Origin: Chiloscyllium plagiosum
Taxonomy: Eukaryota
NCBI RefSeq assembly: GCF_004010195.1
Contig: NC_057718.1
Span: 6,238,857 to 6,302,856 of the forward strand
DNA: 64,000 bases
Reading direction: 5' to 3'
Below, one piece after another: positions 1-64,000 of this stretch. Every line of letters starts with the position of its first letter. Positions within the stretch are counted from its first letter, which is position 1. The notes beneath the pieces are model-generated. The model was not told the origin of the DNA and made no database searches. It saw only the letters and a list, made by a program, of their open reading frames with translations. The translations under genes and the position numbers were made by a program.

Positions 1-177
1 TCCACCTATCGCATTTCCAACGCCCCTCCCCCAAGTCCCTCCTCCCTACCTTTTATCTTAGCCTGCTGGACACACTTTCCTCATTCCTGAAGAAGGGCTT
101 ATACCCGAAACATCGATTCTCCTGTTCCTTGGATGTTGCCTGACCTGCTGCGCTTTTCCAGCAACACATTTTCAGCT
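1..177 (+). mobile_element. Penelope-like element terminus (family A) with degenerate hammerhead core at 87-114
   Basis: CTGAAGAAGGGCTTATACCCGAAACATC followed by the gattctcctg...cttttccagcaacacattttcagct tail shared by many copies in this window. Confidence 0.65.
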
Positions 178-1287
178 GGTGTGTGTATGGAATGAGCTGC
201 CAGAGGAAGTGCAGGAAGCTGGCACAATTACAACATTTAAAAGGCATTTAGATGGGCATATGACTAGGAAGGGGTCAGAGGGTTATGGGTCAAGTGCTGG
301 CAAATATGCCTAGATTAATTTAGGATATCTGGTCGGCATGGCCAATTTGGACTGAAGGTTTGTTTCCATGCTGTACTTCTCTATGACGCTATATAAACCA
401 GACCACATAATGATGGAAACCTTCTTTCTTTGAAGTACATGGAAGCAGATGGATTTTTATGACCACTGGACAGTGTCATGTCCACTTTTACTGGCGCCAG
501 TTCTTTGCTTCCAGATATTTTGAAGCTGAAGTCAAGTTACCAAACTGCTGATGTTATCAACTCATAATTAATCAGGGAACCAAGGGCTGTGGGAAAAGAG
601 CAGGAAGGTGGATGTCAGGAATGTTGAATCAGCCATGATCCTATGGAATGGCGGAGTAGGCTCGATGGACTGAATAGCCTAATCCTGTTCCTTCTGATCT
701 TATGGTCTAACATTAACTGGATAACAATCAGAGACAAGAGCCCCAAACCACTGCAACATTCTAACCATTCTAACGTGACTGAAGTTAGGCTGAACTAATT
801 AGCTTCACTGAATCAGTCAACATTTTAAGATCCTTTCCTTTTGTCGCAAGCATTATCCTGTGGTAATGTGGTTAATAATCCATGCACATTGAGCGCAATT
901 TGTTTTTTTTTATTTGTACATGCTTGCACGAACAGAGACATCAATGCTCAGCCCAGTAACACATAGAAACATACACCCACTTTGCAATTTAATGGGGACC
1001 CGCCCAGAATTCTCAGAAGGTCCTGCAGAGGAATCTTCCCAAAAGGGTAAGTGTGAATGTCATGCAACTTTATAAACTTCAAAGGAAATATGCAACATCT
1101 GCCACTTTGTGAAGTATCCTATTACCTTGCAATATGAGAAAACGCTCAGCTGAGTTTTATTTAAAGCCAGCAACATGTATTTTCCTGTTCCTTGGAGTCA
1201 GGCTGCTTCAGGATTTGAATAAAAGAGGGAAACATGGGATCAAGCTCCATCTGAGAGCACCTAACCTGTTCCTTAGTGAAAGAGTCT

Positions 1288-1605
1288 CATAGAGTCCCTA
1301 TAGTATGGAAGCAGGCCATTCAGCCCATCAAGTCCAAACTGACCCTCCAAAGAGCGTTGCACCCAGACTCACCCCTGTAACCCTGCACTTCCAAGTTGAA
1401 TCAATCCAGCCTGCACATCCCTGGACACTATGGATAATTTAGCATGGCCAATCTACCTAATCTGCACATCTTTGGACTGTGGGAGGAAACAGGAGCACCC
1501 GGAGAAAACCCATTCAGACACGGGGAGAATGTGCAAACTCCATACAGAGAGTGGAATCAAACCAGGGTCCCTGACACTGTGTGGCAGCAGTGCTAACCAC
1601 TGAGT
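1288..1605 (-). mobile_element. tRNA-derived V-SINE (HE1-like)
   Basis: Reverse complement has a tRNA-like head (CTCAGTGGTTAGCA), the V-domain core gtggagtttgcacattctcccc and a CR1-like tail; many similar copies in the window. Confidence 0.8.
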
Positions 1606-2649
1606 CATTGATCTCTGATGTTCAAGATGTGGTCTGTGACCTGAACTGTCTGACAGCTTGGGTAGGGGCAAAAGATCTGAAGAAAAGAAGGGACATTCTT
1701 CCAGTATATTCCACATCATCAATAGCAGGTCACCTGATCACTTATCTCCTTGCTCTTTCTGAGGCTTTGTAACTATACTAGACAAGGAATTGGAATCTAT
1801 AGAGTGCCACAGGTTTTGTATTTAACAAGAACTATACATTGTGAACATCAAGAGTAATAAAATTGCATTGAGGTGAACAGGAATAGAACATGGTGGAGGG
1901 AGAAAAGTTAATTTATACTGCAAAAACGTTTTGCTACAGGCTGTATATGCTTGACATGGAATGGATATTGTAAATATTAAGGCCATTATAATTGTATTGA
2001 AGCCCCTATGAGATGAAAATTGTGGTGCTGGAAAAGCGCAACACACTTTTCAACTCTGGTCTCCAGCATCTGCAGTCCTCACTTTCTCCTAGTTGAAGTC
2101 CCTATGAGCCTAGTGCTGGGAAGTGGGACTACTGTAGATTTAGTGTAGATTTTAGGGGATGTAAAACTCTATGATTCTATGATAAGGGTAGAACTTGCTG
2201 TACGGAGATGAGTTGAATTTTGGTGCACCTTCTGAAACTTGCAACATTTTGGAATGTATTCCTCCAAATTTTATGCAATAAAATGTAATTTTAGAAATAT
2301 AAATTGCCTTGCTCTTTCTGAGAGCTTGCTGCAAACTCATCACCACCTTCTCAAGAGCAACCAATGACAGTAATAAATGCTGGCCAGCCAGCAACACCCA
2401 CACTGCATGAATGAGTTAAATAATTCCTGGTCACGACGTTCATGACAGCACTGAGTACGAATGGATTTCATCAACAGTGGAGTGCTTTGGGATGTCCTAA
2501 GGATTTGAAATAAATAAGGAAAAGGTGAGATTTGCATTTATGTCCCATTTGTTCGAGCAGTACTATCAATCTGAAAGTGCTTGAGAGTTAGGAACTAATT
2601 TTTGACGTGTAGTCACTTGCGTTATGCAGGAAACATGCACAGCAAGTGG

Positions 2650-2995
2650 ATGGCCTGGTGGTATTATTGCTGGATTGTTAATCCAGAGGCCCAGGTCATG
2701 TTCTGGGGACCTCAGCTTGAATCCTGCCATGGCAGATGGTGGAATTTGAATTAAACAAAAATCTAGAATTAAGAATCTAATGATGAACATGAATCCATTG
2801 TTGATTATTGGAAAACCCCACCTAGTTCACTAAATGTTCTTCAGGGAAGGAAACTGCCATCCTTACCTGGGCTGGCCTACATGTGACTCCAGACCTACAG
2901 CAATGTCGTTGACTCTTAACTGTCCTCTGGGCAATTATGGATGGGCAATAAATGCTGACCTAGTCAGTGCCACCCACATTCCATGAATGAATAAA
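2650..2995 (+). mobile_element. Second tRNA-derived SINE family
   Basis: tRNA-like head and body ending in AATAAA; related copies near 18430-18910, 28425-28830 and 44470-44780. Confidence 0.6.
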
Positions 2996-5133
2996 ACAAG
3001 TACCCAGAGCATCATGGTTAACTCCCTCTTGCTCTTCTTCAAAAGAGTGCCAAAGTATTTTTCAACTGTGAGCTGAGAGTTCAGTCATGGCCTAAGCATT
3101 TCAGGGAGTCCAGCACACCCTCAGTGTTAGCAATGATGTGTTAGCCTGGAATCTTGTGCTTAGGACCTGGGATGAGACTTAAAGCCAGAATCTTGAAACA
3201 TCTTTGCTACTAACTGGACTGCAGCTGGTACAAAGAAACAGTAAAATTGCAAATCTTTCCTCGGTGTCTTTTGCATCTCACATTTCCTTAACGTGTCAAA
3301 ACGCAGGAGAGGAAACTTGCTAACAGTCACTTTCATGATGCATTGGCATCATAATGCGGGATAAAATAGAGCAGATGAAGATTTTCACCTGCCTAGGTTT
3401 GGGCTGGATAATTAACATCTGCATACAAGAAATTTATAAAAATGCATACTATTTTTATTTTACTTTGCAACCAGAAATTCATTTTATCAAGGCCCTGAAA
3501 TTGCCTGTTCCTACATGTTCCGTTGCCTCCAGGATTGAACCATAACCCTATCACAGAATTCCCTCCCATCCCCTAAGTTGCAAGAATCAATAGCTGTAAG
3601 AAATGTTGACGTTTCTGCTCTGTCAGGAGAATTTTTTTTTATCCCTGTTCCTCGCACTATGTTGGGCTCTGGTCTACAACCCCTGCCCCACCATTCTGTG
3701 TCTTACAGCATTCTTTGTGAGATTTCCACTGTGAGCTCCCCATCCCCACATCCCCAATAACCCAAAACTATAATAAGTTGTAATGTTTGGCAGATAAAAT
3801 TGCTAAAAGTTTCACAATGTTGAAAATGACCAGACTTCAGTAATCATAACACTACATAATTTCCACTCATCTCCCTTCTATTGACAATAAACATCTCTTG
3901 CCTGCACATATGTTAAGCATAATCACAGATACCTGGGGATGGTTATGATGCAGTAATCGTAACACACAAATAATCATAATGACATTTGGACAGCATGCAA
4001 CATCTATGAATGTGGTACCATCTTGAAATAATTCAAGTATTTCTTCATTTGTTTTTGTTTGTTACAGCGATGTTTATAAAAGGATGATCCAATTTGGTTC
4101 CAGTTTCTCTTCTTGTGCTGACACCAGTTTCATCATAGTCTGACAGAGAGTTTGCTCCTGGCTTCCTGATCACCTTCCCTATAAAGTTAGGCTAGGGAAA
4201 CTTCATGCTAAGAACTGCGATCTATCAAAATGGTCTAACGCTGCATGTGATTCCATATTTCCAACGCATCTACCTTTGGAGGAGTAAAGGATAGAGCAAG
4301 GTTTTTCAGAATCTTACATCAAGGGGTTAACTGAATTGGGTGCAGTATATAATGGTACTGCCCGCATGTGGTCTTAAAGAATCATTTGTCCTCTATTTGT
4401 GTCCCTTTCAAGAGCAATTAATAATTGTGGTGGAGGAATATAACTCTATTGCACGATAGTAGTAGGTAATGGGTCACCACATCTCAGACCAGGAGCAAGG
4501 TTGAGAAGGCAGGACCTTCATGCACCTTCAACTGGTGTGGGAACTGAACTGCACTATTGTTGTCACTCTAGCCGACCCTCACCATGGATATACCCATTAG
4601 TTAATTGCTGGGAAATGATATGTAATTATTAATTTTGCCTGAGGATCCCATGAGACGCCACTCTCTAGGTCAAGATGTAGACCCAGTAGTATATGGCCAG
4701 TGTTGTTATTTTATTGCTACACGATTTTCTCTCAACAGCAGGGCACGACAGTTGGGCTGTGATGTTTGGGATTTAACTGGCTCAACGATTGTTGCATTGA
4801 TGTTATTTGTGCTCTGCCTGAAGGCAAGTCTGGGGCTGACTGACTGCTGGTGATCCATCCTGGGCTGTTACTTTCGTCAGGGGTGGCTAGTCACTCCCTC
4901 CCACTCTCAGGGGCTGGGCATGTTGGCAGGTCCCAAGTCTAGTTAAACTGGAATGGAGATCAAACAGCTGCGCTCAGCATTATTCAAAAGAACGTTCTTG
5001 CCTTCCAGCCAACTGAACCAACTGGACCCCCCAGTGTGGCCTGACTCCACTGTGTAAACTTGTTAAAAATTTATTCTGATGAGGTTATTAAATTTTCTCA
5101 TTTAATAATTTAATAATTTTGTGTGAAATGTAC

Positions 5134-5406
5134 CTTCTTTAGTGGTGCCTTCTCCAACTAGCGGTTGACCAACAAGAGTTTGGTATTCAGGTATAATTGT
5201 CACTGAATACTTGGTGTCTGGGAGCAGGTTCTGGAGGGTTGTCCATGTCTCCAGACCTCCAACAGTCACTTCCTTGCTCTCGCCTCCCAAAACTGGTCTG
5301 TACGCCACTCTGTATTGCTGAACATTCCCGGGAGCAGCTGTCCACCTGACCTTGAAACTGTCTGTGGTTTCATCCAATACCTCCAAGTTACTCGGTGACC
5401 CAACCT
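5134..5406 (-). CDS. COL12A1: Collagen XII coding exon 11, FN3-4; gene continues beyond the window start
   Basis: 273 nt, ccacag| and |gtacat, translation VGSPSNLEVLDETTDSFKVRW...LLPDTKYSV. Confidence 0.96.
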
Positions 5407-5809
5407 CTGTGGTGAAACACAGAAAAAAAACAGCATTGTTAATAGCAAGGAAAATATCACATGGGCTCCACAGAGAGGGGTACCAGTGGTCTGCTGGTTA
5501 AGGAGCTAGATCTGAGGCAACAAAATCCGAATAATTCACGCACCATTTCACAAAACGTGTTGCTTATGTTCGTGAACCAGGATGCATCAGACAGCCCATA
5601 ATATTATGGGGATACATTAATAAAAAGGCAATGATATTCCAGATTTCAGTCAGCTATCAATTAGCTTGAATTTCACATGTTTATATCTCAATTAAAACCC
5701 TCAAACATGGAACTCCGTCACATGTGTTCTGCACGTTCAACAAACAAAAAACTGGTTCAATTCTTAATTTATTTATTTGTTTTTTTTTAAAGAACATTTT
5801 AACCCAAAA

Positions 5810-6400
5810 GAACAGGAGCAGGAGTATGTAATTCAGTCCCTTCAGCCCTCTCTGCCATTTAATACAATCATGGCTGATCTGACCTCAGCCTCAACTCCAC
5901 TTTTTTGCCAGCTCCCCATAACCCTTCAACCGATTCCTAATTAAAATCTATCTCCTCCTTAAATTTATTCAGTGTTCCAGCATCTATCATGCCCTGGAGT
6001 ATGTAGATCCACAGATCTACAACCCTTTGAGGGAAGTTGTTTCTCTTCATCTCTGTTTTAAATCTGCCACTCATTTTCCTAAAACAATGACCTCTCATTC
6101 TAGATTGCGCCACATGAGGAAACATCTTCTGTATGTCTATCTTGTCAATTCCCTTTAGCATCTTATCTACCTCAATCAAGTCTTCTCTCATCCTTCTAAA
6201 ACCCAGTATCAATCGCTCTTCATAACTGAACCTCTCATCTCTGGAATCAATTGAGTCAGCCTCCTCTGAACTGCCTCCAGTGCAACTACATCACTCCACA
6301 AATAAAGGGACCAAAATTGCATGCAATACACCAGTCACTAATGCCTTGTACAATTGCAGCATCACTTCCCTACTTTTTTTTTACAATATACCTTTCGCAA
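5810..6400 (-). mobile_element. CR1-clade LINE 3' fragment
   Basis: ORF2 C-terminal remnant RRMREDLIEVDKMLKG...RGHCF...FPQRVVDLW. Confidence 0.85.
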
Positions 6401-9400
6401 TAAATAACAAAACTCAGATCATATGTATGAAGAATCAAGTATTCCTTCTATGACCTAGCTGACAAGTCTCACATTTTTACAATAAAGCCCAGACAGTCTG
6501 TTCACCCCCCCCCCACCAAAGGATTAAGTCCTTCAAAACTAGGTTTAAGAACGGGATCCTTTATATAGTCTGGTCTCTAGGTTTAATTTTGGGAATTTGA
6601 CTGTTGCAAGTGTTACATCCTGAATCAGCAATCATAGCTTGGGTATGAACGATGTTCTACCTTTCAACTGAATTAACAATGCATTAGTCTGCTAGCCTTA
6701 ATAAAATGCAGCAGGCTCTTAAAAAAAATTAACTCTGGAATTCTACGGCACAGATCAAGGCCAACTGGCCCATTGTGTGTGTGCTGGGTCTTTTAACAAT
6801 ATTCTCCAATTAGTCCTATCGCCATTTCTCTTTCACCATAGATCTGCAATTTCTTCCTGTTCAATCCTTGTCTGATTTTTTTTGGATATTAATTATCTGT
6901 TTGAGCCCAAGATATTTCTGCATAAATGTACCCAGCCTAAAACAAGCAATCATGTGAGGGCTAGGGTGCTCAAATATTGGACAGGGATATTATACAATAC
7001 CATTATGTAAGCCACAAGTGAATGCAATGGATTTAGCAAAATGTGTGAGCAACATGATGCCTGATTCCCCATATGATCTGAGAGCATCTCAAGGTCAGAG
7101 TTATAAACTACAGTCAGCACATCAGCTGCTATGCTCTAGTACAAGGGTAAATTAGAAGTTTTCTTGCTGACTGCTACATGATTTATGTACGATGTTCAAG
7201 TGATTGTTTTGCCAAAATATGTTTGTAGACCCCCATGACACCAACGACTGGAGCCAAGATAATGTTACTTGCATCTAAGCCAGTTGCAATAAGTACTTTG
7301 ACAATTTTTTTAAAAAAACAGAATTAACTGTGTTTTTCTTGCACATAAATAAACTGAATGACTTGTTGGCATTGATTATTAACAGGATAGATACTTGTTT
7401 ACATGGGAGTTTCACATACTTATACAAAATTAAAGCCACTATTCCTCTATAGAAACAACAATGATTTTCAATAATGCTAAAAACAAGATTTTTAATTTAA
7501 TATTAAATGTAATTCAAGCTCACTCCCTTTGAAAAGGTACCTAGGGTATAAGAGGATATCATATCCCTCAAGGGATATGATAGCTAAGTGAACAGGTTTG
7601 CAGTAGCACAGGTTTTATATTTTATGGGATTAGATAAATAAATCTGAAAAATGATAAACATTTTGGTATTTCATTTGGCATGTACTTAAGTGCTTCTAAC
7701 AAAGCAAGTGCAGATTATAATATTATTAACCCCGCAGCTTTTCCAAGTGATGGTGGAAATTACATAGGACGTTACAGAGTGTACATTCACAGGAAAGAAG
7801 AAAGACAGGATTATGAATATTGTCATGGAGGTTGCCCACAATTGCTGTAAATGATATTCATTTTCTTTTAATAGATCATGGGATGTCAACATCACTTGCA
7901 AAGCTAAAATTTGTTACCCATTCCTAACTGCCCTTAAGAAGGTAGTGGTGAGTTGCAGTCCATCTGGTGTGCAACTGCCTATGTGGCGTTTGCACATTCT
8001 CCCTGTGTCTGTGTGGGTTTCCTCTAGGTGCTCCAGTCTCCTCCCATAGTCCAAAGATGTGTCGGGTGGATGGATTAGCAATGGGAAATGCAGGGTTACA
8101 GGGATAGGCTAGGGGGCCAGATCTTAGTGAAATGCTCTGCAGAGTGTCAATGTGGGCTTGATGGGCCGAATGGACTGCTTCCATACTGTCGTGATTGTAT
8201 GATTCTATGGTGTAGTACACACACATGGCTGATAGAAAGGCTTCACCAGGAGAAGGTTCAATAATTAATGGAATCTTGACTTTTTTGCAAAGGTGAACTA
8301 ATTACTAAAATTGGATTCTGGTCAACAATATCCAACTACAGCAAAGATACAGAAAATGTTTCTCTTCAAACAATTGTCTGAAATCGCTCATTATTCTCAT
8401 TCTTCTACCCACACTCTTGTGACGAAGTGGACAAGTTCTGTGATCTCACCCCAACTTACTGCTTGGGAAAGGCTCTCCTGGACAGCTTCTCTCCAAACTC
8501 TACTGCCCTAATGCTGTCCTGCATCAAGTCCTGTTCACCATCACCCCAATACTCAATATCTGACAATATCTCTCCTTGTTCTAATGCCTTTACTTAAACT
8601 TGTTAATCTTACATTTAAAACCGATCATCCACCCTAACTTCTGTAACCTTCTGCAGCCTAATTACCCTTCAAGAACTTTCACCAATTCTGGCACCTTGTG
8701 CACTGCCAGAGAGCAACTGTTAACTAGTTTGGAGAAAATTACTGTTTGGTCTATTTTAGGCTCTGCTGGATATGTTATTATATCCAGGTAATAAGGATCA
8801 GAATGCTCCAAGCAAAGAGACCAAGTTATATGTTCAAGGGACTTGGAATGATGATGTTCATCAAAATAAATTGCAGCAATTTATTGATTTCCAAAGATTG
8901 ACTGGATAATAAATAACTACACTTTAAGAGAAAGACAACTGTGAAACATGCATTAAATAAACACTGAACTAACATCTCTAAAAAATATTCAAATGGAGTC
9001 AAGGAATCCAGTCATAGCAGAAGGCAAGAAAGTGATATTAAATGAAACTCTGATTTGGAGAGCCAGTGTAAATATGATGGGCAGAATGGTCTCCTTCTGT
9101 GCTATAACATTTCTGTGATTCTTTAAAGGAGGTTAGCTTTGGTGGATGAAATTGGGTAGACAAACCCAAGAGGTTGTCAAAACATATCATCCATTCAACA
9201 TGATCACCCAAATTCAAGATCTTCCCTGGTCGGTTGTGTCAAGAAATAATACACACTCAATTGATGACCTTTTACCGTGAAAGACTTTAAATGGTACCAG
9301 AAACATTTGAAACAGTTTAGTCTGCCAGTTTACACCTGTTTTAAAATAACAACGTTCACAAATTTGCACCTAAAAGTAACAGCTACACTCTGGGAGCACA

Positions 9401-9519
9401 ATAAATTAATGTAGCCATGATGTCCTCTGTGTATTTGAAGTTAATTTGACAGGTTGTATAAATATCACTAGTTATGAATGAACACTGTTCATACAGTAAT
9501 CATGCTGAGTAATCATGTT

Positions 9520-9828
9520 GCCACAGTGGCTCAGTGGTTAGCATTGCTGCCTCATAGGACCAGGGTCCCAGGTTCAATTTCAGCCTCAGGTGACTGTCTG
9601 TGTGGAGTTTGCACATTCTCCCTGTGTCTGTGTGGGCTTTTTCCGGGTGCTCCGGTTTCCTTCCACAATCCGAAGATGTGCAGGTCAGGTGAATCGTCCA
9701 TACTAAACTGCCCATAGTGTTAGATGCACTAGTCAGAGGGAAATGGATCTAGGTGGGTTACTGTTCGGAGGGTCAGTGTGGACTGGTTGGGCCAAAGGGC
9801 CTGTTTTCACACTGTAGGGAATCTAATC
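9520..9828 (+). mobile_element. V-SINE (HE1-like)
   Basis: gtggctcagtggttagca A-box, ggttcaattt B-box-like motif, V-core and ctaatct tail. Confidence 0.8.
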
Positions 9829-12746
9829 TTTTGTTTTTACTTGAACTAGGCAAGGAATGTAGAATCTCTTGGTACAACCAAGGCTAAGAAACCCTACAGA
9901 ATTCTGCAAACCTCAGTTGTATCACACAAAACATTTTATCGACGAACGTGATATTGAAAAGTGGGCCTCACAAGATGCATTGTCCTATCTCTCTATAGTG
10001 GCATAAAACTGACCTGAGTGACTTCCTCTGCTCATTTCAGAGGGGAATGAGATTTACAGAGAAGTCAGAATGCATCAGAGCACCAAGTTCCCTTTCCTTA
10101 AGGAAGTTACTTGGAGCCAGGTGAGTTTAAACAAAAATCCAACAACTTTTGTGGTTGGTTTTTCTCTAGTGAAAGACTAAAAGTTGCACATTTTTTTCAT
10201 GCAAAACGACAGACTTTTATTGGGATTGGTTTCAATCTCACTCCTAGTCCAGATTCCTCATCACCTACACTCTCACACTGTGTACTTATAGAAAACCTAA
10301 GGCAAGTACTGGGGTTAAGTTGTAGAATCATTAGGTTTACAGAAATCTCTGGTAGATACAGATCACCCATCATCATATTGAACGACAGATCATACAAACT
10401 TAAGGTCTGCAAGACATCCACTAATTCCTTAGGGTTTATGTTAACCTTGGGAATAAGAGTGAAGAGGATGCAAGTACATTGAAAGGATTTGAGTGTATCC
10501 AGATTCAGCAGAGGACACAGTCCAGTGGCAGAATCTATATCGCTCCACCTTTTGTGAAAACCCTCTTGAAGCAATTTCATTTTGTTTAGTTTGATTTTAT
10601 TCGGGAGACGCAGGTTATGAGGAAAGATTGCAAAGCAGGCTTTCCATCCAAGATCCGCACCATTTTTTAATCAAACAGATATGGCCTTTTCTCAAGTCAC
10701 TGCGATGTTGATTCAAAGTGGTGGTTTATAATGCTTTCTCCAATTAAACTTCACAGTTGACTGGCTCTGTTGTTTCTTTCAGTTTAATCTAAGAGGCACT
10801 TGATGCTTTTACTTTGCTGGCAGCAATGACAACCATTCGTCCCTTCCCTTCACCACCCCGAGACCATTTACAAAGCAAGAAACAGAGAATGTGGCATCAT
10901 TGAGATTAAATGAGTCAACTTTGTTTGGTGTTGCCTGCCAGGAGATGATTGCAGTGAGCCCCTGGAGATTTCACATCTCACAGTTCATCTGAGTTCTGGT
11001 CTGGTTTGAACTGATATGAAAGTTAGCAGTTATGTAAAGCAACAAGGTAAAGAGTAACAATGAGCATTTTGGTGGTAGGGTTAAGTTAGCAGATGGTCTG
11101 ATGTGTAATGTAGATTTGGAGACATCACAGGGTTCGATTACTTGATCTCAGGAGATATTTTTGAGCATGTGAACTGGTACCAGAATCTCAGCTAAGCAAC
11201 AAGGAGAAGCAATTTGTCTTCCTACATTAAATTATTAGTGACTCTACCCTGCTGGAAAATATTATTTGCACCCATGCATTGGCATGATTGCCTGTTAGGA
11301 TATTTACATTGGGCATTTGTGATGTCTATGGACATGTTGGCTTGCTTGTATGTATGCTAATGTGTGCACATGCTAGTGTTCATGTATGTTGAAGTGAGTA
11401 TGTTGGTATGTGTACACTCATGTCTTTGTGTGCATGCATGTTTATGCATTCATTATTGGTGTGTGCCCACATTGGCATCTGTGCATATTCATGTGTGATT
11501 ACAATTGGGATTTGTATGCTTTGTAAGTTTGTGTATAGAAATACTACATGGGATAAAGGAAAGATTATAAAATCGCAGACAAATCTTATGAGCTTTTTCC
11601 TAAAAATCTTCACAGGAGCAGCAGCAAAGTTTCAATAGCCTAGAACCAATCTTTTCAGCGATTACTCTCCTCAAGGGATAAGAGAAGAAAACTGTGAATT
11701 AGAGGGGAGTTGTGAAATGCTAACTAGTGCAGAGTACTGTAAATACAGTTAAATTGCTTAAATTAAAACTGCTCAGAGATAGAAAGACATTTAATATAGT
11801 TTGTAGATGAACAAAGCTAGCAGAGGAATCTAAAAGTACAAAGAAGAATTCTTGGAAGCCTTATTTTGAAGGGAGGAAGGAAATGAAATGCTGCAGTTGC
11901 AAAGGGCAGGGTGTGATGTCCAAAAGGCACTTTTGCAGATGAAGAGGAAGGGGAGAATGGGCATGGGCAGCACCAAACACGCGGAGAGTTTCTGAATGGA
12001 TGCTGATGTGCGATGGGGTGGGAAGTCATGAAATAATCTGGCAACCACTGAATCAAATACATTTCACTTTTGTGGCAATAGCTGCATGGGCAGGCTGTGG
12101 TTTCATGTATGAACATCTTCAAGGAATGCAAACTGCCCTCAAAGCATCAGCATTGTTCAAAATGGGGCAGTTACCATTGAAAGATTGGCAAGAGGCTACT
12201 TGAGTGAGGAACAGCATAACAGTCCTGCTTGAAGGCACCCTCAGTGATGTCCATACACTTGCATAAAACCTTACACTCACACTGTATGGTTTGAACTGAA
12301 GATTACAGAGGGGTAATCATAGTATTAAGAGTGTATCACAGACTTTCAGACATAAGGAAACTGAATAGCAAAAAATGCTTTGAGAAAGGCAAAAAAAAAA
12401 TCAAGAAGTAATAACTGGCCTATTATTAATGTCGATACAATTCAGATAAAAGCAAAGCAAAGAGAAAATTGATGAAGGTTTATGTCTGAAACATTGACTC
12501 ACTTGCTCCTTGGATGCTGCCTGATGTGCTGTGCTTTTTCCAGAGCTACACTTTATCAACTCTGACTTCTCCAGCATCTGCAGTCCTCACTATCTCCAAA
12601 TAGTTATTAAAACAAGCACAGTAGTTTTTAGTGTTGCCTGAAATTTTACATTCAGACTGAATTCTCAAACTGCAAATGATGGCATGTAAACGCTTATTCT
12701 CTAGATAATTACCACTCCATTCCTGAAAACAACAGCCATACAATAC

Positions 12747-13019
12747 CTTCAAGAGTAGTCTCTTCTCCTTCTAGAGGAAGGCTGCTGCCTTCAGTATATT
12801 CTGCAATCACATTGACCAGGTAGGTCGTTTCAGGCAAGAGGTCAGTCAGGACTCTGGTCGTCTGGTCTGCAGGCACCCGGATGGAAGTGAAATCACCTCC
12901 TACTGCTACTTTATACTTCAACAGGTAGGACAGGACATCTGGGCCAGCTCCGGTCCAACTCACTCGGAAACTGCGAGATGTTACCTCGGAGGTCCTCAAA
13001 TCTGTGGCTGCCGTGAAGG
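12747..13019 (-). CDS. COL12A1: Collagen XII coding exon 10, FN3-3
   Basis: 273 nt, ttgtag| and |gtattg, LLPETTYLV FN3 motif. Confidence 0.96.
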
Positions 13020-13559
13020 CTACAATCAGAGAAAGAGACACCAATTATTTACTGGTTCTGTCGGAATGATCAGACCTTATTTTTAATGTTTCATTGTCTA
13101 TTTGTGCCCATCATTGAGAAGGCTTTCAATGATAACTTATCTCTGATTCCATAAATCGACACTTTCACATTCACTTGAATACCATTACCATATTCAAGGG
13201 TGTAATAGACAAACTTTTGATTCCTGAAGAAGGGCTTATGCCCGAAACCTCGATTCTCCTGCTCCTTGGATGCTGCCTGACCTGCTGCGCTTTTCCAGCA
13301 ACACATTTTTCAAAACTTTTCATCAGTAAGGGAATCGAGGCATATGGGGATAAGGCAGGAAAGTGGAGATGAGGATAGTCAGATCAGACATGATCTCACT
13401 GAATGGCAGAAGAGACCTGATAGGAATAGAAGTACACTATTTGGCCTATGTCTTCTGGTCATTTCACGTTGCTGGATCAAAGCTGTTTAACCTGAGCACC
13501 AACATTTATCAATAAGGCAAAAGGAAAATCAAAAGTTGATTGTTCAAAGAAAAGCCTGA

Positions 13560-13870
13560 CAGTGGCTCAGTGGTTAGCACTGCTGCCTCACAACACCAGG
13601 GACCTGGGTTCAATTCTAGCCTTAGACGACTGTCTGTGTGAAGTTTGCATGTTCTCACCATGTCTGCGTGGGGTCCATCCCACAGCCCAAAGATGTGCAA
13701 GTTAGGTGGACTGGGGATGCTAAATTGCTCATTGTGTCCAGGGATGTGCAGGCTGGGTGAATTAGCCATGGGAAATGCAGGGATGGGGTGGTCCTGGGTG
13801 GGATGCTCTTCTAAGGGACAGTGTGGACTTGATGGGCCAAATGGCCTGTTTCCATACTGTAGGGATTTGT
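13560..13870 (+). mobile_element. V-SINE (HE1-like)
   Basis: Same head, core and tail as the other copies. Confidence 0.8.
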
Positions 13871-14069
13871 TGTTAATGGGAGCATTCACTTGTTCCAAAT
13901 GTCATTGCCATCTCTTCTAGGATAAGAAGTAAGTCACACTGAATAGTCACCAACAAGGTGTTCCTGCCATGAATTAATATTATGTGATATTAATAATTTG
14001 CCTATTAACACAGTTGTGAGACATTTATTTGTTACTTTAGCTGAATGCTGCAATCAAATATGAGGGGTG

Positions 14070-14610
14070 ACCACCCACAAAAAAACTGCCTGAACCAATT
14101 ACTACCCAAGCTGCACGGTGACCCGAGCAAATCAGACGTTGAGAGATCTGCATCAAGTAGCACACCTGCTGACTCCCTAGTGTCTGTTCACCATCCGCAT
14201 GATTCAAGTCAGGAGTGTGATGGAATGCTCCCCCTTGCCTGAATGAGTGCATTTCCAACAGCACTCAAGACTCTATCCTTGCCCAATCAGCAACCCATCC
14301 ATTACCTGAAACATTCACTCCCTTCAAGATTGATGCACAGTGGCCACAGTGTGTAGATACAGAAGATACACTGCAGTCACTTGTCAAGACATCTGAGGCA
14401 GCACCTTCCAACCCACAACCTGCCACCATCTAGAAGGACAAGGGCAGCGGACGTATGGGAAGACCATCAATTGCCAGTTCCCCTATAAGCTTCTGAATTG
14501 TCTTGATCTGGAACAACAGCACTGTTCCTTCAGTGTTGCTGGGGTTAAAATCCTGGAATACCCTTTCTAAACATTACTGTGATGCACCAACGATACAGGA
14601 ACTGCAGTGG
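14070..14610 (+). mobile_element. Decayed L2/CR1-group LINE 3' fragment
   Basis: Remnant translating to QVRSVMECSPLA, plus a 3'UTR shared with the copy at 22620-23370. Confidence 0.6.
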
Positions 14611-15040
14611 ATACTGACAGGCTGGCCATGAATCTGTTAATTAGTTTTTCAAATATTGAATGGAGATATTTTAAACAAACACATCAAGATTATTGTGATT
14701 ATATGGATGGTGCTATTTCAAGGCTGTGAGAACAGTTGAAATGCATTTTTTGAAAATTTAACACACCTTTTGATTGAATCTTTGGGCAGAACAAGCACTT
14801 GAGTAGAAATTAATCTTGGATTGTGGTACTTAACAGAAGCCCGGCCCAATGTTTAGTTCCATTCATATAACTCCATGCAGGAAGTGAGTATAACAGGTAG
14901 TCAAAATAATACCACCCCTTTTAAGCAAATGCCAGAGACAAATTTCTATCCCAGTTCTTGTGTTTTCTGAGCAGGGGGACAGTTTGCTCCATGAAATGCC
15001 ACGTAAATGGTTTGAGCAGAGATCCCGCTCACTCACTCAC

Positions 15041-15643
15041 CCCTTGCCCTGATGGCTTTCACCTCCTCCACGATCCTGAGACATAGGGTCTGCGTCAGCT
15101 TCGTTGACACTCGCTGGAAGGAGTCAAAATCGTCCACCTGGTACACGTGAGTATTTTCAGGAGGCGAGGCGATAGCCACCAGCTCACTAAACACTGCATC
15201 TTTGACGCCCACCGCAAAGATCTCCACCCCAGCATCTCGCAGCTTCAAGGCAGGTTCCTTGAAGGCGTCGGAGGACTTGCCATCCGTGATCAGCACCATC
15301 ACCCGTGGCACGTTGAACCTAGCCCCTTTCTCTGGGACAAAGACCTTCTGCCTCACGTAAGTCATGGCCCTGCCAGTGTTGGTGGAGCCTCCCCTATAGG
15401 GGAAAGTCCGTATAGCGCTTAGCACATCCTCCAGCGTTTGATGTCTCATGAGGGTAAACTCTGTATGGGGTTCCCGGCTGTACTGAACGAGGCCAATTTG
15501 GATGCGGTTGGGACCAACCTGGAATGTTTTGACCAAGGTTTCCAGAAAGTCTTTGACCTTAGCAAAGTTACTCAGGCCAATGCTATAGGAGCCATCCACC
15601 AACAGGACAACATCAGCTTGTGTGGTTTCATCCAGGGTACATT
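15041..15643 (-). CDS. COL12A1: Collagen XII coding exon 9, complete vWA2 domain
   Basis: 603 nt, ctgcag| and |gtgagt, [19 protein letters not shown] and ITDGKSSD motifs. A single FN3 between two vWA domains is the collagen XII arrangement, not that of XIV or XX. Confidence 0.97.
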
Positions 15644-16074
15644 CTGCAGGGATCAAAAGATAAAATCCACTGTCACTTTTTTTTCTGATACTAAGAAATT
15701 TTTAATAGCTTTTCTGATCATCTCATGACAAATGAGATCGTCATTGATACTATGGAACATTGAGTTTACAACATAGAAACAGGCCATTTGGCCCATCTGA
15801 TCATTGTTGATGTCATATAGTCCTCCTCCCATCTGATTTAACTCCATCAACATGTCCTTCCATATCATTCTCCCTCATATGTCGACTGCTTTACAAGTCA
15901 ATTACTCCCTGAACTAACAACTTTAAAATTCCTACCTTCTCTGAGTAAAGACAGTTCCAATTAGATTTATTAGTGATGCTCTTATATTTATTGATGATAG
16001 TTTGGTCCGACCTCCCAACAAATAGAAATACCTTCACTTCATTTCCAATTTCATGATCTTAAAGACCTCTATCA

Positions 16075-16920
16075 GAGGATTGTATGCTGTACTATTCTGA
16101 TGAAAAGACTGTGAGGGAAGGATGTGATTGCAATGGAGGGGGTGCAGAGGACCCTCAACAGGATGTTGTCTGGGATGGAGAATTTCAACGAGGAAGAGAA
16201 GCAAGATAAGCTCAAGTTGCTTTCTCTGGAGCAGAGATGGTTGAGGGGGGATCTGATGGAGGTGTATAAGATTAAGAGGGGCATTATAAGGGGGAATAGA
16301 AAGTTAATGTAATCCTTAGTCAAAGGGTCAACAACAAGACGATCTAATTTTATGTTAAAGGCAGGAGGTTTAGAGAAGATTTGATGAATAGAGCTTCAAC
16401 CAGAAGGTGTGGAATGCATTAACTGGGAGGGTCATTAAGGCAAGGCTCTCATAATCTTCAAAAAGTACTTGGATGAGCACTTGAAGTGGTCATATCATGC
16501 AAGTCATGTTGTGAAGGAGCCGGTGTTGGACTGGGGTCGACTATGTTAAAAATCACACAATGTCAGGTTATAGTCCAACAGGTTTATTTGGAAGCGCTAG
16601 CTTTCGGAGCACTGCTCCTTCACTGTTTCCAAATAAACCTGTTGGACTATAACCTGGTGTTGTGTGATTTTTAACTATATCATGCAAGGCTATGGGCCTA
16701 ATGTAGGAAAGTAGGACCACTATGTTTGGCAGTGTACTTTTGGTAGGAGAAAGTGAGGACTGCAGATGCTGGAGATCAGAGCTGAAAATGTGTTGCTGGA
16801 AAAGCGCAGCATCCAGGGAGCAGGAGAATCGACGTTTCGGGCATGAGCCCTTCTTCAGGAAGTACTTTTGGTGACAGGGTAGATGGACTGAAGGGCTTTT
16901 TCTGTACTGTATGATTCTGT
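16075..16920 (+). mobile_element. CR1 LINE 3' fragment with two nested Penelope-derived mini-elements
   Basis: ORF remnant EGVQRTLNRMLSGM...LEQRWLRGDLMEVYKI; nested inserts at about 16504-16676 and 16745-16861 with direct-repeat flanks. Confidence 0.8.
16831..16858 (-). ncRNA. Minimal hammerhead ribozyme core, family A, intact, sense to the collagen pre-mRNA
   Basis: Minus strand reads CTGAAGA-A-GGGC-TCAT-GCCC-GAAA-CGTC. Confidence 0.7.
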
Positions 16921-17607
16921 GTGTAACATCTGATGCCATTTAAGATGGCAGGGCCTTCTTATTGTCAATTAGTTCTTGAAGTCCGCACCACAACTATATG
17001 GCACAGGTTAGTGTACCAGCAGGTCTTATTTTTGTATTTTCCTCTGCGTTTGAATAAGGCACAACCCACAGTCTTCCCACTTCATGATAAAATTACCACT
17101 GGGTCATGCTTTAGCATCTGTTGAACATTGTTCCATCTTCAGGAACATTCCCACTTCTGACTATATGATGAAGGGAAGATCATTGATGAAGCAACTGAGG
17201 ATGAGTGCCTCAGGACACTACCTTCAGAAACCTCTGCAGTGATAACCTGGAGATGGCATGATTGGCCTCCACCATTCACAATGACTTCCCTTGTTCTAGG
17301 TATGATTCCTCATGCTAGTTAAGACCACAGAGAATTTCCCCAACTCCCATTGACTCCACTTTTTAAAACAATTCCCTTCTTGTTCCTGTGTTTAGTTCAC
17401 TCTATGAATCATTGCAGTTGATAATCCTCCTCAAAAGAGTAACCATCTGAGTTATATGACTCTTAAACCATCTCTGCAAAGCCTTATCTATCTTTCTGTT
17501 CCTTTGTTCAGTGTCAGTGCATGGCCACAATGGGAAGTAACTTGGTATTTTGTCTATGGGTCTGCTAAATGCGTACTGAATCTTGGAGGACAACAATGGC
17601 AACTTAC

Positions 17608-17898
17608 CAACTGACTCCTTGACTGGCTGTGTCTTTTCCATGAGTGATACAGGCTCACTGGATGCTAGCCCTCGCATGGCGTACAGATTAACCTGATACT
17701 CGGTTTCAGCAGTAAGGTCTTTGACCACGGCTGTCCTGGTCCTGGCATCAACATTGACGCTTTGCTCCGGAATGCCAGCCACCATGGGAATGAGATGGAC
17801 TCTGTAACCAGTGACCTGACTGGGAGATGAATCCCAGACGAGCTTCATGAAATTAGACGCAATCTCCAAGACTTGTAGATTGGAAGGTGGCTCCACCA
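17608..17898 (-). CDS. COL12A1: Collagen XII coding exon 8, FN3-2 (VEPPSNLQVLE...EKTQPVKESV)
   Basis: 291 nt, ctacag| and |gtaagt, complete FN3 module. Confidence 0.97.
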
Positions 17899-19422
17899 CT
17901 GTAGATTGCAGAAAAATATTACAACATGAAAAGACTTCCCAAGAAATGTTCTGAACATGTAATGTAGATGTTAAGAGTTCAGTCTTTGATTGACTTCATC
18001 TATCAGGATGGATGCTACAACACAGAAACTGACCATTCGGTTTATATTCCACATGGCTACTCCCTCAACTATTCCCTGTGTGCCATATTCTCACCACTCT
18101 GATTTTAAAAAAACCTCTAGATTCCTTATTGATGATGATCTCCTAGTTATGACACCTGGTTCTGGACTTCCCCAAAATATCTTTTCCACATCTACCCTAT
18201 CAAGGTCTTTCACAATTTTAAAGGCCTCTATCAGAAAACCTCTCCATGAGACTGCCATTGCAACAGCAGCATTGGCAATGGACAAAACCATTCTGATGAA
18301 GAATCATTGGATTTGCAATATTGTTTCTGCCAGACCGATAGAGTTTCGCCAGCAATTTCTGTTTTAGTTTGTTTCAGATCTCCAGCATCTGCAGTTCTTT
18401 GTTTCATTATTCTGAGCCATTTCCATGGGTGGGGAGACTATTAATCCCAAGACTCAGGCAAGGTTCTAGGTCCTATCATGGCAGATGTTGGAATTTGAAT
18501 TTTAAAAAGTCTGGAACAATGGGTTTAATAATGACCATGCAACTGTTGTTGATTTTTTTAAAAAGCAAATTAATTATGGATGCTGTAAATCAAAAAAAAA
18601 ATCAGAAATTGCTGGAAAAGCTTAGCAGGTCTGGCAGCATCTGTAGAGAGAAATCAAAATTAGCATTTCCGGTTAAGTGACTCTGCCTCCAAACCCTTGA
18701 TTGTCAACTGATTGTTGATTTCTGGGGGAAACCCTATCTGCCTCGTTGATTTCCTTTAGGGAAGGAAGCAGCTGTCCTAATCAGGTCAGGCCTACATGTG
18801 ACTCCAGACCCACAGCAATGTGGTTGACTCATAACAGCCCTCTGGCCAATTAAGCATGGGCAATAAATGCTGGCTTAATCAGCAAAGTCCCAATGCATGA
18901 GCAAATCAATAAAAAACTTCATTCCCAACTCCCACCTCCAAACTCACAACCCTGGGAACATTCTGCACAAACCTGAGTATATTGAGTCATACAGTCGTAC
19001 AGGATGGAAACAGACCCATCTGTCCAATCAGTCCATGCTGAACATAATCCCAAACTAAACTAGCCCTACCTGCCTGCTCTTGGCCATCCAATACCTTTCT
19101 TATTTATGTACCTATCAAAATGTATTTTATTTGTTGTAATTGAACGCACATCCACCACTGCCTCAGAAAGTTCATCGCACACACGAACCACCCTCTGTGT
19201 AAAACATTTGCCTCCCATGTCTTTTTTAAATCTCTCTTCTCTCACCTTAAAAATGTTGCCCCGGTCTTGAAGTTCCCCACCCGAGGGAAAAGACAACTAC
19301 CATCATACGATCTACACTCTTCATTATTTTATAAACCTCTCAACATCCGACACTCCAGTAAAATTACTGTTTAATTCTAATGGAAAGGAAGAAGTTCTTT
19401 CCCTCTTATTAATAAATCCTAC

Positions 19423-19596
19423 CTTCCTCCCCACTCACGATATCGCTGAGTTGTTCCTCGATGCCAGAACACACCAGGTTTATTATTTCATTTTGAACAT
19501 CCTGGATGTTGTCAAAGTCTGCCACTTTGAAGACATGCTTGTTTAGGGGGGAGGAGCCGATCAATTTCAATTCATCCAAATCAGCTCCTTTTATAC
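19423..19596 (-). CDS. COL12A1: Collagen XII coding exon 7, vWA1 C-part ([10 protein letters not shown]...IVSGEE)
   Basis: 174 nt, ccccag| and |gtagga, phase 1-1. Confidence 0.96.
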
Positions 19597-20743
19597 CTGG
19601 GGAAGGGAAAGCAAAAGGGTTTTGGAGCAAATAAAGGCTTGCGCTGATTCTTTCAAAGCATGGCATTGGAGGAAAGCCGACAAGTGATGTTTCATGACAG
19701 TTTAATCATCCATGCTCACAGTGCTTTGTTGGATGCCTTCATGTTTCTGTCATAGTTCAAAGTCATAAGAAAAAAAGCCAAAGATCTCAACATGCACAGA
19801 AAGTATTCACAGGCAGATATAATTCAGCAGCCCGCACTTCAGAAAGATAACAAGAACAAGACACAGGGCAAATCAAGGAAAACTAAATTGGGTGCCACCA
19901 GGCTTGACATTTAGAAACCTTTAGAGCATACACAGAAGAGGGGGAAAAAAGACCTGTATTTACATAGCACCTTTCACAACCTTCAGAGGCCCCAAAACAC
20001 TTTACACCCATGGAGTACTTCTGAAGTGTAGTCACCAGTGCAGTGAAGCAAATGCAGCAACCAATTTACACACAGCAAGGCAGAACATTGAAAGGCATTG
20101 AGGAGCTCGGCACTAGTTCATTTCTGAAAAAGCGTAATTCCAAGCAGAAGGCAGTACAAAGAGAAAGAGGAAGGAACAGTGCATTAGGTGTCACAACTAA
20201 AACCTGGAGTGAATGAGAAAAGAAAGTGATGACGAGCAATGATACATCTGACTTGGGATCAAATGAAAGGGCAGACTGGTTGTGAGAGAGAGAGGATTGG
20301 GGTTGTAGGTAGGGAGACAGTTCCAAATTGAGAAAACAAGCCTTATTTTGTGTTCTATCCAGGAGTGTGAGAAGAAGGTGCCAGAGAGGCTCCCCAGATA
20401 TAGGAGAACTATTCAAGTCTTGGACAGATGTGGACATTGTAAGACATTAGACATCATGCCAAAGAAAGCAGCAGCTTGTGGGAATATAAGGTTGGATGCA
20501 GGATTGGATGTATAGTCTAGTTTATTTATCTTGGGCAGCAAAGCGAGAAACTTTACAGACGTTTTCCACAGGACACTCAGCATGTTGAGTCTCAGATAGA
20601 GAGGTTTGTATGCAGGCTGTGGAAGGAAGAGGTTGATAGGGCTGGATGGTCATTTTCCTTTCCATGCTCTACAGTCTGCGTGCAATGCTAGGCAAGTGTG
20701 GCTTTAGGGTTAAAGAAAGAATTGTAGGTATAAAGCATCTCAC

Positions 20744-20908
20744 CTAATGTAAATACCTCAACCCCGATATTGCGTAGAGCTTCAGCACTTTCTGTCACAG
20801 GGTCCTGGGACTTGCCGTCAGTGATGATGACTGCTATTTTGGGATAGGATTTTCTTGCTCCAGCAGTTTCACTAAAGGTGTTCTGTACCAAGTAATTAAT
20901 GGCTTCAC
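20744..20908 (-). CDS. COL12A1: Collagen XII coding exon 6, vWA1 middle (EAINYLV...[10 protein letters not shown]...VFTL)
   Basis: 165 nt, ttgtag| and |gtgaga, ITDG vWA motif. Confidence 0.97.
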
Positions 20909-21254
20909 CTACAAACCAAACATTAGACAATTTCAAATCAGTCACGGTATTCAATACATTTTAATCCACAACAGACATTTCAGCTCTCCTGAGATTAATG
21001 CCTTTATGTTATTCTCATTTCCCCATATGACCTGACTCTTTGATTAATTTCAAGCCTTTAATTCACATCCATTATTTGATACATAAACTACCTCAACCCC
21101 TTGATTAGATTTCAGCCTCCAACTCACATGCAAATATTCATTACATTCGCTGAATGAGCATCTATACCTAACCTTTCATCTTACATTGACTTTAAATCAC
21201 AGTTTATAAGATAGCTGGAGTACTTGAAAGCGAGATAAAAATAATGTTCTGTAC

Positions 21255-21518
21255 CAGTCATTGTATTGCCTCCCTTGTAAGGAAGATTAGTAATCGCACT
21301 CAGTAGCTCCTGCTTCCGATTGTATCTGTTTAAGTCAAACTCTGTCCTTGTGTCCGAACTGTACTGCACAATTCCAACTCTGGTCTTATCTTCTCCAATC
21401 TCAAATGCAGAAACGAGGGAGTAGATGAATTCCCTGATTTTTTTGAAATTTGCCCTGCCCACACTCCATGATCCATCAACGAGAAATACCAAATCGGCAA
21501 CTGCAGAGGCTGAGCACT
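21255..21518 (-). CDS. COL12A1: Collagen XII coding exon 5, vWA1 N-part ([18 protein letters not shown]...YKGGNTMT)
   Basis: 264 nt, ctccag| and |gtacag, MIDAS DxSxS motif (DGSWS). Confidence 0.97.
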
Positions 21519-21534
21519 CTGGAGGAATAAAATA

Positions 21535-21822
21535 TTTAGATTAGATTACTTACAGTGTGGAAACAGGCCCTTCAGCCCAAACCAATCCTCCAAAGAGTAA
21601 CCCATCCAGGACCATTTCCCTCCTAACACAAGGACTAATAGGCAATTCAGCATGGCCAATTCACCTGACCTGCACATCTTTTGACTGTGGGAGGAAACCA
21701 GAGCAAACCCACACAGAGAAGACGTGCAAACTCCACACAGACAGTCGCCTGAGGCTGGAATCAAACCTAGGACCCTAGTGCTGTGAGGGAGCAGTGCTAA
21801 CCACTGAGCCACCATGCCACCC
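21535..21822 (-). mobile_element. V-SINE (HE1-like), ending about 15 nt from the acceptor of coding exon 5
   Basis: Head, core and (ctaat)n tail on the minus strand. Confidence 0.8.
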
Positions 21823-22730
21823 CAACAGGGGGCTGTATTGACAGCAGGATTTAATGAGGATTAACCATAACACCAACACTCAAAGTAAATACAATGACAC
21901 AACATCCCAGCCAATGGTGAGGTATAGAGTATGTGAAAGGAGTGGAGCAGCTTCACCTGATTGGTCCCAGGGTTGAGAAACAGTGGTAATGAGAAGAAAC
22001 TAAAGAAAGAGGAGTTGTTCTATTTGGAACTGAGGCAGTGAAGAGGAAACTTGGTCTGGGGTTCTTGACATCTTAAAGGTTTTAATGAAACAACTAAAAA
22101 GAAAATTACAGACAGGAGGGTGTGTAATGAGAGAACACAGACTTAAAGTAATGGGAAGGCAGACAGTGAAAGAACGAGGAAAACAGTTTTGATGTAGAGG
22201 TGCTGGTGTTGGACTGGACAGGTTACAGGTTCATTTAAAATCTCAAGTTTTCAGAGCACTGCTCCTTCATCAGGTGAAGTGGAAGGAAGTGAATAGGCAC
22301 AAAATATACAGTCAAAAATCACACGACCCCGGGTTATAGTCCAACAGGTTTATTTGAAAGCATAAGCTTACAAAGCTCTGCTCCTTTTGCAAGTAGCTAG
22401 TGAGAGAGGGTATATCAGATACAAAATTTATAAGTAAAAGATCAAACGCTCATACAACTGACCCAAATGAACTGAACAAACCTAGATAGCTATTAAGTCT
22501 TTAATCAATTAGAATGGAGGTGCAGGTTTCAAGTGATTAAAATGTATATTGCAGAATTCTTTTCAAGTCACTGCACCAAGTTAATTTAAGGTTTTATCAG
22601 TATAAAAAAGGTGACAGCTCAGGTCAGAGTGTGATAGAATACTTTCCATTTGCTTGGATGATTGTAGCTCCAATAACACTCAAGAGGTTGGATACTATCC
22701 AGGACAAATTGGCCCCTTTGAATGGTAGTG

Positions 22731-22940
22731 TCTAGATTAGAGTAATGCTGGAAAAGCACAGCAGGTCAGGCAGCATCCAAGGAGCAAGAAAATTGATGTT
22801 TCGGGCAAAAGTCATCTATTCCTGATGAAGGGCTTTTGCCCAAAACGTCGATTTTCCTGCTCCTCGGATGCTGCCTGACCTGCTGTGCTTTTCCAGCACC
22901 ATTCTAATCTAGACTCTGGTTTCCAGCATCTGCAGTCGTT
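22731..22940. mobile_element. Fold-back Penelope-derived mini-element (family A)
   Basis: Two inverted copies of the family A terminus; hammerhead core at 22822-22849 has GAAA changed to AAAA. Confidence 0.65.
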
Positions 22941-24415
22941 GTTTTTATCCCTTGAATGGTACCCTATTCATCAGCTTAAACAATTGAATCCTCCACTATC
23001 ACCACACAGTAGCAAGGATATGAACCATCCATTAGATGCGTTACCACAACTCAATGAATCTCGATCAACAGCACTTTCCAAAACTATAATTTCTACCACC
23101 TAGAAAGACAAGGGCAGCAAATACGTAGGAACATCACTTCCTGTAAGTTCCTGTCTAAGCTACACCCCTTCCTGATGTAGAATAATGTTGCTGTCGCTTC
23201 ACTGTCACTGGGTCAACATCCTGGACTTCCAACCTGAATGGAACTGAAGGTCTATGTACATCACATGGGCTGTAGTCCAAGAGGGCAGTTCACCACGACC
23301 ATTTTAAGGGCAATTAAGGATGGGTAATAAATGTTAGCGCAACCAGTGACACCCACATCCCATGAAAGACTAAAAACGAACTTAATGGATGAACATAAAC
23401 ATTCAGCAATAAGGACATTTTAAACTCATAACAATCAGAAAAGCATTTGCATCTTCTCCTTTTCATTGTAGCGATTTACCAACTAACGTGCCAAAGATTA
23501 AGAGTTCACACACACTATGCAAATGTGAGTATCAAGATTACATACTAATCAGAAATATAATTAACCACATCTGGATTTACAATTAACAACATGTGGCTTA
23601 TGTGTTGGAAAACACTGATTTATTCCAGCTCCCACTTTTCGATGGGACAGTGTCCAGCACTTTCTGTAAATGATTGTTCTAAACGCATAGTTTTGTCAAA
23701 GTGGTATCACTGATTGGAGACTTAATCTCACAGCACAGTATAAAAGTCCCACAAATAACAACATCATCAGAACACAAAGACAGGTCAACATGTGTCTTGA
23801 CACTTTAGACAACAAAACTTGATGGGCGTCAGTGCTACAGCAACTGGCTCTCAGCCTTCAAGAATGAAGCCAGTTCCTGTTCTGACACACAACACTACAA
23901 GTGAAGACATGGGGCCATAGGGAACAACCTTATCCAGGCAGCAACAACCAAAAATGGAGATCCTAACATGGCTTCAATCTCATGTACACTTTGGAGCAAT
24001 GTTGTCTGTTCCCTGATCTATGTCACTGATAGACTTGACCATTCCAAAATTCCACTGGTGAGCCTGTCACCTCCCAAGCTCTTTAAACTTGCAATCAACC
24101 AATAGCTTCCTGCCCAGACTTTCTTGCACCAAGTTCAATGCATCCATCATCACCCCTTGCTTACTGATCAGCACTGACTCTCAACCAGTAGCTCCTCAAT
24201 TGTAAAATTCTTATCTTTGTCTTCAAACATATCTGATATTTGCAACCTCCACCAATTCTATAGCTCGCTGAAATCTATACATTACACCAATTCTGGCCTC
24301 CAGCACGTCATTATCTTTTAATCACTTAGTGACCGACTCTTCAATTGCTTGGCCCTTAAGCTCTGGAATTTCCTTCAAAGCTCAGATTAAAAGCCAACCC
24401 ACGCTAATTTCTCTG

Positions 24416-25127
24416 AGAATCATAGAATCAAAAAGAATTGAAGAGGTTCTTCAGTCCATCCAGTCTGTACTGCCAAAAATACACTACTCCCAAAATTAAT
24501 CCACTTTCCCAAACTACGCCCAAAACCTCAAACAACATGACACTTCAAGTGCTCATCCAAGTACTGTTAACAGGTGTGAGGTTTCCCACCTCAACTACCC
24601 TCCCAGGAAGTGCATTCCAGATTCCCACCACCCTCTGGGTGACAAAGCTTCTCAAATCGCCTCTAAACTTCCTTCCTTTGACTTTAAAATTATGTCCCCT
24701 TGTAACTAGCCTTTCAATGACCCTGTTTGCTGTTTAACAAGTCCATTGCCTCATCATCTTTTCTATCTCTATCAGGTCACCTCTCAACCTTCTCTGTTCC
24801 AAAGAAAATGACCTGAGCTTATCCAGGCTCTCTTCATCACTGAAATGCTCCATCCCAGGCAATGTCCTCTGCACCCCCTCCAGTGCAATCACATTCTTCC
24901 TCTGGTGTGGTATCAGAACCATACACAGAATTCCAGCTGTGGCCTGACCAAAGACTTGTACAGCTCTATTATAACCTCCCTGCTCTAATAGTCTATGCCT
25001 TGACTGCTAAATTGTCCCAAATGCCTTCTTATTTACCCTACTAATATGCCCTGCCCCCTTCAGGCTTCTGAGGACAAGTTCCCCAAAATCCCATTGCTCC
25101 CATGAACCTCCTAGTAAACTTCCATTC
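24416..25127 (-). mobile_element. CR1 LINE 3' fragment
   Basis: ORF remnant ALEGVQR...FSLEQRRLRGDLIE and gattctat tail. Confidence 0.85.
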
Positions 25128-25835
25128 ACATCATGAGAACACAAAGACAGGTTAACATGTGTCTTGACACCTTGGACGACAAAACTCGATGGGCATCAAT
25201 GCTACAGCAACTGGCTCTCAGCCTTCAAGAATGGAGCCAGTTCCTGCTCTAACACACAACACTACACGTAGAGCCACAGGGAACAACCTTATCCAGATGG
25301 CAACAATCAAAAACGGAGATCCTAACATGGCTTCATTCTCATATACAATTTGGAGCAATGTCGTCTGTTCCCTGATCTATATCACTGATAGACTTGACCT
25401 TTCAAATGCCAAATGGTTATGATAGCAATACTAAGAATTTGGGATTACGTTAAGTGTGCCCTTTTAAAACTTGATTCTCAATGTGTGGGCATCAGTGGTG
25501 GGAACTACATGTATTGATAATCTCAACCTGCCCTTGAGAAGGTGGTGGTGAGCTGCCTTCTCAAACCACAGCAGGTCTTGGGGTGCAGGTACCTCCAAAA
25601 TTCTCTTAAGGAGAGGGCTCCATGATTTTGACTGAGCAACACTGAAGGAATGGCGATATATTTCTAAATCAGGACGGTGAGTGAAATAGAAAGAAACTGG
25701 CAACTGGTGGTGGTCAATGCGTCTGCTGCCCTTGTCCTTCTGAGATCGTATTATGACACACTATTGCTGACTTTGCTTGTGTTTCTAGACACTCCGTGTA
25801 CCTGAGGAGACTGAAAATAAACCCATCAAACTTAC

Positions 25836-25892
25836 TTTTGGAAAGTTCTTCTAGTTTTTTCGGTCGCTTAGTTGGTGTACGACCTGACTGAA
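25836..25892 (-). CDS. COL12A1: Collagen XII coding exon 4, basic linker (QSGRTPTKRPKKLEELSK)
   Basis: 57 nt, tctcctag| and |gtaagt, phase 1-1, keeps the frame between FN3-1 and vWA1. Confidence 0.88.
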
Positions 25893-26526
25893 CTAGGAGA
25901 GAAACAAAACATATGTAAACCAGCAAATATGTTCATTCATTTTCTGACATTAAACCACAACTATACATCCCTGGACTGATGTGGACGAGCCATGTTGGAC
26001 AAAGTTAAAATCACACAACACCAGGTTATAATCCAACAGGTTTATTTGGAAACACTACATTTCAGGTAGACAACTACCTGATGAAGGAGCAGTGATCCAA
26101 AAGTTGGTGCTTCCAAATAAACCTGTTGGACTGTAACTTGGTGTTGTGTGATTAGCAACTTTAACCCTGGACTCAACAGCATTATGTGAGCTGGTTCATG
26201 AAGCGAATAAACATGTGTGCAGCTGATTGTAAATATTTTAACCAACTGTTCGAAGATGCTATGACACATCTCTGAAGCATGGAGAATGTGAACCCAGACC
26301 TTCTAGCCCAGAGACAGGGACAACACCACTCCATCTCAACAGCCCTAAAAGGATATAGCAGACAATGCATGGCTCAAACCCATGACTGAGGCGAAGAGTC
26401 TGACAATCTACTTACTGAGTCACCTGGGAGTCTCACAGTATTCATCTGCAATAAACGATGAGGGGCATGAAAATGTTCACACACAGTCCAAAAGGGGGCA
26501 GCAGATTCCCTTCCTTGAAGAATTTG

Positions 26527-26744
26527 TGATTTGGAGATGTCGGTGTTGGACTGGGGTGTACAAAGTTAAAAATCACACAACACCAGGCTATAGTCCATCA
26601 GGTTTACTTGGAAGCACTAGCTTTCAGAGTGGCGCTCCTTCATCAGGTGGTTGTCAATCACCTGATGAAGGAGCAGCGTTCTGAAAGCTAGTGCTTCCAA
26701 TTAAATCTGTTGGACTATAACCTGGTGTTGTGTGATTTTTAACT
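26527..26744. mobile_element. Fold-back Penelope-derived mini-element (family B) with two hammerhead cores
   Basis: Inverted arms; cores at 26618-26646 (-) and 26662-26690 (+); flanking direct repeat ttgaagaatttg at 26515-26526 and 26745-26756. Confidence 0.75.
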
Positions 26745-27078
26745 TTGAAGAATTTGATTGAACCAGACAGGTTTTCTTTAACAATTCAGCAATTTTTGGA
26801 GTCAATATTTTTCTTTTATTCTGGTGCTAGACCAGAAAAGGACAGGTTTATTTAGTTCACTTTCACAATTGGTCATTGATAGAATTTGAGCTTATGGTCC
26901 TTAGGTTCCTACCAAAATATCTATCCATGCTCTTTAATCTGAGCATTAACTAGTGTAACAGGTGTCATAAATAGAACACAGCATGCACACATTATAAACG
27001 ATTGCGTATATGCATGTACCAATATATTTTTAATACCCTTAATCCATATATAGGCTTTAAGATGCAGTTTGCACCTAC

Positions 27079-27222
27079 TTGTAAGTTGTCCATAAACTGG
27101 TACACTTTCTGATGAACGGTCAAATGCAACTAACGTCACCACATATTCCACGTCAGGAATTAAGTCTGTTAACGTTGTTTTGCTTGCACCCTGGGGTAAT
27201 ATCATTTCCTTTGCAGATCCAA
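27079..27222 (-). CDS. COL12A1: Collagen XII coding exon 3, second half of FN3-1 (GSAKEMILPQ...VPVYGQLT)
   Basis: 144 nt, ttccag| and |gtaggt, phase 1-1, LxPxxEY FN3 motif. Confidence 0.95.
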
Positions 27223-27593
27223 CTGGAAAAGAGCAAATGATCCAATTAAAAGGTACGTAAAACATACATCAAAAATCACAACAGTAATGCAACAGATATG
27301 TGAGTGATAGAAAAGTCATTCTGAGGAATAAATGGAATATTTTTTGTGTGTTTTATAAATCTATAATAAGCTCTGATAGGTAAGTTTAACCTGACCTACC
27401 TGGAAGGAAACTAATGGATTCAAAGTCACTGTAAAATAACAATTATCACTTCCTGGCAGAATCAGTTAGGATAATATAGTGTAGAAAAGATTCTGAGTTG
27501 CACCATAGCAACCACTACACAATTAATTTAACAACCAATAAATATAGAGAGACTTTATAGGCTTGAAAATGGAAAAATGCAAAGAGATTTCAG

Positions 27594-28199
27594 TTCACAA
27601 ATGCTAGTTCCCATCTAAGGCTATTTCCACATGTCTGGCTGAGCCGTTCACAAAGCCAGCAATAAACTGGATTGAAAACCTGACGCTGAGAGTCAATTCA
27701 AGAGGGCAGATTTGTTGACCCCAGAGTTCCTATTCTTAAAGTGCCCCATGATTTCCAACCCAGTTGATTCCTGTTGTGGTGCACTCATGTTTTACTCATG
27801 TTTCATTCCTCAATGCATTTTCCCTTTCCTTTCTCCATCCTCTCCTGAAAGTGGTAGAATGGATTTTGCAAATGCAGGCTCCCTTTGCGAAAGAGGTTGG
27901 GAAATTAACAGGCATGTTCCTCATTCCTGTCAGTCTCACAACAGAGAATGCACGCGAACAAAATCCCACTTTTTCCAGGGTGCATTCCACAGACAAATAT
28001 TGGTCAGATAGCACCACAACAGGAATCAACTGGGTTGGAAATCATGGGGCACTTTAAGAATAGGAACTCTGGGGTCAACAAATCTGCCCTCTTGAATTGA
28101 CTCTCAGCGTCAGGTTTTCAATCCAGTTTATTGCTGGCTTTGTGAACGGCTCAGCCAGACATGCGGAAATAGCCTTAGATGGGAACTAGCATTTGTGAA
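27594..28199. repeat. Long inverted repeat, 189-bp arms, 228-bp spacer
   Basis: 27594-27782 is the reverse complement of 28011-28199 with one mismatch (27629/28164). Confidence 0.95.
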
Positions 28200-31100
28200 T
28201 GAGACCATAAGATATAGAAACAGGAGTAGGCAACTCGACTCCTTGAACCTGCTCTGTCATTTAATAGGATCATGGCTGATCTGATAGTCCCTACACACAC
28301 TTTCCTGCCCTTTCCCTATAACCTTTGATTCCCCAGCTGATCAAGAATCTATCTATCTCAGCCTGAAATATCCACAAAGAGGAATGTCAGCCAGCTATTC
28401 GACTGTGGAGTTATAGGGGAGGCAGAGGTGTGTGGTACTGTCACTAGACTGGTAACCCAGAACCTCAGGCCAATGTTTTAAACATTTGTATAGTGTAGAT
28501 AGTATAATTTTAATCCTGTGGAAATCGAGGGAAGAAAACCGGTGATGGCTTGCATGTATGGAATGAGCTGCCAGTGGAAGTGGTGGAGGCTGGTACAATT
28601 ACAACATTTAAAAGGCACCTAGATGGGTATATGAATAGGAAGGGTTTAGAGGGATATGGGCCAAATGCTGGCAAATGGGACTAGATTAATTTAGGATATC
28701 TGACCGACATAGATGAATTGGACTGAAGGGTCTGTTTCTATGCTGTATTTCTCGTGACTCTATGACATAACTCCTATCAATTGTTGTAAAATCTCATCTG
28801 GTTCACTACAATCCTTTAGGGCACTAAAGTCACCTGTTGCTCACAAGGATACTACACCCAGCATATGCCTATCTCAAATTACTCCTTTAGAGCTACCCAG
28901 ACTCTGCCCTCAATCACCAGTGACATGCGCACACCTTTCAACATGATCTTCTGGATCGCTATCAGGGACTAGCACCTTGACAGATCTTTTTGCAATAACA
29001 TGGAGATGAAGGTGTCACCTCAACCTTTTACCCACTTCTCATCGCTTCTCAACAATGTCCCCACTTCCCGGCTCCCAACAGCAAACCCCACTCCCTCCAC
29101 AAACCCACCCTGCAGGAGGTGAGTTACTCTTTGGAAAATGTCTCTGACCTGCACATAAAGCCTCAATATTTATATGGTTGGTCCAGCCCAACTTCCTGTC
29201 TATGGTAAACCCTCCAGAACATTGATAGGGTGGAATTAGTAATGGCAATCCCATTGAATTTCAAGGGGTGATGGTTAGATTCTCTCCCGTTGAAGAAGTT
29301 CATGTTAGACATTTGTGTGGAGCAAATGTTACTTAATCAGCTTGTTGGTGAAGTTGATGCCAAAAGCAGTCACTTTTATTTCACCTTTGGAGTTCAGCTC
29401 TTTTGACCATTTTCAGACTAAGGCTGTAACAAATATTGTGGTTCCTCAGGGGTCAAGATGGAGGAATTGCAGCACCTCCAAGAATGACCGTAGTATTCAG
29501 ACAACTTTCCACATATTGAGTGACGACTGGCACTCTCTTTAAGTCGTCAAAGTGCATCAGCAACAATGTGCATTTATATAGTAACTTCTAAGAAGCAAAA
29601 AGTCTGAAGGCAAAGGGAATTTTGTACCAAGCTTCGCCAGGATATAAAGAGGCTGTCTTGATTTACTTACTCTAATCAATAGTCGAATACTTCCTTCTAC
29701 AACCTATCAACCCCCCCCCATCGCCTTCTTGACAAGCTGATCAATTAACTGATCAACAGATTTGCTCTGAGTGACGCTGAGAAGAGAAACAAATTGCAAA
29801 TTATCTGAAGGACTGCAATCATTTGTTAGTTTGAAGGGCAGTGCGGTAAAGCGTGACTATATGCAATAGTGTAACAACAGGTGATGACAATTAACTTCCA
29901 TGGACTTAAAAATGTAGAGATGTGTGATGCACTGCCATGTACTAGCACCACTTCAGAGCACTGGCCAAAATCAAAATTAACATCAATGGCGTCACTGCAA
30001 GACTTGCCAAGCAAACAGTAAAAACGATCTTTGTGATTATGTGTGTTATGACATACTGCTGCTTTGAAAAATATATCTCTAAATCGGGTTCTTGCAACCG
30101 GATAACCACCAATAATATGAGACAACACTGATTGTCTGGAGACCAGTAGCGATGATATGATTAAATCCAGGACTGGCTGGCAATCTCATTGCAGGGACAA
30201 AAGTAACAAAACAGATGGCTTTAGAAAAGTAAGCTTTTTAAAGAATATCAGATGATTATTTTCCAAAACCCAATGATAATGAGGATGGCCGTATTCTAGA
30301 GTATTCTGAGTAGTGAAAGCTAAAAAGGAAAATTCTAGACGATGTAAGCACAGGAAGGATCTTCCCAATGGTGGGGGAGTCTAGAACCAGAGATCAAAGT
30401 CTCAGGAACTAAAGAGATCAAAAGATATTGGGGAAAAGCAGGAACAGGTTATTAAGTTGAATGGTCAGCCATGATCATCATGAATGGTGAAGTAGGATCA
30501 AAGGGCCAAATAGCCTCCTCCTGCTCCTAATTTCAATGCTCATCTGTAAAACAAATATATCCTTTCAACCAGGTACATGCTGCTTTATTTAAAGGCACTG
30601 AGGATTACAAGGGAGATTTATAAAGACACTGCCCATCATCATGAGAGTTACTAATGCTGTAACAATGTATTCCTCACTCTATTATCCCAATGCACCTTCT
30701 ATGGCATGATCTACCTGTACTGCACATAAAACTTTCACTGCTCCTGGGTATCAAATCAAAAATCAAAGAACGTTGACTATTGCTGTTCCTCTGGACCTGG
30801 AGTTATTTAAAAGCAATACTTAATTTAATTCAGGCAGTTTAGACATAGATAATGGTGGAATGTGGACATTTTCACAATAGTAATTTGATGTGATAGCCAA
30901 AGTGGACACAAAAAGGGAAAACTTCACTTGATAAATTCCCTTTGGTTTTTGTTTGATTAAGGATTGCTCTTTGTAATTGAACATTCAAAGGTTTTGGCAT
31001 AAATCTTCTAAGGTTCTTTATGAAACTATAAAGCATCAGGACTCCAATGCAGAACAGGGTCTTAGATTCTCATTGGTTTAAAAACAGTGACTGTAAGTAT

Positions 31101-34100
31101 TTGTTGGGGTTTATGAGATTTTTCAGATTAGGTCCTGAGTTATGATCATTGGTTTGGGTTCAAAAGTTCTATGCAACTGGTCTGGTCACTAAAAAAACAA
31201 TCTGATGTGCGGATAACCCCAAAACAGGTAAATAAGTAAAGGAGGCTGATGTATCTAGGGAAGGAGATTTTGATTACGGTGCAACTGAGATGTCAAGAAA
31301 GGAATAAGATATTTTTTGCAAAATGAAAAGAATAAATATTGATTAGCAAATATGCACAAAATAAAGAGAAATCAACTATCCATTTAAAAGTTAGCAAAAC
31401 ACCTTAGAATGATAGTTCATACAATCAGGAGGCCATTCACGCTGGATAGCAGCCTAAGGTGCCAAATTGAGTGCTCCAAGCATCTTGGGATTGTTTAACG
31501 GAGCCCACAATGAAGCTATGCCAACAGAAAAGTGCAGTACAAAGTCACAGAGATTAGGATAAAGTTTCATTAAGTTGGTGAAGTTACAATGGGTCTAGGG
31601 TTGAATCCTGCCACATGTAAAAACCAAACCAACCTGGTACAGGCATAATGGAGAAAATGCAAAAAGAGGATAGGGGAAGCCAACAACTTGCTTTTCAAAG
31701 GGGATATTGAAGCGAACATTCTGTCAAGGTCTGTAAAATGATTTACAGGTTGGACAAGATAAAACCAAATAATATTTCAAAGTAACCCACAAGATTTGCA
31801 ACAAGCAAAATCCATAATCTAATTAGGAACTACTTGATTCCCATAAATGTAACTGTAACTCCAGTGAGTCAAAATTATTCAAAATGACTAAGAGTGCAAC
31901 TTGCATTGCAAACATCAAATCTAGATCAAGTTTAGCTCTTATGTTCAGTAACAATGGCTTTCCTAACCTTGTCCCCATTTTGTTTAAAGAACGTAAGAAG
32001 CAAGTAATCATTGGAAAGTTCAAAGTGCAATCTGACGATAAGATCAAAGTCTGATGTGGAGGGCTGAGAAGTGACAGTTCAATGGCTTCTCTCAACTTTT
32101 TGATTTTTCTTCTGTAGATGCCTATATTTCATGCTGAAGGCTGTTCAGTTTTTTTTCTCAAATGCAATGGAAAAAGCAACATCTGGAACAGATTATTACC
32201 TTCCCTCATCCCCACCTCCCCTCCCAAACCAACACGGCAGCTCAGCGCTGTAAGGAATATGCATTAGGAAGAATGATGATGGAATTCTGCCTACATTCCA
32301 TTACTTTGCTCTCACTTCTCACAATGGAGACCACATGTAAAACCAAAATGAAAAGAAGCAGGTCCCTAAGTACATGACAGAGATCACATCAGTGGCAATG
32401 AGCAGGATATGAACTTGAAAGCATTTCCCTAAGGATGCTAATTTCAAAAGTTAGTCTAGACACCAGCAGCAGTAGTTCATGTGATGCCTATTACAGAATC
32501 AGAAATGGAATTATGCATTCGGTACTTTTTTCCCCTCTCAGTCTGGACTGCAAGTGGAAAATGTCGTCAGTGATGACTGACAGCTCACTCAATGCTCCCA
32601 ATCTTGCAGATCAAAATGCAAAATCCTCCTGTTTCAAAGATGTTGGGGATTTATCAAGTTCTTCCCCAGTGGGTGCATTTTAACAGTACTTTCAACACCA
32701 GAAAATGAAGATTTCAGGGATATGATTGCATTATGAACATCACTTTTGGTGATGAAGTTATGAAGGGAACAAGTTTGGTCGATTTATGTGAATCAAGTGG
32801 CTCAGTCCCACAATGGACCTGAGAGAAATAGGTTTGCGATTTCATGTGCAAAATGCACATTCCATCTTTGCCCTTTATGAGCATGTTTTACATTCACTGA
32901 CAACCTCATGAGGATGAGCAAAGTAAGCTTTACCTAGTGCTAATTTTGCTTGAGCCTGTTGATCAGATGGGGATGTGGATCAGAAGCAGAATTCACCGAA
33001 GGTGACAAATAATAGATTGTGAAGTGTCATTGCATCAAATAGGCTTTTGCCCCATGAAATGTGGAAGGTCAAAGCTGAATTGATTGAAGTTTTCAAGCTA
33101 CTGCTTTTGTATGGAGGGTGTTTAGGAAAAGGATGACCATTCAAGTGAGAGTTTAGAAAATGCTTCTGCACACAAATGCTGCTAGAAGTATATAATTCTC
33201 TTACACAAAAACTAGATGTTAATTAGAATTTCAATGGGATTGGCAAAACTTTTTCTGGACAGAAAAACAAAAGGAATATACAGCTAATTTTGATGGATCA
33301 AGTTAAAATACAGTTAAGCCATTATCTCATTCAATGATAGAATAGGATAGAGGGCTGAGTGGCATCCTCCAGTTTCTAAGATTTTATACCTTTATTCCCC
33401 ATGTAAAATCCCCAAAAAGATCAATTCATCTCCTTTCTGGATCTCCTTGAGAACCAACTCAACTCACTCTGAATCTGATCGATTGTCAGGATAAAACATG
33501 TATGAATCACATTTTTAAAAAGTACATCATACATACAAGGATCAATAGCAAGGCTCTGTTGTCAAATGAACAATCTCAGTAGATGTAACTATCTTAGAAA
33601 ATTGAGACTTTAACTTTTCGCCTTTACTCACATCAAACAATGCTTTGTGCTAATCCCAGGTATACTACAATATTGTATTTAGTCATCAGACAGGAACATA
33701 AGAAAGGAGTAGGCCATTCAGCTCCTCGAGCCTGTCCCATCATTCAATGAGCTCATGGCTGATCTGTGGCCAAACTTCATAGACTGGTCTTTGGCCCATT
33801 TCCTTATCAAACCTTTGTCTAGTTCAGACTTAAAATTACTGATCTAGAATTCACTGCTGTTTGTGGAAGAGAGTTCCAAATCTCTACCACTCTTTATTCA
33901 TGGAACCGCTTCCTAACATCTCTCCTGAACGTTCTGGCCCGAGATTCTCTGACTATGCAACCTATTTGTAGAATCCCCAACTCGTGAAAATAGTTTATCT
34001 GTTCCTGTCTTTTCCTGCTAATATCTTGAAAACTTTGATCTGATCACTCGTTAACCTTCTAAATTCTAGAGAAAATAGGCCTAGTTTGCATAACCTCTCC

Positions 34101-34157
34101 TCAACACTTAGCAACTGAGGTCCACGTATTAGTCTTGAAAACCTATGTTGTATTCTC

Positions 34158-34839
34158 TGTTACGACATGGGGTAAACCCTCCTGTGTTATTCCATGCAGC
34201 AATCTGTGAAAATCAGAGAGGCTAAGAACTATTTAAAGTAAAAATTAATAACTTTATTTCTTAAAGTGTTGCAGAGAATAATTACCAAACAACTATTTAC
34301 AACTCCTTCCTCTAACTTATCACTTACCTTATCTTTTATAATAGTAGTCCAATAAAAAAGCCCCAATTAAGATTTACCAAAAATTTAAGTTTTCAAAACA
34401 AGCCAGTGTCGGATCTTCTATTTGGATCTTCCTGTGTCTTCTTTTTTTCTTAGGGATTATACTTCACCAGTCATGAATCGATAATGGTACTTTTAAGAGA
34501 GCTATTTTTGGGCAGTCTCTACATGCTGGTGGCAGGGCAGTTCTCCTCCTTACTGTTTAATTATTCTTCAGTCTTATACCCCCTCAAAGCATCGGATTGT
34601 GTCATTGGTTTTTAAGATTGTCAATATACTAAATTCAAATTTGATTGGAGTTTTTTTTTGGAGTATAATTTAAACTAATTGGTCTAATTCAAATCTATTC
34701 AAGTCTCCAGGCAACCCATCTAATCTAGCTTTTAACCAAGTGTTACATTGTTACCTTAATAAGAAAACTTGGTGCTGTCAGGTAGTTCTGCTAGCTTCAA
34801 ACTCTCTTAAAGGTACAGTCCACCCACATCTTCATAACA
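34158..34839 (-). mobile_element. Solo LTR (682 bp) inserted in a CR1 fragment
   Basis: TGTTACGA...TCATAACA termini, 4-bp target duplication TCTC (34154-34157 and 34840-34843); CR1 sequence resumes on both sides. Confidence 0.85.
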
Positions 34840-36688
34840 TCTCTTCAAGGCCAATATGCCCTTTGTAAGGTGCTGTGCCTAGGTCTACTCACAATAGTCC
34901 AAGTGGAGTGTAACCACATCCCCATCAGTGATTCCTTCTGGATTATTCAAATGGATTTCACTTTATTCCTGATGTTCCAAGTTTCAAGATGGAACAGTTT
35001 GCCAAACTTCAATGTTAAGGCCAGAGATGTGCAAGTGTTCTGCTTTCAGGAGCTACATGAATGCCAACCATTTATAGTATCTCAGTCAACCCACGTCATA
35101 GTCCACATTCCCATCTGTTTTCACATAGCTATGTTAAGTTGCACATTCTGACAGATCTCATCACTCTCATTTAAAATATATCTACAAAGGAAGGAGCAAC
35201 AAGCCAATCATAAAAAAAATGCAGCCCATTCCAAACCAACTTAATTGAAACAACGTAAACTGAGCAACTAATAAATTTAGTTAAAAATGGAAATAGTTTG
35301 CCTGGGTTTCGTGGGGCAAATTGCCAGAGGAATGATGCGCAGTCCATATTCAAGAGCTAGACTCATACACATTTTTTTTAAGCCAAGTCAGAGAGCTACC
35401 AGTAACCATGGACGCAGTTCCCAATAAGGGGTCATTACCATCAGAAGAAGGAAAAAATAGTTAAGAAAAAAAACAAAATATTTTGTCAAGCAGATTTTAC
35501 TGCCTGAGCAAAAAAAAAATTTTTATCTTCAAATGCAACCTGATTTCTTATGTTGTTAGTGAACCACTGAAGGTGCTATTATATTAATACAAATATCTGC
35601 TAATTTAACATTTTAAAATTGCAGTTTGCAAACAAAGAAAACATATCTATTTCCATAAAAGTACATTTCTTTCAAGGAGTTCCACTGCCATAAATGTAGC
35701 CCCGGGGTACTCCATTCAAAGAATCAATGGAATGTACATGTAAAGTGGGCAGAACATGTTTGTAAATGGACTGATGAACCTCTACAGAGAAACATGAGAT
35801 GTTATGTTTTGGTAGAAAGACCATGGGGAGACAGTACAAATTGAAGGATAACCGAGGAACCTGGGTGCAATATGTGCTTATGTCACCACTTTCCAGCATC
35901 TGCAGTACTCACTTTCTCCAAGTTAGGAGAGCAGTTATTAAACATAATCCATATCCTGTGTTTTATTAATGGGATCAGAGTGAGGAGGTGCTTTTGAACT
36001 TATGCAACATACCACATCAGCCTCAACTACAGCATAGTATCCCTTTCTGAGCATCACATTTTCAGAAGGATGTGAAGGCAGCTGAGGGAGTGTAGAAAAG
36101 GTTTACGAGAATGGTTCCAGGAATGAGAATTTCTGTGTATAGATAGACTGGAAAAGTTGGGACTCTACTGTCCTTGGACAAGAGAAGGCTGACACGAAAT
36201 CCAATTGAAATAGTCCATATTATGAGAACTCTGTGCAGATTGAATAGAGAGAATAATATGCCCACCCAAGAAAGGATTGCGAATGATAGGACACATATTC
36301 AAAGTTGATTGAAAAAAACGTCAAAGTGATACGAGAACCATTTCTATCACACAGTAACTGATTCGGGTCTGGAATGTGCTGCCTGTTTGTGCTCAGGAGA
36401 GGTTCAATCAAGGTTGTCTACAGGAAATTTGAAGTTTATTTGCAAATGATGAACATGCAGAGGTGTGGGAGTAGGCAGGAAGAATGGAACCGGGTGAGAT
36501 GCTCATTTGGAGAGTTGCGCAGACACGATGGGCCGAATGGCCCCCTCCTGAGCCAGAACTATTGTGTGACTGGGGCAAGTGGCACCAATTTATGGCATGG
36601 ATCTCCCGAAAGCTGTAATTGAAATGCAACTCTATTTCAATGGACGTTCACCAATCAGTCAGTGCCGACTGCTGCAACATTTACTCAC

Positions 36689-36805
36689 CAGTGGTGGGTG
36701 CTAGCGTAAGCCTGTACCCCTGTAATCTGCTGGGCGAACGTCTCCACATCATTTGAACACTATTTTCAGTTAAAATTTTAAACTTCAACTGTGAAGGAGG
36801 CTCCA
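36689..36805 (-). CDS. COL12A1: Collagen XII coding exon 2, first half of FN3-1 (VEPPSQLKFKILTENSVQMMWRRSPSRLQGYRLTLAPTT)
   Basis: 117 nt, ctgcag| acceptor and |gtgagt donor, phase 1-1, FN3 W/Y pattern. Not in the ORF track. Confidence 0.95.
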
Positions 36806-39800
36806 CTGCAGAGAGAAGAATGCCACAAACAGGAAGACGTTAGTCTCAGGTAGGATTCCCGCTACATGATAAAAGCAAAATAAATTGTTTTATGAAAAGA
36901 TGGTTCAAACTGCAATGCTTAAAAGCAGAGTTGGCCGAATGGCAGCTATAAGCATTTCGAAACCTACATCTTTGCATAAATTTGCTTCCAACAATAAGCA
37001 TTCGGAGTTTGATGTCTATTGTTGGTAGATAGAGAGGACCATATAACACGAATATCAAAAGCTGACGTAAACACAAATTAATATTAACATAAAATATAAA
37101 CAGCACAAGGAGAGCACAAGACATTGGGTTTTGCACCATCAGGGAAGTTCACGAGTTGCAGCAGAAAACAGAAAAGGATAAAACAACAATTATTAACACA
37201 CCCAAGTACAAATAGAGCAGCTACACAGATACAAACTAATCCAAAAGTAGGCGAACATCTGACACTCAATCTGGGGACAAGTTTTGATCATTACATGCTT
37301 GCTGCACTCAATACAAAGCTTGTCAAATTACTTGCCAGAATAGAACACTTGAGACTTCACAAGTTGCCCAAGAGTTAGGGATTTCAGAATGTCCAATTAG
37401 TGCAACGTCATCTCCAATAATCTTGAAAGATTAATTGCAAACGGTTGTTCATTTATGTTTATATATATATATAATTTAAAAAGGAATTCAGCAGCCAAAT
37501 AAAGTAATTTCAAATTTTCCAGTGACTTCACGAAAGCAATTTTTGACAGCTGATTTGAAACACAAAGAGATTTTGTAACTTTTACTTTAATACTAATGGT
37601 GGTTGTCCTCATCCACTAGAATTAATAAATGTGCATAACATTGAACATCATTTTAATCGATTTGTCATTATATTTAATTAATTATTATAATCATTGTCGA
37701 TCTGGTGTTAGATTAAACCTGAATGATGGAAAGTCATGGTTATGTTTAAGATCAGCATTAATGTGAATACAAAATACTGACTTTGACTTCTTTCAAAAAC
37801 ATAAAACTTTTTTTTAGTTAAGAAAGCAAAGTCCTCTGAGTTTAAACACCAGTTGAACATTAAAATTGCCTAAAGATGCACACACATAAACACCATTACT
37901 GTATGATCTTCTGATAATTTGCTAAAGCTTCTGTATTGAAAGAAATCACAAGAAGATGCTGTTAATTTGTACACCAGGCCACACACTGGCAATCTTCAAA
38001 GCACCTGTTGGTGTTTGAGAGAGATCTTGCTGAAATGCTCACATTTGAACAGACAAGCTTTTTTTCACAATCACATAATCCACAGCCAGAGACACTGCAA
38101 GACATTCACGGGGACCTTCACAAAGAAACGTGGGTGTTGCGAACAACAGTACTTCTGTTATATGATCAGAGTTTGCCTGTATTTCACCGTGTATCTATTT
38201 TAGTTTGTTTCTCCCCTGTACCCATCCATGCTACATACCAGCATTTTAACCTAACTTGCCTGATTGTTATTCATAGGCAAGGACCTCTGTATTCTACAAG
38301 GAAAACTTGTCAATGCATTGTCCTTTCTATGCATTAAAGAGAATAGTTTCAGTAGTCCATCTGCTAAGAATTGACCCAAAATGCCCTTAGGAAGGGAATT
38401 GAAGGGTTTTGACCCAGCTACAGTGAAGGAACAGTGATATATTCCAAGTAGGATGGTGAGTGGTTTGGAGGGGAACTTGGAAGTGATGGCGTTCCCATGT
38501 ATCTGCTACTCATGTCCTTCTAGATGGAAGTGGTCATGGGTTTGGAAGATGCTGTCTGAGGATATTTGGTTAATTGCTGCAGTGCATAAATTACTGCTGC
38601 CTTTGAAATTGTGTGTTCTTACATCTTTCCTGGTGAGTACAAAATAAAAAACATGGCAGCTTTTCTTTTTTTTTGACAAATACTCAAGTTCTGTACTTCC
38701 ACATGATGATATAATCATCAAGGTATTCTATGGGCAGATACAGAGAAGCTATTTTCTCTGCTGGAGAAATGGAAAGAGCAAGGCATGATATAAGAGCGAT
38801 GCTAATCAGATATGACTTCTTCAGACAAACAATATTGAAAATCTGGAACCTCCTCCACCAAAATCTGTTGATATAGGGAAGGATGGAATGATGCAATTTA
38901 AAATGTAAAACTTGAAGTTCAATTTTGGCACAGGTATTCGGAAGGAAGGATGAAGTCAGGTATGTGGGGTTAAGATATAGATCCATCTAGTAATAGGATT
39001 GCATAGATCGACTGAATGGCCTACTGTTTCTATCTTTCACTACTTTAAAATGTTGCTCTCCTGGGATTTTGATGGAGAGCAAATTGTGGCTTTGCAAGTA
39101 AAAGCCAGGTTGTACCTCAATCCAGTCAGTGTCCAGGTGGTCATAGAGATTCATAATAAATCACCGGCCCCCCCATAGATTCAGACGATGTTCCCCTGCT
39201 GACCCCCTCCCCATTCCAGACACTCGCAAAATACAGGGATCCCTATACACACAGAAGCACTGTAACAAAAGTTATAAATAGAAATAAAATAAAACATTCG
39301 GAGACAAATGGATTTTAAAATTCTGATTAGCGACTGATATTGTAACATTAATTAGTGTCTCACACTCATGCAGATTGAAACTGATGGCAGGAACAGGAGT
39401 TTCCACCCTCACACAGTGAAAGCTTGAACACAAAAGACTGTTTCACATATTTTATAATGATATTCTCGATGTTGAAGTATACAAGAACTGGAGAGTGTTC
39501 CTGAATCGGGATAAGATGTGTTTATTAATCAGTCAAAGGAGGAGACAGGGGTGCATTACAGTCTAAACTCTGGAGTCGCTTTTTAAAAAATATTTGATTC
39601 CTAAACTTTGGCTGCAAGTAAAGAAATCAAATATAATTAATAATTCTTATATTTAAAAATGCCATGCTGTCAGAAAGTAGGAGGCAAATTAAACATGCTG
39701 TATTTTCCAACAAGACATTATTAATACAAATGTATAAAATACAGTTAACATGTGAAGAAAGATAGTGGCTTAAGAATTCCAAAGCAGTTAGTGTACAGGA

Positions 39801-39959
39801 GGACAGAATATCATTGTAAAATATCCTTCTTGTTTCCAAGATCTACAGCTCAGGACAAATTTAATGCAAAGGTACAGAAAACTGAGCTGAGTTTTTTAAA
39901 TGAACACTTTTTGTGGTTGTTATTAAAATATTGTTAGGTGGAAATAAAAGCAGTATTAC

Positions 39960-40800
39960 CAACCTGGGTGTGTGTGTTTTTGTTTTAAATTGGGGCAAGT
40001 GATTCGCAGAGGGATGGCAGTCAGTGGGTCCAGGTATTCAGCACCTCCTGTCTGTCAGCCCCAGGACAGAGCTGAGGGCTAAAGGATTCCGCTTCTCGGT
40101 GGAAAATCCGACGGTTAAAATCGCACGAAGCACACACGCACATATTCGCAATCTGCGCTGTCTTCCCCTCTCTAGCGGGGTGGGAGGGAGTCTAGCACAT
40201 CTAGTTTTTTTTTGTTTACAGGGAAATTATTCCTCTGTGTGTTTGTGCAGAAAAAGCAACGTTCTTTTCACATTCACTCAAATGCAAGCACATCTCATCC
40301 ACCACTCCAATCATTCGGGGATTTATACCCCCCCACCCCGACTTTTCAATGAGTTCAGAGATTCCTGATTCGAACCATCCTTCCTCCTTAACGCATTCGC
40401 AGGATTTTGCCCATGAACTCAGACGCCAATCTACTGTTTCTAAACAGCGTTGGCGCCTCCCTTGAAAGTGATTGCTGAAATAATCAGTCTTTACAGCATC
40501 AGTAAAGCAATGGGATGTGTTTTCGTGTTATAAAAGCAATTGCATAAAATGTCTCTTTTTTTCCTTAAAAAAATAAGATATTCAAGGTATGACTTTTGTA
40601 GATTTTAACTTTCTCTGACTATTAGAAGGGGGGTGTCTTTTAGCACAAACCTCCCCCACAAAGAAAACATTTTTGGCAGATCCTCTCCATGTGCGCGTCC
40701 CCGCGAAAGCGCGTGACACAAGTAGAGCGCGAGTACGAGGGATTGCGCGCCCCCTCCCCTCACTGGTTCAAATGCTGCTGCCTTGTCTTGACGTATAAGG
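39960..40800. promoter_or_regulatory. CpG-enriched intronic element, candidate promoter or enhancer
   Basis: Dense CpG cluster at 40690-40760 against a CpG-poor background; on the minus strand a G-rich box GGGGTGGGGGGG directly followed by TATAAA (40322-40327). Confidence 0.45.
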
Positions 40801-42421
40801 TGAAGAAGTGGTTCCTGTGTGCAGACAATGGTCTGTTCCTTTGTCCGTCACTGGTGGTGTCCCCAGGAATAATCTTCATCCGAATGTTCAAGGTGGGAGT
40901 TGCCAAAGCAGCCTTTACAGTCTTGCAGCTGGTTGTGTTGGACATTGCCTCATGCTGTTTCCTAGAATTTGCATCAGAGAAGGTTCTGCAGCTTTAGCCT
41001 CAGTTCCTCCTTTGAAAATCCAAATCAAAGAATGGTACAGTGGACAACAAATCTGTACTGCCAAAGCTATATTCACACTAGTCCCACTTTTCTGCAGTGG
41101 GCCTATAGCCTTGAATGTTATGACACTTCAAGTGTACTTACAAAAGATTGTGAGGTTTCCTGCCCTCCCAGGCAGTACATTCCAAATCCTCACCGCCCTC
41201 AGGGTGACAATTTTCTTTCCCCAAATCCCCTTGAAACCCTAGGCCTTTCACCAACACCGAATGTTGCACTTTGTCAAGCTGTTCATGCCATTCACACACA
41301 CAATGACACACCCCTGGTAAATCTGAATTGATATGTTTTAATTAAAGTGATTCCCTGCTGAGAGAAAAAGAGCATGATTCTATAAGATTAGACGGATTTG
41401 CAAGCCCGCAATTGCTCCTGCTGATTAAAGGGAAAATAAATCATTTCTAAACAATTCCCAAATGTTGGCAAACCACAATTAAACATTTCAAAATCTTCCA
41501 CATCCTGCCACTATCTCAGTGACCGAAGGATTTTGTAGTCATGACTTCAGCCCTGAAGCAACCACTGGTTGGCATGTTTATTTATGTGCTCAATCAGGGA
41601 GGGTACACTTTTGGTAAATAAGAAAAAAACTGTTTCCACTGGCGGGGGAGGGTCCACAGATTTCACTTGGTTAGCAAAAGATGTTCTTATCATCTGGGAT
41701 GAACTTCAATAGATAAAAACAAAGGGAATTAATGGGAAGAAATGTAGGACTGTATGGGTGAATGAGTCTAACTGGTTAACTAGACTTCCTGCGCAGTATC
41801 ATCCTATAAAATTTATGGCCAGTGTTGGGAGCAATTTAATAAATTTACTATAAAACATCAGTGTTCTGTTTAATTATAACATGAAACATTTAGTGCTTTT
41901 TCGTCAGTGGCAGCACAACAGTACAGCAATGTCATTGAAACTTTTCCTTTGATTTCTGTATCAGTGGTTTGTCATAAACATTTTGGATAAAATATCTTAC
42001 TTCAATATGGGACCCACAAAAGGAAAACTCAGTCTTTTTTGCATTAATTAGAACAAGCCACATTTATATCATTTCAATGAGGATTTTCCAAAAACGTAAG
42101 TTTAAGTCAAACAACACGACTGTTTTGATTCTCCATTTAACCAGTGGCTTTGGAGGAGGTGGGTCTTGCCTTTTTAGGTCATTAATTGCAGTCAGGGAGG
42201 GTGAGTGCACTTTGTTGCCAAGTGGAGCATCTCCAATTTGCTGTAAATCCGGTGGTCCTGTCTAAGTACATTGACAAACAATCTGCACTTCTTATCTGAC
42301 AAAACTGAAAGGACTAATGTGAATTTTTCAGTGTTTGGGTTTAGACACTATTAAGTGTGGTTGCATAAAGATATTGCCAATTAGAACAGAAGTCTAAAAA
42401 GACTGATAGGTTCCTTTCTGC

Positions 42422-42755
42422 ACATAGAATCCCTACTGTGTAGAAGCAGGCCATTTGGCCCATTGAGTCCACCCTAATTCTCTGAAGATCCAGACCCCAC
42501 CCATCCCTGTAACTCTGCATTTCCCATGCCTAACCCATCAAGCCTGCATATCCCTGAACACTACGGGCAATTTAGCATGGCCAATCCACCTAACCTGCAC
42601 ATCTTTGGATTGTGGGAGAAAACAAGAGCACCTAGAGGAAATGCACACAGACACAGGTAGAACGTGCAAACTCCACACAGTCACCCAAGGCTGGAATCAA
42701 ACCTACTTCCCTGGTGTTGTGAGGTAGCAGTGCTAACCACTGAGGCACTGTGCCC
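42422..42755 (-). mobile_element. V-SINE (HE1-like)
   Basis: Head, core and tail match the other copies. Confidence 0.8.
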
Positions 42756-43688
42756 CTAATCATTGCCTAATCTGATGCATAACACACCAAGTTATCAATT
42801 CCGTAAAGACCTATCCAAATTCATGTCATTTTCTCCTAAATATAAAGTTTAATCTAAAGGACTCATATTTCAATAATATTTAATACAATGCAGTAATGCA
42901 TTTCATGCTGCTTTAATATAAAGTGTGACCAAAACAAACAGACAGGAAAAAGGTAATCTGAAGGATCGAGAATGTGAAATTTTTAGTGGAATGTGTGGTG
43001 ATAAAATTATTTTACTGTGTACTGGTGACATTGTAAATACTGTGGAAAGATCCATTCTTGTCTGTATTTCGAATAACTTTGCAAGGATTTGTAAATCTAA
43101 AGAAAATCAATTCATTGCATTAGTGATTTTGCTTTTACAGTAGGTGCTATGGATAGACTTTTCTCATGATATCCATATGCTGAGAAAAGAAAAATAAATT
43201 AAAGCATAATTATTAAATCATTATCTGAATAAAATCATTAGCATTTCATAGTTGAATATATACTTTGAATAGAAAAGCTGAATCCATGTAGTGACTGAAT
43301 TCCACTCGAATAATTCTCAGTTCTGATGTGATAGACAAATAAAACCAAACACTTATTAAAGCAATAATATAAATGTATTCCTGTGGGCTTTTAGATAACC
43401 TGTTAAGAATAAATAAATTATTAATAGAAAACAGCAGCCAAAATCAGATAAGCATGACAATAAATATAGATTGATCTCTTAATAACAAGGGTTTCATGGA
43501 GAACCTATTGAGAGAAAGGGTAAGTTTTATTTACACTCAATCTCCAGGAGGATTATATTTCCCGGGAAATGAATCCAAAACAATCACTAGGAAAATAGAA
43601 GGAGCTGATCATCATTCTGGAGTAGCTCATGTGCACTGCTCCTGGACCACTTCTGTGCAGGAGTTGCTGAACAGGAATGAGAGATTAC

Positions 43689-43761
43689 CTTGAGCTTCCA
43701 CCGAGGGGGCAGATAGAGCTGCGAGGAGAGCAGCAACTGCTAGGCATAGCCTACTCTTCAT
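43689..43761 (-). CDS. COL12A1: Collagen XII alpha-1 type, coding exon 1 (signal peptide MKSRLCLAVAALLAALSAPSVEAQ)
   Basis: ATG at 43761, 24 codons plus 1 nt, then donor G|gtaatc. Hydrophobic signal peptide resembling the collagen XII N-terminus. Acceptor ttttcag| at 43797 gives 35 nt of 5'UTR (exon 43689-43796). Not in the ORF track. Confidence 0.93.
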
Positions 43762-43899
43762 TTTCACTCGTTGGATTCACAAGTGCATGAATGAATCTGA
43801 AAAGAGAATAGAAACACTCAACAGTGGTGTTGTGAAGAGAACAAATCAGATTTAAGAATGGGCTCAGTTCACTGGAAGCTGTGACTTACTGAACGGTAA

Positions 43900-44245
43900 T
43901 ACACAAACAGGTACACAGGCAAACATACATATGTAGCCACACGCACAAACGCAAAGGCAGACACACATTCACAAATATGTGCAGTCAAACACAGGCAGAC
44001 ACACACACACATTGGAGAAACATGCAAAGGCATACATGCCCGTATAAACACACAAACAGAAAGACACACTGTCTCAAATGCTCACATGTACAAAAACACA
44101 TGCAACAACAATCAACATGCCCACAGATACACAAATTCAGAACTATTCATACACATATGCGTGAAAACTTACAGATAAACCGAAACTCTCAGGAACACAC
44201 ATGAAATGCTTACACACACAAATACTCACTCATGCATGTACACAA
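43900..44245. repeat. Degenerate (CA)n-rich tract
   Basis: Visible CA-rich low-complexity run; a mirror TG-rich tract lies at about 11260-11540. Confidence 0.75.
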
Positions 44246-44953
44246 TTAAACAGCCTAATAAGGTTCATATCCTCTGTTCACATTTGCCTTGGACTCCAGA
44301 ATGTAACAATCATTACTTGACATCAGAAGAACAATTTCAACTTGAGGCAAAAGAAGTTGGATAGAAGAAGAAAAAGTTCATATCACTTAAGACCTCAAGT
44401 AAAACTAGTGCCTCACTTTTCCATGTGGAATTAAATGCAAAAGATTTGTTTAGGTCTGGAACTTATTTTCTTTATTCATTTATGGGATGAGAGCATCACT
44501 TACTAGGCAGCATTTATTGCCTAGAGGGCAGTTAAGAGTCAACGTGGGTCTGGAGTCACATGTCCGCCAGATCAGGCAAGGACAGGAGTTGCTTTCTCTA
44601 AGGGATATTAGTGACGCAAATGGGATTTTCGAGCAATTGATTCATGGTCATCATTAGACTCTTCACTCCAGGTTTCCCTTTTTATTAAATTCAAATCCTA
44701 CTATCTGCTGTGGTAGGATTTGAGCCCAGGTCCCTCAAAACATTATCTGGGTCTCTGGCTCAATAGGCCATCACCTCCCCTTTAACCAATTTACTGTTGC
44801 AGCTAAGTGAAAGCTTTAGGCATTAAATTACTGTGGTCAAAAGGGCTGCACTAATTGTTAATTGGTGCATCCCAGATTACATTATGTATGAGCTGAAAAT
44901 GTGTTGCTGGAAAAGCGCAGCAGGTCAGGCAGCATCCAAGGAACAGGAGAATC

Positions 44954-44981
44954 GACGTTTCGGGCATAAGCCCTTCTTCAG
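44954..44981 (-). ncRNA. Minimal hammerhead ribozyme core, family A, intact
   Basis: Minus strand reads CTGAAGA-A-GGGC-TTAT-GCCC-GAAA-CGTC. Confidence 0.7.
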
Positions 44982-45072
44982 GATCTGATCTCCAGCATCT
45001 GCAGCCCTCACTTTCTCTCTACATTATGTATGAGTCAGGTTCTGCTTGTGTGCAAACAATTCATAGTCTGCA

Positions 45073-45100
45073 CTGAAGAAGGGCTAATGCCCGAAACGTC
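45073..45100 (+). ncRNA. Minimal hammerhead ribozyme core, family A, intact
   Basis: CTGAAGA-A-GGGC-TAAT-GCCC-GAAA-CGTC. Confidence 0.7.
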
Positions 45101-45929
45101 GATTCTCCTGTTCCCTAGATGCTGCCTGACCTGCTGCGCTTCTCCAGCAACACATTTCCATCCATAGTCTGCACTGTCTCACCTGGGGACTGATAGCTCG
45201 TAGTGTTCTGAATTGTTCTTGGAAAGGAAGGTCCTGAGTGCAGAACCATTATCTCAGGAAAGTAAAACAGTAATAGCAACCACCACGTCTCTGACATTTC
45301 ATAATATGTAATTTACCATGTGTACTGTTGTATGTGAGTGGCTGCACAGGCACATCCAAGTTAAGGAGTTGCATATACATGGATGTCAATGCATAAAAGA
45401 AGATCTTGCATTTGTGTAAAACAAACGCAGTAAATGAGAAACTCAGCATGTCTGGCAGCATCTGTGGAGAGAGAAACAGAATTAACGTTTTAAGTCCAAT
45501 ATGATGTCTTCAGACCAGACTTGAAAACAGTAACTTCTTTTTTCACACCACAGATACTTCCAGACCTCCTCAGTTTCTCCAGCATTCTCTGTGTTTGTTT
45601 CAGATTTACAGCATCTGCATTATTTTGCTTTTATTCATGAATTTATATAGCCATTTTCAGACCACAACCCCCCTTACAACCAATGAGATATTTCTGATGT
45701 GCAGTCAATGTTGCAATTTAGCAAACAGGGGGTGGCAGGGTGGCTCAGTGGTTAGCATTGTTGCCTCACAGCGCCAGGGACCCAGGTTTGATTCCACCCT
45801 TTATGGAGTTTGCACATTCTCCCTGTGTCTGTATGGGTTTCTGCTCCAGTTTCTTCCCATGGTCCAAAGGTGTGCAAGTTAGGTGGATTTGCCATGCTAA
45901 ATTGCCCATAGTGTCCAGGGACGTGTAGG

Positions 45930-46215
45930 TCAGCCATGGGAAATTTACACACAGCAAGCTCCCAGAATAAGCTCCCACATATAGTAACATAACAATGGCT
46001 AAGCAATCTGTTTTCAATAATGTTGTTTTGGGAATCAATATTAGTAAGAATTCCTCTATACTTTTTCAAATAAAGCAATGGGATCTTTTACATCCAACTG
46101 AGAGGACAACCAGGGCTTCGTTTTAATCTCTCAACTGAAAGATGGCACCTCTGACAGTGCAGCACTACCGGAGTCATGCTGAATTATGAACTCAATGTTG
46201 GGGCTGGGAACTTAC
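45930..46215 (-). mobile_element. Deu-core SINE remnant (SacSINE1-like)
   Basis: Contains tgaaagatggcacctctgacagtgcagcact, which I recognise as the DeuSINE core in reverse; a similar remnant lies near 3000-3200. Confidence 0.55.
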
Positions 46216-49200
46216 GGAACAGCAGTGAGTCCATCCCTCCATCAGAACTTGGAGAGAAACCTTGCTTCAGCTAACCATGGAGACACAGGCTATAAGTTAT
46301 GTTCCCCAGGCCTGCACTAGAGGATGTGATCCCCCAAAGGCTGCTGGACAATTGCAACACTTCAGTTCTTTTCAGTCTCACTTAGAGCAGTGGCCATTGC
46401 AGGAATTGCAACAGACCAGAGAGTGGTGAATCGATGGAATTCACTGCCACAGAAGGCTGTAGAGGCCAGGTCATTGAGTGTATTTAAGACAGAGATAGAT
46501 AGGTTCTTGAGTATCAAGTGGATCAAGGAGAGAAAGTGGGAGAATGGGATTGAGAAACCTATCAGCCATGATTGAATGGCGGAGCAGACTCAACAGGTTG
46601 AATGGCCCAATTTCTGCCCCTACGTCTTATGGTCATAAGATGTAGAAGCCAAGTATGTGGAGTTCACAGAAGCCAATCAGGCTGGCAATGAACTGGAAAT
46701 GGGAGAATGGTGAGTTTGGGGGAGAGGAGTGGCCAGATTGGTTCTGCGACCAGGGTTGTCTTTCAATGGGCAGAGACGTTGGCAAGGGCCACACAAACAG
46801 GAGCCCATGAGGAGGCTTACCCGTCAGTCTTCACATGTGGAACAGTGCCCGTCAGTGCTGGTGCTGGCTGTGTACAGGCTTCGATTGGACCCTGATATAC
46901 GTGAGGCCATCTGCCACTTACAACATTGCTGTTAAATGCCAGCAGCAAGACAACCATCATCAACCATTCCTGATGATTTTACACACAGCTCCTTCCAGAA
47001 AGCACACTCTTTAGGACTCTGTAAAACTAAGACACTGGGGTGGATCAAGAACCTTCTACCTTCAGGCTCAGAGATGATAGCACTGCCCATTGAGCCGAGT
47101 AGCACTGATGCCTGAACGTAACCACTGTATTCATGGTATCCCATCAGAATAAATAGTTCTCCCAGTGGTTAGGCTATCTTCCAACTCAAAGGGAGAGTAA
47201 ATGTCCCCTGGATCTTGAGGTATGCATGGTGGTGATACATCACCAGAGTAGCTATACCTAACTAATAATGTAATGAGTAAAAAAAATGCTATCCAGTCAA
47301 GAAAATAATGTATTTGTTTACCATGGTGATAAGCAGGGCCTGATAGTGAAAATCCTAAAGATAGCGACTGTAATGTTACTGTTGGCAACTTTATGTATAG
47401 ATTTATTTAAAACCACTCTTATCCATGATGTAACCTCTGCATATTATCATTATTATGTTCAAATCCCTCCATTACCTTAACCCTCCCAATCTCTATGACT
47501 TTCTCTGGCCCTACAACTGCAAGTGAACAATGATTTTTTTTTAAATTCTGGTCTCCTGCATGTTCATGATTTTTGTTAATCCACCCTTGGCTGCGTGCCT
47601 TCAGCTGTCTGGGCATGAAGCTCTGCAATTTCCTCCCTAATTATTATCTCCACCTTTCTGCTTTCTTTAAAGCTGATCTCTTTGAACTAGCTCTAGGCTG
47701 TCTCTATCTCCCTCTTTTGTTCACTGTCAATTTTGTGTCTGACTGCACTTTTGTGATGTCCCTTTGAAAGTTTTGCTACTTGAGAAACATTTAGGGACTT
47801 TTGGCCTGAATAGCCGACCTTCGCTTTTATGTCTTCTGGGCTTATAATGAAGGGAACTAAAGGGTATGGAGTTAAGATAGGAATTTGGAGCTGAGGATTA
47901 TCAGTGTACCCATGATCTTCTTGAATGAAGGAGCAGACTTGATGGGCTGAATGGCCTATTTCTGCACCTACATCTTATGGTCTATCTAAATGTGATTTGT
48001 TGCTGTTGTTCTAACTGATCAGTGCCCCAGTCATTGCCTCTTCACAGATGAAATATCTGTTATAAACAGTTTACTTGATTGAATAGGACTTGAATTTTGC
48101 TGAAAATAAAGACATGTTGCCAAAGCTTCTCATCTTGAATTCATCAAGTCAAATACAAGAATGCCAAATTTCAAACAATCAGGCAACAAACAAAGGACAT
48201 AGTCTCAGGATAAGCATTTAAGACTGTGGTGAGGAAGAATTTCCTCACTGAAATGGCAGTGAATTTTTGGAATTCCATATCTTAGAGGACATCACATCAT
48301 TGAGTATCTTCAAGACTGTGATCAATGTATTTCTATGTATTAAATATAGCAAGTGCTAGGTGGGTAACTCAGGAAAGTGGAGTTGAGTTAAAAGATCAGC
48401 CATAAACTGATTGATTGGCAGAGCAGGTTTGAGAGGCCAAATGCCCTATTCTTGCTCCTATTTCCTGTGATCACAGTAATATATAATATGAGAACAAGGT
48501 GCTGATTGGTTGACAAGTCAACTGTGATCATGCTCATACAACTTAAAACAAATTATACACTGCTTGATGAGATTCTGTGATTAGGCAGGACTTGCTGAAC
48601 AATCCTAAGTACGCTGATAGATAGTAACACTAACTTCCAATTGAAGATAATCATTTGAGCTCATAGTGTGTCTAAATTACGCTTGCTAGAGGTAACATAT
48701 TAAGTGATACAAAGGGACCAATTCTCTGCAAACAAACAGAATCTAGCAAAAGCAAAAAAAGCAAAACTCAACAGGTCTGGCAGCATTAATGTTTTGGATC
48801 CAATGCGCTTCTGTCAGTTCTGTAGAAGAGTCACTGGACCCAAAATATTAACATTGCTTTCATCCACAGATGCTGCCAAACCTGCAGAATTTCTCCAGCA
48901 ATTTCTATTATTGTTTCAGACTTCCAGATCCACAGTTCTTTGCTTCAATTCAGGCAGAGTGCCTGAAGGGTGGAGAGATGGCCTTTGGGCACTCTTCCTG
49001 TATTCCTGATGAAGGGCTTTTGCCCGAAATGTCAATTTTCCTGCTCCTTGGGATGCTGTCTGAACTGCTGTGCTTTTCCAGCACCACTCTAATCTCGACT
49101 CTGGTTTCCAGCATCTGCAGTCATTGTTTTTACTGAATTACCCAGGAGCTTGGGGAGCCTCTAGGTTCCCATTGTTCTCTCCACAGCAGTACCTGTGTCA

Positions 49201-50499
49201 ATCAGAGTCAACTTGGCAACCAGTTAGCACAGTTTTCTCATGTAAATTGGTGTGATCACTTGACATTTTAAATTTTTGCATTGGTCCTGATGAAGACAAA
49301 TAATGTTTACAATATTTATTTCTTCTCTGTCTTTTCAGCAAGATACAAGACCTGTAAAATATATGTATTACAGTGCTAGACTCTACCACTTCTGTGTCAG
49401 TGCAGCCAGGTTTTGGATGCAGTTCAACATTAGAATGAAAGCAGAAGTCTTGATTTGAATTCCAAGGACATTGAAGCTGAGAGGTTGGTTGAAATGGTTG
49501 GCTCAGTTCCCCTGGACACCTCCGCCAATGTGAATTGTAGCACAGCCATAATTTAATTGCATTGATAACTGGAGCATGGAAGCACTTTATAAACACTGTT
49601 GCTGCATGGTCATGCAGCCAGACAGATGTGATGCTCCTGCTCCACCAGTGCTCAATGTTACCAGCAGTACAAGCCGAGTTCTCATGGGATACTGTTGGGT
49701 CGTCAGCTGCATAACTATGATCTGCCAGCAATACATTGTGCAATACTCCAGATCAATAACCCAGGGCTTTGCTGCAGAGAAAAGAGTACATAATCCTGGC
49801 TAACATTCCCAGGACTATCAGAGGCATCATCACTCGTGTGAGCTGCTCTTCAGATAGATATCAAAAATCACTAGACAATACTTGACAACAATGAAGATTT
49901 CTTTGGTTACAAGCCCAATTTTCATTCCTCCAACCTTATCATTAAAACAGATTAACTGTATTGATTGAATTTGTTGGTTGAGGGAGCTTGGGTCCTTATA
50001 TTTAAACATCACAACACTGACTACGTTTCCAATGCACAATGATCCAGCTAGCAGGAATGGTAAAGGATATGGGGCTCCCGAGTCTCCAGGATTGTCCCAG
50101 GAATCTCCAGTAAATCAAGTTTAATTTCCTGAACACTACAACATATCACTCAATGAGCCCAATGGAATGGAAGAGGTTAGGATATGCAATAAACAAAAAA
50201 ATGACTTCCACTTATATAACACTTCTAACATTGTAAACAACCCCGAGCCCAAGTGAAGAGGAAAGAAGGCAGAGTTTATATGTAAAAAACTCCTTGTCAA
50301 AATTTCAAAGAACAACAGTATATTTGCCCTGAACAACATTTACTCCCTTCAATTACATAACTAAAACTAACGTTCACATCATTATCATATTGCTATTTGT
50401 AAGAGCTTGCTGTGTATAAATTGACTTGCAGATATCCAACAATGGTGATTACACTTCAACAGTACATATAAGGAAGGGACTTTGGGATGTCCTAGGCAT

Positions 50500-50999
50500 N
50501 NNNNNNNNNNNNNNNNNNNNNNNNNNNNNNNNNNNNNNNNNNNNNNNNNNNNNNNNNNNNNNNNNNNNNNNNNNNNNNNNNNNNNNNNNNNNNNNNNNNN
50601 NNNNNNNNNNNNNNNNNNNNNNNNNNNNNNNNNNNNNNNNNNNNNNNNNNNNNNNNNNNNNNNNNNNNNNNNNNNNNNNNNNNNNNNNNNNNNNNNNNNN
50701 NNNNNNNNNNNNNNNNNNNNNNNNNNNNNNNNNNNNNNNNNNNNNNNNNNNNNNNNNNNNNNNNNNNNNNNNNNNNNNNNNNNNNNNNNNNNNNNNNNNN
50801 NNNNNNNNNNNNNNNNNNNNNNNNNNNNNNNNNNNNNNNNNNNNNNNNNNNNNNNNNNNNNNNNNNNNNNNNNNNNNNNNNNNNNNNNNNNNNNNNNNNN
50901 NNNNNNNNNNNNNNNNNNNNNNNNNNNNNNNNNNNNNNNNNNNNNNNNNNNNNNNNNNNNNNNNNNNNNNNNNNNNNNNNNNNNNNNNNNNNNNNNNNN
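50500..50999. other. Assembly gap (500 N)
   Basis: Run of N. Confidence 1.
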
Positions 51000-52287
51000 T
51001 AATCTTGTTACAACCAACTGAGTGGCTGGCTGGATAATAAAGTGGAACTAGTCCACCCTCCTGAGAGATTAATGGTTTGGAGTACCCCATTTGAAACCTG
51101 TTAAATGGGGAGAATATTGCTTAGGGTCTGATAAAACAAGTATCAGGCCTATCTTCATGTTAAGACTACTTGATCAGCTGATATGGCCATAACCGATTTC
51201 CTTTTGGGAAATTCCTATGCATTTGCACTCAATGCTATTTTCTTCAGTTAAGCAGTCTCCCTGAGACCTGTAAAAACAGCTGTTAAATTAGTTCACGCAT
51301 TACGTAACATGATGCCTAAAATGCATAGCTTCAATAGCCTGAATAATGTCCCTTCTACCTCCAGCCTTCTGTTTCTGGACAGAAATAGGAGTGGAAGTAA
51401 GGCCATTCAGCCCATCTAGTCCACTCCGCCATTCAATCATGGCTGATGGGCATTTCAATGCCACTTACCCACACTCTCCCTATATCCCTTAATTCCTTTC
51501 ATGATTAAGAATTTGTCAATCTCGGCCTTGAAGACATTTAGCATCCCAGCTTCCACTGCGCTCCGTGGCAGTGAGTTCTACAGGCCCAACACTTTCTGGT
51601 GAAAAAATGTCTCCTCATTTCCGTTCAAAATTGACACCCTCTAATTCTAAGGCTGTGCCCACGAGTCCGAGAAGGCCTGCCTGACAGAAACAATTTCCTA
51701 GCGCCCGCCCTTTCTAAACCAAGTTTTCTCTTTACTGACCCCTTCTTTTTCTATTGAAAAAGATTTTTATTCTTGACAAAATTATAAAATTATAATAAAA
51801 ATAGTATAACAACAGTAACAATAACTAGCTACTACTCTACAAAACAAGTCAGAAAAACAGAAAAATATCTACCCATACTATAATTCAATAAATAATTAAG
51901 CAAATTAAATTAAATTAAATTTGGTTAAATTAAATTACACCACTCAGTGCCATCCCACCGAAGCTCCCATATCATACCTGTATTTATTCAGGATTCTTCC
52001 TCTCAGGCACCCGGCCTGTCACTGACCCCTCCTAAGTTTGACAGGGTTTCTCCTCAGCCCTGACTGTTTGGAGACAATTAATAACAGAACCTCTGCTGTA
52101 ACGGATCGCTTCTCTCTGTGTGAACATGCTTTTCACCCTGATCTCTGTCTCTGACTCTCAGGTTGGTGTAAACCTCCAGTCAGTAAACATGCTAGCAACT
52201 ATCTCTCGTTTGGATTGTTGACCATTTAGTTTCTCTCTGTAATGCAGTTTTGAATTCACTGATCAAAACAATTTTCTGACGTTGGAA

Positions 52288-52753
52288 ATAGAACATAGAA
52301 CATAGAACATAGAACAATACAACGCAGTACAGGCCCTTTGGCCCTCGATGTTGCGCCGATCCAAGCCCACCTAACCTACACTAGCCCACTATCCTCCATA
52401 TGCCTATCCAATGCCCGCTTAAATGCCCATAAAGAGGGAGAGTCCACCACTGCTACTGGCAGGGCATACCATGAACTTACGACTCGCTGAGTGAAGAACC
52501 TACCCCTAACTTCAGTCCTATATCTACCCCCCCTTAATTTAAAGCTATGCCCCCTTGTAATACCCGACTCCATACGCGGGAAAAGGTTCACACTGTCAAC
52601 CCTATCTAACCCCCTAATCATCTTGCACACTTCTTTGAATACTGGGTGGCAACTTTCAAAGATCTGTGTACATGGACACCAAGATCCCTCTGCTCATCCA
52701 CACTACCAAGTATCCGACCATTAGCCCAGTACCCCATCTTTTTGTTACTCTTA
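52288..52753 (-). mobile_element. Young CR1-clade LINE 3' fragment
   Basis: Uninterrupted ORF2 C-terminus KMIRGLDRVD...TRGHSFKL...FFTQRVV, (ttctatg)n tail, many CpGs retained. Confidence 0.85.
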
Positions 52754-53070
52754 CTCAAGTCTATCTGCCTGATCTAATTGTGATCTAATATCCACTTTCC
52801 AAGGCTGCCATAACCCGTGACACCTTTTGTGATCAAATCATGTGATCACAATTGATCATTCTATCACAGAAATGTGATAGAAATGAAAGCTAGGCCTTCA
52901 CAGAACAGCAAATTACAATAAGTTTCCCTCCACTTTAGAATCCAAGGTAACAAATAACATTAATGTATTGTGAACAATCCTTAAACAACAAAGGAGAGAT
53001 GAGGAGGATTGTTTTGTAAGGGTCAAGGTGAGGTTAAGGCTCAGTAGTTGAATGAATTCTGCTTTGAATT

Positions 53071-53398
53071 CATAGAATCTCTACAGAGTGGAAACAGGCC
53101 ATTTGGCCCAACAAGTCCACACTGACCCTCTGAAGAGTGACTCCCCCAGACACATTCCCGATTACTCTACATTTACCCCTGACTAATTAACTTAATCTCC
53201 ACATCCCTGAGCACTATGTGCAATTTAGTACAGCCAATTCACCTAACCTGCACATCTCTGGGTTGGGGGAGGAAATAGGAGGAAACCCACACAGACACGG
53301 GGAGAATGTGCAAACTCCACACAGACAGTCACCTGAGGCGGGAAGCAAACCTGGGACCCTGGCACAGTGAGACAGCAGTGCTAACCACTGAGCCACCA
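53071..53398 (-). mobile_element. V-SINE (HE1-like)
   Basis: Head, core and tail match the other copies. Confidence 0.8.
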
Positions 53399-53589
53399 AG
53401 TTAGACAATGATTTGATCACAAAAGGTGTCACGGGTTATGGCAGCCTTGGAAAGTGGATATTAGATCACAATTAGATCAGGCAGATAGACTTGAGGGGCT
53501 GAGTGGCCTTTATACATTCCTTATTCCTGTGTTTTTGCATGATGATGTTACTTTCAGCCGCGGAAGCCCCGGCCTCAGCATAGGCCTGG

Positions 53590-53910
53590 CGTGGTGGCAT
53601 AGCGGTGTCTTGGCCCCGTGTGGCAGTGTCTTTGCCTGGCATGGGAACTCTTGGACTGGCATTGTAGTATCTTGGCCCGGTTTGTCGGTGTCTTGTCCTG
53701 GCATAGAGGTGTCTTGGCCTGGTGTGATGGTGTCTCAGCCAGTGTGGTGATTGTCTTGGATCTGCATGGCATCCTCTTGGACTGGCATAGTGGTGGCTCG
53801 GCCTGATGTGGCTGTATCTTGGCCCAGTGTGGCCATGTCTTTGCCTGGCATAGCAGTGTCTCAGCATGGTATGGCATTCTGCTGGACTGGCATGGTGATC
53901 TCCCAGCAGC
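53590..53910. repeat. Degenerate 21-bp minisatellite, consensus about CCTGGCATAGCGGTGTCTTGG, roughly 15 units
   Basis: Units recur every 21 bp, mostly ending in TCTTGG or TCTCAG. Confidence 0.8.
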
Positions 53911-54582
53911 CCAGCGTGGTGGTCTTCTGGTGCTACATGCCAGTCCCTTCACCTGGCATGACCTCGGCGTGGAGCTCTGGTCTCGAAGTGATACCAGAGC
54001 AATTTCTAGGCCTCCTGAACTCCCAGGCGCTTCCAGAGCCTAGGCCCAGAGGTTAGGTGGATCTGGGTCTGGATGACTGTTAGACTGAATCTTTCTTCTC
54101 TCCATTTTCTAATCTATTCCTAAAATCTGAAATGCTGGATTTTTTTTACTTCTCTATTTTGCCAGGAACTGTAACTGAAGAATCTGTCCTTAGGGACCTC
54201 TGTACCTCAGTTGGCACCGTAAGCTTTGACCTGTACATTTTCTCACTGCACTCTTTTGAGTACATGTGACAATAAAACTCATCCTAAATCGAATTCTAAT
54301 TGATGGAACGGATGCAATGTCAAGTGATAACAAAGTGATCAGTCAGACTGTTGCCCAGTTATCTTGTTGATGGGCCTGGTGTGAAACTCTATGCCATGTA
54401 ACGGGAGAGAATTGTTACTCTCGCAGTCAGCATCATTTCAACTTGAAATGCGACAAAGCACAGGAGAACATACAATAGCTACTACCATCTGGAAACATCA
54501 ATTCATCCAGCCTTGCAGGGAAAAGAATTTCTATTTTGTTTCTAAGTGATGCCTGAATTCCATCCACTTCCTGACCTGAATT

Positions 54583-54875
54583 GGAGCAGTGTGGTAGCTC
54601 AGTGGTTAACACTGCTGCCTCACAGCACCAGGGACCTGGGTTTGATTCCGGCCTCGGGTGACTGTCTGTGTGGAGTTTGTACATTCTCCCCGTATCTGGT
54701 GGGTTTCCTCCCACAATCCAAAGATGTGTAGGTCAGGTGAATTGGCCGTGCTAAATTGCCCATTGTGTTAGGTGCATTAGTCGGGGGTAAATATGGGGGT
54801 GGGTTACTCTGCGGAGGGCCGTGTGTGGACTTGTTGGGCCTAAGGGCCTGTTTCTATACTGTAGGGAATCTAATC
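54583..54875 (+). mobile_element. V-SINE (HE1-like)
   Basis: Head, core and ctaatct tail. Confidence 0.8.
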
Positions 54876-55639
54876 TCTGATTAAGATAGGAGTAAGGAAT
54901 CATTTAGCAGGTTATTAACCAGGCCAAGCTGGTGCTAGTTCATTTTCAAAATCTACTCCCAGGTATCAGCCGAGAGCATTAGTCCCTCAATTATATCAAC
55001 CAGCAGCATGTAACATTAAATGGACCACAATGTGTTTTGCTTCAGTAACATGTTCACTGTTTTCAAATTATCCACTTACAAATTTCCTATTTCCCCTACA
55101 GCACCACTTTGCAATTCCGGGGATGATATTTCCTCTCAATTATATTTCACAATTGGTTGCTGTGTTCAGTTTCGGATACTGCCCGTCAGGAATGAAACGT
55201 TGGCCTGAGGAGCAGGTGAAATGTTGGTTCACCAGGACCTAAAGCATTGAATGATCTGAACTGAAAGCATGAACCAGGCTGGTGTACATTGTGGCTTACA
55301 GGGTTGAGGAGCAATCGAAATCAAGATATTTATAATGATTAATGTATTCAACAAGATAGATGCAGATAATTATTTCCTCTGGTGGGAAACCAAGAATGAA
55401 ACGACATCATGGTCAATTAAAACCAGAACCAAGAGCAGTTCAGGAATTGGACGGAATTCAGACATCACTTAGAAACAAAGTAGAAATTCTTTTCTCCTAC
55501 AATTGATGTTTCCAAATTACTGAACAGTCATTAGATGTATAGCAAAATAAGTTAGATAAAATGTTATTATAAATGTAATTCTATTTTATTATAAACATAA
55601 ATCTCTATCATCCTATATATTCATTCATAATTCTATTAA

Positions 55640-56110
55640 GGTTCACTGGGATGATCCCTAGTACGGAAGGTTTGTCTTCTGAGTTAAGGTTAAACAGGTT
55701 AGGATTCTACACACTGAAGTTTGGAAGAACGTGAGGTAATCTCATTGAAACATACAGGATTCTTCAGGGTCTTGACAGGATCAATACTGAGAGGGTGTTT
55801 CCCCTCATGGGGAGAAACTCGGACCAGAGGGTACAGTCTCTGAATAAAGGGGAGTCAATTTAAGACTGAGGTTGGGAGGAATTTCTTCTCTCGGAGGGTT
55901 GTGAGTCTTTGGAATTCCTTGCCACAGGGAGAGTCGTGGGGGTACAGTCCTGATGTACGTTTAAAGCTGAGATAGAGAGATTCTTGATCAGTCGGGAAAA
56001 GGGCAGGAAAGTGGATGTGAGGAGTGTCGAATCGGCCATGATCCTATAGAAAGACGGATCAGAGTCGAGGGGCCAAATGGCCTACTCCTGTTCCACCTTC
56101 TTTTGGCTCT
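55640..56110 (+). mobile_element. CR1 LINE 3' fragment
   Basis: Decayed RGNLIETYRILQGLDRI and FFSRRVV type remnants plus the shared CR1 3'UTR. Confidence 0.75.
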
Positions 56111-56715
56111 TATATAGAGTCTGACCTGATTTAGTTCATCAGCTCAAGGAACTGAATGACTTTGACCTTTTCTGATTTTCTTACAACCTTCCATCCATTC
56201 GACTTCCGGGGATGGCTCTGAGCTCCTGCTTGCATTTTGATCAATTCTGTTTGTTAGTACTTCAGAGACCCTTACAGAGAAAATAGGAGTGGGATAGACC
56301 ATTCAGCCCTCTGAGCCTGCTTTGCCATTCAATATCCTCATGGCTGGTCATCACCCGCTTTCTTCCCATACCTTTTGATCTGCTGAGATGTTGTCATTAT
56401 TTTATAAGTGTCAGCCTCAATACCATGGGACTAGTTATCCTGGTATGGGTCCTTACTCAACATGGGCAGTGCCCAACAAAATAAAAATTGAGCATTGTCA
56501 GCCAAGAGAATATGCTGTGCCAACTTTCTGCTTGGCAAATTTAATTACCAGAAAATCAATAGCAGTAACTTAAACTAGAGTTACTAATGGTTTTGTGAGA
56601 AAAAGAAAGAGCAAGAGTATTGTTTGCTTCCCAAATTGTAATTTGGCCAGAAGGTACCCAGGAGTGCACTCTTGATCACAAGTTGAGAGAAATTGGTAGA
56701 GTTATGGATCTTACA

Positions 56716-57445
56716 ATTGAATTGATTTAGATTGAATTGAATTTATTGTCATGTGTGCCGAGGCACAGTGAAAAGCTTTGTCTTGTGAGCAATACAGGCA
56801 GATCACAGAGTTAAGTAGCTTAAATAGTAAATAATAGATAAACAGTGGCAAAAGCAAAAACACAGGTACAGGCAAATGTTAAGAGTTTGTGAGTCCATTC
56901 AGTATTCTAACAACAGTAGGGTAGAAACTGTTTTGAAACCGGCTGGTGCGTGTGTTCAGGTTTCTGTACCTTCTCCCCGATGGTAGAGGTTGTAGAAAAA
57001 CATTGCCAGGGTGGGATGGATCTTTGAGAACGCTGGCGGCCTTTCCTTGACAGCGGGCCTGATAGATGGATTCTACAGATGGGAGTTTGGCCTTTGTGAT
57101 TGTCTGGGCCGAGTTCACCACTCTCTGTAACCGTCTCCGATCTTGAATGGTACAGTTGCCATACCAGATAGTGATGCATCCAGACAGAGTGCTCTCGATG
57201 GTGCACCTATAAAAGGTGCCATGCCAAATTTCCTCAGCTGCCCGAGGAAGAAGAGACGTTGTTGGGTCTTTGTAACCAGTGCGTCCACATGAAGAGTCCA
57301 AGAAAGCTTGTTGTGGATGACCACTCCCAGGAGCTTGACACTCTCCACTCATTCCACCTGTGTGCTGTTAGTGTGTAGGAAGGGGCATGAGTAACATCCT
57401 GCTGAAAGTCAGTAATGAGTGCTTTGGTTTTCTAACATTGACAGC
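56716..57445 (-). mobile_element. Rex1/Babar-type LINE RT C-terminal fragment, frameshifted
   Basis: Two ORFs join as LLGVVIHNKLSWTLH...QQRLFFLGQLRKFG / FYRCTIES...WYGNC...LPSGRRYR...RFQNSFYP; (caatt)n tail. Confidence 0.85.
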
Positions 57446-59389
57446 TAGGTGATTACAAATGGCAATTGCTGGTTGGTTAGGATAGTGGAGAGAACAATAA
57501 AGGCAATTTGACTACTCAATGATTAGTTTGCATTTCTTCTATCAGTACAGGAAGAAACACAACTTCAGACTCCCCTTGGTCTTTGACGTTGATGGTGTGT
57601 TGAAGTCACCAAACTGCTTGTGTATGGCAGATTAAGGGTTGATTTGAATGTGGTGTTTTCTCTGTTGGGGCAGTCACAATTGGGGGTGATGCTGAGGATA
57701 AAAACACATATTGTGTTTATTGTAAATATGGAATTGTCTCACAAAACATGGATGAATCTGAGGGTTTAATTGAAAATGTCAACACTGAGATTGACAGATC
57801 TTTAATCAGGTATGAGTGTTAAAGAAAAGAGTCGGTAAAGTAGAATTCAGCTGTGGATTGTCTATGATCTAATAAGGTCGAGAATGGTCTGATTAACCAA
57901 CCCCTGTTCCAATGTCACTATAAGGAAGGATAGTTACTGTGAAGCTCAGCTCTATTTCCATTTAGTTAAGGTCAACAAGATGAGCTCATTCTAGCAGTAT
58001 CCAGCTGAACTATGCTCCTACAAACAGTTGCCAGCAGACACAATGTACATTAGAATAAATGCTGCAAACTTGAGAAGGATCCCACCATGCAAACTATTCT
58101 GAAAACAAACAATTCAACATTCCTGGGAACATAAAACATTCCATGCACAACATTACTTCATTAAAAGAACACAAGAAAAGAGAGACTTTGATGACCTGGA
58201 TTCTGTTTCGAGAAGAACTACAAAGCAAAATCCTTGATGAAAGATACCAGGAAAAAGTGAGTAAGTGTTTCTTTCAGTCTTCTAGCTAGATTTCTGAGCT
58301 GCCTAAGCTTGACTCTGGAAATGAAGAAGCTGTCTTAGGAAGAGAGTTTAAACAGTTAAGGCCTATACTCACTGTGTTTTAAAGATTGAGGTGTATAAGA
58401 TGTTAAAGGGGATTGACAAAATAGACGTAGAGATGATGTTTCCTCACGTTGGACATTCTAGAATGAGAGATCATAGTTTTCGGATAAAGGGTATTTAAAG
58501 TAGAGATGAGGAGAAATTATTTCTCTCAAAGGTTTGTAAATCTGTGGAATTCACTCCCCCCCCAGAATATGGTGGATGCTGGGGCATTGAGTAAATTTAA
58601 GAAGCAGATGGACAGATTTTGAATTAGTAACAGGTTGAAGGGTGATGGAAAGCAGGCAGGAAAGTGAAGTTGAGGCTGAGACAAGAGCAGCCATGATTGT
58701 AATAAACAGTGGAACAGGCTGGACGGGCTGAATGACACACTCATGCTCCTAGTTCTTATGTTCTTATGAGCTTTTGAGGTACTTTATGCTCAAATGCAAG
58801 TGAGAATATGGGGGAAGAGGTTCAAACCAGTTCCAAATTGAGGACTGACATCAGGACATTCTTCATGGCTTGATGGGTAGTTTGAATTTTTACATAATGG
58901 CATATTTAAATACAGGGTGAAAGTGAGTACTGCAGATGCTGGAGATTAGAGACAAGAGTGTGGTGCTGGCAAAGCACAGCAGGTCAGGCAGCATCCAAGG
59001 AGGAAAATGATGAAGGGCTTTTGCCCGAAACGTCGATTTCCTGCTCCTCGGAAGCTGCCTGACATTCTGTGCTTTTCCAGCACCACACTCTTGACTCATA
59101 CTTAAATATATTTCTATCTCCATTAAAATCAATGTAAGAGTGAAATCAGGCAGGGTGCAATCTGGGTAGTCAATTCACATTGCACCATTGTCTAACAGCA
59201 AAGCTACCTCAGATCTGTGAGTGACAAATGGAATAACATTCAATAAACAGAGTGGAGGCCAAACTGAGAAATATTTAAGGAACACTGGAAAGCTGCAATG
59301 AAACAGTAAAGTTTTGGATCTCTCTGGAAAGATGAATGGAAATGAGCTGAATGGTCATTCTTTTCAGTCATTGTTTTGTTGCCATAGAT

Positions 59390-60820
59390 TCATTGAGTCA
59401 TACGGCATAGAAATAGGCCTTTTGGCCCACCATGTGTATGTTGACCAAACTACACCAAAGTAGGGCAACGCGGTGGCTCAGTGGTTAACACTGCTGCCTC
59501 ACAGCACCAGGACACAGGTTCAATTCCAACCTCAGGTGACCATCACTGTGGAGTTTGCATGGTTTCCTTATGTCTGCGTGGGTGTGCTCTGGTTTCCTCC
59601 CACAATCCAAAGATGTGTAGATTAAGTGAATTGGTCATGCTAAATTGCCCATAGTGTTCAGGGATATGTAGGTTCAGGGTAAGTGTAGGGGAATGGGTCT
59701 GGATGGGTTACTCTTTGGAGGGTCTGTGTGGACATGTTGGACCCAATTGCCTATTTCCCAACTGCAGGAATTCTAATTCTACACTAATCCCATTTACCTG
59801 CACTTGGTCCATAGCCCACTGTGCCCTGACATTTTAAGTGCTTCTTCAATGTTGTCAGAATGTCTGCCTCCACCACTCCACCACCCTCTCAGGTACTACC
59901 TTCCATTTTTCTACCAAACTTTGGATGAACGTTATTTCTCAGATCCCCATAAACTTATGGCCTGTGGGTTTAGACACATCTGCCATGGGGAAGAGAGTCT
60001 CATAATCTACTCAGTCTATAGCTTTTATAATTTTGTGTATCTCAAACTGATCCACCCACAGGCTCCTCTGCTCCAGGGAAAACAAACCCAACCTATCCAG
60101 TTCCACCTCATAACTGAAACCTTTCATCCAGGCAACATCCTGGTGAATCTCCTCTGCACCTTCTTCAGTGCAGTCCCATCTTTCTGACAACATGACCACC
60201 AGAACTGCACACAGGATTCCATCTATGGCCTAATCAATGTTTCAGAATGTTGTAACAAGAATTCCTTGCTCCTAAATTCTACATCCATGTTAATGAAGGC
60301 AAGCATTCCATATACCTTCTTCCCTGTCTACTTGTGCTGACAACCTTCAGGTGTCTATAGACTTGTATATCAAGGTCCCCTTGTTCCTCAGTACTCCCTT
60401 GTGACCTGTCATTCACTGTGTTTATCATGCCCTTAGAGACCTCCTAAAATGCATCACCTCACACTTATCAGGATTAAATTCCATCTGCCCAATTTGCCAG
60501 CTGATTAATATGAGACTGCAGGTGAGATCATTCTCCTCATCATTAAAAACAGCACCAACTTTTGTATCCATTCCTGTGGTAACAGCTCTCACAGGCTTCC
60601 AGTTACAAAAACAACCCTCCACCATCACCCTTACCTCCTGTTTGCCAGCTAAATTGGATTCCATTTGATAACTTGCCATAGATCCCACAAGTTCTTACAT
60701 TTTGGACCAGCCTTCCATGTGGGACCTTGTGAAAAGCCTTCCTGACGTTCATTTACACAACACCAAAAGCACTATCCTCATCAATGTAGTTCGTGGCATT
60801 TTCAAAAAAAGTAATCATGT
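59390..60820 (-). mobile_element. Longer CR1 LINE fragment interrupted by a V-SINE (59462-59778, +)
   Basis: RT remnants QMEFNPDKCEVMHF and LDRLGLFSLEQR. Confidence 0.8.
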
Positions 60821-62289
60821 CAGCCACTGGAGAAATATTGTGCATTGGTTGCTATTTCCAGCATCACTATTTTCCTCACCTAATAATAATTGAAATTCCT
60901 TTATCACTGCTTTTAAAAAAATGTTCGATTTTGGGACATTGTGGTTTTTGAACAGTTGGATTAGAGTCAGTACAAATGTACTCAGATGAGGAAATTTATG
61001 ACAAGACTCATTCAGTTCTGCCAGGATTGAATAGAAATGTGATTGTTTTTCAAGAAGAAAGTTTAAAAAAAGCATCCGTGGGGTTTATTGCAACACAGCT
61101 CAAAAAGCAGAAGACTTTTAAATCATCTGAACTGCAGACGAGTTGTAAACTCCAGAGATAGAAAGGAGGAACTTAATGTCCTAATTGTAATATTTCCCTT
61201 ATGCAAGCAATCTTGTAGAGAAAATGGGTTATAAGTTCCATTATTTTCGGCAAATGTATGCCCTATACATTACAAGAGGATGTGGGCTAAGTGATTTACT
61301 CAAACGAGTGAAAAGATGGATGATTGAATTCCCAGTGAGAGTAATTGAGTGGAGTATATGAAGTTATTGCATTATGGCTTCACACTCAGACCCAGAAAGC
61401 CAGAATTTCACAATTTCTGGCACTGAACACGAAGATATAATTTAATCAAGGTGTTCAGATGCTGTCTATTACTCGGATTCAAACTGAAATAGGTTCCACA
61501 TTTGAACAGACTTGAATTTTTTTATTTGTCCAATGATGCTAATTCCCAGCTTGCCTCAGCCAAGTGACATGCATGTAGGCATAGCCAGTGAATACAGACT
61601 GGTAGATAATGTATTGCATCATATGCCACTCACACTCTGTCATTCATTGACCAGCCCACCGAAGAACATCCTTCAACAAAAACAGAAACTCAGCAGGTTC
61701 TGTGGAGGGAGAAACAGAGCTAATATTTCAAGTCTAGTATAACTCTTCGGAACTCACTTTCACCGAAAAACATCCGACTATGCTTTATATCCCTTTAGGC
61801 AGCCTGGCAAAGTTCATCATTCCATTCACATCACAAAGCTCATCCTTCATTCACACTTGTCCCGTGCTCACAAAACTGAAAATCCTTTCCCTCAATGGCT
61901 CACTAAAGATCATCCAAGTTTATTTTTGCATTAGTCTATCAAACATCAGCCTTCATTAAATTCCATCCTGGTAGCCGGTCATCAGACCTAGTGCCTTTCT
62001 TTTTGCTATCTGGATGGGTACATGAATAGGAAAGGTTTAGTGGGATATGGATTAAATGCTGGCAAATGGGACTGCGTTAATTAAGGATATCTGGTTGGCA
62101 TGGACGAGTTGAACCAAAGGGTCTGTTTCTGTGCTGTACATCTCTGTGACTCTATGACCTCACCCCTCCTGATCTCTGTAATCTTCTCTAGCCACACATC
62201 TCTCCAAGATATCTGTGTTCCTCTAATTCTGGCCTTCTAGTTTGAACATCTCCACAATTGGCTATGCCGTTGGTTGCCTGGGTTCCACA

Positions 62290-62648
62290 GTCATGGAATC
62301 ACTGCATCCCCACAGTGTGGAAGCAGGCCATTCAGCCCATCGAGTCCACATTGACCCCCTGAAGATCATCCCACCAAGACCCAGCTCCCCTACCGTATCG
62401 CTGTAAACCTGCATTTCCCATGGCTAATCCATCTAGCCTGCACACTATGAAACAATTTAGCATGGCCAACCCACCTTACCTGCACATTTTTGGACTGTGG
62501 GAGGAAACTGGAGCACCCGGAGGAAACCCACACAGACATGGGGAGAACGTGCAAGCTCCACACAGACAGTCGCCCAAGGCAGGAATTGAATCCAGGTTTC
62601 TGGCGCTGTGAGGCAGCAGTGCTAATCACTGAGCCACCATGCTGCCCC
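62290..62648 (-). mobile_element. V-SINE (HE1-like)
   Basis: Head, core and tail match the other copies. Confidence 0.8.
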
Positions 62649-64000
62649 CAATCATGTAGCCCCTCCCTGAAACTGACCATCTCTGCATCTTAACTTTCTC
62701 TCTTCGCATATTCCTTAAAACGATTTGACTAAGCTAATATTCTTTCAAGTGACTGTGTGTCATATTTTATTTTTTAATTGCCTTTGGGACACCTTATTAC
62801 ATTAGAGGTGCTATATGAATACAAGTTGTTGTTGTAGCATTTTAATGCAGGGATACTTTGTTAAGATACTTGACAGCAGCCAAGAGTTGACCAGAAATTG
62901 GAGTAATGTATTATTCAGACTTGTGGACATTAGGTTTTATCCCCTAAATGTCATTGATTAGGATTTTACTGAGTGGCAATTGATTTTTCAAGTTATCAGT
63001 TGATGTAATGAAATTTGAATTCATATTTTTTTGAACTTTAAGTCTACTATTCTGGATTACTAATCATATATCATAGCAGCAACTCCACCATTACATTTGG
63101 CTTAAGTCTAAGTATCATTTCACTGGTGTATTGAAGAGATTGCAAAACACAAATTCTGGCTTTACAACAAAAAAGTCATAGTTATTTCAAGCTGGAGACG
63201 GCTGCCTTGGACTGGCATCCCATTTATTTCTCTTGTGTTTTAAGCCATATTGAACTCAGATGAAGCGGGTCATAGCTCTTGCTGTCGACTGGCAAACCTT
63301 ACCTCGGAAGCTCATAGCTGAATGCAAAAAGCCCTTGGAAAATTTGATGTAGTGCTGTTACTAAAATAAAAAAAAACGTAAATGAATACATGGACATGAA
63401 GCAATCAAAAGGCTACACAACCCAATCACAGAGCCAATGCAAAAAACATGAAGCGCTGCTCCAGGGTCAACTTCCAACAGAACAATCCACAGAGAAGATG
63501 TGGATTGTTTCTTTTGTTCGTGGTATGCGGGTGTCATTGGCTGGGCCAGTGTTTGTTCCATGTCCCTATTAACTCTGAAGAAGATGGCGGCGGGAACCCA
63601 TTCAAATACTTAACAGCCGTCGAGGTGTGTTCATTACATTCACATTGGTGAATGACCCTTTGGTTTCACTTATAAATTCTATTTCCAATATATCATCCTT
63701 CACTAGTGCTGAAGAAGGAGCTGGGCTCCGAGAGCTTGTGTTTTCAAATAAACGTTTCGACTATAACCCGGTGTCATGTGATTTTTGACTTTGTTAACCC
63801 CAGTCCAACTCTTCCACGTGGCTCTGAAACTGCTGCAGTCCATGTGCTATAAATAGACCCACAATGGCTGTTGGGGAGGGAATTCTGAGATTTTTGACTC
63901 AGTGACAGTGAAGTAACAGTGATATATTTCCAAGTCATTATGGTGAGTGGCTTGGAGGGGAACTTGCAAGGGGTGGTGCTGCCATGTATCTGCTGCCCTT

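What the first reader, a model, noticed from the sequence alone, without database searches (positions are those of the whole stretch)
87..63737. Dispersed population of minimal hammerhead ribozyme cores in two covarying short-element families
Seen: family A has the form CTGA(A/T)GA-A-GGGC-4nt-GCCC-GAAA-CGTC at 87-114(+), 13224-13251(+), 16831-16858(-), 22822-22849(+), 44954-44981(-), 45073-45100(+), 49006-49033(+) and 59007-59034(+). Family B has the form CTGA(T/A)GA-A-GGAGC-3nt-GCTCC-GAAA-GCT(A/T) at 22245-22273(-), 26078-26106(+), 26618-26646(-), 26662-26690(+), 63709-63737(+) and, truncated, 16598-16622(-). The families share nothing obvious outside the core, yet both keep CUGANGA, GAAA and an NUH triplet. 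Stem II (GGGC/GCCC versus GGAGC/GCTCC) and the helix III palindrome (ACGT versus AGCT) change together. Established: Penelope-like retroelements carry minimal type I hammerheads with a palindromic, rudimentary helix III that cleave as dimers. Inference: these are non-autonomous shark Penelope derivatives spreading ribozyme cores through a gene. Caveats: helix I is only 2-3 bp in these copies, there is one extra A after CUGANGA, and about half the copies have core mutations.
Basis: partly seen in the sequence, partly recalled or inferred. Interest (0 to 1): 0.8.

Follow-up and report, generated by a model that had tools for sequence, protein, structure and literature searches.

The report
Penelope retroelement tails carrying minimal hammerheads
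The short repeats are the tail ends of Penelope-like jumping genes of a shark-type genome, each carrying the stripped-down hammerhead ribozyme motif already known from such elements, here in unusually large numbers.

Summary
All 14 sites hold the stated motifs. Only 3 of 8 family A sites and 0 of 5 full-length family B sites match their family pattern at every fixed position.

[quoted passage not shown] The copies show published PLE insertion marks.

The motif meets the sequence features published for PLE minimal hammerheads (PMC4209133).

It is very abundant in the genome:
- 86,254 exact family A matches and 17,286 exact family B matches, against 0 for reversed controls.
- 18,360 further motifs of at least four other families, against 244 for controls.

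Helices I and II covary between families.

Self-cleavage was not tested. Rfam hammerhead models do not score these sites.

One point is unexplained: most short copies begin at the 5' edge of the motif, not at the predicted cleavage site.

The scan has noted PLE hammerheads in other genomes but none in this one. Verdict: a new member of a known kind.

The parts
1..177 (+). Family A1 copy with 86 nt of PLE 3' UTR upstream (cut by the window start). Motif at 87-114, with 2 changes.
12470..12597 (+). Diverged family A copy (78% to an A1 reference) with tail.
13208..13309 (+). Family A1 solo unit. Motif at 13224-13251 (16.2 G>C). Short direct repeat AAACTTTT at the flanks.
16746..16861 (-). Family A1 solo unit with a 3' tail. 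Intact motif at 16831-16858. 11-nt target duplication ACCAAAAGTAC.
22746..22937 (.). Family A2 head-to-head pair: left arm 22746-22811(-), right arm 22818-22937(+). Motif at 22822-22849 (G12>A).
44890..45017 (-). Family A1 unit 44890-44983 with an intact motif at 44954-44981. Tail-like piece at 44984-45017 on its 5' side. Flanked by CTCATACATAATGTA on both sides.
45073..45160 (+). Family A1 solo unit that starts at C3 of CUGA. Intact motif at 45073-45100. Target duplication CATAGTCTGCA.
49002..49122 (+). Family A2 copy. Motif at 49006-49033 (15.2 C>T).
58913..59092 (.). Family A2 head-to-head pair: left arm 58913-59002(-), right arm 59008-59092(+). Motif at 59007-59034 (C3>A).
16520..16676 (.). 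Family B head-to-head pair: 16520-16622(-) with the truncated motif at 16598-16622, and 16624-16676(+).
22225..22386 (-). Family B pieces: 22225-22277 with the motif at 22245-22273 (2 changes), and a second 3' fragment at 22310-22386.
25996..26162 (.). Family B head-to-head pair: 25996-26063(-) and 26070-26162(+). Motif at 26078-26106 (4 changes).
26527..26747 (.). Family B head-to-head pair: 26527-26654(-) with tail and motif at 26618-26646; 26655-26747(+) with motif at 26662-26690.
63709..63809 (+). Family B copy. Motif at 63709-63737 (A14>G).
18609..18641 (-). 33-nt fragment of the family A 3' region, without the motif.

Best explanation
These are the 3'-terminal modules of at least two unrelated families of endonuclease-bearing Penelope-like retroelements (PLEs) of an elasmobranch-type genome. 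Each carries a minimal type I hammerhead motif (min-HHR).

The motif reads: short helix I, CUGANGA, one unpaired base, helix II starting with G10.1-C11.1, GAAA, then a palindromic A-C-G-U or A-G-C-U in place of helix III, then the cleavage base (GUC or CUA).

How the copies arise: the element is copied from its RNA by its own reverse transcriptase at a nick made by its GIY-YIG endonuclease. This usually gives 5'-truncated copies, often with an inverted truncated partner, a 36-38 nt tail at one end only, and target duplications of about 8-15 bp. That is why the motif is scattered through the introns of the host gene.

How the motif would work: one motif alone cannot form helix III. Two copies on one RNA, or on two RNAs, could pair through the palindrome to build two swapped active sites that cut after C17 or A17. 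The published proposal is that this processes multimeric or read-through PLE transcripts.

Shown here: motif, abundance, covariation, element architecture and ORF linkage.
Inferred from the literature: dimeric self-cleavage and its role.
For: 1. ORF link, family B.
- An 80-aa endonuclease piece upstream of the motif finds 150 of 150 scored places at E<1e-38, from 35,951 first-look candidates.
- Its named relatives are shark proteins. One, P0009, is 643 aa with RVT_1 (E 5e-9), PADKGG and CX4CXXC...YIGKT.
- tblastn with P0009 gives 70-81% identity in the genome's own loci. A same-strand B motif lies about 455-690 nt downstream in 7 of 12 loci chosen by the peptide.
- The genome's own RT piece passes the Pfam RVT_1 cutoff, 35.4 against 29.6 bits. 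Its own N-terminus has KPADKGG.

2. ORF link, family A.
- 8 of 16 loci chosen by the ORF's C-terminal peptide carry an A motif about 110-210 nt behind the peptide's end, about 160 nt after the ORF's stop where that can be read (e.g. L069).
- The L072 ORF aligns to the endonuclease part of P0009 (E 5e-8).
- L067 has a PLE N-terminus (39-61% identity to P0009 aa 25-131), then the ORF end, then the motif.

3. PLE insertion marks.
- Of 30 loci, 12-13 are head-to-head pairs. 20 have exactly one tail (12 at the 3' end, 8 at the 5' end) and 0 have both.
- Among the first 100 sites of a 37-mer from the family A 3' region there are 18 (-,+) pairs, 0 (+,-) pairs and 2 same-strand pairs.
- Four ORF-bearing family B copies about 3-3.7 kb long (ORF mostly withheld) each have an inverted arm of 226-432 nt, one tail and an 11-15 bp target duplication.
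- All of this matches the description in PMC8557442 (passages).

4. Min-HHR features of PMC4209133.
- The extra base is present in 51 of 51 A and 26 of 26 B instances (A in 25, G in 1).
- G10.1-C11.1 is present in all 14 aligned sequences.
- 15.2-16.2 is CG in 41 of 51 A and GC in 25 of 26 B.
- H17 is C, A or U.

5. Covariation.
- Four further families (C-F) share the core but have different helices: 18,360 against 244 for controls.
- On 14 sequences of 5 families, 82.1% of cells are paired against 59.2 +/- 4.1 when shuffled (0 of 500). Slid partners give 16-45%.
- GAGC...GCTC (a compensated pair) occurs 1,255 times, nearly all as one haplotype. The uncompensated GAGC...GCCC occurs 2,164 times, spread over the A haplotypes.
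Against: - No Rfam hammerhead family scores any copy, even at E<=10 on a 301-nt stretch holding two intact copies. This is expected for a motif without helix III, but it means there is no independent model-based call.
- Family A helix I is only G-C, A-U, a U.U mismatch, then U-A.
- Most genomic copies are solitary or paired on opposite strands, so they cannot form the dimer in cis.
- Copy ends do not coincide with the predicted cleavage site. Only 3 of 48 family A and 1 of 15 family B copies start there.
- The literature reports very low in vitro activity for metazoan min-HHRs (PMC4209133).
- For family A the reverse-transcriptase stretch itself was not seen; it is withheld in the loci that carry it. 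The Pfam GIY-YIG hit is below cutoff (E 0.094).
- Families C, D and F were not linked to ORFs.
Confidence: 0.72

Rival explanations
1. Same elements, different job. The conserved hammerhead-shaped module is kept mainly as the RNA handle that the PLE reverse transcriptase or endonuclease recognises, or as the point that sets the template's 5' end. Self-cleavage would then be negligible or incidental.
For: - The commonest inserted unit is exactly 'helix I 5' strand + motif + 57-60 nt 3' end'.
- 16 of 30 anchor-chosen copies, 26 of 48 incidental family A copies and 7 of 15 incidental family B copies start within a few nt of C3. So nearly all retrotransposed copies keep the module.
- Ends at the predicted cleavage site are rare (3 of 48; 1 of 15).
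- Published in vitro activity is low, and PLE clades without hammerheads proliferate well (PMC4209133; PMC8557442 passages).
Against: - The 11 core bases needed for catalysis are invariant across six families whose helices differ. A mere protein handle would not need this.
- Hammerheads of fungal PLEs do cleave well (PMC4209133).
- No protein-RNA data exist here.
Confidence: 0.22
2. The elements are foldback or MITE-type DNA transposons, or microRNA-like hairpin genes, and the hammerhead-like core is a by-product of a palindromic repeat.
For: - Complete pairs are long imperfect palindromes.
- Rfam gives weak miRNA-precursor matches to them: MIR845_1 32.4 bits against gathering 81; MIR6136 38.7 against 99.
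- The tail looks like a terminal inverted repeat when seen at either end.
Against: - Single arms are at least as common as pairs.
- The tail is never at both ends (0 of 30).
- Target duplications vary from about 8 to 15 bp.
- Longer copies run upstream into RT/endonuclease ORFs.
- All miRNA matches are far below gathering scores.
Confidence: 0.02
3. The motif is a chance resemblance in the 3' tail of an ordinary LINE/SINE pair, with a stem-loop used for reverse-transcriptase recognition.
For: - The stem-loop lies near the 3' end.
- Copies are 5'-truncated and have target duplications.
Against: - The linked ORFs carry a C-terminal GIY-YIG-type domain and a DKG motif, not an AP or REL endonuclease.
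- Six families keep CUGANGA, GAAA, G10.1-C11.1, the extra base and the palindrome while everything else differs.
- A generic descriptor is 75-fold above its reversed control.
Confidence: 0.02

Closest known systems
Minimal hammerheads (min-HHR) of metazoan Penelope-like elements (Cervera and De la Pena 2014, PMC4209133; main text read)
   Same: - Core boxes, and an unpaired base between A9 and G10.1.
- G10.1-C11.1, and palindromic 15.2-16.2 with no helix III loop.
- Short helix I.
- Several covarying families per genome.
- Most motifs dispersed as single truncated copies, or as opposite-strand pairs 100-700 bp apart.
- Location in PLE terminal regions.
   Different: - Host is a cartilaginous fish. 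My searches for a printed report on sharks found none.
- Helix II is 4-6 bp rather than the 7-8 bp described for Schistosoma.
- Numbers are far higher than the about 4,000 (coelacanth) and about 9,000 (Xenopus) quoted there: at least 121,900 pattern matches, summing.
Small hammerhead variants with diminished stem III that cleave as dimers (Lunse, Weinberg and Breaker, RNA Biol 2017). The paper is not held and is known here only through passages of PMC6765202.
   Same: Palindromic, extremely short stem III; type I topology; association with PLEs; dimer model.
   Different: No kinetics here. I could not check whether shark sequences are in their set.
Non-LTR retrozymes of animals (PMC7229834, search listing only; Li et al. 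2026 preprint, 10.64898/2026.07.22.740005, abstract and Results part 1 read)
   Same: Short non-coding units with type I hammerheads, related to PLE pLTRs. Monomer copies are dispersed, including in introns.
   Different: - Retrozymes are defined by head-to-tail tandem arrays that give circular RNAs. Here same-strand neighbours are rare: 2 among the first 100 sites, against 18 head-to-head pairs.
- Circular RNAs were not examined here.
- The preprint's maximum was 14,255 copies in a genome.
Canonical type I hammerheads (Rfam hammerhead families)
   Same: The same 11 core bases, and the same order of helix I, core, helix II, GAAA and cleavage triplet.
   Different: - No helix III stem-loop and no loop-loop tertiary contacts.
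- Not detected by any Rfam model.

Membership tests
PLE minimal hammerhead (min-HHR) | CUGANGA and GAAA boxes in type I order, with an NUH cleavage triplet | tested here: met
   -.
- H17 is C in 48 of 51 A, A in 25 of 26 B, and U or C in families C-F.
- In the window itself only 3 of 13 full-length sites are unmutated.
PLE minimal hammerhead (min-HHR) | One unpaired nucleotide between A9 and G10.1 | tested here: met
   A in 51 of 51 family A and 25 of 26 family B; T in 5 of 5 D and 2 of 3 C; A in E and F.
PLE minimal hammerhead (min-HHR) | Conserved G10.1-C11.1 closing helix II, with helix II covarying between families | tested here: met
   - G-C in 14 of 14 aligned sequences.
- The next pair is G-C in 5, U-A in 5 and A-U in 4.
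- The compensated GAGC/GCTC subfamily has 1,255 copies.
PLE minimal hammerhead (min-HHR) | No helix III loop; palindromic 15.2-16.2, so that two motifs can pair | tested here: met
   - ACGU in families A, C, D, E and F; AGCU in B.
- CA or TG variants occur in 9 of 51 family A instances, which fits CpG decay.
PLE minimal hammerhead (min-HHR) | Short helix I flanking the motif | tested here: met
   - family B has G-C, U-A, G-C (92-96% paired). C and D have 3 bp, F has 4-5 bp, A has 2 bp, a U.U mismatch, then 1 bp.
- 3 of 4 helix I pairs change on both sides between families.
PLE minimal hammerhead (min-HHR) | Lies in the terminal (pLTR / 3' end) region of an element encoding RT plus GIY-YIG endonuclease | tested here: met
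   - Family B.
- Family A: endonuclease end and N-terminus seen. The RT stretch is withheld in the loci at hand, and the Pfam GIY-YIG hit is sub-threshold.
- Families C-F: not tested.
PLE minimal hammerhead (min-HHR) | Self-cleavage, as a dimer | not testable with these tools
   - Needs transcription and cleavage assays.
- RNAcofold of two A1 copies pairs GAAACGUCGAUUC between the molecules, in a different register from the ACGU helix III. This decides nothing.
Rfam hammerhead families | Score at or above the family's gathering threshold | tested here: not met
   - No hammerhead match at gathering.
- None at E<=10 on the whole window or on 44880-45180.
Non-LTR retrozyme | Head-to-tail tandem repeats of hammerhead-bearing units | tested here: not met
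   -, first 100 sites: 2 same-strand pairs (168 and 219 bp apart) against 18 head-to-head pairs.
- No tandem array in the window.
MITE / foldback DNA transposon | Terminal inverted repeats at both ends, with a fixed-length target duplication | tested here: not met
   - The tail is at one end only in 20 of 30 loci and at both in 0 of 30.
- Duplications are about 8-15 bp.

The most novel reading that the evidence does not exclude
In two unrelated PLE families the preferred retrotransposed unit starts at the 5' strand of helix I. In head-to-head pairs both arms stop there.

If this is not a by-product, the hammerhead fold itself defines the 5' end of a roughly 85-130 nt mini-template. It could do so as a transcription or processing boundary, or as the site where the reverse transcriptase stops or jumps. 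That would make 'hammerhead + 3' end' the minimal mobile unit of these PLEs.

It would also give the motif a role other than, or additional to, cutting at C17, and would explain how a vertebrate genome came to hold over 100,000 hammerhead motifs.
Probability: 0.2. Interest if true: 0.6.

Novelty: new member of a known kind. Interest (0 to 1): 0.35.

Why it matters
The function of the hammerheads carried by Penelope-like elements is still unknown.

What this genome offers:
- Very large natural families: at least six, with more than 120,000 pattern matches.
- Clear helix covariation between families, and an amplified compensatory subfamily.
- A sharp pile-up of copy starts at the motif's 5' edge.

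This makes it a good system for asking whether the motif cuts, binds the element's enzyme, or marks the template end.

For annotation, the result explains an abundant class of hairpin-like short repeats in shark introns. These could otherwise be taken for MITEs or microRNA precursors.

Tried and rejected
- **Rfam.** No hammerhead match at gathering, at E<=10 on the whole window, or at E<=10 on 301 nt holding two intact copies. Only sub-threshold miRNA-precursor matches appeared, caused by the inverted pairs. I rejected the miRNA reading.
- **MITE / foldback reading.** Rejected; see the rival explanations.
- **Pfam on the 80-aa and 76-aa endonuclease pieces.** Nothing.
- **Word-index protein search with the 54-aa family A peptide.** Nothing.
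- **PDB sequence search with P0009.** Nothing.
- **RNA evidence.** No RNA holder was listed. I laid two raw single-cell polyA RNA runs and two contig runs on L069:1300-1950.
  - X19 gave 760 reads, none over the motif part (bins 1762-1871).
  - X20 gave 0 reads.
  - There were no pile-ups of ends.
  - This is uninformative about expression or cleavage.
- **Family D linked to a B-type ORF in L028.** Rejected. The 118-nt D unit is a nested insertion in the CA-rich part of the B element's 3' UTR.
- **Automated search for target duplications.** Noisy. Only the matches of 11 nt or more were used.
- **MAFFT alignments.** MAFFT put family B one column out of register. One reference with wrong-strand coordinates spoiled alignment A2. 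The formal pair count therefore covers families A, E, F, C and D only, and only the outer two pairs of helix II.
- **'Open frames' of up to 925 aa.** These are inflated by withheld N stretches and were not used.
- **Lunse et al. 2017.** Could not be read.

Full report
**Observation.**
- Family A reads CTGAWGA-A-GGGC-N4-GCCC-GAAA-CGTC. Three of the eight sites (16831, 44954, 45073) match at every fixed position. The other five carry one or two substitutions, among them G12>A at 22822 and C3>A at 59007.
- Family B reads CTGAWGA-A-GGAGC-N3-GCTCC-GAAA-GCTW. None of the five full-length sites is unmutated, and 16598-16622 lacks the first four bases.
- The loose pattern CTGAWGA-N6-20-GAAA occurs 11 times in the window against 2.74 +/- 1.67 in shuffles, with 0 of 100 shuffles reaching 11.
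- In the genome that holds the window (3.56 Gb), the exact family patterns occur 86,254 and 17,286 times. The reversed controls give 0.

**Anatomy of the copies.**
- The motifs are not free-standing. They lie near the 5' end of units of about 85-130 nt that share a fixed 3' end.
- Family A ends at ...CACATTTTCAG, 57-60 nt after the predicted cleavage site. Family B ends at ...GTGATTTTTAAC.
- I examined 30 loci chosen with a 22-mer that spans the family A cleavage site (71,202 matches).
  - 12 (script) to 13 (by eye) are head-to-head inverted pairs.
  - 20 carry a 36-nt tail at exactly one end (12 at the 3' end, 8 at the 5' end in reverse complement). None carries it at both.
  - 7 extend at least 9 nt, in several cases more than 100 nt, upstream of the motif into shared sequence.
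- Among the first 100 listed sites of a 37-mer from the family A 3' region (60,377 matches), 36 form 18 pairs at most 405 bp apart. In every pair the minus-strand copy comes first. There are no pairs in the opposite arrangement and two same-strand pairs (read by eye).
- Target duplications of about 8-15 bp flank solo copies and pairs.
- Four ORF-bearing family B elements, about 3-3.7 kb long with the ORF mostly withheld, each show a target duplication, one tail, an inverted 5'-truncated arm of 226-432 nt carrying a minus-strand motif, the body, and the plus-strand motif.
- This is the architecture described for PLEs: strong 5' truncation, an inverted truncated copy at the 5' end, and a 30-40 bp tail at one end (PMC8557442, passages).

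**Link to Penelope ORFs, family B.**
- In L015 an ORF with ...WYIGETEQRLRQLMNGHR... lies upstream of the motif.
- The genome search with that piece scored 150 of 150 places at E<1e-38, from 35,951 first-look candidates.
- A word-index search of longer proteins returned 26 proteins, mostly annotated from shark genomes. Among them is P0009, at 643 aa.
- P0009 has RVT_1. Read from its sequence, it also has a PADKGG motif, a CX4CXXC linker and VVYLIRC...WYIGKT...R..R..GH at the C-terminus. This is an RT followed by a GIY-YIG-type endonuclease, the domain order that defines canonical EN+ PLEs (PMC8557442).
- tblastn with P0009 against my loci gave 70-81% identity. A same-strand B motif lies about 455-690 nt after the ORF end in 7 of the 12 peptide-chosen loci.
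- An RT piece from the genome itself passes the Pfam cutoff. A decayed N-terminus from the genome has KPADKGG.

**Link to Penelope ORFs, family A.**
- The C-terminal peptide ...LGTLQPQGMNADF had 51,362 first-look candidates.
- 8 of 16 loci carry an A motif about 110-210 nt behind the matched peptide, about 160 nt after the ORF's stop where it can be read (e.g. L069).
- The L072 ORF (CKTC...IIYRIRCTRCGLLYIGETGR) aligns with the endonuclease part of P0009 (E 5e-8).
- L067 has a PLE-type N-terminus.
- The family A RT stretch itself reads N in the loci that have it, and the Pfam GIY-YIG hit is below threshold. The family A link therefore rests on the two ends of the ORF.

**Is it a hammerhead?**
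- The motif meets the four features that Cervera and De la Pena list as emerging from PLE min-HHRs:
  - covarying families within a genome;
  - a base between positions 9 and 10.1;
  - G10.1-C11.1;
  - palindromic 15.2-16.2 (PMC4209133).
- I parsed 90 distinct instances from the window and loci.
  - The extra base is present in 51 of 51 A and 26 of 26 B instances (A in 25, G in 1).
  - 15.2-16.2 is CG in 41 of 51 A, with CA or TG in 9, as CpG decay would give. It is GC in 25 of 26 B.
  - H17 is never G in the family patterns.
- A generic descriptor that excludes A and B found 18,360 matches against 244 for its reversed control. It revealed four more families:
  - C: GUYACC/GGURAC;
  - D: GUCGCC/GGGGAC;
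  - E: GAGC/GCUC;
  - F: GAGUC/GACUC.
- E and F share flanks and tail with A, so their helix II changes happened within one lineage.
- Helix I differs by family but stays paired: GA/UC in A, GUG/CAC in B, UGA/UCA or UGG/CCA in C, UGC/GCA in D, AGCU/AGCU in F.
- On a 14-sequence alignment of A, E, F, C and D, I counted helix I plus the two outer pairs of helix II.
  - 82.1% of cells are paired against 59.2 +/- 4.1 in shuffles (0 of 500).
  - The covariation score is 0.645 against 0.230 (0 of 500).
  - Slid partners give 16-45%.
  - The sequences are related, so these figures are descriptive.
- The uncompensated GAGC...GCCC occurs 2,164 times, spread over the A1, A2 and A3 haplotypes, as neutral decay would give. 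The compensated GAGC...GCTC occurs 1,255 times, almost all as one haplotype (N7 = U with loop UUAU), which marks an amplified lineage.
- Against all this, no Rfam hammerhead model scores any copy.

**Mechanism.**
- Shown here: what the elements are, how they sit in the DNA, and that the helices are under selection in the lineages that amplified.
- Inferred from the literature: a single min-HHR cannot form helix III. Two copies can pair through ACGU or AGCU to form two swapped active sites. Activity is low in vitro. The proposed role is processing of multimeric PLE transcripts (PMC4209133; PMC6765202 passages).

**An unexplained regularity.**
- Copy starts pile up at the 5' edge of the motif.
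  - 16 of 30 anchor-chosen family A copies start within about 3 nt of C3.
  - 26 of 48 incidental family A copies start between -6 and +3. One caveat: the alignment stops early in A2 and E copies.
  - 7 of 15 incidental family B copies start between -9 and +3.
  - Starts defined by target duplications lie between -12 and +2.
- In pairs, both arms usually stop there.
- Starts at the predicted cleavage site are rare (3 of 48; 1 of 15).
- I could not test the causes. [quoted passage not shown]

**Novelty.**
- The kind is known.
- Three searches for a printed report of hammerheads in shark PLEs found nothing specific. One preprint includes a single chondrichthyan in a retrozyme survey.
- The numbers exceed those quoted in the papers I read: about 4,000 and 9,000 in PMC4209133, and a maximum of 14,255 in the preprint.

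**Not informative.** The RNA runs gave no useful signal.

Noticed in passing
window 15036-15701(-) and 17405-17995(-): Exons of a matrix or collagen-like protein: a VWA domain (E 2.7e-55) and an fn3 domain (E 2.6e-11). The PLE fragments lie around them, presumably in introns.
   Followed up: partly
family A and B copies genome-wide; in the window e.g. 13208, 16861, 44983, 45073: Copy 5' ends cluster at the 5' edge of the hammerhead motif in both families, not at the predicted cleavage site. Unexplained.
   Followed up: partly
window 45093-45105 and other A1 copies: GAAACGUCGAUUC is an imperfect 13-nt palindrome. RNAcofold pairs it between two copies, in a register different from the ACGU helix III of the hammerhead dimer.
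   Followed up: no
L028:1911-2028: A 118-nt family D unit is nested in the CA-rich microsatellite of a family B element's 3' UTR. This fits the microsatellite insertion bias reported for PLEs.
   Followed up: yes
window 50500-50999: A run of 500 N: an assembly gap or a withheld stretch.
   Followed up: no
window 56882-57367(-) and 49201-49752(-): Open frames of 162 and 184 aa with no Pfam match. The first looks like the C-terminal end of another retroelement ORF (my impression, not tested).
   Followed up: partly
L034:278-739(-): A LINE-type reverse-transcriptase-like open frame on the opposite strand, next to a family A copy (read by eye).
   Followed up: no
runs of organisms B, C and D: Runs labelled as three other organisms hold 16-30% of the sampled words of window 44800-45300. 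These words are probably the repeat part, so family A may be shared with related species. I did not lay these runs.
   Followed up: no
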